64,000 nucleotides of DNA from Escherichia coli (GTDB lineage: Bacteria > Pseudomonadota > Gammaproteobacteria > Enterobacterales > Enterobacteriaceae). The DNA lies in assembly GCF_045037415.1 (NCBI RefSeq), contig NZ_CP173438.1; one strand, 5' to 3'. The position numbers and the translations under genes are program-made. The notes beneath the pieces were generated by a model. The model made no database searches. It was not told where the DNA came from and worked only from the letters and a program-made list of their open reading frames with translations. Shown one piece after another: positions 1 to 64,000 of this stretch. How positions within the stretch are numbered: position 1 is the stretch's first letter; each line of letters starts with the position of its first letter.

Positions 1-535
1 GCTGCTGATTAATGCTTCGCGCGGTACTGTGGTGGATATTCCAGCGCTGTGTGACGCGCTGGCGAGCAAACATCTGGCGGGGGCGGCAATCGACGTATTC
101 CCGACGGAACCGGCGACCAATAGCGATCCATTTACCTCTCCGCTGTGTGAATTCGACAATGTCCTTCTGACGCCACACATTGGCGGTTCGACTCAGGAAG
201 CGCAGGAGAATATTGGCCTGGAAGTTGCGGGTAAATTGATCAAGTATTCTGACAATGGTTCAACGCTCTCTGCGGTGAACTTCCCGGAAGTCTCGCTGCC
301 ACTGCACGGTGGTCGTCGTCTGATGCACATCCACGAAAACCGTCCGGGTGTGCTGACTGCGCTCAACAAAATTTTTGCCGAGCAGGGCGTCAACATCGCC
401 GCGCAATATCTGCAAACTTCCGCCCAGATGGGTTATGTAGTTATTGATATTGAAGCCGACGAAGACGTTGCCGAAAAAGCGCTGCAGGCAATGAAAGCTA
501 TTCCGGGTACCATTCGCGCCCGTCTGCTATACTAA
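1..535 (+). CDS. serA: D-3-phosphoglycerate dehydrogenase, C-terminal part (5' end outside window)
   Basis: Frame is open to the window edge and ends at the stop at 533-535; the ORF-track protein (29..535) matches the SerA C-terminal regulatory domain; a hairpin plus T-run terminator follows. Confidence 0.93.
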   Translation, partial: LLINASRGTVVDIPALCDALASKHLAGAAIDVFPTEPATNSDPFTSPLCEFDNVLLTPHIGGSTQEAQENIGLEVAGKLIKYSDNGSTLSAVNFPEVSLPLHGGRRLMHIHENRPGVLTALNKIFAEQGVNIAAQYLQTSAQMGYVVIDIEADEDVAEKALQAMKAIPGTIRARLLY

Positions 536-555
536 ATCCCTTTCTCTGAAAATCA

Positions 556-587
556 ACGGGCAGGTCACTGACTTGCCCGTTATTTTA
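556..587 (+). terminator. Rho-independent terminator downstream of serA
   Basis: 7-bp GC-rich stem (acgggca/tgcccgt) followed by tatttta, about 20 nt after the serA stop. Confidence 0.6.
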
Positions 588-714
588 TCCCTTCTCCACA
601 CCGTTGCCGCGTTGCGCATTCTACTTTGCGAGTCTGCTCCAGAAAATAAATCAAAGTCAGATCAATGCGTTGTGTTTATTTAATGGGGATTTACGATGGC
701 GGGACTGTACAGGG

Positions 715-860
715 CTGTAACGGTAAAGCCCTCACCGAAGCGAGGGCTTGAAGGAGAAGGGTTATGATGCGACTTGTCATCATACTGATTGTACTGTTAC
801 TCATAAGTTTCAGCGCTTATTAACAGTCAGTCACAGGGGAGGAGCAATCCCCCCTTACCC
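715..860 (-). ncRNA. sibC: SibC antisense sRNA (antitoxin of IbsC); boundaries approximate
   Basis: Sib RNAs are about 140 nt and fully complementary to the ibs mRNA; a GC stem (gccctc..gagggc) plus short U-run on the minus strand near 720-750 fits a 3' end. Ends not determined from sequence alone. Confidence 0.45.
764..823 (+). CDS. ibsC: Type I toxin IbsC, 19-aa hydrophobic peptide
   Basis: Small ORF atgatgcgacttgtcatc... encoding MMRLVIILIVLLLISFSAY with an upstream gaaggagaa Shine-Dalgarno; sits in the serA-ygfA intergenic region where ibsC/sibC lies in E. coli. Too short for the ORF track. Confidence 0.7.
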   Translation: MMRLVIILIVLLLISFSAY

Positions 861-923
861 TTACTCACTAAATTAGGTTAAAGAATCAACGATGTCAATC
901 AGGGCGATGCAGGTGTGTCGCCC

Positions 924-1472
924 TCACCACTCCCAGACTTTCGACGGTGTAACCACCGCAGGCAGTGGGATATCCCACTCTTCAACGGGGAGTTTTTCCA
1001 CCAACTGACAATCATGCGCATAACCCACCGGTTGCATTTTATAGTGCTGCCAGTTTTGTAAGGTCCGATCATAAAAACCACCGCCCATTCCCAGGCGCTG
1101 ACCGTACTCATCAAAGGCGACCAGCGGTGTAATCAACACGTCTAATCGGGAAAGGGGTAGCACGTCACGCACATCCAGTTTTGGCTCATGGATCTTCAAC
1201 TTGTTCATCACCAGTTCGCTTTGTGGATGGTAATTCAGGAACAGCAAATTACCGGCACTAAAGGGATGCAAAACTGGAAGATATACGCGCTTACCGGCGC
1301 GCCAGAGTTGTTCTATGAGTGGCTGGGTGTCGAGTTCGCCATCAAAAGAGAGGAATACAGCGACCGTATGTGCCATCACCACCGGGGGATAAGTCATCAT
1401 CCGGGTAGCGGCTTGTTGACCCATTTCCTGCTGTTGTTCCGGCGTTAACGCACGACGACGTTGCCGAATCAT
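924..1472 (-). CDS. ygfA: 5-formyltetrahydrofolate cyclo-ligase
   Basis: ORF track 924..1670; the internal start MIRQRRRALTPEQQ gives 182 aa, the known YgfA length. The longer track ORF is an artefact of read-through across ssrS. Confidence 0.9.
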   Translation of the reverse strand: MIRQRRRALTPEQQQEMGQQAATRMMTYPPVVMAHTVAVFLSFDGELDTQPLIEQLWRAGKRVYLPVLHPFSAGNLLFLNYHPQSELVMNKLKIHEPKLDVRDVLPLSRLDVLITPLVAFDEYGQRLGMGGGFYDRTLQNWQHYKMQPVGYAHDCQLVEKLPVEEWDIPLPAVVTPSKVWEW

Positions 1473-1547
1473 TTTGCGGATTTCTTGTCGGGATAATGTC
1501 AGTGGGAGTTCTGGTAATTGCGTCATGGCTGGTGCCAGATAAGAAGG

Positions 1548-1730
1548 GAATCTCCGAGATGCCGCCGCAGGCTGTAACCCTTGAACCCTTGGTTCAAGGT
1601 GAATGTGTCGTCGCAGTTTTAAGGCTTCTCGGACGGACCGAGCATGCTCACCAACCGCGGAGCGCCACATTCTTGTGGTATGAAATATCGGCTCAGGGGA
1701 CTGGCCCGCTTGCGAACATCTCAGAGAAAT
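1548..1730 (-). ncRNA. ssrS: 6S RNA, regulator of sigma-70 RNA polymerase
   Basis: Minus-strand sequence begins AUUUCUCUGAGAUGUUCGCAAGCGGGCCAGUCCCCUGAGCC and ends ...GGCAUCUCGGAGAUUCCC, the E. coli 6S RNA; about 183 nt, immediately upstream of ygfA. Confidence 0.92.
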
Positions 1731-1771
1731 TTTGTCTTCACGGTTACTCTACCACAGTAAACCGAAAAGTG

Positions 1772-2167
<396 letters not shown>

Positions 2168-2268
2168 CTATAGCTACCCTGATGAGAAGAGACAAGCCCT
2201 TTTCTGGTCCACCAGGGCCCAAAGTGGTAGCATATCATGAATATTCCTCCCTTTGACGACGAATGCTT

Positions 2269-2847
2269 ATGTCTATACAGAACGAAATGCCTGGTTACAA
2301 CGAAATGAACCAGTATCTGAACCAACAAGGGACGGGTCTGACCCCTGCTGAGATGCATGGTTTAATCAGTGGGATGATATGTGGCGGTAACGATGACAGC
2401 TCATGGCTGCCGCTACTTCACGACCTGACGAACGAAGGCATGGCTTTCGGTCATGAGCTGGCACAGGCACTGCGCAAAATGCACTCTGCCACCAGCGATG
2501 CCCTGCAGGATGACGGCTTCCTTTTTCAGCTTTATCTACCTGATGGCGATGATGTCAGCGTTTTCGATCGGGCTGATGCGCTGGCTGGTTGGGTCAATCA
2601 CTTCCTGCTTGGTCTTGGCGTTACGCAACCGAAGCTGGACAAAGTGACCGGCGAAACCGGTGAAGCCATCGACGATCTGCGTAACATCGCGCAGTTGGGT
2701 TACGACGAAGACGAAGATCAGGAAGAGCTTGAAATGTCGCTTGAAGAGATCATCGAGTACGTCCGTGTTGCCGCGCTGTTATGCCACGACACCTTTACTC
2801 ATCCGCAACCGACCGCGCCAGAAGTACAAAAACCGACTCTACACTAA
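2269..2847 (+). CDS. ygfB: UPF0149 family protein YgfB
   Basis: ORF track 2263..2847; start at the third codon ([10 protein letters not shown]) gives 192 aa; divergent from zapA. Confidence 0.88.
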
Positions 2848-2872
2848 AAACAAAAAACGTAAGGAGAGTGTT

Positions 2873-4198
2873 ATGAGTGATATATCCCGGCAAGAATTTC
2901 AGCGTCGCCGTCAGGCCCTGGTAGAGCAAATGCAACCCGGCAGCGCCGCGCTGATTTTTGCTGCACCAGAAGTAACACGTAGCGCCGACAGCGAATACCC
3001 CTATCGTCAGAACAGTGACTTCTGGTACTTCACCGGCTTTAACGAACCGGAAGCGGTGCTGGTGCTGATTAAAAGCGATGACACTCATAACCACAGCGTT
3101 TTGTTTAACCGCGTTCGCGACCTGACGGCAGAGATCTGGTTTGGTCGTCGCTTAGGCCAGGATGCCGCGCCAGAGAAACTGGGCGTTGACCGCGCACTGG
3201 CATTCAGCGAAATCAATCAACAACTTTATCAACTACTTAATGGTCTGGATGTGGTTTACCACGCCCAGGGCGAATATGCATATGCTGATGAAATCGTGAA
3301 CAGCGCGCTTGAGAAACTGCGTAAAGGTTCGCGGCAAAATCTCACCGCACCGGCAACGATGATCGACTGGCGTCCTGTTGTTCATGAAATGCGCCTGTTC
3401 AAATCACCAGAAGAGATTGCCGTACTTCGCCGCGCGGGTGAAATCACCGCACTGGCGCATACACGGGCGATGGAAAAATGCCGTCCGGGGATGTTCGAGT
3501 ACCATCTGGAAGGCGAAATTCACCACGAATTTAACCGCCACGGTGCGCGTTACCCTTCCTATAACACCATTGTTGGCAGCGGTGAAAACGGCTGCATTTT
3601 GCATTACACCGAAAACGAGTGTGAACTGCGTGACGGTGACCTGGTGTTGATTGACGCGGGTTGTGAATACAAAGGTTACGCTGGCGACATTACCCGCACC
3701 TTCCCGGTCAACGGCAAATTCACTCAGGCTCAGCGTGAAATCTATGACATTGTGCTGGAGTCTCTTGAAACCAGCCTGCGCCTGTATCGTCCGGGAACTT
3801 CCATTCAGGAAGTCACTGGTGAAGTGGTGCGCATCATGGTTAGCGGTCTGGTAAAACTCGGCATCCTGAAAGGTGATGTTGATGAACTGATCGCTCAGAA
3901 CGCCCATCGTCCTTTCTTTATGCATGGCCTTAGCCACTGGTTAGGACTGGATGTTCATGACGTTGGTGTTTATGGTCAGGATCGCTCGCGTATTCTGGAA
4001 CCGGGTATGGTACTGACCGTAGAACCAGGACTGTATATTGCGCCGGATGCAGAAGTGCCAGAACAGTATCGCGGTATCGGCATTCGTATTGAAGACGATA
4101 TTGTGATTACCGAAACCGGTAATGAAAACCTCACCGCCAGCGTGGTGAAAAAGCCGGAAGAAATCGAAGCGTTGATGGCAGCTGCGAGAAAGCAATGA
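2873..4198 (+). CDS. pepP: Xaa-Pro aminopeptidase (aminopeptidase P II)
   Basis: Track ORF 2660..4198; real start at MSDISRQEFQRRRQ (RBS aaggagag) gives 441 aa; M24 metallopeptidase motif HGLSHWLGLDVHD. Confidence 0.93.
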   Translation: MSDISRQEFQRRRQALVEQMQPGSAALIFAAPEVTRSADSEYPYRQNSDFWYFTGFNEPEAVLVLIKSDDTHNHSVLFNRVRDLTAEIWFGRRLGQDAAPEKLGVDRALAFSEINQQLYQLLNGLDVVYHAQGEYAYADEIVNSALEKLRKGSRQNLTAPATMIDWRPVVHEMRLFKSPEEIAVLRRAGEITALAHTRAMEKCRPGMFEYHLEGEIHHEFNRHGARYPSYNTIVGSGENGCILHYTENECELRDGDLVLIDAGCEYKGYAGDITRTFPVNGKFTQAQREIYDIVLESLETSLRLYRPGTSIQEVTGEVVRIMVSGLVKLGILKGDVDELIAQNAHRPFFMHGLSHWLGLDVHDVGVYGQDRSRILEPGMVLTVEPGLYIAPDAEVPEQYRGIGIRIEDDIVITETGNENLTASVVKKPEEIEALMAAARKQ

Positions 4199-5373
4199 GC
4201 GTAATCATCGTCGGTGGCGGCATGGCGGGCGCGACGCTGGCGCTGGCTATTTCCCGGTTAAGTCACGGGGCGCTGCCAGTACATTTGATTGAAGCGACCG
4301 CGCCAGAGTCACATGCGCATCCGGGCTTTGATGGACGAGCTATTGCGCTGGCGGCGGGTACCTGTCAGCAACTGGCGCGCATCGGCGTCTGGCAATCTCT
4401 GGCTGATTGCGCAACTGCCATCACCACCGTGCATGTTAGCGATCGTGGTCACGCTGGATTTGTCACCCTCGCCGCAGAAGATTACCAACTGGCGGCGCTG
4501 GGGCAGGTTGTCGAATTGCACAATGTCGGGCAACGGCTGTTTGCATTGCTGCGCAAAGCACCTGGCGTAACGCTGCATTGCCCTGATCGCGTGGCTAACG
4601 TTGCCCGTACTCAGAGCCACGTTGAAGTGACGCTGGAGAGTGGCGAGACGCTGACGGGCCGCGTGCTGGTAGCCGCTGATGGCACCCATTCAGCGTTAGC
4701 CACCGCGTGCGGTGTTGACTGGCAGCAGGAGCCTTACGAACAACTGGCTGTGATTGCCAACGTTGCGACTTCCGTTGCGCATGAAGGGCGCGCTTTTGAA
4801 CGCTTTACACAATATGGCCCGCTGGCGATGTTGCCGATGTCTGACGGACGCTGTTCGCTGGTCTGGTGTCATCCACTGGAACGGCGCGAAGAGGTGCTGT
4901 CGTGGAGCGACGAGAAGTTCTGCCGTGAACTCCAGTCGGCCTTTGGCTGGCGACTGGGGCAAATTACCCACGCCGGAAAACGTAGTGCTTATCCGCTGGC
5001 GTTAACCCGCGCCGCCAAACCTATTACCCATCGTACCGTGCTGGTGGGGAATGCGGCGCAAACTCTGCATCCCATCGCCGGGCAAGGATTTAACCTCGGT
5101 ATGCGTGATGTGATGAGTCTTGCAGAAACCCTGACTCAGGCGCAGGAACGCAGAGAAGACATGGGTGATTACGGCGTATTGTGCCGTTATCAGCAGCGTC
5201 GACAGCGCGATCGCGAAGCAACCATCGGCGTCACGGACAGCCTTGTACATCTTTTTGCCAACCGTTGGACGCCGCTGGTTGTCGGGCGCAACATCGGGCT
5301 GATGACGATGGAATTATTTACCCCGGCACGCGATGTGCTGGCGCAGCGCACTCTTGGTTGGGTGGCGCGTTGA
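4195..5373 (+). CDS. ubiH: 2-octaprenyl-6-methoxyphenol hydroxylase (FAD-dependent)
   Basis: 392 aa; N-terminal FAD fold VGGGMAGATLA; ATGA start/stop overlap with pepP. Confidence 0.93.
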   Translation: MSVIIVGGGMAGATLALAISRLSHGALPVHLIEATAPESHAHPGFDGRAIALAAGTCQQLARIGVWQSLADCATAITTVHVSDRGHAGFVTLAAEDYQLAALGQVVELHNVGQRLFALLRKAPGVTLHCPDRVANVARTQSHVEVTLESGETLTGRVLVAADGTHSALATACGVDWQQEPYEQLAVIANVATSVAHEGRAFERFTQYGPLAMLPMSDGRCSLVWCHPLERREEVLSWSDEKFCRELQSAFGWRLGQITHAGKRSAYPLALTRAAKPITHRTVLVGNAAQTLHPIAGQGFNLGMRDVMSLAETLTQAQERREDMGDYGVLCRYQQRRQRDREATIGVTDSLVHLFANRWTPLVVGRNIGLMTMELFTPARDVLAQRTLGWVAR

Positions 5374-5395
5374 AGGCGGTTTTAAGGAATAAACA

Positions 5396-6598
5396 ATGCA
5401 AAGTGTTGATGTAGCCATTGTTGGCGGCGGCATGGTCGGGCTGGCGGTTGCCTGCGGCTTACAGGGTATCGGCTTACGCGTTGCCGTACTGGAGCAGCGC
5501 GTACCGGAACCTCTGGCGGCGGATGCACCACCACAACTGCGCGTTTCGGCTATCAATGCCGCCAGCGAAAAATTACTCACCCGTCTTGGCGTCTGGCAGG
5601 ACATTCTCTCTCGTAGGGCCTGTTGCTATCACGGCATGGAAGTGTGGGACAAAGACAGCTTTGGTCACATCTCGTTTGACGATCAAAGCATGGGCTATAG
5701 CCATCTTGGGCATATCGTTGAAAACTCAGTGATTCACTACGCGCTGTGGAACAAAGCGCTGCAGTCGTCAGATATCACTCTGTTGGCCCCCGCAGAATTA
5801 CAGCAGGTCGCCTGGGGTGAAAATGAAACCTTCCTGACGTTGAAAGATGGCAGCATGTTAACGGCGCGTCTGGTGATTGGCGCGGACGGCGCTAATTCCT
5901 GGTTGCGCAACAAAGCCGATATTCCGCTGACTTTCTGGGATTATCAGCATCACGCGCTGGTGGCGACCATTCGCACGGAAGAACCGCATGATGCGGTGGC
6001 GCGACAGGTTTTTCATGGCGAAGGCATTCTGGCCTTTTTGCCGCTTAGCGATCCGCATCTTTGCTCGATTGTCTGGTCACTGTCGCCAGAGGAAGCGCAG
6101 CGGATGCAGCAGGCAGGCGAAGACGAATTTAATCGCGCGTTAAATATCGCTTTTGATAATCGCCTGGGCTTATGCAAGGTTGAAAGTGAGCGCCTGGTGT
6201 TCCCGCTAACGGGGCGTTATGCGCGCCAGTTTGCCGCGCACCGTCTGGCGCTGGTGGGCGACGCCGCGCATACCATTCACCCGTTGGCGGGGCAGGGGGT
6301 AAATCTCGGCTTTATGGATGCTGCAGAGCTGATTGCTGAACTGAAACGGTTGCATCGTCAGGGTAAAGACATCGGGCAGTACATTTACCTGCGTCGCTAT
6401 GAGCGTAGCCGCAAGCACAGCGCGGCGCTGATGCTGGCTGGTATGCAGGGATTCCGCGATCTGTTTTCCGGGGCTAATCCGGCGAAAAAATTGCTGCGTG
6501 ATATTGGTCTGAAACTGGCTGATACGCTTCCTGGCGTTAAGCCACAACTTATTCGCCAGGCAATGGGATTAAACGATTTGCCTGAATGGCTGCGTTAA
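5396..6598 (+). CDS. ubiI: 2-octaprenylphenol hydroxylase (FAD-dependent; VisC)
   Basis: 400 aa; VGGGMVGLAVA dinucleotide-binding motif; paralogue of ubiH immediately upstream. Confidence 0.92.
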   Translation: MQSVDVAIVGGGMVGLAVACGLQGIGLRVAVLEQRVPEPLAADAPPQLRVSAINAASEKLLTRLGVWQDILSRRACCYHGMEVWDKDSFGHISFDDQSMGYSHLGHIVENSVIHYALWNKALQSSDITLLAPAELQQVAWGENETFLTLKDGSMLTARLVIGADGANSWLRNKADIPLTFWDYQHHALVATIRTEEPHDAVARQVFHGEGILAFLPLSDPHLCSIVWSLSPEEAQRMQQAGEDEFNRALNIAFDNRLGLCKVESERLVFPLTGRYARQFAAHRLALVGDAAHTIHPLAGQGVNLGFMDAAELIAELKRLHRQGKDIGQYIYLRRYERSRKHSAALMLAGMQGFRDLFSGANPAKKLLRDIGLKLADTLPGVKPQLIRQAMGLNDLPEWLR

Positions 6599-7045
6599 AA
6601 ATTTCTCTTCTGCTGTTTATTTGATACCCATCACACTTTCATCTCCCGGTTTTTTCGCCGGGAGATTTTCCTCATTTGAAATAAACTAATTTCACCTGCG
6701 ATTTCGCATTATATTTTCTAATGCCACGAATTTTTGATTTAGTGTTTTTTGACATTTTTTTAGTTCTTAATGTTGTCTTATTCAAATTAACTTTCTCATC
6801 TATTTATCTTTATATAGAGATTTGTTCATTTTTTGGTTTTTTATTCTGTTACGATTTTGGCGTTTTTTAACCATAAGCTAATGTGATGATCAATTTTACC
6901 TTATGGTTAACAGTCTGTTTCGGTGGTAAGTTCAGGCAAAAGAGAACGATTGCGTTGGGGACCGGGAGTGGCTCCGATGCTGGGTTTCGTGGTGATAATT
7001 TCGCCATAGAAAAGTTGTCAGCCCCGCTTATTCAATGAGGACAAG

Positions 7046-8140
7046 ATGGCACAACAGACTCCTTTGTACGAACAACACACGCTTTGCGGCGCTCGCATGG
7101 TGGATTTCCACGGCTGGATGATGCCGCTGCATTACGGTTCGCAAATCGACGAACATCATGCGGTACGTACCGATGCCGGAATGTTTGATGTGTCACATAT
7201 GACCATCGTCGATCTTCGCGGCAGCCGCACCCGGGAGTTTCTACGTTATCTGCTGGCGAACGATGTGGCGAAGCTCACCAAAAGCGGCAAAGCCCTTTAC
7301 TCGGGGATGTTGAATGCCTCTGGCGGTGTGATAGATGATCTCATCGTCTACTACTTTACTGAAGATTTCTTCCGCCTCGTTGTTAACTCCGCCACCCGCG
7401 AAAAAGACCTCTCCTGGATTACCCAACACGCTGAACCTTTCGGCATCGAAATTACTGTTCGTGATGACCTTTCCATGATCGCCGTACAAGGGCCGAATGC
7501 GCAGGCAAAAGCTGCCACACTGTTTAATGACGCCCAGCGTCAGGCGGTGGAAGGGATGAAACCGTTCTTTGGCGTGCAGGCGGGCGATCTGTTTATTGCC
7601 ACCACCGGTTACACCGGTGAAGCGGGCTACGAAATTGCGCTGCCCAATGAAAAAGCGGCCGATTTCTGGCGCGCGCTGGTGGAAGCTGGCGTTAAGCCAT
7701 GTGGCCTGGGCGCGCGTGACACGCTGCGTCTGGAAGCGGGCATGAATTTGTATAGCCAGGAGATGGACGAAACTATTTCTCCTTTAGCCGCCAATATGGG
7801 CTGGACTATCGCCTGGGAACCGGCAGATCGTGACTTTATCGGTCGTGAAGCTCTGGAAGCGCAGCGTGAACATGGCACAGAAAAACTGGTTGGTCTGGTG
7901 ATGACCGAAAAAGGCGTGCTGCGTAATGAACTGCCGGTACGTTTTACTGATGCGCAGGGCAACCAGCATGAAGGCATTATCACCAGCGGTACTTTCTCCC
8001 CAACGCTGGGTTATAGCATTGCGCTGGCGCGCGTGCCGGAAGGTATTGGTGAAACGGCGATTGTGCAAATTCGCAACCGTGAAATGCCGGTTAAAGTGAC
8101 GAAACCTGTTTTTGTGCGTAACGGCAAAGCCGTCGCGTGA
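7046..8140 (+). CDS. gcvT: Glycine cleavage system T protein (aminomethyltransferase)
   Basis: 364-aa [44 protein letters not shown]...; first gene of gcvTHP. Confidence 0.95.
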
Positions 8141-8163
8141 TTTACTTTTTTGGAGATTGATTG

Positions 8164-8553
8164 ATGAGCAACGTACCAGCAGAACTGAAATACAGCAAAG
8201 AACACGAATGGTTGCGTAAAGAAGCCGACGGCACTTACACCGTTGGCATCACCGAACACGCTCAGGAGCTGTTAGGCGATATGGTGTTTGTTGACCTGCC
8301 GGAAGTGGGCGCAACGGTTAGCGCGGGCGATGACTGCGCGGTTGCCGAATCGGTAAAAGCGGCGTCAGATATTTATGCGCCAGTAAGCGGTGAAATCGTG
8401 GCGGTAAACGATGCACTGAGCGATTCTCCGGAACTGGTCAACAGCGAACCGTATGCAGGCGGCTGGATTTTCAAAATCAAAGCCAGCGATGAAAGCGAAC
8501 TGGAATCACTGCTGGATGCAACCGCATACGAAGCATTGTTAGAAGACGAGTAA
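8164..8553 (+). CDS. gcvH: Glycine cleavage system H protein (lipoyl carrier)
   Basis: Track ORF 8161..8553; start at the second Met gives 129 aa; lipoyl-lysine context [11 protein letters not shown]. Confidence 0.94.
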
Positions 8554-8671
8554 CGGCTTTATTCCTCTTCTGCGGGAGAGGATCAGGGTGAGGAACATTT
8601 ACGCCTCACCCTCACTCTCTTCGTAAGGAGAGAGGTTCACAATTCACTGCACGTTTCAGGAACCATCGCTC

Positions 8672-11545
8672 ATGACACAGACGTTAAGCCAGCTTGAAAA
8701 CAGCGGCGCTTTTATTGAACGCCATATCGGACCGGACGCCGCGCAACAGCAAGAAATGCTGAATGCCGTTGGCGCACAATCGTTAAACGCGCTGACCGGC
8801 CAGATTGTGCCGAAAGATATTCAGCTTGCGACTCCGCCGCAGGTTGGCGCACCGGCGACCGAATACGCCGCACTGGCAGAACTCAAGGCTATTGCCAGTC
8901 GCAATAAACGCTTCACGTCTTACATCGGCATGGGTTACACCGCCGTGCAGCTACCGCCGGTTATCCTGCGTAACATGCTGGAAAATCCGGGCTGGTATAC
9001 CGCGTATACTCCGTATCAACCTGAAGTCTCCCAGGGCCGCCTTGAAGCACTGCTCAACTTCCAGCAGGTAACGCTGGATTTAACCGGGCTGGATATGGCC
9101 TCTGCTTCTCTTCTTGACGAAGCCACCGCTGCCGCCGAAGCAATGGCGATGGCGAAACGCGTCAGCAAACTGAAAAATGCCAACCGCTTCTTTGTTGCTT
9201 CTGACGTTCATCCGCAAACGCTGGATGTGGTCCGTACTCGTGCCGAAACCTTTGGTTTTGAAGTGATTGTCGATGATGCGCAAAAAGTGCTCGACCATCA
9301 GGACGTCTTCGGCGCGCTGTTACAGCAGGTCGGCACTACTGGTGAAATTCACGACTACACTGCGCTTATTAGCGAACTGAAATCACGCAAAATTGTGGTC
9401 AGCGTTGCCGCCGATATTATGGCGCTGGTGCTGTTAACTGCGCCAGGTAAACAGGGCGCGGATATTGTTTTTGGTTCGGCGCAACGCTTTGGCGTACCGA
9501 TGGGCTACGGTGGCCCACACGCGGCATTCTTTGCGGCGAAAGACGAATACAAACGCTCAATGCCGGGCCGTATTATCGGTGTATCGAAAGATGCAGCTGG
9601 CAACACCGCTCTGCGCATGGCGATGCAGACTCGTGAGCAACATATTCGTCGTGAAAAAGCGAACTCCAACATTTGTACATCCCAGGTCTTGCTGGCAAAC
9701 ATTGCCAGTCTGTATGCCGTTTACCACGGTCCGGTTGGCCTGAAACGTATCGCTAACCGCATCCACCGTCTGACCGATATCCTGGCGGCGGGCCTGCAAC
9801 AAAAAGGTCTGAAGCTGCGCCATGCGCACTATTTCGATACTTTGTGTGTGGAAGTGGCCGACAAAGCGGGCGTGCTGGCGCGTGCCGAAGCGGCTGAAAT
9901 CAACCTGCGTAGCGATATTCTGAACGCGGTTGGGATCACCCTTGATGAAACCACTACGCGCGAAAACGTGATGCAGCTTTTCAGCGTGCTGTTGGGCGAT
10001 AACCACGGGCTGGACATCGACACACTGGACAAAGACGTGGCTCACGACAGTCGCTCTATTCAGGCTGCGATGCTGCGCGACGACGAAATCCTCACCCATC
10101 CGGTGTTTAATCGCTACCACAGCGAAACCGAAATGATGCGCTATATGCACTCGCTGGAGCGTAAAGATCTGGCGCTGAATCAGGCGATGATCCCGCTGGG
10201 TTCCTGCACCATGAAACTGAACGCCGCCGCCGAGATGATCCCGATCACCTGGCCGGAATTTGCCGAACTGCACCCGTTCTGCCCGCCGGAACAGGCTGAA
10301 GGTTATCAGCAGATGATCGCGCAGCTGGCTGAGTGGCTGGTGAAACTGACCGGTTACGACGCCGTTTGTATGCAGCCGAACTCTGGCGCACAGGGCGAAT
10401 ACGCGGGCCTGCTGGCGATTCGTCATTATCATGAAAGCCGCAACGAAGGGCATCGCGATATCTGCCTGATCCCGGCTTCTGCGCACGGCACTAACCCGGC
10501 TTCCGCGCATATGGCAGGAATGCAGGTGGTGGTTGTGGCGTGTGATAAAAACGGCAACATCGATCTGACTGATCTGCGCGCGAAAGCCGAACAGGCGGGC
10601 GATAACCTCTCCTGTATCATGGTGACCTATCCTTCCACCCACGGCGTGTATGAAGAAACGATCCGTGAAGTGTGTGAAGTCGTGCATCAGTTCGGCGGTC
10701 AGGTTTACCTTGATGGCGCGAACATGAACGCTCAGGTTGGCATCACCTCGCCGGGCTTTATTGGTGCGGACGTTTCCCACCTTAACCTGCATAAAACTTT
10801 CTGCATTCCGCATGGCGGTGGTGGTCCGGGTATGGGACCGATCGGTGTGAAAGCGCATCTGGCTCCGTTTGTACCGGGTCATAGCGTGGTGCAAATCGAA
10901 GGCATGTTAATCCGTCAGGGCGCGGTTTCTGCGGCACCGTTCGGTAGTGCCTCTATCCTGCCAATCAGCTGGATGTACATCCGCATGATGGGCGCAGAAG
11001 GGCTGAAAAAAGCAAGCCAGGTGGCAATTCTTAACGCCAACTATATTGCCAGCCGTCTGCAGGATGCCTTCCCGGTGCTGTATACCGGTCGCGACGGTCG
11101 CGTGGCGCACGAATGTATTCTCGATATTCGCCCGCTGAAAGAAGAAACCGGCATCAGCGAGCTGGATATTGCCAAGCGCCTGATCGACTACGGTTTCCAC
11201 GCGCCGACCATGTCGTTCCCGGTGGCGGGTACGCTGATGGTTGAACCGACTGAATCTGAAAGCAAAGTGGAACTGGATCGCTTTATCGATGCGATGCTGG
11301 CTATCCGCGCAGAAATTGACCAGGTGAAAGCCGGTGTCTGGCCGCTGGAAGATAACCCGCTGGTGAACGCGCCGCACATTCAGAGCGAACTGGTCGCCGA
11401 GTGGGCGCATCCGTACAGTCGTGAAGTTGCAGTATTCCCGGCAGGTGTGGCAGACAAATACTGGCCGACCGTGAAACGTCTGGATGATGTTTACGGCGAC
11501 CGTAACCTGTTCTGCTCCTGCGTACCGATTAGCGAATACCAGTAA
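8672..11545 (+). CDS. gcvP: Glycine dehydrogenase (decarboxylating), glycine cleavage P protein
   Basis: 957-aa [33 protein letters not shown]...; length and sequence match GcvP. Confidence 0.95.
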
Positions 11546-11567
11546 TTTACTGATTCGACTATCTTCT

Positions 11568-11590
11568 AAAGGCGCTTCGGCGCCTTTTTC
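11568..11590 (+). terminator. Rho-independent terminator of gcvTHP
   Basis: ggcgc-ttcg-gcgcc hairpin followed by ttttt about 22 nt after the gcvP stop; flanked by A-run, so possibly bidirectional. Confidence 0.7.
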
Positions 11591-11710
11591 GCTTGTTAAT
11601 AAAGTGCGCTTTGTGTGTTTCGGTTGAGGCGTAATATAAAATATTGCGAGCTCAATATATTAAAAGAGTGCCAGGCCTGATGAGCGGAGCACATCAGGCA
11701 CATCGGCTAA

Positions 11711-13171
<1,461 letters not shown>

Positions 13172-13188
13172 TTACAGGAAATATTACC

Positions 13189-13500
13189 ATGCAGCCAAAC
13201 GACATCACTTTTTTTCAACGTTTCCAGGATGACATTCTGGCTGGGCGTAAAACCATCACCATCCGCGACGAGTCTGAATCGCACTTCAAAACGGGTGATG
13301 TGCTTCGTGTCGGACGTTTTGAAGATGACGGTTATTTTTGCACGATTGAAGTCACCGCAACCTCAACCGTAACGCTGGATACGCTGACGGAAAAACATGC
13401 AGAGCAGGAAAATATGACCCTGACTGAACTGAAAAAGGTCATTGCCGACATCTATCCCGACCAGACACAGTTTTATGTGATTGAATTTAAATGTCTTTAA
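13189..13500 (+). CDS. yqfB: ASCH-domain protein YqfB
   Basis: 103-aa [31 protein letters not shown]...; divergent from bglA. Confidence 0.9.
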
Positions 13501-13660
13501 ATTGAACTCACGCCTGTTAGTTGAAATTTCGCATTTAATTTCATGATTTTTCGGAGATTAATCTCAAATCAGAATTTATTTTAGCTAACAGGTGTTCACT
13601 GGAACTATTCTCAGTTACGCTGGAGAGGTATACATGTGCGTGTACGTTTTTCCGGAGTAA

Positions 13661-14323
<663 letters not shown>

Positions 14324-14329
14324 TTGGCG

Positions 14330-14395
14330 TGCCTTTGTAGGCCTGAAAAGACACACCAGTGTCGCATCAGGCGATAAATGCCTGATGCGATACAG
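14330..14395. repeat. REP-type palindromic elements
   Basis: Inverted REP-like units (gtcgcatcaggcg / gcctgatgcgat) between the convergent stops of yqfA and ygfZ. Confidence 0.5.
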
Positions 14396-14399
14396 AGAT

Positions 14400-15380
14400 T
14401 TACTCTTCCAGCGAATATGGCAGTGGCTCAATACGCAATGTATTCGCATCGTCACGCACGCGGAAGATGCTGTCCGGTTCCATATCGTTATTCATGACAA
14501 CCTGCACCACAACCTGACCATCTTCCAGTTTGACCGCAGCCAGCACCGTACCGGTACGACGCCAGTTCTCGCCCATTTTCAGCTCTAAGTCTTCACCAGC
14601 TTCCGGCAGTCGGCTGGCGCTACCCGTCAGCAACCAGAGCGCGCGTTTGTTGGCACCACGGAATTTTGCTCGCGCCACCATCTCTTGTCCGGTATAGCAG
14701 CCTTTCTTAAAGCTGATGCCGCCCAGCGCCTGGAGGTTGGTCGCCTGGGGGATAAACTGCCCGCTGTTGGCGGCATCAATCACCGGAAAACCCGCTTCAA
14801 TGTTTAATGCCAGCCACTGTTGGCTATTGTTCAGTTCCGCTTCACCGCGCAGTTTATCGGTCAGCATATTGGCAGTAGCTTCATCGGTTACGATCAGGAA
14901 ACGTTCTGCCGGGTGTTCAAACCATAGCAACGTGGTCGCGCCTTCTTTGACTACCTGTTTTTCTCTCGAAGGTAGTTCACTAAAGAGATTTGCCAACGCG
15001 GTGCGCGCCTGAAAACCGGCAACACCAAGCAGCACACGCTCGTCGTCTGGCGCGATGGTCACTTTAGAGAACACCGCATATTTTTTCAGTTCAGTCAGCT
15101 GCGGTTCACGCACGCTGCGCCGTTCAATCCATGCAAAGCCATCGCCGTCGCGGAACAGACGTAAATTGCTCCACATTTTACCTTTGGCGTCGCAATGGGC
15201 GGCGAGCAGGTGCTGATCTTCAGTCATCTGGCTGACATCTGCTGTCACCTGGCCTTGCATATATTTTTCGCTGTCCGCGCCAGTAATAGTGGCAAGCGCC
15301 CAGTCATCAAGCGTCATCAGCGTCAGTGGCAAACGGGCAGAAGCCGTAGGCTGACGGGGAGGAAAAGGTGTAAAAGCCAT
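14400..15380 (-). CDS. ygfZ: tRNA-modifying folate-binding protein YgfZ
   Basis: 326-aa [52 protein letters not shown]... Confidence 0.93.
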
Positions 15381-15610
15381 AATAGAGTCCTGAGTTGCTT
15401 AACGGCGTATTAATCACTAATGGTAAAAGAGCTATGAGGCAATGCAAGTGCTTTCACTGCGCGATCTGTGCCTTCTGCGAGGCGACTTCCAAAAAAATGA
15501 AGCCCTTGAATTGTTGTGAATTAATTTCGCGATCGCGATTGTGTTTACTGATATTCCCGTAAAAGAAGTCGAAAAACACGTTACAATAGCCGGGTACTGG
15601 ATTTTCGTGA

Positions 15611-16277
<667 letters not shown>

Positions 16278-16316
16278 AGATGACGGCAAAGCATATGTGC
16301 TAAGCCGTCAGTGACA

Positions 16317-16838
16317 TCAGGCGTAATGCTCTGCCATTTCGTTGAGGATTTGCTCGCACCAGCTTTGAATACGCTCGTCGCTAAGGTCATACTGGTTAGT
16401 TTCATCCAGCGCCAGACCCACGAACAGTTGCCCGTCAGCAATCACCGGTTTCGGACTGGTAAATTCATATCCTTCCGTTGGCCAGTAGCCGACGAACTTC
16501 ACGCCTTTGGTCGAGAGTTTGTCATGCAGCATACCGAGCGCATCGAGGAACCACTCGCCGTATCCCAGTTGATCGCCAAGCCCATACAGCGCAACAATTT
16601 TACCTTCGAGGTTCAGGTCGTCGAGCTGATCCCAGACGGCTTCCCAGTCTTCCTGGATTTCGCCAAAATCCCAGGTCGGGATACCCAGAATGAGCACATC
16701 GTACTGCTCCATTAATTTCGGGGAGTCGTCCTTGAGGTTATGTAAGGTCACCAGTTCTGGGCCGATAATATCGCGGATTTTTTCTGCCGCCATTTCGGTG
16801 TAACAGGTGCTGGAACCGTAAAAAAGACCCATATTCAT
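16317..16838 (-). CDS. fldB: Flavodoxin 2
   Basis: 173-aa [29 protein letters not shown]...; flavodoxin FMN-binding N-terminus. Confidence 0.93.
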
Positions 16839-16949
16839 AACGTAAGCTTCTCGATTCTGCTGTGGCTTTTGCGGCTAGTGTATCAGAATCGCTTTAGTCA
16901 CGGCACAATAAGGCATAATGGATCAAATGAGTGACCATAAGGGGCGCAA

Positions 16950-17846
16950 GTGAAACAGGATCTGGCACGCATCGAGCAGTTTCTTGATGCTCTGTGGCTG
17001 GAAAAAAATCTGGCTGAAAATACGTTGAACGCTTACCGTCGCGATCTGTCAATGATGGTGGAGTGGTTGCATCACCGCGGGTTGACGCTGGCGACGGCGC
17101 AAAGTGACGATTTGCAGGCATTACTGGCAGAACGGCTGGAGGGCGGGTATAAAGCCACCAGCTCAGCGCGTTTGCTGAGTGCAGTGCGCCGATTGTTCCA
17201 GTATCTTTATCGCGAAAAGTTTCGTGAAGATGATCCCAGTGCGCATCTCGCTTCACCGAAATTGCCCCAGCGTTTGCCAAAAGATTTAAGCGAAGCGCAG
17301 GTCGAACGTTTATTACAGGCACCATTAATTGATCAGCCACTGGAGCTACGCGATAAAGCCATGCTTGAAGTGTTGTATGCTACCGGACTGCGTGTCTCTG
17401 AACTGGTCGGGCTGACAATGAGTGATATCAGCCTGCGTCAGGGCGTGGTGCGGGTCATTGGTAAAGGCAACAAAGAGCGCCTGGTGCCGTTAGGTGAAGA
17501 GGCGGTTTACTGGCTGGAAACCTATCTGGAACATGGGCGTCCGTGGCTGTTGAATGGTGTGTCAATTGACGTGTTGTTTCCCAGCCAGCGTGCGCAGCAG
17601 ATGACGCGACAGACCTTCTGGCACCGCATTAAACATTATGCCGTGCTGGCGGGTATCGACAGCGAAAAGCTGTCACCGCATGTGTTGCGTCACGCTTTTG
17701 CCACTCACTTATTAAATCATGGTGCGGATTTACGCGTGGTGCAGATGCTACTGGGCCACAGCGATCTCTCCACCACGCAAATTTATACGCATGTCGCTAC
17801 CGAGCGTCTGCGACAACTTCATCAACAGCATCACCCGCGGGCGTGA
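16950..17846 (+). CDS. xerD: Site-specific tyrosine recombinase XerD
   Basis: 298 aa; catalytic C-terminal motifs LRHAFATHLLNHGADLRVVQMLLGHSDLSTTQIYTHV. Confidence 0.95.
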   Translation: MKQDLARIEQFLDALWLEKNLAENTLNAYRRDLSMMVEWLHHRGLTLATAQSDDLQALLAERLEGGYKATSSARLLSAVRRLFQYLYREKFREDDPSAHLASPKLPQRLPKDLSEAQVERLLQAPLIDQPLELRDKAMLEVLYATGLRVSELVGLTMSDISLRQGVVRVIGKGNKERLVPLGEEAVYWLETYLEHGRPWLLNGVSIDVLFPSQRAQQMTRQTFWHRIKHYAVLAGIDSEKLSPHVLRHAFATHLLNHGADLRVVQMLLGHSDLSTTQIYTHVATERLRQLHQQHHPRA

Positions 17847-17870
17847 TGTCTGAAAAGAACAGGAAAATTT

Positions 17871-18581
17871 ATGAAGAAAGGTTTTATGTTATTTACCTTG
17901 TTGGCAGCGTTTTCAGGCTTTGTTCAGGCTGATGACGCGGCAATTCAACAAACGTTAGCCAAAATGGGCATCAAAAGCAGCGATATTCAGCCCGCGCCCG
18001 TAGCTGGCATGAAGACAGTTCTGACTAACAGCGGTGTGTTGTACATCACCGATGATGGTAAACATATCATTCAGGGGCCAATGTATGACGTTAGTGGCAC
18101 GGCTCCGGTCAATGTCACCAATAAGATGCTGTTAAAGCAGTTGAATGCGCTTGAAAAAGAGATGATCGTTTATAAAGCGCCGCAGGAAAAACACGTCATC
18201 ACCGTGTTTACTGATATTACCTGTGGTTACTGCCACAAACTGCATGAGCAAATGGCAGACTATAACGCGCTGGGGATCACCGTGCGTTATCTTGCTTTCC
18301 CGCGCCAGGGGCTGGACAGCGATGCAGAGAAAGAAATGAAAGCTATCTGGTGTGCGAAAGATAAAAACAAAGCGTTTGATGATGTGATGGCAGGTAAAAG
18401 CGTCGCACCAGCCAGCTGCGACGTAGATATTGCCGACCATTACGCACTTGGCGTCCAGCTTGGCGTTAGCGGTACTCCGGCAGTTGTGCTGAGCAATGGC
18501 ACACTTGTTCCGGGTTACCAGCCGCCGAAAGACATGAAAGAATTCCTCGACGAACACCAAAAAATGACCAGCGGTAAATAA
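17871..18581 (+). CDS. dsbC: Thiol:disulfide interchange protein DsbC
   Basis: 236 aa; signal peptide; CGYC active site in TDITCGYCHKLH. Confidence 0.95.
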   Translation: MKKGFMLFTLLAAFSGFVQADDAAIQQTLAKMGIKSSDIQPAPVAGMKTVLTNSGVLYITDDGKHIIQGPMYDVSGTAPVNVTNKMLLKQLNALEKEMIVYKAPQEKHVITVFTDITCGYCHKLHEQMADYNALGITVRYLAFPRQGLDSDAEKEMKAIWCAKDKNKAFDDVMAGKSVAPASCDVDIADHYALGVQLGVSGTPAVVLSNGTLVPGYQPPKDMKEFLDEHQKMTSGK

Positions 18582-18586
18582 TTCGC

Positions 18587-20320
18587 GTGAAACAACAGAT
18601 ACAACTTCGTCGCCGTGAAGTCGATGAAACGGCCGACTTGCCCGCTGAATTGCCTCCCTTGCTGCGCCGTTTATATGCCAGCCGGGGTGTGCGTAGCGCG
18701 CAGGAACTGGAACGCAGTGTTAAAGGCATGCTGCCCTGGCAGCAACTGAGCGGCGTCGAAAAGGCCGTTGAGATCCTTTACAACGCTTTTCGCGAAGGAA
18801 CGCGGATTATTGTGGTCGGTGATTTCGACGCCGACGGTGCCACCAGCACGGCTCTAAGCGTGCTGGCGATGCGCTCGCTTGGTTGCAGCAATATCGACTA
18901 CCTGGTTCCAAACCGTTTCGAAGACGGTTACGGCTTAAGCCCGGAAGTAGTCGATCAGGCTCATGCCCGTGGCGCGCAGTTAATTGTCACGGTGGATAAC
19001 GGTATTTCCTCCCATGCGGGGGTTGAACACGCTCGTTCGTTGGGCATTCCGGTTATTGTTACCGATCACCATTTGCCAGGCGACACATTACCCGCAGCGG
19101 AAGCGATCATTAACCCTAACTTGCGCGACTGTAATTTCCCGTCGAAATCACTGGCGGGCGTTGGCGTGGCGTTTTATCTGATGCTGGCGCTGCGCACCTT
19201 TTTGCGCGATCAGGGCTGGTTTGATGAGCGCGGCATCGCAATTCCTAATCTGGCAGAACTGCTGGATCTGGTAGCGTTGGGGACAGTGGCGGACGTCGTG
19301 CCGCTGGACGCTAATAATCGCATTCTGACCTGGCAGGGGATGAGTCGCATCCGTGCCGGAAAGTGCCGTCCGGGGATTAAAGCGTTGCTGGAAGTGGCCA
19401 ATCGCGATCCACAAAAACTCGCCGCCAGCGATTTAGGTTTTGCGCTGGGGCCACGTCTCAATGCTGCCGGGCGACTGGACGATATGTCCGTTGGCGTGGC
19501 GCTGTTGCTGTGCGACAACATCGGCGAAGCGCGCGTGCTGGCAAATGAACTCGATGCGCTAAACCAGACGCGAAAAGAGATCGAACAGGGAATGCAAGTT
19601 GAAGCCCTGACCTTGTGCGAGAAACTGGAGCGCAGCCGCGACACGCTACCCGGCGGGCTGGCAATGTATCACCCCGAATGGCATCAGGGCGTTGTCGGTA
19701 TTCTGGCTTCGCGCATCAAAGAGCGTTTTCATCGTCCGGTTATCGCCTTTGCGCCAGCTGGTGATGGTACGCTGAAAGGTTCCGGTCGCTCCATTCAGGG
19801 GCTGCATATGCGTGATGCGCTGGAGCGGCTAGACACGCTTTACCCCGGCATGATGCTCAAGTTTGGCGGTCATGCGATGGCGGCGGGTTTGTCGCTGGAA
19901 GAGGAGAAATTCGAACTCTTTCAACAACGGTTTGGCGAACTGGTTACTGAGTGGCTGGACCCTTCGCTATTGCAAGGCGAAGTGGTGTCGGACGGTCCGT
20001 TAAGTCCGGCCGAAATGACCATGGAAGTGGCGCAGCTGTTGCGCGATGCTGGCCCGTGGGGGCAGATGTTCCCGGAGCCGCTGTTTGATGGTCATTTCCG
20101 TCTGCTGCAACAGCGGCTGGTGGGCGAACGTCATTTGAAAGTCATGGTCGAACCGGTCGGCGGCGGTCCACTGCTGGACGGGATTGCTTTTAATGTCGAT
20201 ACCGCCCTCTGGCCGGATAACGGCGTGCGCGAAGTGCAACTGGCTTACAAGCTCGATATCAACGAGTTTCGCGGCAACCGCAGCCTGCAAATTATCATCG
20301 ACAATATCTGGCCAATTTAG
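18587..20320 (+). CDS. recJ: Single-stranded-DNA-specific exonuclease RecJ
   Basis: 577 aa; DHH phosphoesterase motifs (VGDFDADGATS, DHHLPG). Confidence 0.95.
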   Translation: MKQQIQLRRREVDETADLPAELPPLLRRLYASRGVRSAQELERSVKGMLPWQQLSGVEKAVEILYNAFREGTRIIVVGDFDADGATSTALSVLAMRSLGCSNIDYLVPNRFEDGYGLSPEVVDQAHARGAQLIVTVDNGISSHAGVEHARSLGIPVIVTDHHLPGDTLPAAEAIINPNLRDCNFPSKSLAGVGVAFYLMLALRTFLRDQGWFDERGIAIPNLAELLDLVALGTVADVVPLDANNRILTWQGMSRIRAGKCRPGIKALLEVANRDPQKLAASDLGFALGPRLNAAGRLDDMSVGVALLLCDNIGEARVLANELDALNQTRKEIEQGMQVEALTLCEKLERSRDTLPGGLAMYHPEWHQGVVGILASRIKERFHRPVIAFAPAGDGTLKGSGRSIQGLHMRDALERLDTLYPGMMLKFGGHAMAAGLSLEEEKFELFQQRFGELVTEWLDPSLLQGEVVSDGPLSPAEMTMEVAQLLRDAGPWGQMFPEPLFDGHFRLLQQRLVGERHLKVMVEPVGGGPLLDGIAFNVDTALWPDNGVREVQLAYKLDINEFRGNRSLQIIIDNIWPI

Positions 20321-20410
20321 CGTCATCTTCTCTATAAAAAAGAGCGTGGATTGGGTACAATCCCGCTCTTATCACCGCATTTTGACTAGCTCAATAAAAG
20401 AAATCAGACC

Positions 20411-21509
20411 ATGTTTGAAATTAATCCGGTAAATAATCGCATTCAGGACCTCACGGAACGCTCCGACGTTCTTAGGGGGTATCTTTGACTACGACGCCAA
20501 GAAAGAGCGTCTGGAAGAAGTAAACGCCGAGCTGGAACAGCCGGATGTCTGGAACGAACCCGAACGCGCACAGGCGCTGGGTAAAGAGCGTTCCTCCCTC
20601 GAAGCCGTTGTCGACACCCTCGACCAAATGAAACAGGGGCTGGAAGATGTTTCTGGTCTGCTGGAACTGGCTGTAGAAGCTGACGACGAAGAAACCTTTA
20701 ACGAAGCCGTTGCTGAACTCGACGCCCTGGAAGAAAAACTGGCGCAGCTTGAGTTCCGCCGTATGTTCTCTGGCGAATATGACAGCGCCGACTGCTACCT
20801 CGATATTCAGGCGGGGTCTGGCGGTACGGAAGCACAGGACTGGGCGAGCATGCTTGAGCGTATGTATCTGCGCTGGGCTGAATCGCGTGGTTTCAAAACT
20901 GAAATCATCGAAGAGTCGGAAGGTGAAGTGGCGGGTATTAAATCCGTGACGATCAAAATCTCCGGCGATTACGCTTATGGCTGGCTGCGTACAGAAACCG
21001 GCGTTCACCGCCTGGTGCGTAAGAGCCCGTTTGACTCCGGCGGTCGTCGCCACACGTCGTTCAGCTCCGCGTTTGTTTACCCGGAAGTTGATGATGATAT
21101 CGATATCGAAATCAATCCAGCGGATCTGCGCATCGACGTTTATCGCGCATCCGGCGCGGGCGGTCAGCACGTTAACCGTACCGAATCTGCGGTGCGTATT
21201 ACTCACATCCCAACCGGGATCGTGACCCAATGCCAGAACGACCGTTCCCAGCACAAGAACAAAGACCAGGCCATGAAGCAGATGAAAGCGAAGCTTTATG
21301 AACTGGAGATGCAGAAGAAAAATGCCGAGAAACAGGCGATGGAAGATAACAAATCCGACATCGGCTGGGGCAGCCAGATTCGTTCTTATGTCCTTGATGA
21401 CTCCCGCATTAAAGATCTGCGTACCGGGGTAGAAACTCGCAACACGCAGGCCGTGCTGGACGGCAGCCTGGATCAATTTATCGAAGCAAGTTTGAAAGCA
21501 GGGTTATGA
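20411..21509 (+). CDS. prfB: Peptide chain release factor 2 (requires programmed +1 frameshift)
   Basis: ATG opens a 25-codon frame ...AGG GGG TAT CTT TGA C; the +1 frame continues as [11 protein letters not shown]... into track ORF 20628..21509; GGQ motif ([13 protein letters not shown]) present. Joined product about 365 aa. Confidence 0.93.
20476..20490 (+). other. prfB programmed +1 ribosomal frameshift site (internal SD + CUU UGA C)
   Basis: Sequence agggggtatctttgac: SD-like AGGGGG, 3-nt spacer, slippery CUU followed by in-frame UGA. Confidence 0.9.
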
Positions 21510-21518
21510 GGAACCAAC

Positions 21519-23036
21519 ATGTCTGAACAACACGCACAGGGCGCTGACGCGGTAGTCGATCTTAACAATGAACTGAAAACGCGTCGTGAGAAGCTGGCGA
21601 ACCTGCGTGAGCAGGGGATTGCCTTCCCGAACGATTTCCGTCGCGATCATACCTCTGACCAATTGCACGCAGAATTCGACGGTAAAGAGAACGAAGAACT
21701 GGAAGCGCTGAACATCGAAGTCGCCGTTGCTGGCCGCATGATGACCCGTCGTATTATGGGTAAAGCGTCTTTCGTTACCCTGCAGGACGTTGGCGGTCGC
21801 ATTCAGTTGTACGTTGCCCGTGACGATCTGCCGGAAGGCGTTTACAACGAGCAGTTCAAAAAATGGGACCTCGGCGATATCCTCGGCGCGAAAGGTAAAC
21901 TGTTCAAAACCAAAACCGGCGAACTGTCTATCCACTGTACCGAGCTGCGTCTGCTGACCAAAGCACTGCGTCCGCTGCCGGATAAATTCCACGGCTTGCA
22001 GGATCAGGAAGCGCGCTATCGTCAGCGTTATTTGGATCTCATCTCTAACGATGAATCCCGCAACACCTTTAAAGTGCGCTCGCAGATCCTCTCTGGTATT
22101 CGCCAGTTCATGGTGAACCGCGGCTTTATGGAAGTTGAAACGCCGATGATGCAGGTGATCCCTGGCGGTGCCGCTGCGCGTCCGTTTATCACTCACCATA
22201 ACGCGCTGGATCTCGACATGTACCTGCGTATCGCGCCGGAACTGTACCTCAAGCGTCTGGTGGTCGGTGGCTTCGAGCGTGTATTCGAAATCAACCGTAA
22301 CTTCCGTAACGAAGGTATTTCCGTACGTCATAACCCAGAGTTCACCATGATGGAACTCTATATGGCTTACGCAGATTACAAAGATCTGATCGAGCTGACC
22401 GAATCGCTGTTCCGTACTCTGGCACAGGATATTCTCGGTAAGACGGAAGTGACCTACGGCGACGTAACGCTGGACTTCGGTAAACCGTTCGAAAAACTGA
22501 CCATGCGTGAAGCGATCAAGAAATATCGCCCGGAAACCGACATGGCGGATCTGGACAACTTCGACTCTGCGAAAGCGATTGCTGAATCTATCGGCATCCA
22601 CGTTGAAAAGAGCTGGGGTCTGGGCCGTATCGTTACCGAGATCTTCGAAGAAGTGGCAGAAGCTCATCTGATCCAGCCGACCTTCATTACTGAATATCCG
22701 GCAGAAGTTTCTCCTCTGGCGCGTCGTAACGACGTTAACCCGGAAATCACAGACCGCTTTGAGTTCTTCATTGGTGGGCGTGAAATCGGTAACGGCTTTA
22801 GCGAACTGAATGACGCGGAAGATCAGGCGCAGCGCTTCCTGGATCAGGTTGCCGCGAAAGATGCAGGTGACGACGAAGCGATGTTCTACGACGAAGATTA
22901 TGTCACCGCACTGGAACATGGCTTACCGCCGACAGCCGGTCTGGGAATTGGTATCGACCGTATGGTGATGCTGTTCACCAACAGCCATACCATCCGCGAC
23001 GTTATTCTGTTCCCGGCGATGCGTCCGGTAAAATAA
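21519..23036 (+). CDS. lysS: Lysyl-tRNA synthetase (constitutive)
   Basis: 505 aa, [33 protein letters not shown]...; 9-nt spacing after the prfB stop. Confidence 0.96.
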
Positions 23037-23056
23037 GCATTACGTTATGCTCACAA

Positions 23057-23080
23057 CCCCGGCAACCGTCGGGGTTTTTT
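23057..23080 (+). terminator. Rho-independent terminator after lysS
   Basis: ccccg-gcaaccgt-cgggg hairpin followed by tttttt; the convergent idi stop codon lies in the T-run. Confidence 0.75.
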
Positions 23081-23627
23081 ATTTAAGTTGGGTAAATGCA
23101 GATAATCGTTTTCTGGCTTCGCGATTTGTCGCCTGCATCACCATCCACGGACTGAACGCCCACGGCGTAGCATCAATACCGCGTAAAACCGCTGCTAAAT
23201 CACACCATTGATAATCCATCACTTCATCATCGTTGATCTGTAACGCACTGGTCGTGCGTGCGGCAAATACCGGACACACTTCATTTTCCACAATGCCATT
23301 CGGATCGGTGGCGCGGTAGCGAAAGTCAGGATAGATAGATTCAGGAGGCGTAATTTCTACGCCAAGCTCATAACGGCAACGGCGGATCACCGCCTCTTCG
23401 TTGCTTTCTCCCAGTTGTGGGTGCCCACAAACCGAGTTAGTCCACACGCCAGGCCATGCTTTTTTGCTAAGGGCGCGGCGGGTAACTAATAATTGCCCTT
23501 TGGCATTAAACAGCCAACTGGAAAACGCGAGATGTAAGAGGGTGTCTGCCGTGTGTGCGGCATACTTTTCCAGCGTACCCGTGGGAACTCCCTGTGCATT
23601 CAATAAAATGACGTGTTCCGTTTGCAT
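23079..23627 (-). CDS. idi: Isopentenyl-diphosphate delta-isomerase (Nudix)
   Basis: 182-aa [44 protein letters not shown]... Confidence 0.94.
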
Positions 23628-23876
23628 AATTTCTCACATGTAATTCTGATCACTCATCATTATAGATAATAGAAGAGTGAAATGATTAACCAAGTGAGCG
23701 TTTATCGACAACCGCCCGTTTTGAGCGGATGTCGACAGGTAAAAACCATTTAAAAAAGCAGCATCATATATTTGAAGCGACTTTCAATGGCCATTGCAAC
23801 ACAATCAGAAATGACAGGAATAGAGAGAGTAAAAAGCAACAGCAGACTGAATATAGCGCGCATTAAAAGATTCATA

Positions 23877-25325
23877 TTATTCTCCATGCTCATTTTTCTT
23901 CAGCTTGCGCATCAGAAGCCACATACGTACTGTCCTGACTTTTAAATCTTTATCAGAGACGGATTCCTTCACCAGGTCAGCATGATGCTGGTAGCCATTA
24001 AAGAAGACGTTCAGCACAACGGCGCTAAGGGTTGCGAGCATAATGCCGCTATGCAGCAACGGTTGCAGTACGGCCGGTAACTTAGAAAAGAAATCGTGAG
24101 AGAGCGTTGGCGTCATGCCAACACCGAGACTGATCGCCACAATATAGAGGTTGTAACGGTTAGTGGTGTAGTTACAGCGCGACAGAATTCGAATCCCTGT
24201 CGCCAGTACCATGCCGAACATCACCAGCCCCGCGCCGCCCAGCACAAATTGCGGAATGGAGGCGACCAGCACCGCCATTTTGGGCACCATGCCAAACAGG
24301 ATTAATATAATTCCCGAAGAAATACACACCCAGCGGCTGTGGACGCGCGTCACGCTGACCAGCCCGACGTTCTGCGAAAATGACGTATGTGGGAAGCTGT
24401 TAAACGTGCCTCCAATCATTGTCCCGACCCCATCTACGCGTAACCCACGAATAATGTCCTGGGAAGAGAGTTTGCGACCGACTATTTCACCCAGTGCCAG
24501 GAACATCCCCATTGACTCAATAAATACGATGATGAGTACTGCGGTCATGGTCAAAATGGAAACGGGATCGAAAATCGGCATACCAAATGACATCGGCGTG
24601 ACAATCGCAAACCATGAAGCATCATGTAGCCCGGATAAATTGACTTCATTCATCATCCACGAAAGTAAAAAGCCAAATACAATCCCCAGTAATACGGCGA
24701 CGTTGGACATAAATCCTTTCGCATAGCGAGTAATGAGCAAGATAAAAATTAAGACGGCAAAGGAGATACCTAAATAAACGGGATTACCATATTGCGGATT
24801 CCCTTTACCTCCGGCGGCCCAGTCAATACCCACCTGAATGATGCTAAGCCCGATAGAAGTAATCACCACACCGGTAACCAGTGGCGGGAATAAAGGCATC
24901 AAGCGACCGATAAGTGGCGCTAATAATGTGGTGATAAAACCCGCGGCGATAGTGGCACCGAATATCCCCAGCAGGCCGATATCCGGGTTCATACCAATGG
25001 CTATCATTGGTGTTACAGCGGCGAAGGTCACCGACATAATCACCGGCAGGCGGATCCCCATAAAGCGGCCGATACCGATACATTGCAATAATGTGACGAT
25101 CCCGCAGCAAAAGAGATCCGAGCTAATGAGCATCGCAATAGCTTCTTTTGATAGGCCGAGTCGGTCACCAATCATAAGAGGAACAGCGACTGCACCTGCG
25201 TACATGACAAGGACGTGTTGCAGACCGAGTATGATCAGCTTTCCTGGTGATAATATGCGGTCAACCTCATCAGTTGGGCGGTCTTGCCCAGAAGATGAGG
25301 GAAGTTGGGAATCTATGGCGCTCAT
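23877..25325 (-). CDS. uacT: Uric acid:H+ symporter (NCS2/NAT family)
   Basis: Track ORF 23877..25454; internal start MSAIDSQLPSSSGQ gives 482 aa; polytopic NAT-family membrane protein. Confidence 0.88.
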   Translation of the reverse strand: MSAIDSQLPSSSGQDRPTDEVDRILSPGKLIILGLQHVLVMYAGAVAVPLMIGDRLGLSKEAIAMLISSDLFCCGIVTLLQCIGIGRFMGIRLPVIMSVTFAAVTPMIAIGMNPDIGLLGIFGATIAAGFITTLLAPLIGRLMPLFPPLVTGVVITSIGLSIIQVGIDWAAGGKGNPQYGNPVYLGISFAVLIFILLITRYAKGFMSNVAVLLGIVFGFLLSWMMNEVNLSGLHDASWFAIVTPMSFGMPIFDPVSILTMTAVLIIVFIESMGMFLALGEIVGRKLSSQDIIRGLRVDGVGTMIGGTFNSFPHTSFSQNVGLVSVTRVHSRWVCISSGIILILFGMVPKMAVLVASIPQFVLGGAGLVMFGMVLATGIRILSRCNYTTNRYNLYIVAISLGVGMTPTLSHDFFSKLPAVLQPLLHSGIMLATLSAVVLNVFFNGYQHHADLVKESVSDKDLKVRTVRMWLLMRKLKKNEHGE

Positions 25326-25760
25326 CAGTGTTTCTCCTTTCGCCCGCCAGAGTAAAAAGCAACCGTTTATGTTCATGAAACTGTCTAAACACATGCTCGT
25401 GGAGTGCCAGTTTTTGCGAGGAAGGGGAGTTAGAGACAGGAATTGCGGAGGCAATCACATAATCGTGGTTAAACCACGAAAATGAGAAGAGAACCTGACA
25501 ATGGAATTATCTGTAATTTTCTCATATTGATATTTCATTAATCATTCTGGCATGTCGCACTCTCGCATTTAATCGTTTTTATCTGGATAGCATTCTTTTG
25601 ATCGGCAATGTTGAAATAATGAAAGCGGCATAGATTGAGGGGCAATAATTTGAACTCAGTTGCAAAATTATAATTAAAACGGTCATGCTACCTAATATAT
25701 GCCCGTTTATTGCATCGCGAAATTTGAGAAGACATAACTCATTAAATGAAAGGGATGCAA

Positions 25761-27680
25761 ATGAATAAGTTTATCGCTGCTGAAGCTGCGGAATGTATAG
25801 GCTGCCATGCTTGTGAAATTGCCTGTGCGGTGGCACATAATCAAGAAAACTGGCCGCTGAGTCACAGTGACTTTCGACCGCGTATCCACGTTGTAGGGAA
25901 AGGCCAGGCTGCGAATCCGGTGGCCTGCCATCACTGCAACAATGCCCCTTGCGTTACGGCTTGTCCGGTTAATGCTCTGACTTTCCAGTCCGATAGCGTA
26001 CAACTGGACGAGCAAAAATGTATTGGTTGTAAAAGATGCGCAATCGCTTGCCCCTTTGGCGTCGTTGAGATGGTCGATACGATTGCACAGAAATGCGACC
26101 TTTGTAACCAGCGCAGTTCCGGCACGCAAGCCTGTATTGACGTCTGCCCAACACAGGCGTTACGGCTGATGGACGATAAAGGGTTGCAGCAGATAAAGGT
26201 GGCCCGCCAGCGCAAAACGGCAGCAGGAAAAGCGTCATCAGACGCTCAGCCATCTCGCAGTGCAGCGTTGCTCCCCGTTAACTCGCGTAAAGGCGCAGAT
26301 AAAATTTCAGCGAGTGAACGGAAAACCCACTTTGGCGAAATCTATTGCGGGCTGGATCCACAACAAGCGACTTATGAGAGTGACCGCTGTGTTTATTGTG
26401 CCGAAAAAGCTAACTGCAACTGGCATTGTCCGCTGCATAACGCTATTCCGGATTACATCCGTCTGGTACAGGAAGGAAAGATTATTGAAGCGGCAGAACT
26501 TTGCCACCAGACCAGTTCCTTACCCGAAATCTGCGGCAGGGTATGTCCACAGGACCGTCTTTGTGAAGGTGCATGTACTTTGAAAGATCACTCTGGCGCA
26601 GTCTCTATCGGTAATCTGGAACGCTACATCACCGATACTGCGCTGGCGATGGGCTGGCGTCCCGATGTCAGCAAAGTTGTTCCCCGTAGCGAAAAAGTGG
26701 CGGTGATTGGCGCTGGACCTGCAGGATTAGGGTGTGCTGATATTCTGGCGCGCGCGGGAGTTCAGGTTGATGTCTTTGATCGCCATCCAGAAATTGGCGG
26801 TATGCTGACTTTTGGCATTCCTCCTTTCAAACTCGATAAAACGGTATTAAGCCAGCGGCGAGAGATATTCACCGCAATGGGAATCGATTTCCATCTCAAC
26901 TGTGAAATTGGCCGCGATATCTCTTTCAACGAATTAACGGCGGAATATGATGCTGTTTTCCTCGGCGTGGGGACTTACGGGATGATGCGAGCAGATCTGC
27001 CGCATGAAGATGCGCCTGGTGTCATTCAGGCGTTACCGTTCCTGACCGCCCATACCCGCCAGCTCATGGGATTGCCGGAGTCTGCAGAGTATCCGCTGAC
27101 GGATGTGGAAGGTAAGCGAGTTGTGGTATTGGGCGGTGGCGATACGACAATGGATTGTTTGCGGACTTCCATCCGCCTTAATGCTGCCAGCGTGACCTGT
27201 GCGTATCGTCGTGATGAAGTCAGTATGCCGGGTTCGCGCAAAGAGGTGGTCAATGCCCGCGAGGAAGGTGTTGAGTTTCAGTTCAATGTTCAGCCGCAAT
27301 ATATCGCTTGTGATGAAGATGGACGCTTAACGGCGGTGGGCCTGATTCGTACCGCTATGGGTGAGCCGGGGCCGGATGGCCGCCGTCGTCCTCGTCCGGT
27401 TGCGGGTTCAGAGTTTGAATTGCCCGCCGATGTTCTCATTATGGCCTTTGGTTTCCAGGCACATACCATGCCGTGGTTGCAGGGCAGCGGAATTAAACTC
27501 GATAAATGGGGCCTGATTCAAACCGGCGACGTCGGGTATTTACCCACCCAGACGCATCTGAAAAAAGTCTTTGCTGGTGGTGATGCAGTTCATGGCGCAG
27601 ATCTGGTTGTCACTGCAATGGCCGCAGGAAGGCAGGCGGCGCGCGATATGTTAACTCTGTTTGATACGAAGGCATCGTGA
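25761..27680 (+). CDS. ygfT: Fe-S / FAD-NAD(P) oxidoreductase YgfT (glutamate synthase small-subunit-like)
   Basis: Track ORF 25746..27680; start [11 protein letters not shown] gives 639 aa; 4Fe-4S motif [11 protein letters not shown] and dinucleotide fold VIGAGPAGL. Confidence 0.9.
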
Positions 27681-28168
27681 TGAAATCGTTAATTATCGTT
27701 AATCCGGCTGACTGTATTGGCTGCCGTACTTGTGAAGTGGCCTGTGTGGTCGCTCACCCTTCAGAACAGGAGTTGAATGCCGATATCTTTTTACCCCGGC
27801 TGAAGGTACAACGGCTGGATAGCATCAGTGCGCCGGTGATGTGCCATCAGTGTGAAAACGCCCCTTGTGTTGGCGCTTGTCCCGTGGGGGCGCTGACGAT
27901 GGGCGAGCAGGTGGTGCAGGCAAATTCTGCCCGTTGTATTGGCTGTCAGAGTTGCGTCAGTGCGTGCCCGTTTGGAATGATCACCATTCAGTCATTGCCG
28001 GGGGATACCCGGCAACAAATCGTGAAATGCGATCTCTGTGAACAGCGGGAAGAGGGGCCAGCCTGCGTTGAATCTTGCCCGACACAGGCGCTGCAGTTGC
28101 TGACTGAAAGAGAACTCAGGCGAGTCCGCCAGCAGCGTATTGTTGCCAGCAGTGAGAATCCTCTGTGA
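27677..28168 (+). CDS. ygfS: 4Fe-4S ferredoxin-type protein YgfS
   Basis: 163-aa ORF with repeated CxxCxxCxxxCP clusters ([23 protein letters not shown]); ATGA overlap with ygfT. Confidence 0.9.
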
Positions 28169-28203
28169 AAGAAATCTCCGCGCTGAAAGGCGCGGAGAAT
28201 CTA

Positions 28204-29571
28204 TTAGATTGCCCAACCACCCGCGTAAAACGCGACCAGTGCGGCAGTAATGATCACCGTACCAATATTCAGCTTTTGCCATTCGCGCGCAAAGACGCGA
28301 CCCACCACCAGTGTTACAAAGCCCAGCATAATACCGGTAACGATATTACAAGTCAGAACGATGAACACGGCACACACCAGGCCAGCCATTGCGTCAATAA
28401 AATCGTTGAAATCCAGCTTCGAGACGTTGCTTAACATCAGCAAACCCACGTACATCAGTGCGGGAGCTGTGGCATAACCGGGGATCAGAAACGATAACGG
28501 TGATAAAAACAGAATCATCAGGAACAACACACCAACCACGGTTGCGGTTAAACCGGTTTTCCCCCCGGCGGCGGTTCCTGCCGCTGATTCGATATAAACC
28601 GCCGCGGGCGCTGCGCCCACCAGGCCGGAGAATATTGAACTTACTGAGTCACTGGTCAGGGCTTTGCCGCCGTTGATGATCTGGTTGTCTTTATCCAACA
28701 AATTCGCCTGACCGGCGACGGCACGGATGGTGCCAGTGGCGTCGAACACTGCGGTCATCACCAATGCCAGTACACTCGGAAGTACAGTTGGCTGGAGTGC
28801 GCCCATAATATCGAGGCTGAAAATCAGAGACTTACCATCTTCGCCAGTCAGGCTTGGCATCGCCACCAGACCGTGGTACTTCACCGCTGGGTCAAAGATT
28901 AAGCCGATGATCGAAATTGCAATAATCACCAACAAGATCCCGCCGGGTACGCGGCACTTTTCCAGACCGAAGATGACCGCCAGCCCCAGTAAGCTCATCA
29001 TCACCGGGAAGGAGGTAAAGGCACCGAGCGCCACTGGCAAGCCTTCAATCGGGTTTTTTATAACCATTCCCACACCGTTAGCAGCAATCAGCAGCAGAAA
29101 CAGGCCGATACCGATACCTGTACCGTGAGCGATCCCCATCGGCAAATTACGTAAGATCCAGGTACGCACACCGGTTACGGAAATAGCGGTGAAGATGACG
29201 CCCATCAGAAAGACTGCGCCCAGTGCGACAGGAACGCTAATTTGTTGCCCGAGTACCAGACTGAATGCGGTAAACGCCGTCAAGGAAATAGCGCAACCAA
29301 TCGCCATTGGCAAATTGGCCCATAACCCCATCAGCAACGAGCCGAAGCCCGCGACCAGACAGGTGGCAACAAACACAGCTGCGGGAGGAAAACCTGCTTT
29401 GCCCAGCATTCCCGGAACGACGATAACGGAATAAACCATGGCCAGAAAGGTCGTTAAGCCAGCCAGTACTTCCTGACGAACGGTACTGCCACGAGCGGTA
29501 ATTTTAAAATAATTATCCAGCGCGCCCTGTGGCTTTGGTGCGTCCGGTGTTTGTAGGATGTCTCCAGACAT
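28204..29571 (-). CDS. ghxQ: Guanine/hypoxanthine permease (AzgA-like, YgfQ)
   Basis: 455-aa polytopic membrane [38 protein letters not shown]... Confidence 0.88.
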
Positions 29572-29606
29572 AATGATGTCCTCACGAGGATGTTAAAGTT
29601 TTATTA

Positions 29607-30926
29607 TTAGTTGCGTTCGTACACCAGACGACCATCAACGTAGGTGCGGTAGATCGAACGGTCATCGCCCAACGTCATCATCACGAACAATTTGTCGACT
29701 AAAGAAACAGAGTTGTCATAGCGCAGCTGCTGTAGCGGAGTGGCAGTGGGTTCCATCACCACGAAATCAGCCTCTTTGCCAGGTAAAAAGTTGCCAATCA
29801 AATCGTCAAGGCCCAGAGATTTCGCTCCGCCGAGCGTGGCCAGGTAAAACGCTTCATATGCCGAGAGGCGATAGCCTTGTAATTGCAATACCTTGTAGGC
29901 TTCGTTCAGCGTTTGCAGCATGTTAAAAGTTGTTCCGGCACCGATATCCGTTCCCATGCCCACTTTGACTTTCTTCTGCCATGCTTTTTTCAAGTTGAAT
30001 AAGCCGCTGCCGAGGTAAAGGTTGGAGGTCGGACAGAAAGCAATGCTGGATTTGGTTTCGCTGAGACGATCCCACTCTTTTTCTTCGAGATGGACGCAGT
30101 GAGCAAAGACGCAGTTTTTACCGGTCAGGCCGTACTGATGGTAAACATCAAGATAACCATCATGGTCAGGATAAAGCGATTTCACCCAGGCAATTTCATC
30201 TTTGTTTTCACAGAGATGGGTATGTACCCATGTATCCGGATATTCTTCTTTCAGGCGTTGCGCCATCGCCATCTGTTCAGGAGATGAGGTAGGGGCGAAG
30301 CGTGGCGTAATCGCATACAACAGACGACCATTTTTGTGCCAGCGTTCAATCAGTTCTTTGCTTTGGTGATAGCTGCTTTCGGCAGTGTCGAGCAGATAAT
30401 CCGGTGCGTTTCGGTCCATCATCACTTTACCGGCAATCATACGCATATTGATATGACTGGCGGCTTCAAACAGCGCATCAACGGATTGTGGATGAACAGT
30501 GCCAAACACCAGCGCCGTGGTGGTTCCGTTACGTAAAAGCTGCTTGATGAAGAACGCCGACATCTCGCGGGCGTACTCTAAATCCTCATAACGACGTTCA
30601 GTAGGGAAGGTGTGTTTATTCAACCACTCCAGCAATTGTTCACCATAGGCCCCCACCATTTCACTTTGCGGATAATGGATATGTGTATCGATAAAGCCCG
30701 GTACTATCAGTTTGCCGCGATAGTCGCGCACGCGAATGGTGTCAGGAATTTGATGCTTTCCGTCTTCCCATTCGCCAAACCATTCCACTTTTCCCTGTTT
30801 AATGAGTAATAAACCATCCTCAATAAACCGCAGCGCAGAGGCAATTTCTTCCGGGTTATCGACCGTACGGGTGACATCAATAAAACTGCCTCGTACCGCT
30901 TTTAACGTGTGTTCTCCTGACATCAT
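29607..30926 (-). CDS. guaD: Guanine deaminase
   Basis: Track ORF 29607..31046; start MMSGEHTLKAVRGSF gives 439 aa; amidohydrolase HxH motif PGFIDTHIHYPQ. Confidence 0.92.
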   Translation of the reverse strand: MMSGEHTLKAVRGSFIDVTRTVDNPEEIASALRFIEDGLLLIKQGKVEWFGEWEDGKHQIPDTIRVRDYRGKLIVPGFIDTHIHYPQSEMVGAYGEQLLEWLNKHTFPTERRYEDLEYAREMSAFFIKQLLRNGTTTALVFGTVHPQSVDALFEAASHINMRMIAGKVMMDRNAPDYLLDTAESSYHQSKELIERWHKNGRLLYAITPRFAPTSSPEQMAMAQRLKEEYPDTWVHTHLCENKDEIAWVKSLYPDHDGYLDVYHQYGLTGKNCVFAHCVHLEEKEWDRLSETKSSIAFCPTSNLYLGSGLFNLKKAWQKKVKVGMGTDIGAGTTFNMLQTLNEAYKVLQLQGYRLSAYEAFYLATLGGAKSLGLDDLIGNFLPGKEADFVVMEPTATPLQQLRYDNSVSLVDKLFVMMTLGDDRSIYRTYVDGRLVYERN

Positions 30927-30940
30927 TGACTCCTTTACTG

Positions 30941-32341
30941 TTAATCCATCTCTTCCGCTGAGGTAATACCAGGCAGAACGTTTTCCTGTCGGTAGCCACC
31001 AGGGAGGATAATATTTAATAAAATCGCAGTTAACCCGCCAGCACAAATAGGGTTTTCAACTAATACATAAATAGAGGCTGGCAATATTTTAAAAATTTCG
31101 GGATCGTAGGAGATACCAAGCCCTAAACCTAAAGAAGTGGCAACAATAAGCGTTTCACGGCGCTTTAAACCGTTGGTGATGATGATGCGAATCCCTGCGA
31201 TGGCAATCATGGAAAACATCAACGTCATTGCGCCTCCCAGAACTGCTGAGGGAATGGTCGTGAAGAAGCCGCCAATCATCGGAAATAAGCCGAGGATAAC
31301 CAGCATTACCGCGATGGTTCGCCCGACATAACGTGAAGCGACGCCAGTCATCTGAATAACCCCATTATTTTGCGCAAACGTGGTTAATGGTAATGAACCG
31401 ACAGCGGAGGCGATAACAGAAACCAGACCATCTGCCAGCACGCCGCCTTTCAGTCGGGACTGATACTCTTCCCCCTGAATGGGACGGCGGGAAACCATTG
31501 CCGTGGCGGTGATATCGCCGACAGCTTCCAGCACGCTAAGCAGATAAATCGTGCCAACCACCAGGAACTGATGGAAGCTAAAACTAAAGCCGTATTTGAA
31601 CGGATGCGGGATGGTGATTAACGGCAAATTGCGCATACTGCTGAAATCCACCATGCCCAGGCATAACGATGCGATATAGCCGACACATAGCCCAATGGCG
31701 ATCCCTCCCATGCGTAGCAACGGACTGCGACAGCAGTTAAAGCCGATCACCACAATCAAAACCAATAAACCAACGCCGAGATGTTCGTAATTGCCGAACG
31801 TACCGCTGCTTTTGGCTGCAAATCCTCCACCAAAATCAATAATGCCGACTTTAATCAGGCTTAAGCCGATCATCAGCACCACAATGCCGCTGACGGTAGG
31901 CGTAATAACCCGACGTAAATAGGGCAGGATAAAAGAAGAGCCGACAACCAGAAATGCGCCAACGAAGGAGACGCCGAGGAGCGACGACATGATTAACTCT
32001 TCGTGAAAACCGTCGCTTTTCATGCTGCTGCCCAGCGCAATCATGACCGTAACAAATGAAAAATTGACTGACTGAATTGAAAGTAAACCAGAACCGACGA
32101 TGCCGTAGCGGTTTACTTGTAACCAGGTACCAATACCAGAGGCGATCATCGCCATAGAAACAAGATAGGCAGTTGTTTCAGCGGAAAGCTGTAAGGCCGC
32201 ACCCACGATTAACGCGGGGGTTACCATCGGAACGAAAATTGCCAACAGATGGGTAATGGCACCTACGAGAGCCTGATGAAAGGGAGGGCGATCCTCCAGT
32301 TCAAATATAAGGTCAGAACCTGCATGGTTTATATCAGACAT
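30941..32341 (-). CDS. xanQ: Xanthine permease (NCS2/NAT family, YgfO)
   Basis: Track ORF 30941..32398; start MSDINHAGSDLIFELEDRPPF gives 466 aa. Confidence 0.9.
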   Translation of the reverse strand: MSDINHAGSDLIFELEDRPPFHQALVGAITHLLAIFVPMVTPALIVGAALQLSAETTAYLVSMAMIASGIGTWLQVNRYGIVGSGLLSIQSVNFSFVTVMIALGSSMKSDGFHEELIMSSLLGVSFVGAFLVVGSSFILPYLRRVITPTVSGIVVLMIGLSLIKVGIIDFGGGFAAKSSGTFGNYEHLGVGLLVLIVVIGFNCCRSPLLRMGGIAIGLCVGYIASLCLGMVDFSSMRNLPLITIPHPFKYGFSFSFHQFLVVGTIYLLSVLEAVGDITATAMVSRRPIQGEEYQSRLKGGVLADGLVSVIASAVGSLPLTTFAQNNGVIQMTGVASRYVGRTIAVMLVILGLFPMIGGFFTTIPSAVLGGAMTLMFSMIAIAGIRIIITNGLKRRETLIVATSLGLGLGISYDPEIFKILPASIYVLVENPICAGGLTAILLNIILPGGYRQENVLPGITSAEEMD

Positions 32342-32505
32342 CCCTTCACTCCTTTTAAAGTAAATTTGATCATCTGAATTAGTAAAATAAATTCCCACGA
32401 ATTTGGGGCGCAGGACGCCTTGAGAACGGCTTATCTCATTTTCGCAGTCACTATTTAGTCATCGTTCAAACAGAGAAACAGGCCGCCGAAGCGGCCATTT
32501 ATTAC

Positions 32506-35376
32506 TTATATTTTTTCCAGCGCGGTGAGTATTTTCTCCGGTGTGAAATGCCATTCGCGTAACCAGATGCCGCAGGCATCGTGAATTGCGGTAGCAATCG
32601 CCGGAGCTGCGCCATTTACACCGATTTCCGAGATCGATTTCGCCCCGAATGGGCCGACTTTATCGTCGCTCGGCACCAGCACAGCGCGGAAATCACGCGG
32701 AATGTCACCAATTTTCGGTGCGCCGTAACTGCGTAAATCACGCGTTAACGGGTGACCTTCGGCGTCATAAATGATCTCTTCGCTCATACTGTGGCCGATA
32801 GCACGCAGGGTGGCACCGTAGATTTGTCCCAACGCTAACTCTGGATTGACCGGTGTACCGCAGTCCAGCAAGGCGTAGAATTTATCCAGGCGGATTTCAC
32901 CCGTACGCGTGTTGACGGCAACTTCAGCGAAGTTTGCGCCATACGGGAAGGCGAAATCAGGTGTGATATAACTGCCAGTTCCCACCAGTGAACCAAAGCC
33001 GGTGCCGGTTTCGCCTTTATGGGCTATCTCTCCGAAACTAACTTCGCCTTTCTTGCCGCGAACGACGCCCGGCGTTGCTAGTTGAACATCTGCCACTGGC
33101 TCACCCAATATTTGCGCGCCGTGGAACAGGATTTTCTCCCGCAGATTTTCCGCTGCCAAACGCGCAGCGTTACCCGAGAAGCAAGTACCGGACGAGGCAT
33201 ATGCGCCTTTATCAAACAGTGCATGATCGGTATCACCAGAGATAACATGCACGTCCTGCGGTGGGCAGTGCAGCACTTCTGCTGCCAGTTTGGTCACCAC
33301 AGTATCCAGACCAGTACCAATATCCGCACCACCGGAATGAACGATAAAGGTGCCATCCGATTCCAGTTTGATCATGCAGTTAGCCTGATCGATATCCGGG
33401 ATACCCGATTTCTGCATGATAATGGCGACGCCGCGACCGATGTGCCAGTCACCATTTTGCGGTTTTGGTGAAGACCATTGGATCATCTCGCGACCCTGAC
33501 GCAGGATCTCTTCCAGTGCGCAGCTGGCGGCGGAAGGAACGGAGGTCGGCGCTTTACCTTCACCGATTGCACCGAGAATTTTCAGCTCTTGCCCTTCGTG
33601 TACCCGGTTACGTTCGATAATTTCCAGTTGGTCGATCTGTAACTGTTCAGCCAGTTCCGCTAATGCCATGGTGATAGCGAAGTTACCTTTCGGTGCGCCA
33701 TAACCCTGATAAGCACCATTTGGGCAAATGTTGCTGTAGTAGGTGGTGACCTGAAAATCGACGTTATCGCATGGATATAACGGCAGCGACAGCGCCGGTC
33801 CGTTACACGGTACGGTGAGTGAGTGGTTACCGTAAGGACCCGTGTTGGCGCGGAAATCCATCTTCACTGCCGTCAGGCGACCATCTTTTTTCGCGCCCAG
33901 TTTGACGGTGACTTTCGCGACGTGACGAGAGGTGTTAGCAATAAACTCTTCTTCACGGGTGTAGCGGAAAAGTACCGGACGCCCGGTCACGCAGGTTGCC
34001 CAGGCGCACACTTCTTCCAGCAGGATGTCCTGTTTGGAACCAAAACCGCCGCCAACTCGCTCTTTAATGACATGAACTTTATGCTGTTTCATGCCCACGA
34101 GGCGCGCGACCTGGCGGCGTAAGTGCCATGGTACCTGGGTGGAGGCGTGGATCACCAGACGATCGCCGTCCATACGGGTAAAGCAGATATGTGTTTCAGT
34201 CGGGCACTGCTGTGCCTGCGTTGAATTATAGGTTCGCTCAATGATCACATCGGCATCGGCAAAGCCTTTGTCCATATCGCCAATATGACCATGAATACTG
34301 GCGGCGATATTTTTGCGTGGGCGAGAACCGATCGGGAAGTTGATGATCATATGCTCGCCGCGCTGGGCTGCATGGCTGTTATCATCTTCCAGAGTATCTG
34401 GCGCACCAGCAACATACACCACCGGTTCATCGTGCACGACAGGCGCATCTTCCGCCATTGCCTCGTCAATCGACATTACCGGCTTAAGCACTTCATATTC
34501 AACGTCGATGAGCTTCAGTGCTTCGAGCGCAATGTCTTCACTTTCGGCTACTACCGCAGCAACGCGATCGCCGACGTGACGCATTTTCTTGCCGAACATT
34601 CGGCGGTCAAGCGGTGACGGTTCCGGTGCGCTCTGACCACCCGGGGTATAGTAAATATCCGGGCAATTCAGGTGAGTAATAACGTGAACGACGCCCGGTA
34701 AGGCTTCAGCTTTGCTGACATCCAGATGAGTAATCAGTGCGTGAGCGTGTGGGCTACGTAACATTTTAATGACGCAGGCGTCAGCCGTTACGCGATCTTC
34801 AACATAGCAGGGTTTCGCCTGCACCATTTTCGCGGCATCAGTTTTAGGATAATGCTTGCCAATGACTTCAAGGTCGTCACGGAAAGTCGGAGCGATATCA
34901 ATGGTGGCCTGCGGATTATTTTTACGTGCAACCGCCAGTTCAATGACCTGATAGTATTGCTGCCAGCCAGCATCGCGGCTAAACAGACCTGAGAGTGCGT
35001 CGTCGATCTCTTCGCGGGTAGGTGCGTCGATGCGATCGAGAAGATCGGTGATAATCAGAGCCGCAGCTGGATCGTTATAACCAGACTGCACCACGCCAAC
35101 ATCAACCATGGCCTGTTGAACCAGACTTAACTCATTCCATTTGCCCAGAGATTCTGCGGTACGAATATCTGCCTTCTCTAACTGTGCGGCGATAAGCAAG
35201 GACGCGTTAACGATATTACCGTTAAAGATAATTGCGTCAGAACCGGCAAACCCAAAGCCATCATCACTGTTGCGTACAGAGTGCATTCCCATGTTAAACA
35301 ACAGCTTTTGCACGTTTTCGCCTGGATTAACGGTTAGCTCCTGAGGCGCGCCATTTAAAGTAAAGTGGATGATCAT
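32506..35376 (-). CDS. xdhD: Molybdopterin-dependent hydroxylase, large subunit (putative selenium-dependent; YgfN)
   Basis: 956-aa ORF with N-terminal 2Fe-2S-like region and C-terminal aldehyde-oxidase/xanthine-dehydrogenase Mo-binding domains. Confidence 0.9.
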   Translation of the reverse strand: MIIHFTLNGAPQELTVNPGENVQKLLFNMGMHSVRNSDDGFGFAGSDAIIFNGNIVNASLLIAAQLEKADIRTAESLGKWNELSLVQQAMVDVGVVQSGYNDPAAALIITDLLDRIDAPTREEIDDALSGLFSRDAGWQQYYQVIELAVARKNNPQATIDIAPTFRDDLEVIGKHYPKTDAAKMVQAKPCYVEDRVTADACVIKMLRSPHAHALITHLDVSKAEALPGVVHVITHLNCPDIYYTPGGQSAPEPSPLDRRMFGKKMRHVGDRVAAVVAESEDIALEALKLIDVEYEVLKPVMSIDEAMAEDAPVVHDEPVVYVAGAPDTLEDDNSHAAQRGEHMIINFPIGSRPRKNIAASIHGHIGDMDKGFADADVIIERTYNSTQAQQCPTETHICFTRMDGDRLVIHASTQVPWHLRRQVARLVGMKQHKVHVIKERVGGGFGSKQDILLEEVCAWATCVTGRPVLFRYTREEEFIANTSRHVAKVTVKLGAKKDGRLTAVKMDFRANTGPYGNHSLTVPCNGPALSLPLYPCDNVDFQVTTYYSNICPNGAYQGYGAPKGNFAITMALAELAEQLQIDQLEIIERNRVHEGQELKILGAIGEGKAPTSVPSAASCALEEILRQGREMIQWSSPKPQNGDWHIGRGVAIIMQKSGIPDIDQANCMIKLESDGTFIVHSGGADIGTGLDTVVTKLAAEVLHCPPQDVHVISGDTDHALFDKGAYASSGTCFSGNAARLAAENLREKILFHGAQILGEPVADVQLATPGVVRGKKGEVSFGEIAHKGETGTGFGSLVGTGSYITPDFAFPYGANFAEVAVNTRTGEIRLDKFYALLDCGTPVNPELALGQIYGATLRAIGHSMSEEIIYDAEGHPLTRDLRSYGAPKIGDIPRDFRAVLVPSDDKVGPFGAKSISEIGVNGAAPAIATAIHDACGIWLREWHFTPEKILTALEKI

Positions 35377-36152
35377 ACGGCTTCCTCCCCAGCCTGTTGG
35401 CAGTCGGCATACAGGTCGGCTACCAGAACTCCCGTGATATAGCGTTTATAGGCCACGCTGCCCCGCAAATCTTCCTGCGGGAAAATGGCGTTGGCGACAG
35501 CCTGTTCCAGTGCATTGCCTTCCAGATTTTGAGTTTCAACATCATGCAGACGCAGTGCTTTACTGGCGACGCCATCCAGCGCAATTCGCATACCGTCGTG
35601 GTCTGTTATTGCAACGGCTGCCGTCACGACGGTTAAACCTGCCTGAGAACGGCTAATTTTGCGAGTCGCACAGGTGCGATACGGATCTTTAATGATAATT
35701 TCGGTTAACAGGCGATCGCATGGGCAGGCCAGGTAGTCCTCGATTGACAGCGTTTCGCCGTTGCCAAAAACCAGTTCAGCATCCAGTGCCAGCAGGACGG
35801 GAAGCAGCACTGACTCTTCTTGCCGGGCGGCAATTTCACCACCAATGGTCGACTGATTACGAACATGGCGAGAGTAGACAAAACCGAGAGCTTCCCGCAG
35901 TGCTGCAGGAATAAATCGCGCATCACGCAGTGGCTGCAAGCGAGACATTGCGCCAATTCGTAGTGCACCGTTATCCCAGTCAATCCAGTCCAGCTCCAGA
36001 TCCTGCAAGGAAATGGCAATCTTTTTATCGGTACGGGTTGGTGTAGCGTTGAGTTTGCTGCCCCCGGCGAACCAGACGGCTTCATCCTGGTAGCGGCGCT
36101 TCAGTTCCAGCGCCTGTTCGACAGAGTCGGGTCTGAAAAATTGTTCAATCAT
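35373..36152 (-). CDS. ygfM: FAD-binding subunit of molybdenum hydroxylase (CO-dehydrogenase medium-subunit-like)
   Basis: 259-aa ORF MIEQFFRPDSVEQALELKRRYQDEAVWFAGGSKLN...; stop overlaps the xdhD start by 4 nt. Confidence 0.88.
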   Translation of the reverse strand: MIEQFFRPDSVEQALELKRRYQDEAVWFAGGSKLNATPTRTDKKIAISLQDLELDWIDWDNGALRIGAMSRLQPLRDARFIPAALREALGFVYSRHVRNQSTIGGEIAARQEESVLLPVLLALDAELVFGNGETLSIEDYLACPCDRLLTEIIIKDPYRTCATRKISRSQAGLTVVTAAVAITDHDGMRIALDGVASKALRLHDVETQNLEGNALEQAVANAIFPQEDLRGSVAYKRYITGVLVADLYADCQQAGEEAV

Positions 36153-36202
36153 CGTCTTTCCTTAATTTCCCCTCTTCTCTGAAAGAAGAGGGGAGCTGTT
36201 AT

Positions 36203-37531
36203 TTATGCCAGCGCATCCATCCGACGCCACATACTGGCAGCGGCTTTTCTGGCTTGCGCATAAATGGAATCGCAATCGAAGTTAAACTGACGGTCTTCAT
36301 AGACCATCACACCATTGACCATCACGCTGTGAACGCTACCTGAGCCCATACCGAAAGCGATATGCCCGGCGATATTGTCTGCCAGCAGCGGCGTCGGCGA
36401 GTTGTAATCGCAAATGGTTAAATCGGCTTTGTAACCGGCTTCCAGAAGCCCAAATTTCGCGCCAAAGTTGCGGCTCATCAGTTCGTTGCCGTTAGCCAGT
36501 GCTTTGGCAAAACTGTCAGGCCACAGCGGGCCACCCGCATCGCGATGTTTAAAGAAGGCAAATTTCATCTCTTCAAACATGTCCGAACCAATGCCGTCCG
36601 TTCCCAACGCCAGATTGCGGATGTCGCTAAGGTGATGGTTGTAGCCGACATGGTTGTTCATGTTTGAACGGGCGTTATGCACCAGGAACGCATCGCGCTG
36701 ATTGAGTAGGACGATGTCATCTTTCGACAGGTACAGCCCATGAGCGACCAGCGTTTTGCTGTCGATGAGATCGAATTGCGCAAGTCGTGCCAGCAGGTCT
36801 TTGCCGTACCAATGGTGACTGTAGGAAACGTCGTAAAGGTCTTCCGCAACGTGAATATGCAAACCACGACCTGTGCTTTTCACGGCTTCACGCAGCATCT
36901 CCAGACCGGCATCCGGCACGGTAAACGGCGCGTGAGCGCCGATATGTGCTTCCACCAGATACGGCTCGGTTGCTGCTTTCTTCGCCTCATCAATCTGACG
37001 GGTGAAGCGGATGTTTTCTTCTACACCTTCCTGCAACTCTTTGATGCCGTTGTTACGGTCAGTAGTTTCAAAACAGGTCATCGCGCGCAGGCCAACTTTT
37101 AAAAATGCGTTGCGCAATGTGGAGAGCGACCCGTCGATATACGCCGGAGAGGCATGGTGATCGATAACCGATGTACATCCGCTCTTAATCGCTTCCAGGG
37201 AACAAATCAGTCCGCTGTAATAGAGCGACTCTTCATCAAGAGCGCGATCGAGCCGCCACCAGAGATTTTTCAGCGTTGAGATGAAATCCGGGCAGGGGGC
37301 GATGTTTGCCATAATTCCGCGGGAAAGCCCCGAGTAAAAATGGTTGTGCGAGCAGACAATTCCCGGCATCACAATCCGACCATGCATCTCTTTGTAGCTG
37401 GCATCGGGGTAGCGTTGCGTCAGGGCATCGCCGATAGCGACAATCACATCATTTTCGATGGCGATATCAACGCCTTCCTGCACTTTCGCCGGGTGTAACT
37501 GCACTGCGGTGACATTCTTCAGAATCAACAT
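36203..37531 (-). CDS. ssnA: Putative aminohydrolase SsnA (amidohydrolase superfamily)
   Basis: 442 aa; metal-binding HxH motif (GIVCSHNHFYSG). Confidence 0.9.
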   Translation of the reverse strand: MLILKNVTAVQLHPAKVQEGVDIAIENDVIVAIGDALTQRYPDASYKEMHGRIVMPGIVCSHNHFYSGLSRGIMANIAPCPDFISTLKNLWWRLDRALDEESLYYSGLICSLEAIKSGCTSVIDHHASPAYIDGSLSTLRNAFLKVGLRAMTCFETTDRNNGIKELQEGVEENIRFTRQIDEAKKAATEPYLVEAHIGAHAPFTVPDAGLEMLREAVKSTGRGLHIHVAEDLYDVSYSHHWYGKDLLARLAQFDLIDSKTLVAHGLYLSKDDIVLLNQRDAFLVHNARSNMNNHVGYNHHLSDIRNLALGTDGIGSDMFEEMKFAFFKHRDAGGPLWPDSFAKALANGNELMSRNFGAKFGLLEAGYKADLTICDYNSPTPLLADNIAGHIAFGMGSGSVHSVMVNGVMVYEDRQFNFDCDSIYAQARKAAASMWRRMDALA

Positions 37532-37533
37532 GA

Positions 37534-40500
37534 TTACACCTCCACGCGGCCCAGCAGATAATGATGATGCTGGTGGACATGGCTAATGATGCGGCACATA
37601 TCGTTCAGCTCCGGTGGTACGTTGTTGAACTGACCTTCGCTGTCGATGTTTAACACCCAGCTTTGGTTATTCAGACGTACGCGTACCCGGCAATCTTCCA
37701 CAAGGAAGCCTGGGTTACTGCTGTTATCAAAGTCTTGCGACAGGCTGAAGACGGTGATTTTGTCTTTGTACGGTTTACCGTTCCACGGGCAGAATTGGGC
37801 GCAGTTGCCGCATTCGTTGCAGTAGGCATCGAGATGCAGCGTCTGGAAACGGTTCTGGAAGCCAGGAACCGCAATGGATACGTTGGCGCGGTTCGGGCAG
37901 ACATCCACACACTTGCTGCAAACGTAGTTACATTCAAGGCAGCGTGCGGCTTCCTGTGCGACAAACGCGTCACGATCGTCACTGTTCACCAGAGTGACAG
38001 AGATATCGCCTTTACGTTGATAGATTTCCGCCGGATTTACGTTGTTCCAGTATTTATCGTTCTGGTGGGAACGGATATTTTCCCGACTAAGGATGGTATC
38101 GGTCGCCCGACGCGCGGTTCCGACAGCAGCGACAATGGAGGATGGTCCGCGCTGTACGTCGCCGATCATAAAGACGTCAGTCAGACGCGTTTCGCCATTA
38201 TGGTCGACGTCTGGCCAGCCGTTTTTGTCCAGCGGCACGCCCATCGCATTCAGGGCTTCAGTATCCTGCTGTTCACCAATGGCGGTGATCAGACTGTCCA
38301 CATGCAGTGTTACTGTTTCGTTGGTTTCAACCGGACGGCGACGACCTTTCTCATCAGGTTCGCCAAGCGACATAACGCGCAAGGTTAAGGTGCCATCAGC
38401 ATCGAAACGTTCCGGATTATTCAGAAAACGGAACTCCACGCCGTCGTGCAACGCTTCTTCATACTCTTCGCGCCATGCGGGCATTTCTTGCAGTGAACGA
38501 CGGTAAACGACCGTTGCTTTTTCTACGCCTGGAACGCGTAACGCCGCACGAGCGCAGTCCATTGCGGTGTTACCCGCCCCGACAACGACCACATGTTTGC
38601 CCAGCTTGAGCGCGGTGCCCTTGTTGTATTCACGCAGGAAAGGGAGTGATTTCCAGACATTTTGGTTGTCGCCCGCCAGTTTCACACCGCTATTTTTATC
38701 AGTGCCGGTGGCAATCAGAACATAGTGGAAGCCCTGATTTTTTAACTGTTCAACGGTCAAATCGGGTGAGCAACCGTACTCAAATTTCACGCCGTGAGCG
38801 GCAACAAAATCGATATCGTGCTGAATTAACTCTGCAGGAATACGGAACTGAGGAATGATATTTTTCACCACGCCGCCCGCATTGGCTTCGCGTTCAAACA
38901 GCGTGACCGGATGGCCCGCTCTGGCAAGGAAGTAACCTGCGGCCAGACCCGCCGGACCTGCACCAATCACGGCTACCGGATGGCGTGAACCGGAACCGGC
39001 TGGTTTGTGCCAGCGTTGCTTATATTCATCCCAACCTTTTTCCAGGGCGACTTTTTTCAGTTCGCGGATATTCAGCGCACTGTCGTAATCCAGGCGGGTA
39101 CAGTTGTATTGGCACTGGTGATCGCAAATATGACCGGTAATGGCGGGCAGGGCGTTGCGTTGATAGATGAGTTCCAGCGCGTCGGCATAGCGGTGTTCGC
39201 CAAGCAGACGGATGTATTCCGGAATATCTTGCTTGATAGCGCAGGCAGTAACACAGGGGGCAACGTAGCAATCGGTCAGCGGCAGGTCTTCAGCCACTTC
39301 AATACGCTCTTCTGGCTTCCAGTGTTTCTGGGTGTATTCCATGGTTAACGCGTCTGCTGCCAGTCTGTTCAGTCGTTCGACGTCAACGTGGTTAAGCTCC
39401 CAGGCGTCGGAGCCTTCCAGCTCGCGCATGCAGGCACTTAAGCGCAGATAGCCGCCAGGTTTCAGCAGGTCGGTTGCCATAGTAATAGGGCGAATACCAG
39501 TATCAAAAATATCGCGGATAGTCAGCTGACTGGCACCACCGGAATAAGAAATGGGCAGTTTGCCGTCAAAGGCGCGAGAGAGAACTGCTGCAACGTTGAT
39601 GGAGAGCGGGAACAGCGCACGGCCTGACATATACATCTCTTCACCGGGCAGTGCGCCTTTATTGTTGATGGTGCCGAGAGTGTTAGTCAGTTTTACGCCA
39701 AAGCCGAGTGATTTTTCTTTTGCCAGTGCCATCAGGCGTTCCAGCATTTCCAGTGCTTGCGTCAGCTTGAGGTCGTGATCAAATGACTCTTCTTTTAAGC
39801 CGATGTAACCGAAACCGCAGACATCGAGGATCTCACGAACACGCGCGTACCCCAGTAAGGTCGGGTTGAGTTTCACAAAGGTGTTGAGTCCTTTTTCTTC
39901 CAGCATGTAGCGGCAAATGGCTTCGATTTCATGCGGAGGACAGCCGTGCATGGTGGAGAGGGTAACACCTTGTACCATGCTGGTGGGGATGCGAGCGGGT
40001 AAGGCTTGCAAGCTTTCGCGTTTTTCCTGCAATCCGTGGCGGGCTAAAAATGCCTCATCCTGGAGTAGCTTATTAAGTGCATCGCGGTATTGAGCGAATT
40101 TCGGATGGTCAGATGCGTCCATCATATTGTCGATGAACTGCTGCATCGGCGGTTGCTTAATACCTTCGAGGTTGTAACCGACGCTCATATTAAAGATGAA
40201 CGATTTACCGGAATCAGAAGGCTGGAACATCGCTTCGAGAAGGTGCAGGGCAAACCAGGCTTTGAGGTATTCATCCCAGGCTTTAAGCAGGGTAAATTCG
40301 GTAGACCATTCGGTGTTAAAGCACTCGTCTTCGGCATCGATACAGGGCTTTTCCAGCTCCAGACGGTCAAGAATTTGGACGGTTTTTAGTTCGATGAAGC
40401 GTCCGCCAGTCAGCCAGGAAGTGACAATATTTTGCGCGAGTTGCGTGTGCGGGCCAGCGGCAGGGCCGACGGGAGTGGCACAGGTTTCACCGAAGACGCT

Positions 40501-40632
40501 AACAGTTTTACTTTTTACGGGTGAGTAAAACTGTTGCTCGGGAATACCAAAGATTGAGCGTTGTTGTTGGTATTCATCAAATATGCGCGTCAAAAGTTCC
40601 TCAAACGGAATGGGACGCATAATATCCCCCAT
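37534..40632 (-). CDS. ygfK: Fe-S flavoprotein oxidoreductase YgfK (putative selenate reductase component)
   Basis: 1032 aa; dinucleotide fold [14 protein letters not shown]; C-terminal cysteine cluster CLECNYVCSKCVDVCP; 2-nt spacing to ssnA. Confidence 0.9.
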   Translation of the reverse strand: MGDIMRPIPFEELLTRIFDEYQQQRSIFGIPEQQFYSPVKSKTVSVFGETCATPVGPAAGPHTQLAQNIVTSWLTGGRFIELKTVQILDRLELEKPCIDAEDECFNTEWSTEFTLLKAWDEYLKAWFALHLLEAMFQPSDSGKSFIFNMSVGYNLEGIKQPPMQQFIDNMMDASDHPKFAQYRDALNKLLQDEAFLARHGLQEKRESLQALPARIPTSMVQGVTLSTMHGCPPHEIEAICRYMLEEKGLNTFVKLNPTLLGYARVREILDVCGFGYIGLKEESFDHDLKLTQALEMLERLMALAKEKSLGFGVKLTNTLGTINNKGALPGEEMYMSGRALFPLSINVAAVLSRAFDGKLPISYSGGASQLTIRDIFDTGIRPITMATDLLKPGGYLRLSACMRELEGSDAWELNHVDVERLNRLAADALTMEYTQKHWKPEERIEVAEDLPLTDCYVAPCVTACAIKQDIPEYIRLLGEHRYADALELIYQRNALPAITGHICDHQCQYNCTRLDYDSALNIRELKKVALEKGWDEYKQRWHKPAGSGSRHPVAVIGAGPAGLAAGYFLARAGHPVTLFEREANAGGVVKNIIPQFRIPAELIQHDIDFVAAHGVKFEYGCSPDLTVEQLKNQGFHYVLIATGTDKNSGVKLAGDNQNVWKSLPFLREYNKGTALKLGKHVVVVGAGNTAMDCARAALRVPGVEKATVVYRRSLQEMPAWREEYEEALHDGVEFRFLNNPERFDADGTLTLRVMSLGEPDEKGRRRPVETNETVTLHVDSLITAIGEQQDTEALNAMGVPLDKNGWPDVDHNGETRLTDVFMIGDVQRGPSSIVAAVGTARRATDTILSRENIRSHQNDKYWNNVNPAEIYQRKGDISVTLVNSDDRDAFVAQEAARCLECNYVCSKCVDVCPNRANVSIAVPGFQNRFQTLHLDAYCNECGNCAQFCPWNGKPYKDKITVFSLSQDFDNSSNPGFLVEDCRVRVRLNNQSWVLNIDSEGQFNNVPPELNDMCRIISHVHQHHHYLLGRVEV

Positions 40633-40953
40633 AACCCTCTCCTTAGCTTATACAGATATCATTGAGTGACCGGTGTTGAGAAATCCGGTGGTTTAGGGGG
40701 ATAGAGCAACAATCGCACCACTCTTGCCAGGTTTGACGGGAAATATAAAAAAATGTGAGGCGGCTCGAAACTTAATGGCTTTTTGTGAATGAACTCACAG
40801 GTGCCAAATGAGAATTAAAATCACTCCTGAAAATTATTATTGCCAGCCCATTTATCACTTTTTCTCTTTTCTCAAAATCAGTGATTCCTTATCATTATGA
40901 TAAAGAGTGCTGGAGGGATTAAATATTTGAACGCAATCGTTTAACTACGTTTT

Positions 40954-41532
40954 CTAAATTTCAGTATACCTTTTCTTCGCTGTAATAAAGTCGTCCGGAG
41001 TATCAATATCTAAAATTATTTCTGCATTTTCTATTTCGACGGAATAATGTTCTCCCATAAGGAGTGCCTGACGCATATTGGTGACATTGGGGCGCTGGAT
41101 TGCCTGCATCAGGCATGGTTTTGACACTAAAATCGGATGGCCGGGGATGCCATTATGGAGTGGCAGTATTGCGCCATCATTTCGTAACGACCAGATTTTT
41201 CTAAAAATATCGATGGTGAGGGTTGGCATATCTCCGTGGGTGAGAAAACAATGTTCTGTTTGCACCGCGGGTACTGCGGCCTTTACTGATGTCAGTAAAC
41301 CCTGCGCATAATCTGGGTTGTGGATAATAGTGATATTGCTCTGGTTCGCATAACGTTCGTGCAGTTCATTACCACGATAGCCGGTGACTAAAATAATTCG
41401 GCTACAAAACTGCAACGCATTTTTGATACTTGTATCAAGAATTGTTCCCTGTTGCCAGGGTAACATCATTTTCCATTGCCCCATTCTTGATGATAATCCT
41501 GCGGCGGTAATTATACAGTCGATGGCTGACAT
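40954..41532 (-). CDS. mocA: Molybdenum cofactor cytidylyltransferase (YgfJ)
   Basis: 192-aa ORF MSAIDCIITAAGLSSRMGQWKMMLPWQQG...; nucleotidyltransferase G-rich loop. Confidence 0.9.
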   Translation of the reverse strand: MSAIDCIITAAGLSSRMGQWKMMLPWQQGTILDTSIKNALQFCSRIILVTGYRGNELHERYANQSNITIIHNPDYAQGLLTSVKAAVPAVQTEHCFLTHGDMPTLTIDIFRKIWSLRNDGAILPLHNGIPGHPILVSKPCLMQAIQRPNVTNMRQALLMGEHYSVEIENAEIILDIDTPDDFITAKKRYTEI

Positions 41533-41635
41533 AGTGATTCCATTATTTACAGGAGCTAATAACGCCTGATAATTGCGTTACTTCCTGATGGATTACGTTG
41601 AGGGTAATTTATCCCAGAGAGGTCCATAAAGACGC

Positions 41636-42406
41636 GTGAAAAGTATAATTGACCCATCGGCATTATTCATTGATTTAGGCGCGCAGAAACGTCCCACTGT
41701 GATTTCTATTGTTGGTGCTGGGGGGAAAACCAGCTTGCTTTTTTGGCTGGCAGAACTGTTCCAGGCGAGTGGCAGGCGTGTATTAATCACTACGACGACA
41801 CATATGTTTATGCCAACATCTCACTGGCCCGTGGTTTTCTGTCGTGATCCCGCCATGCTTCCTCATGCGTCTTTTATATCCCCCATTTCATTTTGTTTTC
41901 ACTGCTGGAAAGCGAACCAGGGAAAAGTGCAGGGATTTACGCCAGAAGCGATTGATGCACTGGTACAACGACCAGAGTGTGACGTAATTCTCATTGAGGC
42001 AGATGGCTCGCGTGGAATGCCGTTAAAAGCGCCTGATGAGCACGAACCTTGCATACCTAAAAGCAGTTGCTGCGTGATTGCTGTGATGGGAGGACATATT
42101 TTGGGTGCGAAAGTGAGCACAGAAAATGTCCATCGCTGGTCGCAGTTTGCTGATATTACTGGGTTAACACCTGATGCACCCTTGCAACTGAGCGATCTCG
42201 TTGCGCTGGTTCGCCACCCTCAGGGCGCGTTTAAAAACGTACCGCAAGGTTGTCGGCGAGTCTGGTTCATTAACCGTTTTTCTCAATGTGAGAATGCGAT
42301 TGCGCAAAGCGAGCTCCTTCAACCGCTGCAACAACACAACGTAGAGGCAATCTGGCTGGGCGATATACAAGAACATCCTGCAATCGCGCGCAGATTTGTG
42401 AATTAG
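41636..42406 (+). CDS. yqeC: Selenium-dependent molybdenum hydroxylase accessory protein YqeC
   Basis: 256 aa; P-loop-like VGAGGKTS near the N-terminus; divergent from mocA. Confidence 0.85.
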   Translation: MKSIIDPSALFIDLGAQKRPTVISIVGAGGKTSLLFWLAELFQASGRRVLITTTTHMFMPTSHWPVVFCRDPAMLPHASFISPISFCFHCWKANQGKVQGFTPEAIDALVQRPECDVILIEADGSRGMPLKAPDEHEPCIPKSSCCVIAVMGGHILGAKVSTENVHRWSQFADITGLTPDAPLQLSDLVALVRHPQGAFKNVPQGCRRVWFINRFSQCENAIAQSELLQPLQQHNVEAIWLGDIQEHPAIARRFVN

Positions 42407-42453
42407 CGGCCCGGGTATTCCGGGTTACTGAAAGGATATCCATTGAGGTTGGT

Positions 42454-44079
42454 ATGAATATTTTCACAGAGGCTGCAAAACTCGAAGAGCAAAATTGTCC
42501 GTTTGCGATGGCGCAAATTGTTGATAGCCGAGGCTCAACCCCCCGCCATTCTGCACAAATGTTAGTGCGCGCCGATGGTTCTATCGTCGGTACAATTGGT
42601 GGCGGAATGGTTGAGCGGAAGGTGATTGAAGAGTCGCTTCAGGCATTGCAGGAACGTAAGCCGCGATTATTCCATGGACGTATGGCTCGTAACGGTGCGG
42701 ATGCTGTCGGGTCAGATTGTGGAGGTGCAATGTCAGTATTTATCAGCGTCCATGGTATGCGTCCACGTCTGGTGTTGATTGGTGCGGGGCATGTCAACCG
42801 GGCGATAGCCCAGAGTGCGGCGCTATTAGGATTTGATATCGCCGTTGCCGATATTTATCGCGAAAGCCTCAATCCTGAACTATTCCCACCATCAACCACG
42901 CTTCTCCATGCTGAGTCGTTTGGTGCGGCAGTGGAAGCACTGGATATTCGCCCTGATAATTTTGTCCTGATTGCCACGAATAATCAGGATCGTGAAGCCC
43001 TCGACAAACTCATTGAACAACCCATTGCATGGCTGGGGTTGCTGGCAAGTCGCCGCAAGGTTCAGCTTTTCCTACACCAATTGCGTGAGAAAGGCGTGGC
43101 TGAAGAACATATTGCCCGTTTACATGCGCCCGTTGGTTACAACATAGGTGCGGAAACGCCGCAGGAGATCGCCATCAGCGTGCTGGCAGAAATATTACAG
43201 GTGAAAAATAACGCGCCGGGTGGGCTGATGATGAAGCCTTCTCATCCTTCCGGACACCAGCTGGTGGTGATTCGCGGTGCGGGGGATATCGCCAGTGGTG
43301 TAGCGCTACGTCTGTATCATGCGGGTTTTAAAGTGATCATGTTGGAAGTGGAAAAACCGACAGTGATTCGTTGTACCGTGGCGTTTGCCCAGGCCGTGTT
43401 CGATGGCGAAATGACGGTCGAAGGCGTCACCGCCCGCCTGGCAACCAGCTCTGCGGAAGCGATGAAACTTACCGAACGCGGATTTATCCCTGTGATGGTA
43501 GATCCCACCTGTTCATTGCTTGATGAACTGAAACCGCTTTGCGTGGTGGACGCTATTCTGGCGAAACAGAATTTGGGAACGCGGGCAGATATGGCACCAG
43601 TAACAATCGCGCTTGGGCCGGGCTTTACTGCAGGGAAGGATTGTCATGCGGTAATTGAAACAAATCGCGGGCACTGGCTCGGTCAGGTGATTTACTCAGG
43701 TTGTGCGCAGGAGAATACCGGTGTTCCCGGCAATATTATGGGGCATACCACCCGACGAGTGATCCGCGCTCCTGCTGCAGGCATTATGCGATCCAACGTG
43801 AAATTAGGCGATCTGGTGAAAGAGGGCGATGTCATTGCCTGGATTGGTGAGCATGAAATTAAAGCACCGTTGACGGGGATGGTGCGTGGCTTGTTGAACG
43901 ACGGACTGGCCGTGGTCGGTGGTTTTAAAATTGGTGATATCGATCCTCGTGGTGAAACGGCTGATTTCACCAGCGTTTCTGATAAAGCCCGGGCGATTGG
44001 CGGCGGCGTACTTGAGGCGTTAATGATGTTGATGCATCAGGGCGTTAAAGCGACAAAAGAAGTGCTGGAAGTGGCTTAA
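42454..44079 (+). CDS. yqeB: Selenium-dependent molybdenum hydroxylase system protein YqeB (XdhC/CoxI-like)
   Basis: 541-aa ORF MNIFTEAAKLEEQNCPFAMAQIVDSRGSTPRHSAQM... Confidence 0.85.
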   Translation: MNIFTEAAKLEEQNCPFAMAQIVDSRGSTPRHSAQMLVRADGSIVGTIGGGMVERKVIEESLQALQERKPRLFHGRMARNGADAVGSDCGGAMSVFISVHGMRPRLVLIGAGHVNRAIAQSAALLGFDIAVADIYRESLNPELFPPSTTLLHAESFGAAVEALDIRPDNFVLIATNNQDREALDKLIEQPIAWLGLLASRRKVQLFLHQLREKGVAEEHIARLHAPVGYNIGAETPQEIAISVLAEILQVKNNAPGGLMMKPSHPSGHQLVVIRGAGDIASGVALRLYHAGFKVIMLEVEKPTVIRCTVAFAQAVFDGEMTVEGVTARLATSSAEAMKLTERGFIPVMVDPTCSLLDELKPLCVVDAILAKQNLGTRADMAPVTIALGPGFTAGKDCHAVIETNRGHWLGQVIYSGCAQENTGVPGNIMGHTTRRVIRAPAAGIMRSNVKLGDLVKEGDVIAWIGEHEIKAPLTGMVRGLLNDGLAVVGGFKIGDIDPRGETADFTSVSDKARAIGGGVLEALMMLMHQGVKATKEVLEVA

Positions 44080-44119
44080 ATGAAAATGGCCGGATGGTAT
44101 TACCCATCCGGCCTTTAAA

Positions 44120-45052
44120 TTACTGACAAATCACCGTTCCGGTTTTGCCTTCAATCCCTTCTTTCGCTTTGCTCAATACGGTAATCAGTGCTTCACGACC
44201 TGCGCGAGAGCGAGCAAACGAGGCGGCAGCTTCCACTTTAGGCAGCATAGAACCTTTCGCAAAATGACCTTCTTCGATAAAGCGTTCAGCATCACTTAAT
44301 GACAGGCGATCGAGCCACTGTTCATTCTCTTTTCCGAAGTTAATGGCCACTTTTTCTACCGCAGTCAGAATGATCAGCATATCGGCATCGATCATTTCTG
44401 CTAAACGGGCACTGGCCCAGTCTTTATCGATAACCGCGCTGGCACCACGCAGATGGTTACCTTCACGAATAACAGGGATACCACCACCGCCAACGGTGAT
44501 CACCACCTGTCCGGCATCTACCAGAGCTTTAACCGTTTCTTTTTCAATGATATCAACCGGTTTTGGCGAAGCAACGACACGACGATAGCCGCGACCCGCA
44601 TCTTCTTTCAGAGTGTAACCCTGTTTTGTCAGTAGCTCTGCTTCTTGCTCGGTAAAGAACGAACCAATCGGCTTGGTCGGGTTGAGGAATGCCGGATCGT
44701 TAGCATCGACTTCGACCTGGGTAACCAGCGTTGCTACAGGTTTATTAATGCCACGAGAAAGCAGTTCTTCTCTTAAGGCGTTTTGTAGATCGTAACCAAT
44801 ATAACCCTGGCTTAAGGCAACACAGACAGACATCGGCAGCATTGGCGAGTGCGCTTCAGTTTTTGCGGCAGCTTCAAAGGCCTGGTTAATCATGCCCACC
44901 TGTGGCCCGTTGCCATGAGTGACGATGACCTCATGTCCCTGGGCAATTAAATCAACAATTGCCTGAGAAGTAATTTTTACCGCTTTCATTTGTCCGGCCA
45001 GGTCATCGCCCAGCGCATTCCCGCCCAGGGCGAGAACAATTTTCTTACTCAT
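44120..45052 (-). CDS. yqeA: Carbamate kinase-like protein
   Basis: 310 aa; amino-acid-kinase fold with LALGGNAL N-terminus. Confidence 0.9.
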   Translation of the reverse strand: MSKKIVLALGGNALGDDLAGQMKAVKITSQAIVDLIAQGHEVIVTHGNGPQVGMINQAFEAAAKTEAHSPMLPMSVCVALSQGYIGYDLQNALREELLSRGINKPVATLVTQVEVDANDPAFLNPTKPIGSFFTEQEAELLTKQGYTLKEDAGRGYRRVVASPKPVDIIEKETVKALVDAGQVVITVGGGGIPVIREGNHLRGASAVIDKDWASARLAEMIDADMLIILTAVEKVAINFGKENEQWLDRLSLSDAERFIEEGHFAKGSMLPKVEAAASFARSRAGREALITVLSKAKEGIEGKTGTVICQ

Positions 45053-45099
45053 TTTTCCTCACTCATCATTCTTGATTGTGTATAGATCCCTGGCAGTGG

Positions 45100-46485
45100 T
45101 TAGAGCACGGGAGGGACAAACGGTTTGCGTCGCAGGAAACGACCTCGCCCGGCTTTGCCTGTAAAGGTGCCGTCGCAGAAAATCGTTTCACCACGGGATA
45201 AGGTTCTGACAATCGCGCCCTGACAGGTAAAACCCTCCCATGGCGAGTAGTCAGCGTTGTCGTGGAGATGGCGATGCTGAATTTGTTGGCTCTGACGTGG
45301 GTCTATAATCACCACGTCGCCATCGGAACCGGGCGCTAATAATCCTTTTTGTGGCCACAGGCCAAACAGCCTGGCGGGCATTGCACTGGTTAACTCAACA
45401 AAACGCTCCGGTGAGATACGCCCCGTCATCACGCCACTGGAGAACAGCAGTTGCATGCGGTTCTCCACACCGGGTAAGCCATTTGGGCAGCGGCTGAAAT
45501 CGCCTTTAGAAATTTGCAGGCGTTGAGCCATCGAGAAGGTGCAGTGATCGGTTGCCACCACGTCAATCGCACCATCGCTGATGCCACACCACAGTTTGTC
45601 CTGCTCGCGTACGTTACGCAGCGGTGGGCTAAGAATGAACTTCATGCCATCTTCTGTATCGTAACTGCGTTCGTCCAACAGGAGATATTGTGGGCAGGTT
45701 TCAACCCAGACTGGCTGGTGATTCGCACGGGCAAGACGCAGATAATCCAGACCTAAGCCGTTAGACAGGTGCACGATATAGAGCGGGGCGTTACCGGCAA
45801 TTTGTGCCAGGTTAATCATGCGGGCGATGGCTTCCGCTTCGCATTCCAGAGGTCGACTCAAGGCATGATAACGCGGCGCGGTTAACCCTGCGGCGATAAA
45901 CTCCGCCCGCTTGCTGGCGATAGCTGCGTCATTTTCCGGGTGCACGGTGGTCAGCGCGCCGGACTCATGCAAGCGGCGTAATGCCTGCAACACTTCATCA
46001 TCGTTGAGTTTATATTGATAGGTTAAATAGAGTTTAAAACTGCTCAGTCCTTCCTCAACCATCATCGGAATTTCGTCGAGGATAGCGTGATTAATATGTT
46101 GAATGACACCGTGAAAGCTGTAGTCGATGACTGCTTTGTGGGCGGCATAACCGCGATAAACTTCCAGTTGATGGCGTAACCGGCAGCCATTTGGGCCAAA
46201 TCCCATATGGTCAATAATGGTTGTTGTACCGCCACACGCAGCTGCGCGGGTACCGGTAAAAAAATCATCACAACTGCGCGCGATGCCGACATCAATATTG
46301 AAATGCGTATGGACATCCACGCCGCCAGGGAAAACGTAACAGCCAGAGGCATCAATTTCTTCGCAAGGGAGTTGCGGCGAAATATCGGTACCCAACTGGC
46401 GAACAATCCCGCTTTCAATCAGCAAATCCTGCTTCGCCTGTCCATCTGCATTAACAACAATGCCGTTTTTTATCAATACGCGCAT
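45100..46485 (-). CDS. hyuA: D-phenylhydantoinase / dihydropyrimidinase-like cyclic amidohydrolase (YgeZ)
   Basis: Track ORF 45100..46497; start MRVLIKNGIVVNADGQ gives 461 aa; metal-binding GGVDVHTHF. Confidence 0.9.
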   Translation of the reverse strand: MRVLIKNGIVVNADGQAKQDLLIESGIVRQLGTDISPQLPCEEIDASGCYVFPGGVDVHTHFNIDVGIARSCDDFFTGTRAAACGGTTTIIDHMGFGPNGCRLRHQLEVYRGYAAHKAVIDYSFHGVIQHINHAILDEIPMMVEEGLSSFKLYLTYQYKLNDDEVLQALRRLHESGALTTVHPENDAAIASKRAEFIAAGLTAPRYHALSRPLECEAEAIARMINLAQIAGNAPLYIVHLSNGLGLDYLRLARANHQPVWVETCPQYLLLDERSYDTEDGMKFILSPPLRNVREQDKLWCGISDGAIDVVATDHCTFSMAQRLQISKGDFSRCPNGLPGVENRMQLLFSSGVMTGRISPERFVELTSAMPARLFGLWPQKGLLAPGSDGDVVIIDPRQSQQIQHRHLHDNADYSPWEGFTCQGAIVRTLSRGETIFCDGTFTGKAGRGRFLRRKPFVPPVL

Positions 46486-46537
46486 AGCAAACTCCAAAAA
46501 CCCTCCGGTGAACCGGAGGGGAATAAGTGAAGAGTAA

Positions 46538-47749
46538 TTATTCGGTTGCCAGCCAGCTTAATGGGATTGCAGCGTACATAGCGGCACAGGTTACCAGGTG
46601 AGATTTCCAGGTTTTTTCGTTTGGCGCGTGCGCTTCCGGTTCTTTACCGGGGCCAAAACCGATGACCGGAATGCCGTGGCGACCCATGATGGATACGCCA
46701 TTAGTCGAGAAGGTCCACTTATCAACGACAGGCGCTTTACCAAACAGCCCTTCATAAGCATTCACCAGTGCTTTAACGGTGAAGTGATCTTCTTCCACTT
46801 TCCAGGTCGGGAAGTAGCATTCGGTTGGGTAAACCAGGCCAGTCCAGGACGGGCGGTCGTAGTTGTACATAGAAACGACAGCATTCGCTTTTTGTACTGC
46901 AGGCAGGGCACGGATCTCGTCCAGCGCGCCTTCCCAGGTTTCGCCCCAGGTCAGACGACGGTCGATTGAAACTGCGCAGCTGTCTGCGACAGCGCAACGG
47001 CTTGGGGAGGTGAAGAAAATTTCAGAAACGGTGAGGGTGCCTTTGCCGAGGAATTCGTCATAACCCAGACGTTGGGAGAGTTCTTGTAATTCGCCAAGAA
47101 TCGGACCCATTTTGAAAATGGCGTTATCACCGCGTTCTGGTGCCGAACCGTGGCAGCTAACACCCTGAACATCAATACGAATTTCCATACGACCGCGTTG
47201 ACCACGGTATACCTGGCAGTCGGTTGGTTCGGTACTGACCACAAATTCCGGGCGAATGCCGGATTGTTCAATAATGTACTGCCAGCACAGGCCGTCGCAG
47301 TCTTCTTCCTGCACAGTACCGGTAACCAGCAGGGTATATTCATCTTCCAGACCGAGATCTTTAATGATTTTACCGGCATATACCATAGACGCCATGCCGC
47401 CTTCCTGGTCGGAAGTACCACGACCACCGATCAGCTCGTCGGTTTCCATGCCTTCATACGGATCGAAGTCCCAGTTTTTGATGTTGCCAATGCCGACTGT
47501 ATCGATATGAGCGTCCATTGCCACCAGACGCGGGCCGTGGCCGATATAACCGAGAACGTTGCCCATTGGGTCGATTTCAACTTTATCGAAGCCGACTTTT
47601 TCCATCTCTTCTTTAATACGATGTACTACGCGTTTCTCGTCGCAGCTTTCACTGGGAATAGCAACCATATCGCGCAGGAAGCGAGTCATGTCTGCCTGGT
47701 AATCTTTTGCTTTTTCAAGAATCAGTTTGAATGGAATATTCTTAGCCAT
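46538..47749 (-). CDS. ygeY: M20-family peptidase / amidohydrolase YgeY
   Basis: 403-aa [43 protein letters not shown]... Confidence 0.9.
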
Positions 47750-47806
47750 TATTTTTCTCCAGATTTTTTACTCCCCGTTTTGCAGGGAGCAGTTCCAATA
47801 GGGTGA

Positions 47807-49003
47807 TTAAGGTGCTACAGCGTGTTTGCCTTCCCAGACAACTTCGCGGTAGTGCTTCACGTCGGTGTCGCCTTCAGTGCTGATAACCAGCACCACGGCA
47901 TCTTTGTTCAGCGCCAGTTTTTCCATCAGGCTTTGACGTTGCGGGTGATAATGAACCGCTGCGAGAACGCCCAAACCGACAGCGCCGGATTCACCGGAGA
48001 TGATGCGCGGGTCGTTGCCGTACGGATTACCCAGCACGCGCATACCTAATGCGGCAACGCTGTCCTGGCAGGAGATGAATTGGGTGGCGCAGTTACGTAG
48101 GATTTCCCAGCCCAGCGGGTTAGGTTCGCCGCAGGCCAGGCCCGCCATGATGGTGGCCATATCACCGCCAACGTTGACGATGTCGCCTTTGACGCCGGAG
48201 CGATAAATACAGTCAGCTTTGTCAGGTTCAACAATAATGCTGTGCAGATTTTGCGGGCTATAGACGTCGACCAGATAACCCAGCACACCACCGGCCATTG
48301 CACCGACACCTGCTTGCAGCAGAACGTGTGTCGGGGTTACGCCCATTTCACGCATTTGCTCGACGGCTTCATCCGCCAGTGTTGCGTAGCCTTGCATGAT
48401 CCAGGTTGGGATTTTGGTGTAACCTTCCCATGCCGTGTCCTGTACCACTTCCCAGCCGTGCTGCTGCGCGTGTTGCATGGTCAGGCGAACGGTATCGTCA
48501 TAGTTCATATCCGTGACGATGCACTCGGCACCGAGGTTTAGAATGGCGTCAACGCGTTCCTGAGCAGAACCTTTCGGCATGTAAATCACCGCATTCTGTC
48601 CGAGTTGCTGAGCGGCCCATGCCACACCGCGCCCGTGGTTGCCGTCGGTGGTGGTCGCGAAAGTCATTTTTTCGCCAATGGCATTTTTCAGGTGCTCAAA
48701 TGATAGCGTTTCGATATCAAGATGATATTTTTCACACAATAATTGAGCGATGGCGTATGCGCCGCCGAGCATTTTGAAGGCGTTCAGACCGAAGCGTTTT
48801 GATTCGTCCTTAACGAGAATTTTCTTTACACCAAACAGGTTTGCGAGATCGTCCAGCGCACAAAGCGGTGTTGGGCGATAACCAGCAATTTTCTGGTGGA
48901 ACTGGCGTGCCAGTTTTGCCTGGCTTTGCGAAAAAAGCGGTGATGTTTCGCCGTTGAAAAATTTGTTATCGGCGATATCAATCTTTAATGAGAAAACGGA
49001 CAT
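47807..49003 (-). CDS. dpaL: Diaminopropionate ammonia-lyase (PLP-dependent; YgeX)
   Basis: 398-aa ORF MSVFSLKIDIADNKFFNGETSPLFSQSQAKLARQFHQKIAGYRPTPL... Confidence 0.9.
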   Translation of the reverse strand: MSVFSLKIDIADNKFFNGETSPLFSQSQAKLARQFHQKIAGYRPTPLCALDDLANLFGVKKILVKDESKRFGLNAFKMLGGAYAIAQLLCEKYHLDIETLSFEHLKNAIGEKMTFATTTDGNHGRGVAWAAQQLGQNAVIYMPKGSAQERVDAILNLGAECIVTDMNYDDTVRLTMQHAQQHGWEVVQDTAWEGYTKIPTWIMQGYATLADEAVEQMREMGVTPTHVLLQAGVGAMAGGVLGYLVDVYSPQNLHSIIVEPDKADCIYRSGVKGDIVNVGGDMATIMAGLACGEPNPLGWEILRNCATQFISCQDSVAALGMRVLGNPYGNDPRIISGESGAVGLGVLAAVHYHPQRQSLMEKLALNKDAVVLVISTEGDTDVKHYREVVWEGKHAVAP

Positions 49004-49060
49004 ATCCTATCCTTTTGGCCTCTGGAAATAGAGGGCCGACCAGCTGATCGGCCCGAGGGG

Positions 49061-50251
49061 TTATTTCACGCGTTCTTGCGCTTCTTTCAGCAGTTGCTCG
49101 AGCAGTGCACCTGGTTTGGCGTATTTACGGGACAGGATCATCGCGGCGATGATATAAGGCTTCCAGCTGGCTTCTTTGTAGGTAGCGATACGGTATTTTT
49201 CGAATACGCCTTCAGTCACTTCACCTTCTTTGCAGGATACGCCGCTGATATCAGCTGGCAGGCAGTGCATGTACAGGGCTTCGCCATCACGGGTCAGCTC
49301 CATCATCTCTTCGGTACAATGCCAGTCTTTGTGCTGTGCGTTCTGTGCCAGACACTGTTTTTCCAGCGCTTTCAGTCCTTCGTGATCGTTCGCACGCAGC
49401 AGTTCAGTACGCTCTTCCATCACTTTGTAAGGTGCCCAGGACTTCGGATAAACGATGTCTGCGTCTTTGAAGGCTTCTTCCATGCTGGTGACCTGACGGA
49501 AGCTACCACCGGAGGCTTTAGCATTGTTTTTAGCAACTTCAACGACATCCGGGATCAGGTCGTAGCCTTCCGGATGGGCCAGGGTGACATCCATACCGAA
49601 GCGGGTCATCAGACCGATGATGCCTTGTGGTACAGAGAGCGGTTTGCCATAGCTTGGGGAGTAGGCCCAGGTCATGGCGATTTTTTTACCTTTCAGGTTT
49701 TCCAGTGAACCAAAGTGTTCACGTAACCATGCCAGATCAGCCATTGATTGAGTCGGGTGGTCAATATCGCATTGCAGGTTCACTAAAGCCGGACGCTGCG
49801 GCAGCACACCCTGCTTGTAACCGTCATCAAGTGCAGCGCCAACTTCACGCATATAGGCGTTGCCTGCGCCCAGATACATATCGTCGCGAATACCGATAGC
49901 GTCAGCGCAGAAGGAGATCATATTGGCGGTTTCACGCACGGTTTCGCCGTGAGCGATTTGTGATTTACCTTCGTCAAGATCTTGTTGTGCAAGGCCGAGC
50001 AGGTTAAGCGCGGAAGCATAAGAGAAGCGGGTACGGGTGGAATTGTCGCGGAATACGGAAATACCTAATCCACTATTAAAGACTTTGGTTGAGATGTTTT
50101 CAGCACGCAGTGCTTTTAACGCGGCGGCAACGTCCAGTACTTGTTTCAGTTCGTCTGGCGTCTGTTCCCACGTTAACAAAAAATCTTTTTCATGCAGGTG
50201 AGAGGTCAGCGAATTGATATCCTTAATCAGCTCATTAACAGTTTTCATCAT
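49061..50251 (-). CDS. ygeW: Carbamoyltransferase-family protein YgeW
   Basis: 396 aa; ATCase/OTCase-like fold with STRTR motif (RDNSTRTRFSYASA). Confidence 0.9.
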   Translation of the reverse strand: MMKTVNELIKDINSLTSHLHEKDFLLTWEQTPDELKQVLDVAAALKALRAENISTKVFNSGLGISVFRDNSTRTRFSYASALNLLGLAQQDLDEGKSQIAHGETVRETANMISFCADAIGIRDDMYLGAGNAYMREVGAALDDGYKQGVLPQRPALVNLQCDIDHPTQSMADLAWLREHFGSLENLKGKKIAMTWAYSPSYGKPLSVPQGIIGLMTRFGMDVTLAHPEGYDLIPDVVEVAKNNAKASGGSFRQVTSMEEAFKDADIVYPKSWAPYKVMEERTELLRANDHEGLKALEKQCLAQNAQHKDWHCTEEMMELTRDGEALYMHCLPADISGVSCKEGEVTEGVFEKYRIATYKEASWKPYIIAAMILSRKYAKPGALLEQLLKEAQERVK

Positions 50252-50726
50252 AAAGTCCCGATAGTGGAATGACAGGCAAAGTGGTTTATTTCACTGTGAC
50301 GTGCCAAAGTGATTGGTGTTTTCACAGCTATACCTCGGACTAACAATAAGTGTGCCAGAATTATCCACGCGGCTGCGAAAGGCTAATTTGACGGATAATG
50401 TGTGGGGTTGATCACATATTGATGCCAGTTTCCGGTTGTTTGTAAAATACGAAAACGTTTGGCTTTTTTTATTACGTTATTTATTTGCTGCTAAGTATCA
50501 GAAATAAGATAAAGAGGCAGGCTATCTCTCTTCAGTTTGATAAACTTGCCGCTGTAATTCTCATATTGATATAGAAATGTGATATCTCTTCCATAATTTT
50601 ATTAGAAAGTGATAAAAATCTTATGTTTTTATCAAAGCCAATTTCGCCTGAGTTAATATCATCATGATCTGTGAACCATCAACGTCTTCAATGATCGACT
50701 TTTAAGTAAGTCTGGAAGGTAAAGCT

Positions 50727-52505
50727 ATGGAGCTTGCGACTACGCAGTCAGTATTGATGCAAATTCAACCAACAATTCAGCGTTTTGCCAGAATGCTTGC
50801 CAGCGTTTTGCAGCTTGAGGTTGAGATCGTTGATGAAAACTTGTGTCGCGTCGCCGGAACGGGCGCGTATGGGAAGTTTCTTGGCCGCCAGTTGAGCGGC
50901 AACTCACGTCTGCTCCGCCACGTCCTGGAAACGAAAACTGAAAAAGTTGTGACACAGTCTCGCTTCGATCCCCTTTGTGAAGGTTGCGATAGTAAAGAAA
51001 ATTGCCGCGAAAAAGCATTTCTGGGTACGCCAGTCATTTTACAGGATCGTTGTGTTGGGGTGATAAGTTTGATTGCCGTTACCCACGAGCAACAAGAACA
51101 TATCAGTGATAATTTACGCGAATTTTCCGATTACGTTCGCCATATATCCACCATTTTTGTTTCTAAACTTCTGGAGGATCAGGGACCAGGAGATAACATC
51201 AGTAAAATATTCGCGACCATGATCGATAATATGGATCAGGGCGTGTTAGTGGTTGATGCTGATAATCGGGTTCAGTTTGTTAATCAGACAGCTTTAAAAA
51301 CACTCGGTGTTGTACAAAATAATATTATTGGAAAACCTGTTCGTTTCAGACCATTAACATTTGAGAGTAATTTTACCCATGGTCATATGCAACATATTGT
51401 TTCGTGGGATGATAAAAGTGAATTAATCATTGGTCAGTTGCATAACATCCAGGGCCGACAACTATTTTTAATGGCGTTTCACCAATCGCATACCAGTTTT
51501 TCTGTAGCAAATGCACCTGATGAACCGCATATTGAACAATTGGTTGGCGAGTGCCGTGTTATGCGGCAATTAAAACGACTCATTAGCCGTATTGCACCCA
51601 GCCCATCCAGCGTTATGGTGGTTGGTGAAAGCGGCACGGGTAAAGAAGTCGTCGCCCGTGCAATCCATAAGTTGAGCGGAAGACGGAATAAACCCTTTAT
51701 TGCTATCAACTGTGCCGCGATTCCGGAACAGCTTCTGGAGAGCGAACTGTTCGGTTATGTTAAAGGCGCATTTACTGGCGCTTCTGCCAACGGTAAAACA
51801 GGGTTGATTCAGGCGGCGAATACGGGCACGCTGTTTCTCGATGAAATTGGTGATATGCCATTAATGTTGCAGGCTAAATTACTGCGCGCTATTGAGGCGC
51901 GTGAAATTCTGCCGATTGGTGCCAGTAGCCCAATACAAGTCGACATCCGCATCATTTCTGCAACTAATCAGAATTTGGCCCAGTTCATTGCCGAAGGTAA
52001 ATTCCGCGAAGATCTCTTCTACCGACTTAATGTTATCCCGATAACTCTTCCACCGCTGCGTGAACGTCAGGAAGATATTGAATTACTAGTGCATTACTTT
52101 TTACATCTGCATACCCGTCGTCTGGGATCGGTTTATCCTGGCATTGCTCCTGATGTCGTCGAAATATTGCGTAAGCATCGTTGGCCCGGAAACCTGCGCG
52201 AGTTAAGCAATTTGATGGAATATCTGGTTAACGTTGTTCCTTCAGGTGAAGTTATCGACAGCACGCTATTGCCGCCAAATCTGCTGAATAATGGCACAAC
52301 GGAGCAAAGTGATGTAACAGAGGCCAGTGAGGCGCACCTGTCACTCGATGATGCGGGCGGCACGGCGCTGGAAGAGATGGAAAAGCAAATGATCCGCGAG
52401 GCGCTTTCACGTCATAACAGCAAGAAGGAAGTTGCTGATGAACTGGGCATCGGCATTGCTACGCTCTATCGCAAGATTAAGAAATATGAGTTGTTAAACA
52501 CATAA
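50727..52505 (+). CDS. ygeV: Sigma-54-dependent transcriptional activator YgeV
   Basis: 592 aa; central AAA+ domain with Walker A (GESGTGKE) and the sigma-54-contact motif GAFTGA; C-terminal HTH (ELGIGIATLYRKIKKY). Confidence 0.93.
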   Translation: MELATTQSVLMQIQPTIQRFARMLASVLQLEVEIVDENLCRVAGTGAYGKFLGRQLSGNSRLLRHVLETKTEKVVTQSRFDPLCEGCDSKENCREKAFLGTPVILQDRCVGVISLIAVTHEQQEHISDNLREFSDYVRHISTIFVSKLLEDQGPGDNISKIFATMIDNMDQGVLVVDADNRVQFVNQTALKTLGVVQNNIIGKPVRFRPLTFESNFTHGHMQHIVSWDDKSELIIGQLHNIQGRQLFLMAFHQSHTSFSVANAPDEPHIEQLVGECRVMRQLKRLISRIAPSPSSVMVVGESGTGKEVVARAIHKLSGRRNKPFIAINCAAIPEQLLESELFGYVKGAFTGASANGKTGLIQAANTGTLFLDEIGDMPLMLQAKLLRAIEAREILPIGASSPIQVDIRIISATNQNLAQFIAEGKFREDLFYRLNVIPITLPPLRERQEDIELLVHYFLHLHTRRLGSVYPGIAPDVVEILRKHRWPGNLRELSNLMEYLVNVVPSGEVIDSTLLPPNLLNNGTTEQSDVTEASEAHLSLDDAGGTALEEMEKQMIREALSRHNSKKEVADELGIGIATLYRKIKKYELLNT

Positions 52506-52543
52506 CCTCTGAGAATCCGGCCTGAATTCAGGCCGGATATCTT

Positions 52544-53023
52544 TTACTTTGTTTTCTCGCAATCCAGAACTGTATTTACAATCATCTGATACCCCGTGCA
52601 GCGACAAAGATTTCCCGCCAGTCCACGACGAATTTCCGTAATGGTTAATGGCTTCTCGCGTGGTTTCGCCAGCATTGCCGTGGTAGCCATAATCAGGCCC
52701 GGCGTACAAAACCCGCATTGCACTGCACCAGATTTCGCATAAGCCAGTTGGACATGAGAAAGTTTACCGCCTTTCGCTTCACCTTCCAGCGTGCGGATCT
52801 CTTTTCCTTCAGCCCAGGCCGCAAGGAATAAGCAACTGTCTATCGCAGTGCCGTCGACCAGCACCGTACAGGCACCACATTCACCCACGCAGCACCCTTG
52901 TTTGACACTTAGCAGTCCTTGTTCGCGGAGTAATTCCGAGAGCGGCGTGCCTGGTGCGGCGTGAAGCTGAAAAGGCATCCCGTTAATGGTGCATTCGATG
53001 GTAATTGTTTCGCTGTGATTCAT
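52544..53023 (-). CDS. xdhC: Xanthine dehydrogenase Fe-S subunit
   Basis: 159 aa; 2Fe-2S cysteine motifs [11 protein letters not shown] and CGFCTPG. Confidence 0.93.
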
Positions 53024-53897
53024 TGCAATTTCCCCCCGCCGCGGCGACGGCTTCGCTAATCACTTTTTTGGTCATCGTCTGGATGAGATGCAGACGAAAC
53101 TCTTTACTGGCCCGCCATGACGAACGCGGGGCGACATCTTGCAGGACTGATTCGCTGATGGCTTCCAGCGTTTGCAGGTTTAATGGCGCATTTTGTGCAG
53201 TCTGTTCGGCATGTTGGCAGCGAATCGGCGTTGGCGCGGCAACACCAAATGCCAGGCGTAATTCGCTGAAATTGCCGTTATCCAGTCGGCAATGTGCGGC
53301 GCAGCCAATTGTTGAAATATCCATTGCGTCGCGCATGGCATATTTAAAATGCGCGCTGCCCGCGTGTTCTTTCGGCTGTGGCGGAAAATGAAAGGCGACA
53401 AGGATTTCGTCATGCTCAAGAGACACTTTGCCCGGCCCGGTGTGAAAGCCATTAATCGGGACGAAACGAACACCGCGCGGGGAGTGGATCTCCAGTTTCG
53501 CGTCATAAATTAGCGTTGGCGTGGCAGAATCTGCGCTGGTGGCACCGTTGCAAATATTTCCGCCGTAGGTGGCGACATTACGGATCTGCGGCCCGGCGAT
53601 TGATGCAGCCGCAGCACATAACGCCGGGAGATGACGTTGAGTTACAGGATCTTCAATGAGCTGGGTAAATGTCGTTGCAGAGCCGATACGTAGCGCGCCA
53701 TCTTCCGCCAGCGTAATTCCCCGCAGCTCCGCCAGATTATGAATATCAACAATATGGCGATAACGGTCATTGTGATGGTGAAGCTGTATCAGTACGTCAG
53801 TGCCACCGGCGAGCAGTTTGGCCTGCGGGTTGTCAGTCAGCAGGTTGATGGCATCGGCAAGGGTTGCTGCGCGATGGTAAGAAGCAAAATCAAACAT
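52983..53897 (-). CDS. xdhB: Xanthine dehydrogenase FAD-binding subunit (304-aa reading frame here, 41-nt overlap with xdhC)
   Basis: ORF track gives 304 aa ending ...[22 protein letters not shown]; I recall the K-12 protein as 292 aa, so the C-terminus appears altered (see findings). Confidence 0.85.
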
Positions 53898-53907
53898 GAT
53901 GTTATCC

Positions 53908-56166
53908 TCAAATCAATCCTGCCAGATGGAATTCTTCATATAATCGTTTTGGCGTTAGCGGCAGTGTATTGATTGCAACACCGGTAGCCATCTTCACCGC
54001 GTTACGAATAGCAGCGGCTACAGGAATTATGGGTGGCTCACCCAGTGACTTATGTCCGTATGCGGATTGCGGCTCATTGATTTCGACGAACGCGCTTTCC
54101 AGTTGTGGCAGATCCGGCATGGTCGGCATTTTGTAATCCAGCAGATTGGGGTTACGGACCACGCCGCTTTTCGCATCGATGATCATCTCTTCAAATAGCG
54201 CCCAGCCAATGCCCATCCCCATTCCGCCGTGTACCTGACCTTCTGCCAGCAGCGGATTAAGAATATGGCCCGAATCATGAACGTTGAGGATGCGGTTGAT
54301 GGTTACTTTACACAGTGCAATATCGACCGTCAGATCAACAAAGGTACAGCCAAACGCCGGTGGGTTAGTGGTGGTTTTGATGGAGCTTTCGGCAGAGAGC
54401 TGCCCGCCGCGTTCAGGGTGGTAGAAAGCGTCCATCGCCAAATCTTTTAACGACATTAACGGCTCTTCCGGTCGTTCAACCAGCACGATATGGCCTTTTA
54501 TCAGGGTCAGATTCATCGCTGACTGATGTAGCATGACTGCGGCGTGAGCGATGATTTTCTCTTTTAATAACAGTGCCGCACTGCGCAGCGCAGGCGCGGC
54601 AACATAGCTCTGACGTGAGGCAAATGCGCCGGGGTCGAATGGTGTAACGTCGGTGTCTTGTGTCGAAATTACGCGGACATCGCTGACCGGAACTCCCACG
54701 GTTTCTGCCACCATTTGCGAGAACACGGTGTCGGCACCCTGGCCGATTTCCGTCGCGCCGCTTTGCACGTTGATGGTTCCATCCTGATTCATCAACAGGC
54801 GCGCGCCTGCTATTTCTACGCCGACAGGCCAGGTGTTAGAGGTGTAGCTAAAACAGGCGACGCCAACGCCACGACGTAAATTGCCTTGCTGGTTCTGGCA
54901 CTCTGCACGGCGTTTTTCCCATTCAAAGATTTTCCGGCCTTTTTCAAGACACTCCGGCAACCCTGCGCTGTAAATACGTTTTCCCGTGAGCGGATTAGCA
55001 TCTCCTTCGCGGGCGGCGTTGCGTAAACGAATTTCAACAGGATCAATACCTAACGCTGTCGCGGCATCATCAAGCATAGACTCAACGGCAAATACGACTT
55101 GTGGCGCGCCATAACCACGCATCGCACCAGCCGAGGGGAGGTTGGTATAGCAGGTCTTTGAACTGTAAGCGTAGGCACAACGAGGATAAAGGTAAGCGAC
55201 TTTATTCCCCCCAGCAGAAGCAATGGAGTGCCCGTGAGATGCATAAGCGCCGGTGTTAGACAGAACATCCAGACTATAACCTTTCAATGTTCCGTCGCGG
55301 TTCACGCCCATTTGCCCGTCAATAGTAAAAGCGTGGCGGGTACGGGTTGCGAGGAAACACTCTTCACGGCTAAGAGAAACTTTCACCGGAATGCCGCCAA
55401 GTTTGCTTGTCAGGAATGCCGCCATTGGCTCTTCCAGTACATCCTGTTTATTACCAAAACCGCCACCGATAAACGGTTTGATGACTCGTACGCATGACCA
55501 GGGAATATCCAGCGCCTGACCAACCACGCGGCGAACAATGTGCGGGATCTGGGTGCTGGAAACGATGGTAATTCGCGAGTCATCCTCCATCCATGCCAGC
55601 GATGTCACGCTTTCCATATGACAATGTTGAATAACGGGCGTCTGATAGTGCCCCTGTACCTGGTAGTCGGCGGCATCGATTGTTTGTTGGACATTACCCG
55701 TCGACATCGTGCTTTGTTTCAGTAAATTGCCACCGTTATGGATTGGTGCAGCGTCTTCTGCCAGCGCCGCTTCTGACGAGGTGATAACGGGTAATTCTTG
55801 CCACTCAATGCTGACCAATTGCACCGCTTTTTCTGCCGTGAGTTCATCGCGGGCTACGACGATGGCAACGGCGTCACCATGATGACGAACATGACGCGTT
55901 AGCAGGGCACGATCGGCAGTATCGCGCTTGTTTTCGTCAAGTGTCCAGGCATGCCCTGCCGTGGCGAATGGGATTTCTGGCACATCTTCCCAGGTAAAAA
56001 TCGCCAGGACGCCCGGCAAACTCCTGGCTTGTTCATCATTAATACTTACGGCATAACCATGTGCGATAGGGCTACGTACATATTTCGCGTAACACATGCC
56101 CGCCATAACATAATCGTCAGTATATCGTGCCCGCCCGGTGACCTTAGCAATGGCATCGACGCGCAT
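53908..56166 (-). CDS. xdhA: Xanthine dehydrogenase molybdenum-binding subunit
   Basis: Track ORF 53908..56205; start MRVDAIAKVTGRARYTDDY gives 752 aa. Confidence 0.93.
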   Translation of the reverse strand: MRVDAIAKVTGRARYTDDYVMAGMCYAKYVRSPIAHGYAVSINDEQARSLPGVLAIFTWEDVPEIPFATAGHAWTLDENKRDTADRALLTRHVRHHGDAVAIVVARDELTAEKAVQLVSIEWQELPVITSSEAALAEDAAPIHNGGNLLKQSTMSTGNVQQTIDAADYQVQGHYQTPVIQHCHMESVTSLAWMEDDSRITIVSSTQIPHIVRRVVGQALDIPWSCVRVIKPFIGGGFGNKQDVLEEPMAAFLTSKLGGIPVKVSLSREECFLATRTRHAFTIDGQMGVNRDGTLKGYSLDVLSNTGAYASHGHSIASAGGNKVAYLYPRCAYAYSSKTCYTNLPSAGAMRGYGAPQVVFAVESMLDDAATALGIDPVEIRLRNAAREGDANPLTGKRIYSAGLPECLEKGRKIFEWEKRRAECQNQQGNLRRGVGVACFSYTSNTWPVGVEIAGARLLMNQDGTINVQSGATEIGQGADTVFSQMVAETVGVPVSDVRVISTQDTDVTPFDPGAFASRQSYVAAPALRSAALLLKEKIIAHAAVMLHQSAMNLTLIKGHIVLVERPEEPLMSLKDLAMDAFYHPERGGQLSAESSIKTTTNPPAFGCTFVDLTVDIALCKVTINRILNVHDSGHILNPLLAEGQVHGGMGMGIGWALFEEMIIDAKSGVVRNPNLLDYKMPTMPDLPQLESAFVEINEPQSAYGHKSLGEPPIIPVAAAIRNAVKMATGVAINTLPLTPKRLYEEFHLAGLI

Positions 56167-56618
56167 GCATGATTCACCCGTAGCGGTTGCTTCCCGCGCT
56201 TCCATAGAAATCCCCTCGGTTTGAACATTTGGTTCTTATGGCAAAGATTTAGTCTTAGCAGGCAAGAATTACGCCAGAAACGACTATATGCGTGAGGGGA
56301 GGAAGGAAGTGTGATGACGTTAAAAAAACACAGATATGATACGAAACAGGACTCTGAATAGGGACAGTGATACGTATCAATATGAGTGGCGATAAAATCA
56401 ATGTGATAAATTAGGATTATTACGCATCAAGGTGGGAAATAGGGTAAAAGTCAGGAAATTCGATACCACTACAGCAAATATTTTGCTGATGATACTTCCC
56501 TTTGCCAAATGAAATTAACCTCTTTCTCTATTACATCGTTTTTCCAGAAGCAAGAGATTGGGTATCAAGAGGCTGGCTGCTATGATATGGCGTCTTGTTT
56601 TTTAAGCGAGGAAAGATT

Positions 56619-57374
56619 TTGAGTGCGGGACGCCTGAATAAAAAATCTCTGGGTATCGTGATGTTGTTATCGGTTGGACTGCTTTTGGCGGGCTGTTCGG
56701 GTAGCAAATCATCCGATACAGGAACGTATTCCGGCTCCGTTTACACCGTGAAACGGGGGGATACGCTATATCGTATTTCGCGCACCACGGGAACCAGCGT
56801 AAAAGAACTGGCGCGACTGAACGGCATTTCCCCCCCTTACACCATTGAAGTAGGTCAGAAACTAAAACTGGGTGGGGCGAAAAGTAGCAGTAGTACACGT
56901 AAATCAACCGCCAAATCCACGACCAAAACCGCATCGGTTACACCGTCATCAGCGGTACCGAAATCTTCCTGGCCGCCAGTAGGGCAACGTTGTTGGTTAT
57001 GGCCAACGACAGGGAAAGTTATCATGCCGTATTCGACAGCAGATGGCGGCAATAAAGGGATTGATATCTCAGCTCCACGAGGTACACCTATTTACGCCGC
57101 GGGTGCAGGAAAGGTGGTGTATGTGGGCAACCAGCTGCGTGGCTACGGTAATCTCATCATGATTAAACACAGTGAAGATTACATTACGGCTTACGCTCAT
57201 AATGACACGATGCTGGTAAATAATGGGCAAAGCGTGAAGGCTGGGCAAAAAATCGCCACTATGGGGAGCACTGATGCGGCATCTGTTCGCCTGCATTTCC
57301 AGATTCGTTACCGTGCAACGGCAATTGATCCGCTACGTTACTTGCCGCCTCAGGGCAGCAAGCCAAAATGCTGA
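56619..57374 (+). CDS. ygeR: LysM / M23-peptidase-domain lipoprotein (septal murein hydrolase activator)
   Basis: Track ORF 56595..57374; likely TTG start (RBS gaggaaag) giving 251 aa; lipobox LLAGCSG; C-terminal M23 (LytM) domain. Confidence 0.88.
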   Translation: MSAGRLNKKSLGIVMLLSVGLLLAGCSGSKSSDTGTYSGSVYTVKRGDTLYRISRTTGTSVKELARLNGISPPYTIEVGQKLKLGGAKSSSSTRKSTAKSTTKTASVTPSSAVPKSSWPPVGQRCWLWPTTGKVIMPYSTADGGNKGIDISAPRGTPIYAAGAGKVVYVGNQLRGYGNLIMIKHSEDYITAYAHNDTMLVNNGQSVKAGQKIATMGSTDAASVRLHFQIRYRATAIDPLRYLPPQGSKPKC

Positions 57375-57452
57375 TGGCGAATTAATCAGCAGTCAGCAGC
57401 GTGGTACTTGCTAAGGAGAGCGTAAGGTTTATAATGCCTTACGCATCTCGAA

Positions 57453-57526
57453 GCGGGCGTAGTTCAATGGTAGAACGAGAGCTTCCCAAGCTCTATACGA
57501 GGGTTCGATTCCCTTCGCCCGCTCCA
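57453..57526 (+). tRNA. glyU: tRNA-Gly (anticodon CCC)
   Basis: 74-nt sequence gcgggcgtagttcaatggtagaacgagagcttcccaagctctatacgagggttcgattcccttcgcccgctcca; cloverleaf with CCC anticodon in the cttCCCaag loop; 3' CCA encoded. Confidence 0.95.
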
Positions 57527-57842
57527 ATTTATCTTCACATCATCTACCTGCCATTTTTGTTGTATCTGATTTTCTATATTATCTTAATTCAAGCGCTTCA
57601 GACTTTTCGCAATCGCCGTAATACTTCCCCATTTTTTTGTAAATAAAAAGCGTTTACGCAATGCAATCGTCATGTATCTTAAATAGTCTTATTTAAGATG
57701 TTCAGAACTCTTTGTGTGTTTAACTGGCTGATAATTATATAATATTACGAGAGAAGTGATAGAGCGGAATAATAACAAATGAACATTATGAAAACTGGGA
57801 TGGTTCAAAATTGAAGCAATTTTGAACCATCCACAACGGATA

Positions 57843-59072
57843 TTAGCTAAAGAACATTACCGATACGCACAGGATACCCACGATCAGGGTAATCAGATTT
57901 CCGATGGAACGCCAGGGTTTAAGCGCCGGGATGAGATACGTTGACAGCGTAGGCATGATGAAAAGTATCATGGCAATGAGCGGGCCGCTGATCGCGTAAA
58001 TCATCGAAATCGCGTTCGGGTTAATGCAACAAACAATGAAGGTAATCAGCGATACCAACATAATTGATAGTGCGCGGTTAAATGCACGACTTTTCTTTAC
58101 ACCAACCTGCTGTAATGTTGTTTTGACGACCTCTGTGGCACCTTCAATAACGCCAAAGTACGTACCCAGGAATGATTTCGACATCGCAACTACTGCGACA
58201 ATAATCCCGGAAATTGACAACCATGCTGGGGCGTTCGGCAGCATAGAAAGCGCCGATAAAATGGTAACCCCTTCTTCTTTAGCCGCTTCAATATACGAAG
58301 GTGGAATAGAAAGCAGGCAGCTAAAGACAAAGAACAATACACTTATGCAGATGATGAGATAAGCGACTTTCATAATTTTTTTGCATTTATCCATAGCATG
58401 TTCGCCATATTTTTCACGTCTGTCTATGGCAAACGTAGAAATAATGGGCGTATGGCTAAAAGCGAAAACCATCACGGGAATCGATATCCATATCTGGTGA
58501 AGGGTATTCTGATTGAACTCTACCTGGGTTGTTAATAGATCAGGTTGCCAACTACCGACCAGGTAAATAGAAAGAAATAAGAAATAGGCAATCAATGGGA
58601 ATACCAAAAATCCCATTACCCGAATAGTGGCATGGCGTCCCATCAGAAAAATGAGATTCAGGATTAATACAACCCCCAGACTCACTAGCATACGGATGCG
58701 AAGATCAATAACCATATGCTTTGCCAGCTGTTCCGTAAGTGAGTTGGTAATTGCCACTGCATATATCAACACGACGACAAAAAAGGCGATGAAGTACAGC
58801 GTGGTAATCAGATTACCAATCTTCTTGCCATAGTAGTGTGTTACCGCGCCCGTTATCCCTTCACCTGCTGATGTTTTCGATGAGAGGATGAACTGGCATA
58901 AGGCTTTATGTGGCCAATATGTTAAAGGCCAGGCGACCAGAGCAGTAATAAACAGGACCACAGCCCCCGCCGAACCTAACTGAATAGGAAGGAAGAGCGT
59001 GCCTGCACCAACGGCTGTGCCGTAGAGTGCGAAACTCCACAGAGTTTCTTCTTTTGACCAAATATTAGACAT
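57843..59072 (-). CDS. yqeG: Amino-acid (Ser/Thr-type, HAAAP family) transporter YqeG
   Basis: 409-aa polytopic membrane ORF MSNIWSKEETLWSFALYGTAVGAGTLFLPIQLGSAG... Confidence 0.9.
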   Translation of the reverse strand: MSNIWSKEETLWSFALYGTAVGAGTLFLPIQLGSAGAVVLFITALVAWPLTYWPHKALCQFILSSKTSAGEGITGAVTHYYGKKIGNLITTLYFIAFFVVVLIYAVAITNSLTEQLAKHMVIDLRIRMLVSLGVVLILNLIFLMGRHATIRVMGFLVFPLIAYFLFLSIYLVGSWQPDLLTTQVEFNQNTLHQIWISIPVMVFAFSHTPIISTFAIDRREKYGEHAMDKCKKIMKVAYLIICISVLFFVFSCLLSIPPSYIEAAKEEGVTILSALSMLPNAPAWLSISGIIVAVVAMSKSFLGTYFGVIEGATEVVKTTLQQVGVKKSRAFNRALSIMLVSLITFIVCCINPNAISMIYAISGPLIAMILFIMPTLSTYLIPALKPWRSIGNLITLIVGILCVSVMFFS

Positions 59073-59326
59073 TATCTGAACGTATCATCTACAAATTAAA
59101 CAAAATGGAGGGCAATTTACCATAAACCAGGTTAAGTATGGGAGATTAACGCCTTATCTACCTCTCTATTGGTGGGTTAGTGGTTGCAAACCTTACGTGC
59201 CAGTTATGTCTCTGACTACTACTCAGGCGTATTTCCTTTGTGATAATGGTCACTTTTTTTAAACAATTAAGATAACTGTAATTAACAATCATTTACTATT
59301 GCACTGTTAATTGGTGCGAGGTTGTG

Positions 59327-60508
59327 ATGAAAGACGTTGTGATTGTCGGGGCGTTACGGACACCTATCGGCTGCTTTCGTGGTGCGTTAGCGGGTCATTC
59401 CGCCGTGGAACTTGGCAGCCTGGTCGTCAAAGCGTTAATAGAACGTACCGGCGTTCCTGCATATGCGGTGGATGAAGTGATTCTTGGTCAGGTGTTGACT
59501 GCAGGGGCAGGGCAGAATCCGGCAAGACAATCGGCTATTAAAGGTGGTCTTCCTAATAGCGTTTCTGCAATCACTATTAATGACGTTTGTGGTTCCGGGC
59601 TTAAAGCACTGCATCTGGCTACTCAGGCGATACAGTGTGGCGAGGCTGATATTGTCATCGCCGGTGGCCAGGAAAACATGAGCCGCGCACCACATGTTCT
59701 GACTGATAGCCGCACCGGCGCACAGCTTGGCAATAGCCAGTTGGTTGATAGTCTTGTGCATGATGGGTTGTGGGATGCCTTCAATGATTATCATATTGGT
59801 GTCACCGCCGAAAATCTGGCTCGCGAATATGGCATCAGCCGTCAGTTGCAGGATGCTTACGCACTTAGCTCGCAACAAAAAGCGCGAGCGGCGATTGACG
59901 CCGGACGATTTAAAGATGAGATCGTCCCGGTAATAACCCAAAGTAACGGTCAGACGTTGGTTGTTGATACCGATGAACAGCCACGCACTGACACCAGCGC
60001 AGAAGGCTTAGCCCGTTTAAATCCTTCATTTGATAGTCTCGGTTCTGTGACAGCGGGTAATGCATCATCCATAAACGATGGGGCAGCTGCAGTAATGATG
60101 ATGAGCGAAGCCAAAGCACGAGCGTTGAATTTACCCGTGCTGGCCCGCATCCGCGCATTTGCCAGCGTTGGTGTGGATCCGGCATTGATGGGAATTGCGC
60201 CGGTGTATGCGACCCGCCGTTGCCTGGAGCGTGTTGGCTGGCAGTTGGCTGATGTCGATCTTATCGAGGCTAATGAAGCGTTTGCTGCACAGGCGCTTTC
60301 GGTTGGCAAGATGCTTGAATGGGATGAGCGTCGGGTCAATGTTAATGGTGGTGCGATCGCACTCGGTCACCCGATAGGCGCTTCCGGTTGCCGAATCCTG
60401 GTTTCTCTTGTTCATGAAATGGTGAAACGTAATGCCCGCAAAGGACTGGCAACGCTTTGTATCGGCGGAGGCCAGGGTGTGGCATTGACCATTGAACGTG
60501 ACGAGTAG
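59327..60508 (+). CDS. yqeF: Acetyl-CoA acetyltransferase (thiolase II family)
   Basis: Track ORF 59324..60508; start MKDVVIVGALRTPIG gives 393 aa; thiolase active-site region (NDVCGSGL, C-terminal GGGQGVA). Confidence 0.92.
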   Translation: MKDVVIVGALRTPIGCFRGALAGHSAVELGSLVVKALIERTGVPAYAVDEVILGQVLTAGAGQNPARQSAIKGGLPNSVSAITINDVCGSGLKALHLATQAIQCGEADIVIAGGQENMSRAPHVLTDSRTGAQLGNSQLVDSLVHDGLWDAFNDYHIGVTAENLAREYGISRQLQDAYALSSQQKARAAIDAGRFKDEIVPVITQSNGQTLVVDTDEQPRTDTSAEGLARLNPSFDSLGSVTAGNASSINDGAAAVMMMSEAKARALNLPVLARIRAFASVGVDPALMGIAPVYATRRCLERVGWQLADVDLIEANEAFAAQALSVGKMLEWDERRVNVNGGAIALGHPIGASGCRILVSLVHEMVKRNARKGLATLCIGGGQGVALTIERDE

Positions 60509-60794
60509 CTCTGCATTACCTCCTTACCGATAAATATCTGCCGTCATTAATCTGTTGAATAATGATGGCTGGTGAGTCGACATACCTTTTCAGGGCTCCC
60601 TGATTTTTCCATTCTCATGACATATTCGTGATCGACACTGCACTTTTTTTAATCCTTAACTTGAAAATGAAACATTGTTTTATTTTTAATTGAAAACCCT
60701 ATCCCATGGGCATATCATCCCCTCATAGAGAAAACGAAACAGTGTTTTATTATTGTTTTCTATTTTCACGCTTCACTGATTATCGGAGGTTGAT

Positions 60795-61631
60795 GTGGAC
60801 GTAAGACAGAGCATCCACAGCGCGCACGCAAAAACGCTGGATACCCAGGGGCTGCGCAATGAATTTTTGGTTGAAAAGGTATTTGTCGCCGATGAGTACA
60901 CCATGGTTTACAGCCACATTGACCGTATTATTGTTGGCGGCATTATGCCGGTAACTAAAACGGTTTCCGTTGGCGGGGAAGTTGGTAAACAACTCGGCGT
61001 AAGCTATTTCCTTGAACGTCGCGAGTTAGGTGTTATCAATATTGGCGGTGCCGGTACGATTACTGTCGATGGTCAATGCTATGAAATCGGTCACCGCGAC
61101 GCCCTGTATGTTGGTAAAGGTGCAAAAGAAGTTGTCTTTGCCAGTATTGATACCGCCACTCCGGCGAAGTTTTATTACAATTGCGCACCCGCGCATACGA
61201 CGTATCCCACCAAAAAAGTCACACCGGACGAAGTATCTCCAGTCACGTTAGGCGATAACCTCACCAGTAACCGTCGCACGATTAACAAATATTTTGTCCC
61301 GGATGTGCTGGAAACCTGCCAATTGAGTATGGGGCTGACGGAGCTGGCTCCAGGTAACTTGTGGAACACCATGCCGTGTCACACCCACGAGCGCCGGATG
61401 GAAGTTTATTTCTATTTCAATATGGATGATGACGCCTGCGTTTTCCACATGATGGGGCAACCGCAAGAAACGCGTCACATTGTGATGCATAACGAGCAGG
61501 CGGTGATCTCCCCGAGCTGGTCGATCCATTCCGGCGTCGGAACCAAAGCTTATACCTTTATCTGGGGCATGGTCGGTGAAAACCAGGTTTTTGATGATAT
61601 GGACCATGTGGCCGTTAAAGATTTGCGCTAG
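60795..61631 (+). CDS. kduI: 4-deoxy-L-threo-5-hexosulose-uronate ketol-isomerase
   Basis: 278-aa [47 protein letters not shown]... Confidence 0.94.
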
Positions 61632-61660
61632 TTGTGGGCATAAACGAATAAGGTATTGTT

Positions 61661-62422
61661 ATGATTTTAAGTGCATTTTCTCTCGAAGGTAAAGTTGCGG
61701 TCGTCACTGGTTGTGATACTGGGCTGGGCCAGGGGATGGCGTTGGGGCTGGCGCAAGCGGGCTGTGACATTGTTGGCATTAACATCGTTGAACCGACTGA
61801 AACCATCAAGCAGGTCACGGCGCTGGGGCGTCGTTTTTTAAGCCTGACCGCCGATCTGCGAAAGATTGATGGCATTCCAGCACTGCTGGATCGCGCGGTA
61901 GCGGAGTTTGGTCATATTGATATCCTGGTGAATAACGCCGGATTGATTCGCCGCGAAGACGCTCTCGAATTCAGCGAAAAAGACTGGGACGATGTCATGA
62001 ACCTGAATATCAAGAGCGTATTCTTCATGTCTCAGGCAGCGGCGAAACACTTTATCGCGCAAGGCAATGGCGGCAAGATTATCAATATCGCGTCAATGCT
62101 CTCCTTCCAGGGCGGGATCCGTGTGCCTTCTTATACCGCATCAAAAAGCGGTGTGATGGGCGTGACGCGATTGATGGCGAACGAATGGGCTAAACACAAC
62201 ATTAATGTTAATGCGATAGCTCCGGGTTACATGGCGACCAACAATACTCAACAACTGCGGGCAGATGAACAACGTAGCGCGGAAATTCTCGACCGCATTC
62301 CAGCTGGCCGTTGGGGACTGCCGAGTGACCTGATGGGGCCGGTGGTGTTCCTTGCCTCCAGCGCTTCAGATTATGTGAATGGTTATACCATTGCCGTGGA
62401 TGGCGGTTGGCTGGCGCGTTAA
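61661..62422 (+). CDS. kduD: 2-dehydro-3-deoxy-D-gluconate 5-dehydrogenase (SDR family)
   Basis: 253 aa; SDR motifs TGCDTGLG and YTASKSGV (YxxxK). Confidence 0.94.
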   Translation: MILSAFSLEGKVAVVTGCDTGLGQGMALGLAQAGCDIVGINIVEPTETIKQVTALGRRFLSLTADLRKIDGIPALLDRAVAEFGHIDILVNNAGLIRREDALEFSEKDWDDVMNLNIKSVFFMSQAAAKHFIAQGNGGKIINIASMLSFQGGIRVPSYTASKSGVMGVTRLMANEWAKHNINVNAIAPGYMATNNTQQLRADEQRSAEILDRIPAGRWGLPSDLMGPVVFLASSASDYVNGYTIAVDGGWLAR

Positions 62423-62736
62423 TTCATTCCTCTTACTTTTATGACCCTGTCGCATGGCAGGGTTTTTTATACCTGTAGATCATCATAATCCATATCATGG
62501 TTATGAAATAATCCATATCAATTATCAATTGATGAACTTTATGAATTTTATCTGCTTTAAAATTAGGTGGTTAATAATAATCTCAATAATTCAACTTAAT
62601 TTGAAAATTGGAATATCCATCACATAACGACATGTCGTAGCAATTTAATCCATATTTATGCTATTTCCGACCTGACACCTGTGTGAATTGTTCACGTATT
62701 TTTTCACTATGTCTTACTCTCTGCTGGCAGGAAAAA

Positions 62737-64000
62737 ATGGTTACTATCAATACGGAATCTGCTTTAACGCCACGTCCTCTGCGGGATACGCGGCGTATGA
62801 ATATGTTTGTTTCGGTAGCTGCTGCGGTCGCAGGATTGTTATTTGGTCTTGATATCGGCGTAATCGCCGGAGCGTTGCCGTTCATTACCGATCACTTTGT
62901 GCTGACCAGTCGTTTGCAGGAATGGGTGGTCAGTAGCATGATGCTCGGTGCAGCAATTGGTGCGCTGTTTAATGGTTGGCTGTCGTTCCGCCTGGGGCGT
63001 AAATACAGCCTGATGGCGGGGGCCATCCTGTTTGTACTCGGTTCGATAGGGTCCGCTTTTGCGACCAGCGTAGAGATGTTAATCGCCGCTCGTGTGGTGT
63101 TGGGCATTGCTGTCGGGATCGCGTCTTACACCGCTCCTCTATATCTTTCTGAAATGGCAAGTGAAAACGTTCGCGGTAAGATGATCAGCATGTACCAGTT
63201 GATGGTCACTCTCGGCATCGTGCTGGCGTTTTTATCCGATACAGCGTTCAGTTATAGCGGTAACTGGCGCGCAATGTTGGGGGTTCTTGCTTTACCAGCA
63301 GTTCTGCTGATTATTCTGGTGGTCTTCCTGCCAAATAGCCCGCGCTGGCTGGCGGAAAAGGGGCGTCATATTGAGGCGGAAGAAGTATTGCGTATGCTGC
63401 GCGATACGTCGGAAAAAGCGCGAGAAGAACTCAACGAAATTCGCGAAAGCCTGAAGTTAAAACAGGGCGGTTGGGCACTGTTTAAGATCAACCGTAACGT
63501 CCGTCGTGCTGTATTTCTCGGTATGTTGTTGCAGGCGATGCAGCAGTTTACCGGTATGAACATCATCATGTACTACGCGCCACGTATCTTCAAAATGGCG
63601 GGCTTTACGACCACAGAACAACAGATGATTGCGACTCTGGTCGTGGGGCTGACCTTTATGTTCGCTACCTTCATTGCGGTCTTTACGGTAGATAAAGCAG
63701 GGCGTAAGCCGGCGCTGAAAATTGGTTTCAGCGTGATGGCGTTAGGCACTCTGGTGCTGGGTTACTGCCTGATGCAGTTTGATAACGGTACGGCTTCCAG
63801 TGGCTTGTCCTGGCTCTCTGTTGGCATGACGATGATGTGTATTGCCGGTTATGCGATGAGCGCCGCGCCAGTGGTGTGGATCTTGTGCTCTGAAATTCAG
63901 CCGCTGAAATGCCGCGATTTTGGCATCACCTGCTCAACGACGACAAACTGGGTGTCGAATATGATTATCGGCGCGACCTTCCTGACACTGCTTGATAGCA
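62737..64000 (+). CDS. araE: Arabinose:H+ symporter (MFS), 5' part; 3' end outside window
   Basis: ATG at 62737 opens a frame running to the window edge: [49 protein letters not shown]...; MFS sugar-porter motifs. Not in the ORF track because there is no stop in the window. Confidence 0.9.

Follow-up and report, generated by a model that had tools for sequence, protein, structure and literature searches.

An anaerobic purine and urate catabolic locus of Escherichia coli, probably driven by sigma-54 and YgeV at four promoter regions

Introduction

Anaerobic urate degradation was reconstituted in two 2025 papers (bioRxiv 10.1101/2025.05.19.654654; 10.1101/2025.04.24.650524), with reactions assigned to XdhD-YgfM, YgfK, SsnA, HyuA, YgeW, YqeA, YgeY and YgeX. 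The route leads from urate to 2,8-dioxopurine, through ring reduction and opening to HyuA, then to YgeW (with YqeA, giving ATP), YgeY, YgeX and finally pyruvate. Purified XdhD, with which the ygfM product co-purifies, is active and, using NADH, reduces urate to 2,8-dioxopurine; YgfK reduces (dearomatises) this ring and SsnA opens the reduced pyrimidine ring, the product of the coupled assay being ureidomethyl-hydantoin (10.1101/2025.05.19.654654). The hydantoin ring is opened by HyuA, YgeW generates carbamoyl phosphate by phosphorolysis of the 2-ureido group, YgeY takes off the second (3-)ureido group and YgeX converts diaminopropionate to pyruvate and NH3 (10.1101/2025.05.19.654654). The carbamoyl phosphate then yields ATP through YqeA, and YgeW and YqeA together produce ATP in vitro from 2,3-diureidopropionate (10.1101/2025.04.24.650524). 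In vivo, ΔxdhD and ΔygfK strains lose exactly the XdhD-YgfM and YgfK+SsnA steps, a ΔxdhA strain leaves xanthine unconsumed, and glucose repression of the system is reported (10.1101/2025.05.19.654654). Deletion phenotypes for the E. coli locus had been published earlier, along with strong induction of ygfK and ygfT by urate (10.1101/2022.07.24.501321).

An intact and widespread catabolic locus

We analyzed a 64,000-nucleotide stretch of an E. coli chromosome (hereafter, the window). Positions 23877-56166 are the well-known ygeV–ygfT region of E. coli, an anaerobic purine/urate catabolic locus. The original prediction had described a purine/urate block filling about half of the window and containing two enzymes of xanthine dehydrogenase type, and had regarded it as an annotated locus rather than a new system. 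All of this was borne out. The block (32,290 bp, 50.5% of the window) carries 22 intact genes from uacT to xdhA, with every open reading frame at its expected coordinates, and the same genes, in the same order, are annotated in RefSeq for a strain that is 100% identical. Products of 19/22 genes scored above the curated cut-off for their expected NCBIfam family; YgeV gave only generic sigma-54 activator matches, GhxQ matched no model (1e-20) and YgfS fell below cut-offs. Matches to the block's first 20 kb were present in 5374/5426 complete E. coli genomes and covered at least 80% of it in 5155 (~95%). The statement that most members lack a biochemical assignment is outdated, given eight proteins or complexes reconstituted in 2025 and the earlier deletion phenotypes. 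The locus is real and medically interesting, and it is no longer uncharted, because its enzymes were reported in 2025 to degrade uric acid without oxygen. The experiments originally proposed have largely been done in the literature, and they did not yield the outcome named as contrary, that is, no purine/urate phenotype and no ygeV- or rpoN-dependent expression.

The genes of the reconstituted pathway all lie on the minus strand. xdhD (32506..35376; TIGR03313, 2117 bits, cut-off 1102) encodes the Mo/Fe-S subunit of urate reductase (2,8-dioxopurine dehydrogenase) and retains Glu606, the residue highlighted by Li et al., while ygfM (35373..36152; TIGR03312, 488 bits, cut-off 241) encodes its FAD subunit. 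Adjacent are ssnA (36203..37531; TIGR03314, 738 bits, cut-off 455), for the ring-opening amidohydrolase, and ygfK (37534..40632; TIGR03315, 1779 bits, cut-off 835), for the Fe-S flavoenzyme. A second group comprises the arcC-like carbamate kinase gene yqeA (44120..45052; TIGR00746, 385 bits, cut-off 358), the hydantoinase gene hyuA (45100..46485; TIGR02033, 668 bits, cut-off 393), the M20 hydrolase gene ygeY (46538..47749; TIGR03526, 722 bits, cut-off 321), the diaminopropionate ammonia-lyase gene ygeX/dpaL (47807..49003; TIGR03528, 651 bits, cut-off 532) and ygeW (49061..50248; NF005538, 825 bits, cut-off 453), encoding a knotted carbamoyltransferase. The ATP-forming step foreseen from the carbamoyltransferase and carbamate kinase genes is the one observed in vitro with YgeW and YqeA.

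Transport, salvage and cofactor supply

Published work has shown that XanQ, GhxQ and UacT take up purines and that guanine, hypoxanthine and xanthine are converted to urate by GuaD and XdhABC. On the minus strand, the window encodes the urate/H+ symporter UacT of the NCS2 family (23877..25325, intact 482-aa ORF, annotated in RefSeq; TIGR03173, 509.7 bits, cut-off 414), the guanine/hypoxanthine transporter GhxQ (28204..29571, intact ORF, RefSeq annotation), guanine deaminase GuaD (29607..30923; TIGR02967, 635 bits, cut-off 375) and the xanthine/H+ symporter XanQ (30941..32341, RefSeq; TIGR00801, 455 bits, cut-off 292). Xanthine dehydrogenase is encoded on the same strand by xdhC (52544..53023, Fe-S subunit; NF007387, 338 bits, cut-off 212), xdhB (52983..53897, FAD subunit; NF007427, 530 bits, cut-off 287) and xdhA (53908..56205, Mo subunit; NF007426, 1474 bits, cut-off 916). 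On the plus strand, ygfT (uacF, 25761..27680; NF009451, 1500 bits, cut-off 1154) encodes an Fe-S flavoprotein that formate-dependent use of urate requires, and ygfS (27680..28168, intact ORF) a 4Fe-4S dicluster ferredoxin-like protein resembling HydN and the AegA N-terminus below family cut-offs. The ygfT-ygfS pair is kept in loci L083 and L084.

The three genes predicted to serve molybdenum and selenium cofactors all scored above their NCBIfam cut-offs: mocA (40954..41532, minus strand; TIGR03310, 216 bits, cut-off 186), encoding molybdenum cofactor cytidylyltransferase, yqeC (41636..42406, plus strand; TIGR03172, 236 bits, cut-off 73), encoding a selenium-cofactor marker protein, and yqeB (42454..44079, plus strand; TIGR03309, 417 bits, cut-off 220), whose XdhC-like and YqeB domains belong to selenium-dependent Mo-hydroxylase maturation. 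According to the literature, MocA converts the Mo cofactor to its cytidine form and YqeB, perhaps also YqeC, matures a selenium-dependent Mo centre. In C. difficile, yqeB is required for use of urate and xanthine, and yqeC deletion has no obvious growth phenotype. Selenium dependence was demonstrated on clostridial enzymes, not on E. coli XdhD or XdhA (10.1101/2025.04.24.650524).

Four sigma-54 promoters with predicted enhancers

Sigma-54 ChIP-seq sites have been published upstream of xdhA, ygeW, ygfK and ygfT (Bonocora 2015, PMC4591121), the same four operon promoters that had been proposed for a sigma-54 scan, and we located all four in the window, three exactly and xdhA with one spacer base of difference. 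The -24/-12 element of ygeW, CTGGCACACTTATTGTT (50342..50358, minus strand), is identical to OS30 and scored highest (13.9) when both strands of the window were ranked with an independent matrix. That of ygfK, GTGGTGCGATTGTTGCT (40705..40721, minus strand), is identical to OS31 and came second (13.5). The xdhA element CTGGCGTAATTCTTGCC (56261..56277, minus strand; 12.5 bits) differs from OS29 CTGGCGTAAATCTTGCC by the spacer base, and the ygfT element TATGCCCGTTTATTGCA (25698..25714, plus strand), identical to OS32, is weak (6.4 bits). The ygfK element is kept in Enterobacter sp. Bisph1 and L083, and the ygeW element, including its odd -12 TTGTT, in L002, L083 and L084. An RpoN gSELEX peak has also been placed within the ygeV/ygeW spacer.

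We then searched for enhancers with a matrix trained only on published sites of the clostridial regulator DioR (TTATCA-N3-TGATAA). The four best matches in the 64-kb window fell one upstream of each sigma-54 promoter, and against these 4 matches at 14 bits or above, shuffled sequence gave 0.58 on average. The best, TTATCATTATGATAA (40887..40905; 20.4 bits), is a perfect zero-mismatch palindrome 202 bp from the predicted ygfK start site; it is retained in Enterobacter and is almost the same sequence as ATTTATCATAATGATAAGG, the site published for ygeW-ygfK of C. botulinum. The second, TTTTCTCATATTGATATTT (25517..25535; 19.7 bits), falls between the divergent genes uacT and ygfT; the predicted ygfT start site is 199 bp downstream of it and the uacT start codon 201 bp away. 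Third is a site in the ygeW-ygeV divergent region (50556..50574; 17.8 bits; 234 bp from the predicted ygeW start site), which shares a 15-nt core with the ygfT site and has a perfect palindrome as its Enterobacter counterpart; a weaker second site is predicted at 50527-50545. The weakest of the four, TAAAATCAATGTGATAAAT (56393..56411; 15.2 bits), lies 152 bp from the predicted xdhA start site. This layout of sigma-54 element and enhancer recurs in Enterobacter sp. Bisph1, L083 and L084 (apparently proteobacterial) and in a Clostridium MAG and Sedimentibacter (Firmicutes), and was not found at loci in which the recognition helix of the homologue's HTH differs. On sequence and comparative grounds, we regard the four E. 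coli sites as predicted YgeV binding sites.

YgeV, a probable DioR orthologue with a limited regulon

The dedicated sigma-54 activator expected for the locus is encoded by ygeV (also isrR; 50727..52505, plus strand). From Pfam and motif searches, it is an enhancer-binding protein of GAF-like, PAS, AAA+ and Fis-type HTH domains (Sigma54_activat, 2e-70; HTH_8), with an intact GAFTGA (residues 347-352), Walker A GESGTGKE (300-307) and DEIG (372-375). The GAF-PAS sensor holds an invariant CxxCx5C (C84/C87/C93), its structure model (pLDDT 84) is closest to DhaR(N), and its signal is presumably urate or an intermediate of the pathway. Because the Pfam search found no receiver domain, the term "orphan response regulator" does not fit. 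YgeV looks like the proteobacterial orthologue of DioR, since DioR-matrix sites occur at all four promoters and the layout recurs in other loci.

We read the block, with high confidence, as an anaerobic purine/urate catabolic locus, with sigma-54 and YgeV probably acting at four promoter regions. Bound some 150-235 bp upstream at TTATCA-N3-TGATAA sites, YgeV would activate transcription units starting at xdhABC, ygeW-X-Y(-hyuA-yqeA), ygfK-ssnA-ygfM-xdhD and ygfT-ygfS, and possibly uacT too. The original prediction had given the whole block its own activator, which stands for the four promoter regions and fails for the block, as this is not one regulon. The combination of a sigma-54 promoter and a YgeV-type enhancer was confined to four places, ahead of xdhABC, ygeW and ygfK and between the divergent ygfT and uacT, and YgeV appears, from these motifs, to control directly those regions rather than everything between them. 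The published YgeV iModulon is made up of these purine operons, uacT included; xanQ-guaD-ghxQ, mocA, yqeB, yqeC, yqeA and ygfS are absent from it, and no sigma-54 promoter was found ahead of them in the window. A single supercluster under a single regulator is thus an overstatement.

Alternative explanations

Partial coverage by the iModulon would also suit a chance juxtaposition of independent operons for transport and salvage, xanthine dehydrogenase, urate degradation and cofactor maturation. Enterobacter sp. Bisph1 keeps ygeV, ygeW-yqeA and ygfK and lacks both xdhABC and mocA/yqeC at the same place, and the block bears no mark of a single acquired island because its GC content is ordinary. 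However, every gene has a place in a single metabolic route that begins with uptake, ends in pyruvate and includes the supply of cofactors, the same enhancer motif is common to four separate promoter regions, and L083, L084 and Firmicutes have compact loci around ygeV with xdh, ygfT-ygfS, mocA-like, xdhC-like and ygeW-yqeA genes. We consider chance juxtaposition unlikely. YgeV (IsrR) could alternatively be mainly an indole-responsive virulence or general stress regulator, its purine neighbours being incidental and controlled by other factors. [quoted passage not shown] Yet what the indole study demonstrates is control of the transcription of ygeV rather than binding of a ligand or direct binding to LEE DNA (PMC9426417), full-length homologues adjoin urate/purine genes across phyla, and a DioR-type site precedes each of the four sigma-54 promoters. 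The lack of a receiver domain also speaks against a virulence or stress role, as does the dependence of ygfT on ygeV, its expression being reported as lowered in a ygeV mutant. Such a role seems very improbable.

An older genetic report is said to have tied ygfK to selenate reduction. Database names keep this link alive (putative selenate reductase subunit YgfK, Se_sel_red_Mo, Se_sel_red_FAD, selenium metabolism-linked hydrolase; NCBIfam, RefSeq) and would make YgfK, YgfM and XdhD a selenate reductase in a block devoted to selenium metabolism more than to purine catabolism. Against this stand the urate reduction by purified XdhD-YgfM, the ureidomethyl-hydantoin formed by YgfK and SsnA and the loss of these steps in ΔxdhD and ΔygfK strains (10.1101/2025.05.19.654654), and the selenium link is accounted for by a selenium-dependent Mo cofactor (10.1101/2025.04.24.650524, PMC2276186). 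The selenate reductase assignment has already been largely refuted, and we find it barely credible.

CRP sites and locus boundary

Between enhancer and promoter of ygfK lies a perfect CRP consensus (TGTGA-N6-TCACA, 40784..40799); no other stretch of the window matches the consensus without a mismatch. The centre of the site is 97.5 bp upstream of the predicted ygfK start, and Enterobacter retains its left half-site only. A CRP-like site with 1 mismatch, TGTGATCAACCCCACA (50401..50416), occupies the corresponding interval at ygeW, where Li et al. mention a native Crp site, and both half-sites are kept in Enterobacter. Given the reported glucose repression, we infer such a role for the ygfK site, and both sites probably supply glucose repression and a DNA bend.

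Positions 23877-56166 describe the block well except at the right edge. The K-12 start codon of xdhA is at 56166, current RefSeq places the start 39 nt further upstream at 56205, preceded by GAGGGG, and the functional edge lies ~250 bp past 56166 because the xdhA promoter and predicted enhancer extend to 56411. The sole deviation from intactness among the 22 open reading frames is a C-terminal frameshift in xdhB, where a rare 1-nt deletion (G6 instead of G7 near 53037) replaces the ending KLQ* with 15 other residues; the exact stretch is common to only 18/5261 genomes.

Identity and extent of the purine block

All 22 genes of the block were found as the original prediction had listed them, in the order that RefSeq annotates for a strain of 100% identity: uacT, ygfT, ygfS, ghxQ, guaD, xanQ, xdhD, ygfM, ssnA, ygfK and mocA in the first half, and yqeC, yqeB, yqeA (arcC), hyuA, ygeY, dpaL (ygeX), ygeW, ygeV, xdhC, xdhB and xdhA in the second. 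Reading frames were intact throughout (22/22), and 19/22 products scored above the curated NCBIfam cut-off for their expected family, in many cases 2-fold. YgeV matched generic sigma-54 activator models only, YgfS is a small ferredoxin that scored under the NCBIfam cut-offs, and no NCBIfam model matched GhxQ. With 32,290 bp the block takes up half of the window, as had been estimated. The right end at 56166 corresponds to the K-12 start of xdhA; the current annotation puts this start at 56205, and the xdhA regulatory region extends to about 56411. GC content across the block is ordinary for E. coli, with no anomaly pointing to an island, and no Rfam families were found inside it. The window is part of an E. 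coli chromosome; the first 20 kb of the block were matched by 5374/5426 complete E. coli genomes and were at least 80% covered in 5155 of those.

The block is real, its outline reading was correct and it is already known; the statement that this is an annotated locus rather than a new system holds. It is the same locus, with identical gene order and content, as the ygeV-ygfT / uacT locus of E. coli K-12 (about 2.99–3.03 Mb), which encodes the reductive pathway for uric acid, also called the '2,8-dioxopurine' pathway (Li et al. 2025; Liu et al. 2023, 2025; Iwadate & Kato 2019, the last as quoted by later papers). Differences from K-12 are at strain level only: one substitution in the spacer of the xdhA promoter, a rare deletion of 1 nt close to where xdhB ends, and an apparent lack of ETT2 genes past the neighbouring tRNA-Gly.

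Enzymes of the urate pathway

The genes expected of a urate cluster (XdhD-YgfM, YgfK-SsnA and the downstream enzymes) are all present in the block. The XdhD-type Mo/Fe-S enzyme (TIGR03313, 2117 bits) and its FAD partner YgfM (TIGR03312, 488 bits) both score about twice the curated cut-offs, and Glu606 is found in the window's XdhD. YgfK (TIGR03315, 1779 bits) and SsnA (TIGR03314, 738 bits) are encoded side by side with a 2-nt gap, while HyuA, YgeW, YgeY, YgeX and carbamate kinase, all above their curated cut-offs, are encoded by five genes in one co-oriented run. The corresponding activities, from urate to pyruvate and including ATP formation, are literature measurements on E. coli proteins (10.1101/2025.05.19.654654; 10.1101/2025.04.24.650524). 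Anaerobic E. coli was reported to convert urate to acetate (Liu et al., 10.1101/2022.07.24.501321), and the pathway was reconstituted stepwise with proteins from E. coli and C. difficile by Li et al. (10.1101/2025.05.19.654654). In that work XdhD-YgfM with NADH reduces urate to 2,8-dioxopurine, from which YgfK and SsnA produce ureidomethyl-hydantoin; once HyuA has opened the hydantoin, YgeW removes the 2-ureido group by phosphorolysis, and YgeY and YgeX carry out the last steps to pyruvate; deletions of xdhA, xdhD and ygfK gave the phenotypes that the pathway predicts. Liu et al. (10.1101/2025.04.24.650524) arrived independently at the same pathway and found that E. coli YgeW and YqeA form ATP.

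The proposed route from purines and urate to carbamate and ATP was therefore correct and is now demonstrated by these two groups. The accompanying remark that most members lack biochemical assignment was true until recently and is outdated since the reconstitution (10.1101/2025.05.19.654654; 10.1101/2025.04.24.650524). Direct enzymology has also superseded the label of selenate reductase that YgfK and XdhD carry in databases (10.1101/2025.05.19.654654). The enzymology of the urate pathway is now solved.

The uric acid clusters of C. sporogenes and C. difficile have SsnA, HyuA, YgeY, YgeX and an XdhD-type Mo enzyme in common with the E. coli block, together with the YqeB/YqeC markers and sigma-54 control. 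In contrast to E. coli, C. difficile has a PydA-like enzyme in place of YgfK and a hydrolase that replaces YgeW and YqeA, so that there is no ATP step, and its XdhD, which has no FAD subunit, probably works with ferredoxin, where E. coli uses NAD(P)H. ATP is likewise formed by a carbamoyltransferase and carbamate kinase in the arginine deiminase pathway, and PydA/PydB of the reductive pyrimidine (Pyd) pathway offer a parallel in reduction followed by ring hydrolysis; unlike both, the block acts on purine-derived substrates, and its first step is a Mo hydroxylase in reverse.

The marker genes of the selenium-dependent molybdenum hydroxylase trait (Haft & Self 2008) were also found: yqeB (TIGR03309, 417 bits) and yqeC (TIGR03172, 236 bits) adjoin the Mo hydroxylase genes. 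The trait further calls for selenophosphate synthase SelD, whose gene does not lie in the 64-kb window, and for enzyme activity that depends on labile selenium; such a selenium requirement has been demonstrated only for C. sporogenes and C. difficile (10.1101/2025.04.24.650524; PMC11448449): the clostridial Mo enzymes require selenophosphate synthase (Liu et al., 10.1101/2025.04.24.650524), and use of urate and xanthine by C. difficile depends on yqeB, not on yqeC (Johnstone and Self, PMC11448449).

Sigma-54 promoters, enhancer sites and CRP sites

It had been proposed to scan the regions before ygeW, ygfK, xdhA and ygfT for promoters of the sigma-54 type, and published sigma-54 ChIP-seq sites exist at all four (Bonocora et al., PMC4591121). 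We located each in the window: the motif is unchanged from the ChIP-seq site at ygeW (50342–50358), ygfK (40705–40721) and ygfT (25698–25714), and is one spacer base off at xdhA (56261–56277). When both strands of the 64-kb window were scored with a matrix trained on 59 other sites of Bonocora et al., the ygeW and ygfK elements ranked as the top two, xdhA was tied sixth and ygfT was weak. A gSELEX study placed RpoN holoenzyme in the ygeV/ygeW spacer as well.

Upstream of all four promoters we found a 15-bp palindrome, TTATCA-N3-TGATAA. With up to 2 mismatches it occurs 8 times in the window, where 2.7 occurrences would be expected; the four promoter spacers hold 5 of the 8. Enrichment of TATCA/TGATA k-mers had hinted at the motif, was unspecific for ygfT and is superseded by the palindrome and matrix tests. 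The same motif was predicted as the enhancer of DioR, a clostridial activator with function given as 'unknown' and a regulon of dpaL, ygeW-ygfK-ssnA-ygeY, xdhABC, pbuX, yqeB and yqeC (Nie et al., PMC6615313). A matrix built from ten of the clostridial sites of that study, an independent training set, gave as its four best matches in the window exactly one per promoter region. These predicted enhancers are located at 40887–40905 for ygfK (20.4 bits, centre 202 bp upstream of the predicted start), 25517–25535 for ygfT/uacT (19.7 bits, 199 bp), 50556–50574 for ygeW/ygeV (17.8 bits, 234 bp) and 56393–56411 for xdhA (15.2 bits, 152 bp), whereas shuffled sequence yielded a mean of 0.58 matches of at least 14 bits. 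All four spacings fall within the 100–250 bp reported for the clostridial activators (Nie et al.).

Between enhancer and promoter we also found a perfect CRP site at ygfK (40784–40799) and one with a single mismatch at ygeW (50401–50416). Their placement agrees with the repression of urate degradation by glucose and with a 'native Crp site' to which Li et al. refer (10.1101/2025.05.19.654654).

Several further candidates were rejected. A fifth DioR-like site, TTTTCTCAATGTGAGAATG at 42278–42296 inside yqeC (13.6 bits), has no sigma-54 element downstream of it before yqeB and was taken as a chance match; it lies about 160 bp upstream of yqeB and, since clostridial yqeB is in the DioR regulon, might be a relic. 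The PurR-box-like ACGAAAACGTTTGGCT in the ygeV-ygeW spacer (50449–50464) was not significant, with at least one match in 46/100 shuffles, and a deletion has removed this stretch in Enterobacter sp. Bisph1. A putative sigma-54 promoter of uacT, TGGCACTCCACGAGCA at 25394–25409 (-), combines a perfect -24 with a poor -12 and scored below 9 bits; no ygfU or uacT entry was found in the ChIP-seq paper (PMC4591121). Some 125 bp separate the element from the enhancer shared with ygfT (25517–25535), and uacT belongs to the published YgeV iModulon; a promoter for uacT that uses the ygfT enhancer is a weak possibility.

YgeV as a probable counterpart of DioR

YgeV had been read as a sigma-54 activator with an intact GAFTGA motif, and this was borne out. 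[quoted passage not shown] That it activates these four promoters is indicated indirectly, by the iModulon and by the expression of ygfT, which is reportedly lower in a ygeV mutant.

From sequence and site comparisons we infer that DioR, a regulator described in Clostridiales only, has its proteobacterial counterpart in YgeV. The two have the same targets (dpaL, ygeW-ygfK-ssnA-ygeY, xdhABC and pbuX in the case of DioR), the same TTATCA-N3-TGATAA enhancer motif and the same 100–250 bp enhancer-promoter range, and the recognition helix LGIGIATLYRK of YgeV is identical in the homologues compared. These homologues, from a Clostridium MAG and Sedimentibacter rather than named DioR proteins such as CBO2889 and CD3186, are 36–39% identical to YgeV, full-length and encoded beside purine clusters. 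Our literature search found no paper linking E. coli YgeV with DioR, and no cross-references between the two literatures.

The arrangement recurs in other loci. A contig search with full-length YgeV was swamped by the generic AAA+ domain but gave about 8/79 loci with full-length relatives, and a word-indexed protein search returned near-identical E. coli proteins only and no divergent orthologues. In Enterobacter sp. Bisph1 (L002), where YgeV is 69% identical, perfect palindromes and the -24/-12 elements are kept at ygeW and ygfK and the spacer around them has diverged. At greater distance, L083 and L084 each carry a compact cluster around ygeV in which every divergent region has an enhancer and a sigma-54 promoter, and in Sedimentibacter a strong sigma-54 promoter with three perfect palindromes upstream precedes ygeX-ygeW-ygeY-ygfK-yqeA-ssnA. 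The loci in which DioR-type sites were found upstream of sigma-54 promoters are L002, L003, L005, L083 and L084. Homologues with the LGIGIATLYRK helix had DioR-type sites nearby; those with other residues there had none.

The compact clusters (L083 1–17797, L084 1–17863) consist of ygfK, an xdhC-like gene, yqeA-hyuA-ygeY-ygeX-ygeW and divergent ygeV, followed by a mocA-like gene, a Fer2 protein, a fused XdhA-XdhB and then divergent ygfT-ygfS. Because ygfT-ygfS is present in these compact clusters, we count it as a conserved cluster member. The xdhC-like maturation gene carries its own sigma-54 element. The -12 element of ygeW is unusual, TTGTT instead of TTGC, in 4/4 loci examined: E. coli (window 50342–50358), Enterobacter sp. 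Bisph1 (9604–9620), L083 (7710–7726) and L084 (7868–7884). This conserved sub-optimal element may tune activator dependence.

Sensor region of YgeV

The N-terminal 268 residues of YgeV (window 50727–51530) belong to a family of 927 representatives at 50% clustering, and comprise a GAF-like domain and, after it, a PAS domain according to profile search and a predicted model (pLDDT 84). Among the closest matches, in structure as well as in sequence, was DhaR of E. coli with its N-terminal part. DhaR has the same four-domain architecture (GAF-PAS-AAA+-HTH) at 14% sequence identity; it is controlled through binding of the DhaK and DhaL proteins, lacks the CxxCx5C that is invariant in YgeV, and works with sigma-70. 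The three cysteines (C84-x2-C87-x5-C93) are conserved in 83/83 aligned full-length proteins (E. coli YgeV and 82 representatives), as are G46, G111 and N186, and no solved structure displays the motif. Conservation of this kind suggests, speculatively, a metal or Fe-S site and with it a metal or redox input.

YgeV, also named IsrR, has been described as an 'orphan RR' with a role in indole response and virulence (PMC9426417). The response regulator assignment fails at the domain level, as we found no receiver domain (no Response_reg among 29 Pfam domain matches at E<=10). Both the indole/virulence role and a link to ethanol may reflect genuine side effects; neither explains the conserved synteny and the enhancer sites. 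Urate induces ygfK and ygfT (10.1101/2022.07.24.501321), which makes urate or an intermediate the obvious, if speculative, candidate for the signal of YgeV. A bolder and rather doubtful reading is that the YgeV/DioR sensor is a new kind of input domain, in which a GAF-like fold with a metal or Fe-S centre held by the three cysteines would gate the purine regulon in combination with purine reading. The centre would make the regulon respond to oxygen, to redox state or to the supply of cofactor, and urate or 2,8-dioxopurine would be sensed by the PAS domain next to it or by that same pocket. If true, one family and one enhancer motif, from Clostridia to E. coli, would join the signals 'anaerobic' and 'purine present' in the service of a pathway that affects host urate.

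Limits of YgeV control and implications

The original prediction of a supercluster with its own activator stands for the block as one metabolic unit; not all of its genes are under YgeV. The published YgeV iModulon is without xanQ-guaD-ghxQ, mocA, yqeC, yqeB, yqeA and ygfS, and no sigma-54 element was found before any of these in the window. The block accordingly contains four promoter regions predicted to be under YgeV and further genes under other control. Hairpins in the ygeY-hyuA (46501–46520), ygeW-ygeX (49033–49054) and xdhD-xanQ (32481–32496) gaps may attenuate read-through.

About a third of human urate is removed by gut bacteria via this cluster, and work is under way to build it into the probiotic strain E. 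coli Nissle against hyperuricaemia and gout (10.1101/2025.04.24.650524; 10.1101/2025.05.19.654654). Li et al. replaced the whole ygeV-ygeW intergenic region (10.1101/2025.05.19.654654); the mapped predicted enhancer and CRP sites are concrete targets for de-repressing the pathway. As a counterpart of DioR, YgeV would make results transferable between E. coli and Clostridium literatures that use different names. Much of the new biology that had been hoped for in this block has been published since 2023, and the YgeV-DioR link with the mapped enhancer sites is a modest increment over it.

Strain-level variation and flanking features

In xdhB (52983–53897, -) a run of six G at window 53032–53037 replaces the seven of other strains. 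The resulting frameshift exchanges the last three residues of XdhB (KLQ*) for a 15-residue tail, and the ATGA stop/start overlap with xdhC is lost. The exact 66-nt stretch with this variant occurs in only 18/5261 complete E. coli genomes, which leaves two readings, a rare allele or an assembly error in the homopolymer.

Outside the block, yqeG follows directly after tRNA-Gly and precedes yqeF, kduI, kduD and araE (window 57453–59072), as in strain SK1144. In K-12, remnants of the ETT2 secretion island lie between these genes, and the window strain appears to be without them. At window 748–898 and 1547–1730 (-) Rfam identified a Sib antitoxin RNA, opposite which lies the ibsC toxin gene, and 6S RNA (ssrS), both ordinary features of E. 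coli and unrelated to the block. Finally, prfB with its programmed +1 frameshift lies at window ~20411–21509; the matching RefSeq record gives it as a CDS in two pieces.

Follow-up and report, generated by a model that had tools for sequence, protein, structure and literature searches.

The ygfK-ssnA-ygfM-xdhD unit of Escherichia coli: two tight gene pairs separated by a hairpin spacer in a probable single operon of urate degradation

Escherichia coli breaks down uric acid anaerobically by a pathway known as reductive, 2,8-dioxopurine or 'yanthine' uric-acid degradation, and the enzymes of its first three steps are encoded by an already characterised locus, namely, ygfK-ssnA-ygfM-xdhD (b2878-b2881 in strain K-12). 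The biochemistry of all four products was reported in 2025 by Li et al. (PMC12507026) and in a Dodd-lab preprint (10.1101/2025.04.24.650524). XdhD, a fused [2Fe-2S] and molybdopterin subunit, catalyses the 6-dehydroxylation of urate and, with YgfM, the FAD-binding subunit of the same reductase, yields 2,8-dioxopurine (activity and delta-xdhD phenotype in Li et al. 2025, PMC12507026). YgfK is the NAD(P)H-dependent reductase of 2,8-dioxopurine, and SsnA, an amidohydrolase, then opens the ring of the reduced purine in a step akin to that of PydB (both activities in PMC12507026 and 10.1101/2025.04.24.650524). These enzyme activities and the co-purification of XdhD with YgfM were established by others; what the present analysis shows is the anatomy of the gene junctions, the modularity of the unit across taxa, the persistence of an intergenic hairpin and the DPD-like fold predicted for the N-terminus of YgfK.

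The window that we analysed, a stretch of 64,000 nucleotides, is part of an E. coli chromosome (100% identity to E. coli chromosomes) and contains this unit; gene content, gene order, junctions and the sigma-54 site agree with those of K-12 (Li et al. 2025, PMC12507026). The first-pass annotation had assigned all four genes to the minus strand, transcribed as ygfK-ssnA-ygfM-xdhD, and its interval, 32506-40632, runs exactly from the xdhD stop to the ygfK start in both the ORF list and RefSeq (Table 1). At least 80% of the region is present in 5168 of 5426 complete genomes, and the proteins differ from their K-12 versions by 3-13 residues. On the whole, we consider it likely that this is the known urate-degradation unit, organised as one probable transcript with two modules and a hairpin spacer, in which XdhD and YgfM make up a two-subunit enzyme.

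Table 1. Positions of genes, junctions and putative signals of the unit within the window
Feature	Coordinates	Strand	Size	Description and source
xdhD	32506-35376	minus	956 aa	ORF list; RefSeq annotation of identical E. coli record
ygfM	35373-36152	minus	259 aa	ORF list; RefSeq annotation of identical E. coli record
ssnA	36203-37531	minus	442 aa	ORF list; RefSeq annotation of identical E. coli record
ygfK	37534-40632	minus	1032 aa	ORF list; RefSeq annotation of identical E. coli record
Terminator-like element	32468-32496	minus		After xdhD; GGCCGC-uucg-GCGGCC, then UGUUUCUCUGUUU; consensus scan and fold z = -2.6; putative function
ygfM/xdhD junction	35373-35392	minus		xdhD Shine-Dalgarno GGGAGGAA within ygfM; ATGA, 4-nt stop/start overlap
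ssnA-ygfM spacer	36153-36202	minus	50 nt	Hairpin, then ygfM Shine-Dalgarno AAGGAAAG
Hairpin in ssnA-ygfM spacer	36168-36194	minus		Perfect 12-bp stem-loop
ygfK/ssnA junction	37529-37545	minus		ssnA Shine-Dalgarno GGAGGT in last ygfK codons, then TAA-tc-ATG; 2-nt gap
Sigma-54 promoter element	40705-40721	minus		GTGGTGCGATTGTTGCT; upstream of ygfK; identical to ChIP-seq site OS31
Candidate CRP site	40784-40799	minus		TGTGAgttcatTCACA; perfect match to CRP consensus half-sites

Profile searches bore out the protein types assigned earlier, namely, a large flavoprotein with Fe-S clusters for YgfK, an amidohydrolase for SsnA, and, for YgfM and XdhD, the two parts of a molybdenum hydroxylase that carry FAD and Mo/Fe-S, respectively. 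All four full-length proteins score far above the curated cutoffs of the NCBIfam families TIGR03312-03315 (of the kinds equivalog, subfamily and hypoth_equivalog). XdhD (TIGR03313, 2116.7 bits against a cutoff of 1101.9) contains PF01799, the a/b hammerhead PF01315 and the molybdopterin-binding PF02738 and PF20256, all above cutoff, and its N-terminus aligns with XdhC-type Fe-S subunits. YgfM (TIGR03312, 487.6 bits, cutoff 241.5) carries the FAD-binding domain PF00941 (73 bits, cutoff 27), and the CO-dehydrogenase flavoprotein C-terminal domain PF03450 falls just below its cutoff (22.2 against 25.5 bits); the nearest solved chains are the FAD subunits of CODH and nicotinate dehydrogenase. Together, the two proteins show the features that define the xanthine dehydrogenase family, that is, Mo-binding, a/b hammerhead and [2Fe-2S] domains and a FAD_binding_5 subunit. 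That they form a complex is supported, because tagged XdhD co-purifies with a band of ~30 kDa, taken to be YgfM (Li et al. 2025, PMC12507026), and because an AlphaFold3 ipTM of 0.94 is given for the pair in a published commentary. SsnA contains PF01979 and scores 737.6 bits against TIGR03314 (cutoff 455.5).

YgfK (TIGR03315, 1778.8 bits, cutoff 835.3) includes a GltD-like module that consists of Fer4_20 (PF14691, 60 bits) and the FAD/NAD(P)-binding Pyr_redox_2 domain (PF07992, 147 bits), and the PDB matches of residues 436-889 include NfnA, GltD and DPD. For residues 1-450, searches of Pfam and PDB sequences gave no match; the AF2 model of this region, however, is of high quality (pLDDT 88.7, pTM 0.90), and its best Foldseek matches are pig dihydropyrimidine dehydrogenase and DHODH (E ~1e-9, probability 1.0, TMq ~0.48, 14-16% identity). 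The model thus suggests, at the level of the fold only, an FMN TIM barrel of the type of DPD domain IV and DHODH, with FMN binding as a prediction. The resulting domain order is an FMN-barrel-like region (1-440), Fer4_20 (453-532), Pyr_redox_2 (552-839) and a Cys-rich C-terminus, the conserved Cys motifs of which correspond to two [4Fe-4S] motifs. An older annotation, by which YgfK, YgfM and XdhD (YgfN) would be subunits of a selenate reductase, was listed by Haft and Self (2008) and survives in the RefSeq name of YgfK ('putative selenate reductase subunit') and in NCBIfam family names (Se_ygfK, Se_sel_red_*). We regard it as exceedingly improbable given that the activity of YgfK neither needs nor is stimulated by selenate (10.1101/2025.04.24.650524), that defined purine substrates and mutant phenotypes account for the genes (PMC12507026), and that the link to selenium more likely lies in a Mo cofactor that depends on selenium and is produced through the yqeB/yqeC genes nearby.

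The unit had initially been described as one translationally coupled operon with a 2-nt gap and a 4-nt overlap at successive junctions. Both distances are found in the sequence, at ygfK/ssnA and ygfM/xdhD, respectively, but the junctions are not successive: the 50-nt spacer between ssnA and ygfM lies between them. The single transcript remains probable in view of the sigma-54 site, the iModulon and the terminator-like hairpin, whereas an unbroken chain of coupling is not supported, given the hairpin spacer. Termination-reinitiation coupling is possible within each tight pair, and each gene of the set is preceded by its own strong Shine-Dalgarno sequence. Local folds at the two tight junctions are no more stable than those of shuffled sequences (z = +0.69 for ygfK/ssnA and +1.73 for ygfM/xdhD). 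Gaps of 5 nt or less occur in 6 of the 20 same-strand neighbour pairs of a 40-kb annotated stretch, so the tight pairs are an ordinary signature of operons and not a statistical oddity.

The first-pass annotation did not mention the ssnA/ygfM junction or its hairpin. Folded alone, the spacer reaches -20.2 kcal/mol (z = -4.1), and in a 76-nt context the hairpin reaches -25.3 kcal/mol (z = -4.8). Of the two E. coli alleles of the spacer, the window has the rarer one (1195 genomes at >=99% identity versus 3972 at ~92%), which differs from the majority allele of K-12 in 11 of 50 bases; this is the most divergent 50-nt segment of a 9.3-kb region (22% versus 2-3% elsewhere). The hairpin is retained in both E. 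coli alleles, with two base pairs of the stem changed on both sides. These seemingly 'compensatory' changes are supported by four alleles and could also have arisen by template-switch mutagenesis at the palindrome. Other spacers of 40-100 nt in these clusters commonly hold hairpins too (Mann-Whitney p = 0.08), so the ssnA-ygfM hairpin is not special in this respect. As a Rho-independent terminator, the element was rejected: the 12-bp stem is present but, in our reading of both alleles, is not followed by a U-tract on the sense strand (its 3' flank reads AAAUUAAGG in the window and UUAAAUAAGG in K-12), and a consensus scan flags the element on the opposite strand only. The hairpin could, however, end a fraction or even most of the transcripts.

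How the four genes are transcribed can be judged from several lines of evidence. Site OS31, identified by sigma-54 ChIP-seq (Bonocora et al. 2015), lies 62 nt upstream of ygfK, so that the first gene is preceded by a -24/-12 element, and ygeV, the gene of an enhancer-binding protein, is annotated ~10 kb away. On the minus strand, a consensus scan found no sigma-70-like site from the ygfK/ssnA junction to ygfM. The YgeV iModulon includes all four genes, ygfK is among the listed CRP genomic-SELEX targets, and glucose represses urate degradation (Li et al. 2025, PMC12507026). Because a sigma-54 site lies upstream, no sigma-70-like site was found within, the iModulon is shared and a terminator-like hairpin follows xdhD, the genes are probably co-transcribed as a single operon, including across the ssnA-ygfM hairpin. 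The alternative is that this hairpin ends a ygfK-ssnA transcript and that ygfM and xdhD have a promoter of their own, located within ssnA or after it. Such an arrangement would fit the situation in Kluyvera, Enterobacter, Serratia, Pluralibacter and Cedecea, where ssnA closes the gene set and a stem-loop comes after it (4 of the 6 loci also show a U-run), as well as that in Edwardsiella and Hafnia, which have a strong hairpin with a short T-run at the same ssnA-ygfM junction; ygfM also has its own Shine-Dalgarno sequence, and Li et al. used a plasmid to express tagged xdhD 'under its native promoter' (PMC12507026), which, depending on the insert, might point to an internal promoter. In E. coli, however, the stem is followed by GGGGAAAUUAAGG, with no U-tract, the consensus scan shows no sigma-70-like site on the minus strand upstream of ygfM, and within the iModulon the expression of ygfM and xdhD follows that of ygfK and ssnA. 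The main text of Bonocora et al. (2015), which likewise weighs against separate units, does not mention ssnA, ygfM or xdhD. Thus, we judge two transcription units distinctly unlikely.

Comparison of 79 SsnA loci showed that [ygfK-ssnA] and [ygfM-xdhD] are two separable, independent modules. In 54 loci, ygfK is directly upstream of ssnA, and in the 48 pairs whose query coverage was 50% or more the median gap is 2 nt (20 nt or less in 43); ygfM and xdhD are adjacent in 25 loci, with a median gap of -4 nt (20 nt or less in 24 of 25). By contrast, the order of all four genes, with true adjacency of ssnA and ygfM, occurs in only 8 loci, where the gap is 40-80 nt and never an overlap, and the commonest gene after ssnA is ygeY (29 loci).

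The original suggestion that stoichiometric coupling reflects a multi-enzyme complex is not supported by these observations. In its full form, one coupled message would ensure fixed stoichiometry of a four-protein complex in which YgfK feeds electrons or substrates to XdhD-YgfM and SsnA. It is compatible with the tightness of two of the three junctions, the co-regulation of all four genes, the consecutive steps performed by the three enzymes and the requirement, in one study, of SsnA for the detection of the YgfK product. Nevertheless, such a complex appears very improbable. Two tight pairs split by a 50-nt hairpin spacer do not look like the genes of one four-protein machine; the XdhD pull-down yielded one partner band, of ~30 kDa, with a 115-kDa YgfK band unreported (PMC12507026); YgfK and SsnA, each purified on its own, show activity once combined, the pathway was rebuilt from separate enzymes, and in a second study YgfK was active alone (10.1101/2025.04.24.650524). 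Moreover, the four-gene order is rare, six enterobacterial loci have ygfK-ssnA without adjoining ygfM-xdhD, and C. difficile possesses XdhD without YgfM and UacX in place of YgfK (PMC12507026).

A more limited proposal is that YgfK and SsnA alone constitute a transient or stable channelling pair, in which the unstable dihydro-2,8-dioxopurine is handed directly from reductase to hydrolase. Theirs is the most conserved adjacency of the pathway, and in the E. coli cluster the other tight junctions join the genes of two subunits of one enzyme (xdhC/xdhB) or of putative partners (ygfT/ygfS), whereas other single enzymes are set apart by spacers of 47-57 nt; this pattern slightly favours contact between YgfK and SsnA. 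In the assays of Li et al. (2025, PMC12507026), the YgfK product was seen only when SsnA was present, which could reflect physical coupling instead of the thermodynamic pull to which these authors attribute it. However, YgfK alone makes UA-3 (10.1101/2025.04.24.650524), and each protein was affinity-purified alone, with the partner unreported (PMC12507026; 10.1101/2025.04.24.650524). Furthermore, in spirochaete loci, hyuA-ygfK-ssnA-ygeY are all linked by 4-nt overlaps and no complex among their products is reported in the pathway literature examined, so tight junctions alone do not predict complexes and the tightness, which extends to hyuA/ygfK and ssnA/ygeY, is a style of the lineage. Taken together, these facts make channelling between YgfK and SsnA rather unlikely.

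The reading that we prefer, a single operon of two modules, implies the following course of events. Transcription would most likely start at the sigma-54 promoter, with the neighbouring YgeV as its presumed activator and CRP as a presumed modulator, and would proceed, with read-through of the spacer hairpin, across all four genes to the terminator-like hairpin after xdhD. Each evolutionary and translational module has a stop/start junction that would allow termination-reinitiation coupling; the stem-loop of the spacer is probably an mRNA-stability or attenuation element and, with it lying between the modules, expression of the two halves could depart from 1:1. XdhD (Mo/Fe-S) and YgfM (FAD), as a two-subunit enzyme of the xanthine dehydrogenase family, carry out the NADH-driven removal of the 6-oxo group of urate. 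YgfK, a probable single-chain, domain-permuted relative of DPD, dearomatises 2,8-dioxopurine with electrons from NAD(P)H, which would travel by way of its Fe-S clusters and flavins, and SsnA hydrolyses the reduced ring.

Among known systems, the clostridial clusters (C. sporogenes with XdhAC, and C. difficile as described above) share the chemistry and SsnA as the marker gene but differ in the electron-input modules and partners, which indicates that the four E. coli proteins are no obligate set. The reductive pyrimidine (Pyd) pathway, with PydA/dihydropyrimidine dehydrogenase and PydB/dihydropyrimidinase, follows the same logic, namely, NAD(P)H/flavin/Fe-S-dependent reduction of a uracil-like ring and then opening by an amidohydrolase, although here the substrate is a purine. 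Like DPD, YgfK has a GltD-like Fer4_20/FAD module and, as predicted by the model, the N-terminal fold of the DPD FMN barrel; unlike in DPD (Fe-S, FAD, NADPH, FMN, Fe-S), the order is permuted, with the FMN barrel first, and the barrels have no sequence-detectable similarity. SsnA, for its part, is closer to amidohydrolases of the chlorohydrolase/deaminase type than to hydantoinases. XdhD and YgfM have the domain set and cofactors of E. coli XdhABC, R. capsulatus XDH, CO dehydrogenase (CoxLMS) and 4-hydroxybenzoyl-CoA reductase. Members of this family whose FAD subunit is a chain of its own form stable heteromers, and their subunit genes overlap by 4 nt, as do xdhC/xdhB in this window. In XdhD, the Fe-S and Mo subunits are fused, giving two genes in place of three, and, in contrast to its relatives, XdhD-YgfM runs reductively under physiological conditions, dehydroxylating urate at C6, and probably depends on selenium.

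The gene calls and gene order of the first-pass annotation are borne out by the six-frame ORF list and by the names in the RefSeq annotation of an identical record, and both of its junction measurements hold on reading the sequence, namely, a 2-nt gap between ygfK and ssnA (TAA-tc-ATG) and a 4-nt overlap between ygfM and xdhD (ATGA). These tight junctions are not, however, successive as had been described: between them lies the third junction, ssnA/ygfM, a 50-nt gap that bears a stem-loop. Tight junctions are, moreover, ordinary for operons, with gaps of at most 5 nt in 6 of the 20 same-strand neighbour pairs of a 40-kb annotated stretch, so the observation is only partly confirmed. In a megablast search of complete E. 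coli genomes, the segment 32506-40632 is 100% identical to several chromosomes, and at least 80% of it is present in 5168 of the 5426 genomes; 242 genomes yield no match, and one carries a plasmid copy. At the ygfK start (40618-40632, ATGGGGGATATTATG), the Shine-Dalgarno sequence AAGGAG lies 6 nt ahead of the first ATG, and Met1 and Met5 are both invariant among 30 homologues, so either could be the true initiation codon.

Genes, predicted stem-loops and regulatory sites, in window coordinates
Feature	Position	Strand or location	Details	Source
xdhD	32506-35376	minus	956 aa	six-frame ORF list
ygfM	35373-36152	minus	259 aa	six-frame ORF list
Stem-loop in ssnA-ygfM spacer	36168-36194	minus (sense)	perfect 12-bp stem	fold prediction
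ssnA	36203-37531	minus	442 aa	six-frame ORF list
ygfK	37534-40632	minus	1032 aa	six-frame ORF list
OS31, sigma-54 site	40705-40721	minus	exact sequence GTGGTGCGATTGTTGCT	sequence match in window
Putative CRP half-site pair	40784-40799	upstream of ygfK	TGTGA-N6-TCACA, perfect consensus	sequence match
ygeW-to-arcC spacer without stem-loop	45053-45099			fold
ygeW-to-arcC spacers with stem-loop	46486-46537, 47750-47806, 49004-49060			fold

For comparison across genomes, diverse SsnA representatives were aligned, 79 SsnA loci were fetched from 100,044 species genomes, and the neighbouring ORFs were named by BLASTP against 22 E. coli cluster proteins, a pair being counted if coverage of the E. coli protein was 50% or more for each of its two genes. 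The ygfK gene is directly upstream of ssnA in 54 of the 79 loci, with a median gap of 2 nt in the 48 pairs measured (at most 20 nt in 43, including 19 overlaps), and the ygfM-xdhD gap, measured in 25 loci, has a median of -4 nt and is at most 20 nt in 24. The true ssnA-ygfM junction, found in eight four-gene loci (from Edwardsiella, Aeromonas, Hafnia, Arsenophonus and a Rhodocyclaceae MAG), spans 40-80 nt and never overlaps. The gene that most commonly follows ssnA is ygeY (29 loci). The series ends with ssnA in Kluyvera, Enterobacter, Serratia, Pluralibacter and Cedecea, where a stem-loop (at ~11320-11500 in each of loci L005, L006, L007, L009, L011 and L015, with a U-run in four of the six) and then convergent ygfS-ygfT come after it. 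In spirochaetes, 4-nt overlaps chain hyuA-ygfK-ssnA-ygeY, and ygfM-xdhD is found at a distance of several genes, after a GuaD-like amidohydrolase. These junction gaps and gene orders across the 79 loci argue that the E. coli four-gene set consists of two juxtaposed modules, ygfK-ssnA and ygfM-xdhD, each internally tight. Junction tightness by itself implies no complex; here, it tracks module membership.

In E. coli, Edwardsiella, Hafnia and Aeromonas, unlike in the five genera that end with ssnA and lack ygfM-xdhD there, ~7.5 kb (ygfM-xdhD-xanQ-guaD-ghxQ) separates ssnA from ygfS, so that the boundary between the modules shows an insertion or deletion polymorphism. The distant amidohydrolase that precedes ygfM-xdhD in spirochaetes (L025:9806-11179, L039:10749-12125, L033:8954-10345 and L036:13662-15062 in the compared loci) does so with gaps of -7 to +10 nt and is 25-27% identical to GuaD or SsnA, which suggests a deaminase-YgfM-XdhD three-gene module. 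In an E. coli ST69 locus (L084:1-4000, NZ_CP102488.1), a Mu-like prophage (Mor activator, gp16 family) interrupts the 3' end of ssnA, and ygfM-xdhD is intact downstream, without read-through from ygfK-ssnA. A 618-aa protein from a Logan assembly (P0019), 97% identical to SsnA and containing both PF01979 and PF00941, appears to be an SsnA-YgfM fusion, possibly the product of a frameshift, a deletion or an assembly artefact.

A sigma-54 ChIP-seq site, OS31, is located 62 nt upstream of ygfK (Bonocora et al. 2015; ssnA, ygfM and xdhD are not mentioned in the main text of that paper), and its exact sequence recurs here. A search for the sigma-54 pattern over the whole window gave 48 matches vs 44 expected; the pattern alone is thus uninformative, and only ChIP-seq-supported sites count. 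The putative CRP half-sites fit the identification of ygfK as a CRP SELEX target and the repression of urate degradation by glucose (Li et al. 2025, PMC12507026). All four genes belong to the YgeV iModulon, together with xdhABC, ygeWXY, hyuA, ygfT and uacT. A consensus scan for sigma-70 promoters and terminators detected no minus-strand sigma-70-like site from the ygfK/ssnA junction to ygfM, although this absence is weak evidence because promoter-like sites were not above chance (11 vs 9.4); directly 3' of xdhD, the scan and folding identified a GC-rich hairpin with a U-rich tail. In Li et al. 2025, plasmid-borne xdhD was expressed from its 'native promoter', which might, depending on the insert, imply an internal one. 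The most economical reading is one operon extending from the ygfK promoter to the hairpin after xdhD, and the single operon originally proposed is, on the strength of OS31, the common iModulon, the lack of an internal sigma-70-like site and the terminal hairpin, probable. Upstream of ygfK (40633-40953), there is also a perfect palindrome, TTATCAT-A-ATGATAA (40889-40903), and TATCA/TGATA is enriched in the regions upstream of ygfK, ygeW, xdhA and ygfT (40633-40953, 50249-50726, 56207-56619 and 25326-25760), with 19 copies in 1647 nt vs 5.8 +/- 2.4 in shuffled sequences, a count reached in none of 2000 shuffles; the xdhA upstream region carries TGATACGTATCA. The motif is a candidate enhancer through which the sigma-54 activator YgeV might act.

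The continuous chain of translational coupling that had been proposed for the operon is not supported. The ssnA and ygfM genes are 50 nt apart, and ssnA, xdhD and ygfM each have a strong Shine-Dalgarno sequence of their own (GGAGGT, GGGAGGAA and AAGGAAAG, respectively). Folding around the ssnA and xdhD starts is no better than that of shuffles (z = +0.69 and +1.73), with no sign of occlusion of the ribosome-binding site at either. Termination-reinitiation is plausible.

The ssnA-ygfM spacer folds strongly, at -20.2 kcal/mol alone (z = -4.1) and -25.3 kcal/mol in a 76-nt context (z = -4.8). A 161-nt probe of this junction separates E. coli into two allele groups, with 1195 genomes at 99% identity or above and 3972 at ~92%. 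Compared to a K-12 derivative, 11 of the 50 spacer positions differ (22%), vs 2.2-3.1% divergence in coding DNA and 0.6-2.2% in other intergenic regions, making the spacer (36153-36202; compare L085:4084-4133) the most divergent 50 nt within 9.3 kb. A 10-12-bp hairpin is nevertheless kept in both alleles, with the stem CCCCTCTTCT/AGAAGAGGGG here vs CCCTCTTCCC/GGGAAGAGGG in K-12; in a comparison of four alleles, 93.6% of cells are paired and two pairs are altered on both sides. Such apparent compensatory change could be mimicked by template-switch mutation at a palindrome. At the same junction, Edwardsiella and Hafnia have unrelated strong hairpins (z = -4 to -5), and the spacers of Aeromonas, Rhodocyclaceae and Arsenophonus fold indistinguishably from shuffles.

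As for the identity of this hairpin, an intrinsic terminator was rejected because no U-tract follows the E. coli stem on the sense strand. An Rfam scan of 32000-41200 returned one chance-level match (narK RNA, E = 0.99); the hairpin belongs to no described RNA family. Neither is it exceptional among 44 other same-strand spacers of 40-100 nt, which fold nearly as well (p = 0.08). The downstream pathway genes ygeW-ygeX-ygeY-hyuA-arcC have spacers of a uniform 47-57 nt between them, and clear 8-9-bp GC-rich stem-loops occur in three of these four (two with z < -2.7); the notion of a unique regulatory element was dropped on these grounds. A UUUUU run follows the ygeY-hyuA stem-loop. Hairpins seem to punctuate the entire cluster, and the spacer hairpin is probably a generic intercistronic stem-loop of the cluster, 3'-end-protecting or weakly attenuating. 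The only tight junctions in the cluster are xdhC/xdhB, ygfT/ygfS, ygfM/xdhD and ygfK/ssnA.

The four-enzyme complex suggested by the first-pass annotation is not supported, given the two separable modules and the reconstruction of the pathway by sequential addition of separately purified enzymes (Dodd-lab preprint, 10.1101/2025.04.24.650524). YgfM-XdhD is the one pair for which a complex is supported: a ~30 kDa band, taken to be YgfM, co-purifies with tagged XdhD (Li et al. 2025, PMC12507026), and a commentary reports an AlphaFold3 ipTM of 0.94 for this heteromer. Of the four proteins, an E. coli interactome preprint mentions XdhD alone, in a predicted pair with PaoC; an NrdR proteome paper and a colony-ageing paper have no bearing on how the operon is built. 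A residual possibility is that YgfK passes the unstable dihydro-2,8-dioxopurine to SsnA, the two acting as a channelling pair. The conserved ygfK/ssnA junction (2 nt; elsewhere -4 to +20 nt) would then reflect a physical or kinetic partnership, and the spacer hairpin might be a differential-expression device that, through 3'-end protection or partial attenuation, sets the YgfK-SsnA to XdhD-YgfM ratio. The adjacency of ygfK and ssnA is exceptionally conserved, the genes that meet at the other tight junctions in the E. coli cluster encode presumed partners or subunits of a single enzyme, and in one report the YgfK product was seen only with SsnA (Li et al. 2025, PMC12507026), but the two proteins have been purified separately, and E. 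coli YgfK, given NADPH but no partner enzyme, is reported to turn 2,8-dioxopurine into the next intermediate (Dodd-lab preprint, 10.1101/2025.04.24.650524). On balance, we consider this joint scheme of channelling and ratio setting unlikely; were it correct, operon punctuation would encode which enzymes pair up. The correction that emerges from this analysis is modest, namely, that the gene set is two modules rather than one machine, but for pathway engineering it presents ygfK-ssnA and ygfM-xdhD as separable cassettes, with the intercistronic hairpin to be kept in mind when expression ratios are rebuilt.

The locus and its function are already known and recently characterised. In earlier work, these genes had been linked to selenium-dependent molybdenum hydroxylases as well as to induction by urate and its consumption. 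XdhD-YgfM reduces urate to 2,8-dioxopurine, YgfK and SsnA together convert this product to ureidomethyl-hydantoin, and delta-xdhD and delta-ygfK mutants show the expected phenotypes (Li et al. 2025, PMC12507026); the same pathway was reached in the Dodd-lab preprint, where selenate proved irrelevant (10.1101/2025.04.24.650524). The locus starts the anaerobic removal of uric acid by gut bacteria, as established in 2023-2025, with relevance to gout and engineered probiotics.

All four proteins score far above the cutoffs of NCBIfam TIGR03312-03315, and Pfam detects [2Fe-2S], a/b hammerhead and two molybdopterin-binding domains in XdhD, FAD_binding_5 in YgfM, Amidohydro_1 in SsnA, and Fer4_20 and Pyr_redox_2 in the middle of YgfK. 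None of the four has a solved structure. The nearest solved relatives are the large chains of 4-hydroxybenzoyl-CoA reductase, aldehyde oxidoreductase and CO dehydrogenase for XdhD, the FAD subunits of CO dehydrogenase and nicotinate dehydrogenase for YgfM, and NfnA, GltD and dihydropyrimidine dehydrogenase (DPD) for the YgfK middle. For residues 1-450 of YgfK, neither Pfam nor PDB gave a match at the sequence level, and a profile of 30 sequences did no better; a confident AlphaFold2 model of this region built on the 30-sequence alignment (pLDDT 88.7, pTM 0.90) has as its top Foldseek matches pig dihydropyrimidine dehydrogenase and class-2 dihydroorotate dehydrogenases (E ~1e-9, probability 1.0), and the C-terminal 190 residues retain two ferredoxin-type Cys motifs. 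YgfK is thus a single-chain, domain-permuted analogue of DPD/PydA, and the modelled match lends independent support to the structural claim of Li et al.

Follow-up and report, generated by a model that had tools for sequence, protein, structure and literature searches.

A probable sigma-54 promoter of the ygeW operon with a conserved T at -12, and a candidate YgeV operator, in the ygeW-ygeV spacer of Escherichia coli

We identified, at positions 50342-50358 on the minus strand of a 64,000-nucleotide stretch of Escherichia coli DNA (the whole of which is called the window here), a -24/-12 element, CTGGCACACTTATTGTT, that is very probably (roughly 85%) the sigma-54-dependent promoter of the ygeW operon, acting together with YgeV and CRP. 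The element lies in the 475-bp spacer between two divergent genes: ygeW (49061-50251, minus strand), coding for a knotted carbamoyltransferase and being the first gene of the transcribed operon, and ygeV (50727-52505, plus strand), coding for a sigma-54 enhancer-binding protein that RefSeq names a sigma-54 interaction domain protein (ygeW was delimited from its open reading frame and the RefSeq annotation). On the same strand, ygeW is followed by dpaL/ygeX, ygeY, hyuA and arcC/yqeA, and the operon and its neighbours encode a pathway of gut bacteria for the anaerobic degradation of uric acid that has been worked out recently and that bears on gout and on engineered probiotics. The 801 bases around the ygeW-ygeV finding match several E. 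coli chromosomes with 100% identity and occur in 5,181 of 5,426 complete genomes.

An earlier note on this DNA had expected a sigma-54 promoter near the activator gene ygeV and had read two TGGCAC hexamers on the ygeW strand as possible promoters, both lacking GC at -12 and followed by TTGTT and AGTGA, respectively. Both hexamers and both downstream elements are present as described (50352-50357 and 50301-50306), and the expectation is borne out at the upstream hexamer by its matrix score, by published in vivo binding and by conservation. This hexamer (minus strand) matches the -24 consensus at 6/6 positions, with the -24 G at 50355, and is followed 5 nt on by TTGTT, the -13/-12 doublet being GT, not GC, with the non-canonical -12 T at 50343. 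Allowing for at most two mismatches, the consensus TGGCACN5TTGCW turned up 48 times where 44 matches would be expected, and is uninformative alone. We therefore used a weight matrix built from 38 intergenic ChIP-verified sigma-54 sites of the published ChIP-seq table, from which the 4 sites inside the window were excluded. With this matrix CTGGCACACTTATTGTT scores 16.0 bits, the highest value among 128,000 positions (64 kb, both strands), which corresponds to p = 1.8e-6 per position and to 0.0017 matches expected in the 475-bp spacer and 0.23 in the window (both strands). It also outscores 58% of the ChIP-verified sites, when each of them is held out in turn.

The upstream site coincides with a site bound in vivo: sigma-54 ChIP-seq reported OS30, with peak centre 3004190 and assigned to ygeW, whose 17-nt motif is identical to the one in the window (Bonocora et al., 2015). 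OS30 was given a distance of 80 to ygeW and a signal 3-fold above threshold, weak when compared with 11 for xdhA and 26 for ygfK, and had no prior EcoCyc record (Bonocora et al., 2015). A gSELEX peak of the RpoN holoenzyme was also located within the ygeV/ygeW spacer (Shimada et al., 2021). At the level of expression, ygeWXY, xdhABC, ygfK and ygfT form one 'YgeV' co-expression module (iModulon) in PRECISE-1K, which cites lower ygfT expression in a ygeV mutant.

The site is oriented toward ygeW, 90 nt from the ATG. Counting 12 nt from the -12 base gives the distances listed in the ChIP table (80 for ygeW, 62 for ygfK and 36 for ygfT), and by this rule the ygeW transcript is predicted to start at 50331 (minus strand), so that a leader of 80 nt would precede the ATG at 50251. 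The leader contains a block of invariant or near-invariant columns across 12 genera, GCCTGTCATTCCACTATCGGGA / GCCnGTCATTcCACTAcCAGGA (50256-50277, minus strand), upstream of the ygeW ATG. This block is longer than a ribosome-binding site requires and may serve in translational control or as a target site for an sRNA; an Rfam search of the ygeW-ygeV spacer, leader block included, gave no family matches.

Conservation was assessed in 12 genera, namely E. coli and eleven others, whose YgeV proteins are, where measured, ~69-71% identical to that of E. coli: Citrobacter, Pseudocitrobacter, Trabulsiella, Atlantibacter, Enterobacter, Raoultella, Kluyvera, Intestinirhabdus, Pluralibacter, Serratia and Cedecea. 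The diverse set of orthologues came from a protein search seeded with Enterobacter YgeV, as the search seeded with the E. coli protein returned near-identical E. coli entries only; a genome scan with YgeV gave, among the matches listed, mostly distant paralogues and 1 orthologue. In each of the 12 genera the top sigma-54 match of the spacer faces ygeW, with 77-106 nt between it and the ATG; in the 11 genera other than E. coli it reads YTGGCAYNNTTATTGTT and scores 15.4-16.7 bits. TGGCA and TTATTGTTA are invariant in the alignment, against an average column identity of 59% for the whole spacer.

The -12 T of ygeW lies within TTATTGTTA and is itself invariant across the 12 genera; judged from this alignment, it is a conserved property of the promoter and not a sign of decay. 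Two experimentally confirmed promoters in the ChIP table, those of pspA (TTGGCACGCAAATTGTA) and pspG (TTGGCATGATTCTTGTA), also have GT at -12 (TTGTA), so the GC doublet is a feature of the consensus and not a requirement. The missing GC, on which the earlier note had based its doubts, consequently loses its force, considering also the rank of the site among the held-out ones and its identity with OS30. The psp promoters resemble that of ygeW in the pattern TGGCA(C/T)-N5-TTGT, with T for C at -12, and in being bound by sigma-54 in vivo, but their ChIP signals are 21 and 15, compared to 3 for ygeW.

More distant relatives place this variant in context. Full-length YgeV homologues of Firmicutes (33-39% identity) adjoin strong canonical sigma-54 sites; in Sedimentibacter (L005 3001-7584), the gene of a homologue with 36% identity is followed by TTGGCACAAGTTTTGCT (20 bits) and then by ygeX-ygeW. 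This arrangement corresponds to the DioR regulon reconstructed for Clostridiales, in which a sigma-54 activator controls dpaL, ygeW-ygfK-ssnA-ygeY, yqeB and others. The gene set is that of the E. coli cluster, but DioR-type loci have a canonical TTGCT at -12 and their genes are co-directional, not divergent. Taking the Firmicute homologues and the DioR regulon together, sigma-54 control of this gene set is, as far as these comparisons of loci go, old; what is specific to the enterobacterial ygeW promoter is the GT variant. We also observed in Citrobacter werkmanii (L004) a 38% identical YgeV paralogue that is divergent from a ygeX-like gene, with a site of 14.4 bits.

The matrix scan of intergenic regions, a check that had been proposed for this cluster, recovered its four ChIP-verified sites as the best scores of their respective intergenic regions: ygeW with 16.0 bits, xdhA with 12.1 bits (CTGGCGTAATTCTTGCC, 56261-56277, minus strand, OS29), ygfK with 11.7 bits (GTGGTGCGATTGTTGCT, 40705-40721, or TGGTGCGATTGTTGCT, 40705-40720, minus strand, OS31) and ygfT with 7.1 bits (TATGCCCGTTTATTGCA, 25698-25714, plus strand, OS32). 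The last three keep GC at -12 and deviate at -24 (TGGCGT, TGGTGC and TATGCC), whereas ygeW has a perfect -24 and a deviant -12. A TGGCAC upstream of ygfK, noticed previously as similar, does exist, though at 40801-40806 and not at 40820-40840; it is not the ygfK promoter, as it scores -6.9 bits and the site bound in vivo is GTGGTGCGATTGTTGCT. Two intragenic matches, in ssnA (36777-36793, minus strand, 13.7 bits) and in ygeX (48897-48913, minus strand, 13.4 bits), were rejected; they are not in the ChIP tables and ~1 such match is expected by chance. Upstream of uacT, a member of the YgeV co-expression module, CTGGCACTCCACGAGCA (25394-25410, minus strand) has the form GG-N10-GC, scores 7.6 bits, lies 69 nt from the gene and is not among the ChIP-seq sites; uacT may or may not have a sigma-54 promoter of its own. 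The ygeW and ygfK sites are 9,637 bp apart in the window (40713-50350), whereas the published coordinates of K-12 place them 9,816 bp apart, so that this strain is ~179 bp shorter than K-12 in this interval.

Upstream of the promoter we noticed a CRP box, TGTGATCAACCCCACA as read on the ygeW strand (50401-50416), centred at -77.5 from the predicted sigma-54 start. CRP sites were judged here by consensus and not by a weight matrix: the box has 9/10 bases of TGTGA-N6-TCACA, and the form yGTGA-N6-TCnCA is conserved in 12/12 genera. The ygeV<>ygeW spacer, ygfK and the ygfT<>ygfU spacer are CRP targets in gSELEX, and uric-acid degradation is glucose-repressed, a repression that was bypassed by a promoter cassette replacing 'the native Crp-binding site' in the ygeV-ygeW spacer. 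ygfK resembles ygeW in having a CRP core between its candidate enhancer and its promoter; this core, TGTGAATGAACTCACA (40784-40799), is perfect, precedes the -24 G of ygfK by 73.5 bp, is centred at -97.5 from the predicted start and directly abuts the TGGCAC at 40801-40806. The IHF core WATCAANNNNTTR had no match in the ygeW-ygeV spacer and 3 in the rest of the window, a number that chance accounts for; its absence from the spacer fits the idea that CRP provides the bend, without being proof of it.

YgeV has the domains of a sigma-54 activator: an AAA+ Sigma54_activat domain (residues 272-439, E = 2e-70) with the GAFTGA motif at residues 347-352, a Fis-type helix-turn-helix, HTH_8 (548-587, E = 6e-13), a PAS domain (162-206) and a weak GAF-like N-terminus, and no receiver domain in the domain search. 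A candidate operator for this protein is a palindrome, TATCA-N3-TGATA, which resembles Fur and FNR half-sites and which occurs in a block conserved in the 12-genus alignment (50530-50598). Within the block there are a candidate enhancer at -234, TATCAATATGAGA (50559-50571), which includes the 12-mer CTCATATTGATA and is a perfect TATCA-N3-TGATA in 5 genera, a second one at -205, TATCAAACTGAAG (50530-50542), where TATCA-N3-TG is invariant in the 12 genera, and a stretch with invariant columns, AAATATGGAAG.GATATCACATTT (50572-50598), which has 2 mismatches to the palindrome and may be either a weak TATCA site, then at -247, or a half-site of CRP type that faces ygeV. Across the 12 genera the arms of the palindrome are conserved and the three central bases are variable.

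The same motif is found at the other sigma-54 promoters of the cluster. The 12-mer CTCATATTGATA has exactly 3 copies in the 64 kb (50560-50571; 25521-25532, ygfT; and 56375-56386, xdhA), each of them upstream of a ChIP-verified sigma-54 site, while 0.24 matches would be expected even with one mismatch allowed; we found no match for it in the context of YgeV in the literature searched. A perfect palindrome, TATCATAATGATA (40890-40902), lies upstream of ygfK, the candidate enhancer of ygfT is TCTCATATTGATA (25520-25532) and xdhA has two candidate sites (56375-56387 and 56396-56408). Allowing two mismatches at most, TATCA-N3-TGATA has 8 sites in the four upstream regions (-332, -247, -234 and -205 for ygeW, -152 and -131 for xdhA, -202 for ygfK and -199 for ygfT), against 1.4 in composition-matched shuffles (p ~5e-4). 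Thus xdhA, ygfK and ygfT are like ygeW in being ChIP-verified, in belonging to the same module and in having the palindrome 131-202 bp upstream of their predicted starts. A point against the proposed arrangement is that the enhancers, at 107-210 bp from -24, do not share a helical phase among the four promoters. As an independent replicate of the pattern, Kluyvera, Raoultella and Intestinirhabdus have after ygeV an MFS transporter gene, whose upstream region (L083 4283-4541, L084 4280-4555 and L089 4280-4729, respectively) contains TATCACTCTGAGA, a second TATCA 21 bp off and a sigma-54 site of 10.8-13.6 bits, which points to an additional promoter of the YgeV type, one that E. coli lacks at that position.

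On this evidence we lean, by a narrow balance, toward TATCA-N3-TGATA being the YgeV operator. The competing explanation that deserves most attention is that another regulator recognises the palindrome, for instance a repressor of ygeV or a factor resembling Fur or FNR, and that YgeV binds elsewhere. The ygfK copy contains ATAATGATAA, which matches the core of the Fur box, and the xdhA copy forms TTGATACGTATCAC, with 9/10 bases of the FNR consensus; moreover, the pathway is anaerobic, with Fe-S and Mo enzymes, and the block is just 129-194 bp from the ygeV ATG. Nevertheless, the motif precedes all sigma-54 promoters of the cluster and, together with a sigma-54 site, also the unrelated MFS gene in three other genera. 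A second FNR half-site is missing from the copies at ygeW and ygfT, and the distance from the block to -24 is fixed, whereas the one to the ATG of ygeV has a spread of 21 bp. We regard binding by another regulator, hence, as rather unlikely, though a serious competitor to the assignment of the palindrome to YgeV.

The fixed distance is part of a geometry that is maintained in all 12 genera. The -234 palindrome lies 208-213 bp (sd 1.3) from the -24 G, the interval between the -234 and -205 palindromes is 29 bp (28 in one genus), the -205 site is 112-115 bp (sd 0.9) from the CRP box, the CRP centre is 53.5-54.5 bp from the -24 G and the TGATAC block on the ygeV side is 90-94 bp from the -234 site, while the distances to the two start codons vary (sd 6.5 and 8.6). 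Because the length of the 112-115-bp spacer is kept and its sequence is not (pairwise identity 0.53, near random), this arrangement argues for a stereospecific nucleoprotein complex that would join the enhancer, CRP and the sigma-54 promoter. It is an evenly balanced proposition whether the whole constitutes a rigid 315-bp enhancer module of Enterobacteriaceae, in which a new operator at every sigma-54 promoter of the cluster would be combined with CRP in place of IHF and with a -12 T selected for tuning; in such a module the T would, for example, keep the occupancy of the closed complex low and the dependence on YgeV and CRP tight.

The promoter assignment itself has to be weighed against the reading that sigma-54 binds 50342-50358 without firing, as one of many non-productive E. 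coli sites, and that ygeW is transcribed from a sigma-70 promoter. The authors of the ChIP-seq study speak of 'binding sites', not promoters, and state that binding does not prove promoter function (Bonocora et al., 2015), the ChIP signal is just 3-fold above threshold and the -12 base is non-consensus. However, the site keeps its orientation, its distance to the ATG and its sequence in 12 genera, alongside a rigidly spaced upstream module, the expression of ygeWXY follows that of the cluster's other sigma-54 operons, and Firmicute YgeV homologues adjoin canonical sigma-54 promoters of ygeX-ygeW. Sigma-70-like matches are also no commoner than chance: a scan of the spacer returned 2 matches against 2.3 expected by chance, and the sole one toward ygeW overlaps the ygeW start codon and was discarded. 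We consider this reading improbable and retain that of a functional sigma-54 promoter.

The second TGGCAC, in TTGGCACGTCACAGTGA (50291-50307, minus strand, hexamer 50301-50306), is a chance match inside the leader and, of the two hexamers proposed as promoters, it is the one that did not hold. It scores -0.2 bits, a low value because its -12 half, AGTGA, matches nothing, and chance alone would give ~6 matches of this level in the spacer; in the other 11 genera of the alignment its region is either missing or has an unrelated sequence. That both hexamers are sigma-54 promoters, with tandem starts ~50 nt apart, is accordingly very improbable, since ChIP-seq shows one motif only, even if two TGGCAC upstream of ygeW on one strand of 475 bp are uncommon (~0.12 expected per strand). 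A third -24-like element, CTGGCATCAATATGTGA (50412-50428), reaches 2.3 bits, is not conserved and was likewise rejected.

Toward ygeV, no sigma-54 site was apparent in the spacers of the 12 genera, the best matches having less than 10 bits and none being conserved. The other sigma-70-like match of the spacer (50419-50448, plus strand) was set aside, as its part of the spacer is poorly conserved outside E. coli and Citrobacter (alignment A2). A possible -10 element of a sigma-70 promoter of ygeV, which we propose with low confidence, is TAATAT at 50654-50669 (plus strand; TAGTAT in other genera), for which no good -35 element was seen. In E. coli it is overlapped by TATCATCATGATC, in which the palindrome has 1 mismatch. 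At least 90% of the 12 genera retain ATGATACTA, and its distance to the -234 site is fixed, at 90-94 bp. We observed, furthermore, a perfect 9-bp inverted repeat in E. coli, TGATAAAAA-N7-TTTTTATCA (50610-50634), of which both arms are changed in Trabulsiella (TGATAAAGA/TCTTTATCA) and which is only partly conserved in more distant genera.

We propose the following mechanism for the sigma-54 promoter of ygeW. RNA polymerase with sigma-54 would sit on TGGCAC-N5-TTGT as a closed complex, the binding being known from the published ChIP-seq and gSELEX, and would be unable to open the DNA alone, the opening step being supplied by the divergently encoded AAA+ protein YgeV, whose GAF-like and PAS domains are of the sensor kind. 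YgeV would bind TATCA-N3-TGATA ~205-247 bp upstream, reach the polymerase by DNA looping and open the ygeW promoter by ATP hydrolysis. CRP, on its box at -77.5 between enhancer and promoter, probably bends the DNA, as IHF does at other sigma-54 promoters, and probably ties the expression of ygeW to the absence of glucose. Transcription would then begin near 50331, 80 nt ahead of the ygeW ATG.

Known systems share parts of this arrangement. The psp promoters respond to the activator PspF and use IHF rather than CRP; PspF has no sensor domain and is kept in check by PspA. The pair prpR-prpBCDE is organised like ygeV-ygeW, with the activator gene divergent from a sigma-54 catabolic operon, and the expression of prpBCDE needs cAMP-CRP in addition to sigma-54 and the activator. 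It differs in using IHF, in having another sensor domain and ligand (2-methylcitrate) and in its canonical -12, GTGGCACACCCCTTGCT. The ygeW promoter itself is already known, its mapping dating from 2015; what may be new is the candidate YgeV operator together with the fixed geometry, and the conserved -12 T could be a modest addition as well.

For the engineer or geneticist, knowing which of the motifs is genuine decides which of them to choose as the target for mutation. As far as the engineering of this pathway is concerned, the ygeW promoter very probably depends on sigma-54 and YgeV, and probably on CRP as well, with all of them at fixed distances. If the rigid-module reading is true, the YgeV regulon would be definable from sequence, and the module would offer handles for engineering uricolytic probiotics.

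Follow-up and report, generated by a model that had tools for sequence, protein, structure and literature searches.

The xdhB gene of the analysed window, a stretch of 64,000 nt of Escherichia coli DNA, very probably carries a genuine, inherited deletion of one nucleotide belonging to a sublineage of ST131, which leaves the core of the XdhB protein intact and is most likely neutral or mildly deleterious rather than a knock-out. The deletion lies in a purine tract, rewrites the tail of XdhB and turns the ATGA overlap with xdhC into an out-of-frame overlap of 41 nt, as the original prediction had proposed for a 1-nt homopolymer indel. Both the list of open reading frames (ORFs) and the junction sequence bear out the predicted XdhB of 304 aa with a stop 41 nt inside xdhC (Table 1), which is a fixed difference in sequence rather than a statistical signal.

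The genes xdhA, xdhB and xdhC are co-directional and comprise one operon, in which xdhB is located between the genes of the Mo-binding and the 2Fe-2S subunit. On the coding strand, the junction is spelled GCGGC-GGGGGG-AAA-TTGCAATGA, which is read in xdhB as the codons GCG GCG GGG GGA AAT TGC AAT GAA and so on; the minus-strand readout of the junction is GCGGCGGGGGGAAATTGCAATGAATCAC. For xdhA, a length of 765 aa was found in the window as well as in the PGAP annotation of ST131 (WP_000388187.1), compared to 752 aa (2259 nt) in the annotation of K-12. This difference results from the choice of the start codon and not from the sequence.

Table 1. Features of the xdhB-xdhC junction and its surroundings in the window.
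Feature	Position	Strand	Remark
Purine tract G6A3	53029..53037	-	plus strand TTTCCCCCC; one base shorter than G7A3 (ST131) or G6A4 (K-12)
xdhB, FAD-binding subunit, 304 aa	52983..53897	-	residues 1-289 normal, residues 290-304 replace KLQ; ORF list
New xdhB stop TAA	52983..52985	-	38 nt past the first base of the xdhC start codon ATG
Ancestral xdhB stop TGA (within ATGA)	53020..53022	-	now out of frame and read through
xdhC, 2Fe-2S subunit, 159 aa	52544..53023	-	coding sequence unchanged; ORF list
Overlap of xdhB and xdhC, 41 nt, differing frames	52983..53023	-	made by the deletion; both genes on the minus strand; ORF list
Internal in-frame ATG (Met16 of XdhC)	52976..52978	-	4 nt after the new xdhB stop; possible site of reinitiation
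xdhA, Mo-binding subunit, 765 aa	53908..56205	-	first gene of the operon, intact; ORF list

The xdhB gene of K-12 MG1655 comprises 879 nt and encodes 292 aa with the end ...AAAGGKLQ, which matches the length and tail that the original prediction had given for K-12, and it shares a 4-nt ATGA overlap with xdhC. Compared to the normal junctions of K-12 (b2867/b2868) and ST131 (WP_000459203.1), the window showed the same operon, the same genes and the same XdhC, and residues 1-289 of its XdhB are those of WP_000459203.1. The differences are confined to the junction, where the tract is one base shorter, the protein has 304 instead of 292 aa with a 15-residue tail in place of KLQ, and the 4-nt ATGA has given way to an out-of-frame overlap of 41 nt. 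Two normal spellings of the tract exist, namely G6A4 in K-12 (GGG GGA AAA) and G7A3 in ST131 (GGG GGG AAA), to which the nearest relatives of the window belong, for example strains S12 and JJ1886. Both are 10 nt long and synonymous, and both lead to ...GGKLQ-stop with the ATGA overlap.

The frequencies of the spellings were determined by exact 72-mer searches (an exact 71-mer for G6A3) in those 5280 complete E. coli genomes in which the locus is present. The 10-nt spellings G6A4 and G7A3 were found in 4486 and 573 genomes, respectively, the 9-nt allele G6A3 of the window in 18, and an 11-nt G8A3 in 0 of these genomes. About ten genomes match the 73-base G8A3 query along its whole length, with a single mismatch; they were rejected as G8A3, the two that were inspected reading G7A4. 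Altogether, variants in tract length amount to approximately 28 of the 5280 genomes. In 146 of 5426 complete E. coli genomes no match whatever to the xdhB-xdhC junction was obtained, and the locus is therefore missing from some lineages and dispensable.

To identify the lost base, two segments of the ST131 genome JJ1886 that match the window were joined and compared with it base by base. The window (64,000 bases) and JJ1886 (64,001 bases) differ solely in one G of the tract. Since this single G is the only difference, the event was a change from G7 to G6. Replication slippage on these seven G at the 3' end of xdhB would explain how an ST131 sublineage passed from G7A3 to G6A3. The loss of an A was rejected as the actual event for the lineage of the window, as its ST131 relatives carry G7A3. 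The repair by one extra A that the original prediction had suggested does restore the exact K-12 spelling G6A4, but it does not reverse what happened in this lineage; a missing A describes the tract correctly only in comparison with K-12, and in the case of the separate allele of K-12 type described below. Slippage in a homopolymer that causes a 3' frameshift and extends a gene into its neighbour is a textbook mechanism, and long co-directional overlaps that originate from the loss or bypass of a stop with extension of the 3' end form a general class. The window resembles this class in that the upstream gene passes its old stop and runs into the downstream gene, and differs from it in that the origin can be traced to a single base in an otherwise identical lineage over 64 kb.

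The original prediction had allowed for either a genuine indel or an assembly error, and of these two a genuine mutation is strongly favoured by the identity to JJ1886, the state of the other homopolymers, and the recurrence of the allele in 13 complete genomes and on 157 contigs. The window contains 66 homopolymer runs of at least 6 nt, and the other 65, including another C7 at 56830, agree with JJ1886. Since these runs are concordant, the window assembly is not noisy at homopolymers. A generally noisy assembly was likewise rejected, as there is one difference to JJ1886 in 64 kb.

An identical 251-nt junction with G6A3 is shared by 13 complete genomes of ST131 type. They represent at least five countries, with carriers from Denmark (urine), Poland (two, urine), Taiwan (three) and Thailand (five, blood) in addition to MSB1_4E and ECKH-100. 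Eight of these 13 carriers, sampled by separate studies across several countries, were compared to the window over approximately 22-24 kb; six were identical and none comprised an extra indel. The exact matches were WGS1363, 446, 463, UID2404240038, MSB1_4E and ECKH-100 in a first comparison and 446 and UID2309220015 in a second one, and the two Polish carriers showed one private substitution each and no indel. A ninth carrier (Thailand) contains a recombinant araE-kduD segment and has still kept G6A3. In UID2309220041 (L023, G6A3 ST131, Thailand), 104 clustered substitutions were determined over the 21.9-kb locus, and the 40 that were listed are all located at approximately 62296-63945 of the window (araE-kduD). 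Judged by this clustering, the stretch looks like an imported recombinant segment beside an otherwise identical region.

The exact 304-aa protein corresponds to the RefSeq record WP_094248867.1, which is present on 157 contigs (NCBI, ENA, Logan). In the 13 complete ST131-type genomes and in UID2309220013, this protein and the junction are identical to the window without any difference. The record is indexed in 317 collection blocks, in 247 of which the longest carrying contig is shorter than 1 Mb, which is, as expected, a size typical of (short-read) draft assemblies. On the ST131-type flank, G6A3 was found in 13 genomes compared to 573 with an exact G7A3, while at most five carriers occur among approximately 4,700 other genomes, resulting in an about 20-fold enrichment on the ST131 flank. 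Because of this enrichment and the absence of G8A3, the distribution fits clonal inheritance of the ST131 G6A3 allele and not a random error in base calling. In a search of window positions 1-25000 and 40000-64000 against 5426 genomes, no SNP that separates the G6A3 carriers from other ST131 was found.

It is very unlikely that the isolate is truly G7A3 and that the consensus dropped one G, even though the under-calling of homopolymers is a typical error of long reads and several other assemblies with G6A3 contain further indels nearby. Noisy long-read assemblies among the carriers (L003, L005, L006 and L008) showed 2-5 gap positions per 6.9 kb, and neighbouring genes are frameshifted in ECZP248 (G6A3) as well as in H2 (G7A4). 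In strain 439 (L021, Taiwan), a second homopolymer deletion from G6 to G5 at window position 55207 shifts the frame of xdhA. The sister strains 446 and 463, which are identical to the window over 40000-64000, do not show this deletion in the compared regions, and it represents either assembly noise or a second real slippage in the same operon. Individual G6A3 records may accordingly be errors in part. Against an error in the window itself stand the 65 concordant runs and the lack of any other difference to JJ1886, the eight carriers without extra indels, the presence of the exact protein on mostly draft-sized contigs, and the enrichment on the ST131 flank together with a G8A3 allele that was never seen. 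Altogether, an assembly error is almost certainly not the source of the variant.

Slippage in the tract is not restricted to this sublineage, as tracts of 9, 10 and 11 nt all occur naturally and each of them in more than one genetic background. A K-12-type allele with one base less (WP_000459183.1, 304 aa, 124 contigs) is found in Z1322HEC0001, Z1322HEC0009 and ECZP248 among others. It shares the 9-nt G6A3, the 15-residue tail and the 41-nt overlap with the window, but has an independent origin on the G6A4 background. Compared to K-12 over 1501 nt, Z1322HEC0001 differs by the gap alone, and the K-12-like lineage has therefore lost an A from A4. G6A3 also occurs in at least one further lineage, which is about 0.65% divergent from the window (L004, L007); UID2309220013 (L014), another carrier, differs from L007 at 9 of 3071 positions. 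The original prediction had set its reading against the case that reference XdhB proteins likewise comprise 304 aa with this tail. Such records exist, but in a trivial sense only, as WP_094248867.1 and WP_000459183.1 are rare alleles and 292 aa is the norm.

In the opposite direction, the +1 allele G7A4 results in an in-frame fusion of XdhB and XdhC with 451 aa, which is present in approximately ten complete genomes, for example RM11911 (L009:674-2029) and H2 (L010), and in two backgrounds with 41 differences in 3073 positions. PGAP annotates xdhB of this allele as a pseudogene ("incomplete; missing C-terminus") and accepts the -1 allele as a normal CDS. Laboratory evolution of a K-12 mutS strain has produced the same +1 change, described as xdhB 860insG (A287fs), which was reported for a recoded strain as well (PMC6706779). 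It involves the same tract and the same one-base slippage at the 3' end of xdhB as in the window, but with opposite sign and with the fusion as a result. After reconstruction of 860insG, the growth rates were only slightly changed (PMC6706779).

This recurrence raises the question of a contingency-type switch, in which slippage would toggle between a coupled state (10 nt), an uncoupled state with long XdhB (9 nt) and a fused state (11 nt), and in which the variants would be under selection and more than just tolerated. The natural occurrence of all three lengths in more than one background each, the two -1 alleles on 157 and 124 contigs, and the recurrence of the +1 allele in two studies of laboratory evolution, where an effect on fitness was suggested by the authors, would agree with it. 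Nonetheless, a switch is highly unlikely. With about 28 carriers among 5280 complete genomes, variants in length are rare. The tract itself is short, and owing to the synonymous G/A change between the two normal spellings its run length is not conserved. Several tract lengths occur, as in phase-variable loci, but the placement differs from that in known phase-variable genes and is not that of an on/off switch, since of the 292 codons the tract covers 287-290 and a change in length affects three terminal residues and the stop position alone. Furthermore, the differences in growth rate of the +1 mutant lie within about one standard deviation (PMC6706779), and the mutational bias of a G6-G7 run is expected to lead to recurrence by itself. 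The related idea that the 10-nt purine tract acts as a mutational tuning knob for the subunit stoichiometry of xanthine dehydrogenase, with three states reached by slippage, is equally improbable. If it were true, some state would be favoured in certain niches, as for example the urinary tract or the bloodstream in the case of ST131, and the existence of two independent -1 alleles in more than 100 assemblies each would be explained.

At the protein level, the Pfam domains FAD_binding_5 (PF00941) at residues 6-173 (E 1e-50) and CO_deh_flav_C (PF03450) at residues 183-283 (E 1.5e-27) were both found with the full model covered. The two complete domains and the position in the operon place the protein in the XdhB family of FAD-binding (medium) subunits. 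Solved homologues (CutM with 287 aa and the FAD subunit of nicotinate dehydrogenase) align over residues 6-285 and end 2-3 residues later. As the XdhB of E. albertii is one residue shorter, the extreme tail is not strictly conserved. The frameshift begins at codon 290 and thus past both domains, where KLQ is exchanged for the 15-residue tail; since it starts there, the fold of XdhB is untouched. Neither a folded domain nor catalytic residues are lost, as would be the case for an inactivated xdhB, and PGAP treats the gene as a normal CDS. From this domain layout we infer that XdhB with the new tail stays functional.

The changed geometry at the junction likely weakens the coupling of stop and start. 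For coupled stop/start pairs, an overlap or distance between about -8 and +10 nt was reported (PMC10666635); the normal ATGA alleles lie within this range, whereas the 41-nt overlap of the window does not. In native E. coli gene pairs, termination-reinitiation is reduced by 80-100% once 38 nt separate stop and start (PMC10666635), although in that study the stop had been moved upstream of the start, and applying the figure to a 41-nt overlap is an extrapolation. In the window, ribosomes that translate xdhB do not terminate at ATGA but cross the start of xdhC and stop 38 nt further, and the coupling by termination and reinitiation, which normally helps to match the output of XdhC to that of XdhB, is probably lost or weakened.

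XdhC could still arise by independent initiation. The XdhC protein is the same in carriers of G6A3 and G7A3 (WP_001016598.1), and the G run, which is likely a Shine-Dalgarno-like element of xdhC, is located 8 nt upstream of the xdhC ATG with unchanged spacing. The predicted duplex with the anti-Shine-Dalgarno sequence amounts to -9.4 kcal/mol for G6 compared to -10.1 kcal/mol for G7. Because the coding sequence, the ATG and the spacing of the G run are unchanged and the duplex is barely altered, independent initiation at xdhC should persist. RNA folding, which was carried out without a shuffled control, predicts for all four alleles that the G run pairs with a region located approximately 70 nt inside xdhC, with an unpaired probability of 0.14-0.28. 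Reinitiation at Met16 could in addition give a truncated XdhC of 144 aa. An XdhC of this length starting at Met16 does appear in public gene calls (P0033, 8 contigs), which are annotation only and no proof of a product, and these calls may arise since gene callers avoid the 41-nt overlap.

Our best estimate from the sequence is a lowered ratio of XdhC to XdhB with retention of the enzyme. As the ratio would be lower but the enzyme would be kept, the net effect of the allele is most likely neutral or mildly deleterious, and not that of a knock-out.

The loss of coupling could be compensated by recoding, either by a -1 slip of the ribosome at G_GGA_AAU, resulting in ...GGNLQ-stop, or by insertion of a G during transcriptional slippage, resulting in ...GGKLQ-stop, and both would bring back the coupling at ATGA. 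The heptamer G_GGA_AAU indeed fits the pattern X_XXZ_ZZN in the xdhB frame of G6A3, a -1 shift at this point leads straight to TTG CAA TGA, and "saviour" frameshifting at indels is a recognised phenomenon (PMC5009743). However, such compensation is extremely unlikely. Runs of six G are poor substrates for transcriptional slippage. For the ribosomal slip, the move from AAU to AAA is not cognate for tRNA-Asn, while efficient -1 motifs in E. coli need cognate re-pairing in the A site (V_VV.A_AA.R), and even the best motifs reach about 0.3% frameshifting without a stimulator (PMC4066793). No stimulator was identified at the junction, the motif is not conserved, as the immediate ancestor G7A3 contains no in-frame heptamer, and xdhB is not among the 69 candidate frameshift clusters of PMC4066793. 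Based on these published motif data, rescue by a -1 frameshift at G_GGA_AAU was judged unlikely. The K-12 spelling itself comprises an in-frame heptamer G_GGA_AAA of the efficient V_VV.A_AA.R class, at which a -1 slip would enter the xdhC frame; since the ST131 spelling lacks the heptamer, a conserved function is unlikely.

The G6A3 allele itself was already known, since RefSeq holds it as WP_094248867.1, named XdhB protein, and the window represents a further copy. A literature search for xdhB together with ST131 found nothing relevant. The allele is probably an ordinary lineage polymorphism with little biological effect, but it is a clean case of a one-base slip at the 3' end of a gene creating a long gene overlap. 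It further illustrates how annotation pipelines treat such slips, as the -1 form passes for a normal protein and the +1 form is labelled a pseudogene. Provided that a single origin is borne out by a phylogeny, G6A3 may serve as a single-base marker for an internationally spread sublineage of ST131. In addition, the 4-nt overlap, the 41-nt overlap and the in-frame fusion comprise a natural allelic series, by which the influence of stop/start geometry on the subunit ratios of a heteromeric enzyme can be tested.

Besides the xdh operon, the window contains prfB (approximately 20400-21500, position according to the JJ1886 annotation), which is known for its programmed +1 frameshift, the whole ygeV-ygfT cluster of purine and urate catabolism, and ssrS, encoding 6S RNA, each of them without any difference to JJ1886.

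Follow-up and report, generated by a model that had tools for sequence, protein, structure and literature searches.

The start codon of actS (ygeR) in the window, by which we mean the whole 64,000-nucleotide stretch of Escherichia coli DNA analyzed here, is confirmed as an in-frame TTG at positions 56619 to 56621 on the plus strand. This start is correct but not new: the reference annotation already has it, and the literature names it. Evidence that does not depend on annotation, namely, the comparison of orthologs and the mapping of the transcript, also strongly favors TTG 56619. What is added here is that annotation-independent case, together with grounds for rejecting the readings of 259 and 237 aa and a tally of wrong starts in databases. 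For biology, an established TTG start adds little; the practical value lies in annotation, where hundreds of database copies of this exact protein have been called from the wrong codon. We assign a probability of roughly 0.93 to the account as a whole, which runs from the promoter to a lipoprotein initiated at UUG 56619 and in which we infer both the use of the UUG in vivo and lipidation.

Reading frame and reference annotation

From TTG 56619, the reading frame is open to the stop codon at 57372 to 57374, which gives an actS coding sequence of 756 nt (56619 to 57374, plus strand), or 251 codons plus the stop. Mapping of the RefSeq coding sequence onto the window (from positions 1914 to 2669 of locus L001) returns the same interval. 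The reference annotation, which the earlier note had named as a check, places the start at TTG 56619 both in strain SK1144, whose actS coding sequence corresponds to 56619 to 57374 of the window, and in K-12, where the MG1655 coding sequence likewise measures 756 nt; the DNA of this region is 100% identical to that of SK1144 and 97.4% identical to that of K-12. The proposal that ygeR starts at a TTG is thus borne out by RefSeq, by a published description of the “TTG start codon” (PMC8360153), by the orthologs, and by transcript mapping. The coordinate first attached to that proposal, 56595, is the first possible start of the open reading frame (ORF) covering the locus, and the intended TTG lies 24 nt farther 3′.

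Opening with TTG 56595 and ending with the same stop (57372 to 57374, plus strand), the full ORF would encode 259 aa. Further in-frame candidates lie on the 3′ side of TTG 56619, in a GTG-ATG-TTG cluster at 56658 to 56666 (plus strand) made up of GTG 56658, ATG 56661, and TTG 56664, and would yield products of 238, 237, and 236 aa, respectively. The earlier note had held that no ATG is suitably placed; ATG 56661 is indeed unsuitable, but it is present and in frame, 42 nt 3′ of the TTG.

No ygeR/actS entry is present in the TRAINSPOTTER (nascent N termini), TetRP, and PMC5576327 supplements. Standard N-terminal proteomics, a check named in the earlier note, would not reveal where this lipoprotein starts, because its first 25 residues are cleaved off by signal peptidase II.

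Lipoprotein signal and domains of the product

The 251-aa reading begins MSAGRLNKKSLGIVMLLSVGLLLAGCSG, and the N terminus of the precursor can be written as MSAGRLNKKSLGIVMLLSVGLLLAG|C, with cleavage before the Cys. Its lipoprotein signal peptide (56619 to 56693, plus strand) comprises 25 residues, with R5, K8, and K9 in the n-region, a hydrophobic core, and a terminal L-A-G encoded at 56685 to 56693. The codon of Cys26 (56694 to 56696, plus strand), the predicted lipidation site and residue +1 of the mature protein, is followed by Ser at +2. This reading agrees with the original description of a 251-aa lipoprotein initiated at the TTG and bearing the lipobox LLAGCSG, which is encoded at 56682 to 56702 and in which L-A-G-C forms residues 23 to 26 (56685 to 56696); the motif [LVI][ASTVI][GAS]C ends the hydrophobic stretch.

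Under PROSITE rule PS51257, the Cys falls at residues 15 to 35 and a Lys or Arg occurs in the first seven residues. By this rule, the product of TTG 56619 passes (Cys26 and R5), as does that of TTG 56595 (Cys34 and K4/R5), and that of ATG 56661 fails (Cys12 and no K/R). The choice of start therefore determines whether the protein is recognized as a lipoprotein that carries a proper signal peptide.

Two domains follow the signal, in the order that membership of the ActS family requires: a LysM peptidoglycan-binding domain at 56742 to 56870 (plus strand; Pfam PF01476, E = 1.6e-17, residues 50 to 92 of the 259-aa ORF) and a degenerate LytM (Peptidase_M23) domain at 57051 to 57332 (plus strand; Pfam PF01551, E = 8e-33, residues 153 to 246 of the 259-aa ORF). 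The product also scores 454.7 bits (E = 5.8e-137) against the ActS equivalog model NF040883 of NCBIfam, for which the cutoff is 375.

M23 enzymes carry the motifs HxxxD and HxH. The active-site region of the LytM domain encoded here has NKGID at the position of the first and RLH at that of the second, which fits the “degenerated catalytic domain” reported for the K-12 protein (PMC8360153). According to the same study, ActS is a predicted outer membrane lipoprotein, its LytM domain is degenerate, and it activates the amidases AmiA, AmiB, and AmiC.

Ribosome-binding site

A Shine-Dalgarno (SD) sequence, GAGGAAAG, occupies 56608 to 56615 on the plus strand, and its GAGG core (56608 to 56611) ends 7 nt before the start codon, within the range of 5 to 10 nt looked for in SD-led UUG initiation. 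When SD strength is taken as the predicted pairing with the 3′ end of 16S rRNA, ACCUCCUUA, TTG 56619 reaches -8.3 kcal/mol, versus -1.5 kcal/mol for TTG 56595 and -3.7 kcal/mol for each of GTG 56658, ATG 56661, and TTG 56664, so that the best SD does precede the TTG, as had been supposed. Across 79 orthologous loci, the GAGG core is held at a fixed distance (-11 to -8) with 77 to 94% conservation per position, and the start-codon TG shows 100% conservation. The nucleotide profile of these 79 loci peaks at GAGG and again at the start codon and is low farther upstream.

Conservation of the start codon among orthologs

A single scan of a collection of species-representative genomes returned 80 loci, ranging from Escherichia to Buttiauxella, Cedecea, and Shimwellia, which with the window make 81 orthologs, each anchored on the lipobox Cys; a lipobox and then the Cys were present in all 81 of the orthologous reading frames scanned. 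The homologous start codon is TTG in 71 of the 81 and GTG in the other 10, and in none is it ATG. Counted at exactly 25 positions before the lipobox Cys, the codon is TTG in 67/81 and GTG in 5/81; in five Klebsiella-type loci, a GTG sits one codon upstream of the usual start position, and three loci have the TTG at -24, owing to an indel. The TTG is also kept in locus L057, where a 1-nt deletion at the lipobox amounts to a downstream frameshift, and in locus L080 an ATG directly precedes the GTG, the homologous site itself not being ATG.

The site behaves as a start codon rather than as a Leu codon. No CTN codon occurs there in any of the 81 orthologs, and the three cases of TTA are Klebsiella-type loci with a GTG immediately upstream. 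By comparison, ten conserved internal Leu columns, used as a control, employ five to six synonymous codons each, TTG accounting for 2 to 22%; because the internal Leu codons are scrambled in this way, the invariance of the start TTG does not merely reflect low divergence. In many Enterobacter-type loci, moreover, the conserved TTG is the sole in-frame ATG, GTG, or TTG between the upstream stop and the Cys.

Promoter and mRNA 5′ end

The transcript data point to the same codon. Drawing on RegulonDB RACE data, the supplement of the Reg-Seq study (PMC7567609) places the ygeR transcription start site (TSS) on the reverse strand of K-12 at position 2999918, and by the coordinates of the INRI-seq study (PMC9825163) the annotated ygeR start lies at 2999890; the two together give a 28-nt leader. 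Since K-12 and the window are colinear here, without indels, the TSS maps to 56591 (plus strand), with the accuracy of the published RACE, about 1 to 2 nt. Reg-Seq assigns the ygeR promoter to the class with an RNA polymerase site only and reports mutation-sensitive footprints termed “-10,” at -14 to -5, and “-35,” at about -34 to -23 (PMC7567609). In the window, these footprints correspond to 56577 to 56586, coinciding with an extended -10 element, TGcTATGAT (56578 to 56586, plus strand), and to 56557 to 56568, within which lies a -35-like TTGGGT (56558 to 56563, plus strand), 17 nt upstream of the -10 hexamer; together they form the proximal actS promoter.

The -10 element is also the motif found among the orthologs: TAT[GCA]AT lies 32 to 41 nt before the start in 59 of the 79 loci (shuffles lead one to expect 2.6), almost always with TGn in front of it, and a box of the TTGG(G/C) type is conserved 16 to 17 nt upstream of the motif. 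A generic promoter and terminator scan missed the actS promoter, because its -35 box matches at only 3/6 positions; the matches of that scan were confined to the region upstream of the tRNA and to one on the minus strand. An additional sigma-E promoter has been described 186 nt upstream of actS (PMC8360153, citing EcoCyc). It is unsupported here: no match turned up near 56433 in a simple consensus scan, and the region is unconserved beyond E. coli proper.

Start calls in public databases

An exact-sequence look-up of the N-terminal versions of this protein in public collections recovered the 251-aa form (TTG 56619) in at least 1,000 contigs, the 237-aa form (ATG 56661) in 403, including that of strain APEC O1, the 238-aa form (GTG 56658) in 61, and the 259-aa form (TTG 56595) in 10, including that of CFT073. 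The expectation that callers restricted to ATG would mis-start or miss the gene is therefore partly right. Mis-starts are real, as the 237-, 238-, and 259-aa entries attest, but missing the gene is not, since the version read from the ATG is still an ORF of 237 aa, so that the gene is mis-started rather than missed.

Competing start sites

The longest ORF would put the start at the first in-frame TTG, at 56595 to 56597 (plus strand), and produce a 259-aa precursor, MFFKRGKILSAGR. This form is annotated in E. coli CFT073 and UTI89 (e.g., AAN81888.1, among the 10 contigs mentioned above), and it would still have basic residues in the n-region and would place the Cys at residue 34. The TSS at 56591, however, would leave this codon at +5 behind a leader of 4 nt, with no room for an SD, and the pairing available to it is just -1.5 kcal/mol. 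Leaderless-type initiation normally needs a 5′-terminal AUG, which further counts against a TTG in this position. TTG 56595 is, moreover, present only in Escherichia and in one locus labeled Citrobacter, and an in-frame stop separates it from the conserved TTG in Salmonella (3 to 6 codons before the TTG) and in many other genera. On the grounds of the 4-nt leader, the weak SD, and the narrow distribution, we rejected TTG 56595 as the start, and the 259-aa reading is close to refuted.

Many automated annotations instead begin the protein at ATG 56661 or GTG 56658, for 237 or 238 aa, and these forms account for the 403 and 61 contigs noted above. They have some experimental basis in INRI-seq (PMC9825163), an in vitro retapamulin profiling of synthetic transcripts with a 30-nt 5′ untranslated region and a threshold of 5 CPM, in which ATG 56661 corresponds to an initiation site at +42 with 7.75 CPM in 2/5 replicates. 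That peak, however, is barely above the threshold and comes from a synthetic transcript, and the in vivo Ribo-RET value at the position is 0. Neither codon has an SD (-3.7 kcal/mol), both would place the Cys at residue 12 or 13 with no K/R before it, and the ATG and GTG at 56658 to 56661 are missing in most genera, whereas the upstream TTG, its SD, and the frame are conserved; a start at either codon is accordingly very improbable. The same in vitro peak could be read as dual initiation, with TTG 56619 producing the exported lipoprotein and ATG 56661 a minor, truncated isoform that would be nonexported or unstable, and there are published precedents, such as speA, among the in-frame internal starts that are discussed as changing localization (PMC9825163). 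The Ribo-RET value of 0 at +42 in vivo, the lack of an SD, and the lack of conservation of the ATG weigh against this possibility as well, and although it is less remote than either of the wholesale replacements of TTG 56619, we consider it unlikely; any product from ATG 56661 is probably translational noise.

Proposed path from promoter to lipoprotein

Taken with initiation at TTG 56619, these elements suggest the following course of expression. A proximal sigma-70 promoter (-35 TTGGGT at 56558 to 56563 and extended -10 TGcTATGAT at 56578 to 56586) would transcribe actS from about position 56591, giving the mRNA its 28-nt leader. The GAGG core at 56608 to 56611 would then position the 30S subunit for initiation 7 nt downstream, at UUG 56619. 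The predicted product is a 251-aa prolipoprotein in whose signal peptide a basic n-region, with R5, K8, and K9, leads into a hydrophobic core and then the lipobox, L-A-G|C; this precursor would be exported, lipidated on the predicted site, Cys26, and cleaved. The mature form would be an outer membrane-anchored protein, with LysM and degenerate LytM domains, that activates peptidoglycan amidases. The weak start codon may help to keep levels of ActS low.

Conserved sequence after the start codon

Beyond the start itself, an SD-like GGGA (AGGA in most orthologs) is situated at 56627 to 56630 (plus strand), 8 nt after the start codon. [A/G]GGA occurs at +7/+8 in 73/79 loci, across differing encoded residues, and the block GC[A/G]GGAnGCC just 3′ of the start codon is kept as nucleotides: the AGGA is retained where it encodes Ala-Gly (GCA GGA) as it is where it encodes Lys-Glu (AAG GAA), and nGC is maintained even as codon 5 varies among Arg, Ser, and Cys. 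Wherever residue 4 is Gly in this register, its codon is GGA among the loci listed; as a control, GGA makes up 8.9% of the codons at 18 other conserved Gly columns.

Folded as a single sequence, the leader and the first codons were no stabler than shuffles (z = +1.13), and RNAalifold, applied to the start region of 30 diverse orthologs, gave -0.14 kcal/mol with no covarying pair; with no conserved structure, structure accounts for neither the TTG nor the post-start AGGA block. A candidate pairing of the mRNA 5′ end, GGCGTC (56589 to 56594), with GACGCC (56628 to 56633) was discarded, as it is not kept in Enterobacter, Kosakonia, and Kluyvera and is absent from the RNAalifold result.

In 16 loci, among them those of Klebsiella, some Kosakonia, and Pseudescherichia, the AGGA is followed after 6 nt by an ATG, with which it forms a second plausible SD-start module. 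This ATG stands 6 codons downstream of the TTG/GVG site in these roughly 16 other species, and in the Klebsiella group the first SD-start module is rearranged. Outside E. coli, translation may perhaps not start solely, or even mainly, at the homologous TTG in every species; in E. coli, the codon corresponding to the second-module ATG is AAT, so the E. coli start call is unchanged.

The primary start site has undergone at least five independent T-to-G changes among the 81 orthologs and no T-to-A change, which would have produced ATG. The absence of ATG from this site, considered with the AGGA, suggests selection for low output, and one may tentatively picture the translation initiation region of actS as a conserved low-output module in which a weak start is combined with a second SD-like AGGA 7 to 8 nt downstream, although we hold this interpretation to be rather doubtful. 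Possible explanations of the AGGA are a relic, a decoy, a pause site, or, in the approximately 16 species with the ATG, the SD of the second start. A conserved weak start and a post-start AGGA would be in keeping with the low basal expression that has been reported for ActS; these are minor questions.

Relationship to known systems

The AUU codon of infC is an example of a conserved weak non-AUG start that limits or regulates expression. Like genes of the infC type, actS keeps a non-AUG start over a long evolutionary distance, but unlike them, it has no known or demonstrated autoregulatory or discrimination mechanism.

The closest counterpart of the gene in the window is ActS/YgeR of K-12 (b2865, “amidase activator ActS”), which is the same gene with the same TTG, 251 aa, the same predicted outer membrane lipoprotein signal, and the same LysM and degenerate LytM domains; within the gene, the two differ in nothing of substance. 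YgeR was renamed ActS by Gurnani Serrano et al. in 2021 (PMC8360153), who repeatedly mention “the actS TTG start codon,” describe cloning “from the TTG start codon,” and complemented phenotypes with plasmid-borne actS. NlpD shares the layout of an outer membrane lipoprotein with LysM and degenerate LytM domains, as well as the role of AmiC activator (PMC8360153). The NCBIfam model of NlpD, however, matches the actS product only partially, with 265.5 bits against a cutoff of 311 and coverage limited to the C-terminal part of the model, and ActS is a distinct, shorter paralog of NlpD.

Genomic context

The actS locus is present in 5,414 of 5,426 complete E. coli genomes, with 95 to 100% identity, and the annotation is actS in all 29 of the chromosomal matches listed. 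In the window, the gene is flanked by xdhA (53908 to 56205), which is divergent from it, and downstream by a tRNA-Gly(CCC) at 57453 to 57526 (plus strand), identified by ARAGORN, by Rfam (RF00005, 71.6 bits), and in RefSeq; this tRNA was the only element found in an Rfam scan of both strands from 55800 to 58000 at E ≤ 1. K-12 has ygeQ and IS2, remnants of ETT2, after the tRNA-Gly, whereas the strain of the window is without these and yqeG follows directly. Two ORFs on the opposite strand, at 56531 to 56707 (58 aa) and 56602 to 56934 (110 aa), are mechanical calls antisense to a well-supported gene.

A conserved Shine-Dalgarno-like block downstream of the actS start codon

The nucleotides that follow the TTG start of the amidase activator gene actS (formerly ygeR) are themselves conserved: a Shine-Dalgarno-like [A/G]GGA lies 7 to 8 nt beyond the start codon and is maintained as nucleotide sequence in 73 of 79 orthologous loci. 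In the window, this block occupies positions 56625-56637 (GCGGGACGCCTGA), with homologous positions in loci L003-L082, the 80 orthologues from the species-representative genomes. Codon 4 is GGA in every listed locus that encodes glycine there, against 8.9% GGA in the other conserved glycine columns of the gene, and codon 5 specifies arginine, serine or cysteine depending on the locus yet retains the form nGC. No conserved RNA structure that would account for the post-start [A/G]GGA was found.

In about 16 species (L017, L024, L029, L035, L036, L038, L045, L047, L048, L050, L060, and L063-L065), an ATG stands 6 nt beyond the post-start AGGA, approximately 18 to 21 nt past the TTG or GTG. A protein initiated at this ATG would carry a lipoprotein signal peptide of very canonical form (e.g., MRKRFVIAIMLLSSLIVAGC), and the main actS start in these species may differ from that of E. 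coli. In Klebsiella-type loci, TTA replaces the upstream TTG, and a GTG sits one codon earlier.

Public databases carry the identical ActS protein with four N-termini, a concrete example of inconsistent start calling: a database look-up returned the version of 251 amino acids (aa) from at least 1000 contigs, together with versions from the alternative window starts at 56661 (237 aa, 403 contigs), 56658 (238 aa, 61 contigs), and 56595 (259 aa, 10 contigs). The Leclercia adecarboxylata NCTC13032 locus (L057, 1484-1580) retains the actS TTG and its Shine-Dalgarno sequence but has a 1-nt deletion in the lipobox (GCGGATGCG, versus GC[AG]GG[CA]TG[CT] in relatives), and the resulting frameshift reflects either an error in sequencing a homopolymer or a pseudogene.

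Promoters upstream of actS

A proximal sigma-70 promoter is located at 56558-56591, with a -35 element TTGGGT, a 17-nt spacer containing TG, a -10 element TATGAT, and a transcription start site near 56591. It is conserved in 59/79 orthologous loci (2.6 expected by chance) and falls in the same place as the published Reg-Seq footprints (PMC7567609) and RACE transcription start site; a generic promoter scan did not pick it up. According to EcoCyc, as cited in PMC8360153, a putative sigma-E promoter lies 186 nt before the actS TTG. A simple scan for GGAACTT-N15-17-TCnAA revealed no such promoter at approximately 56390-56440, a region conserved only within E. coli proper, whereas the proximal promoter is conserved more widely.

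The extended -10 promoter is absent upstream of actS in Buttiauxella, Cedecea, and related genera (L068, L070, L074, L077, L078, L081, and L082). These same seven loci have, immediately 5' and some 30 to 70 nt before the actS start, a terminator-like element, in which T residues come after a GC-rich inverted repeat (e.g., ctcctcccggcgggaggagcttttt), so that the transcriptional organization of actS would differ in those genera.

Genes flanking actS

Just past the actS stop codon and about 18 nt upstream of tRNA-Gly(CCC), a strong promoter-like site at 57408-57435 (TTGCTA, 16 nt, TATAAT; 10/12 matches) is probably the tRNA's own promoter. In K-12 (L002, 2823-4359), the tRNA-Gly is followed by the ETT2-remnant region, with ygeQ, a hypothetical gene, and IS2, whereas in the window (57527-59072) it is followed directly by yqeG (57843-59072, minus strand); therefore, the tRNA-adjacent island appears to be absent from this strain. 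On the other side, xdhA (53908-56205, minus strand) is annotated by RefSeq as 765 aa from the ATG of the longest open reading frame. In the INRI-seq alternative-start table (PMC9825163), several in vitro peaks fall within the 5' end of xdhA from K-12, one of them at an in-frame ATG at +60, and the xdhA start may warrant the same kind of scrutiny as that of actS.
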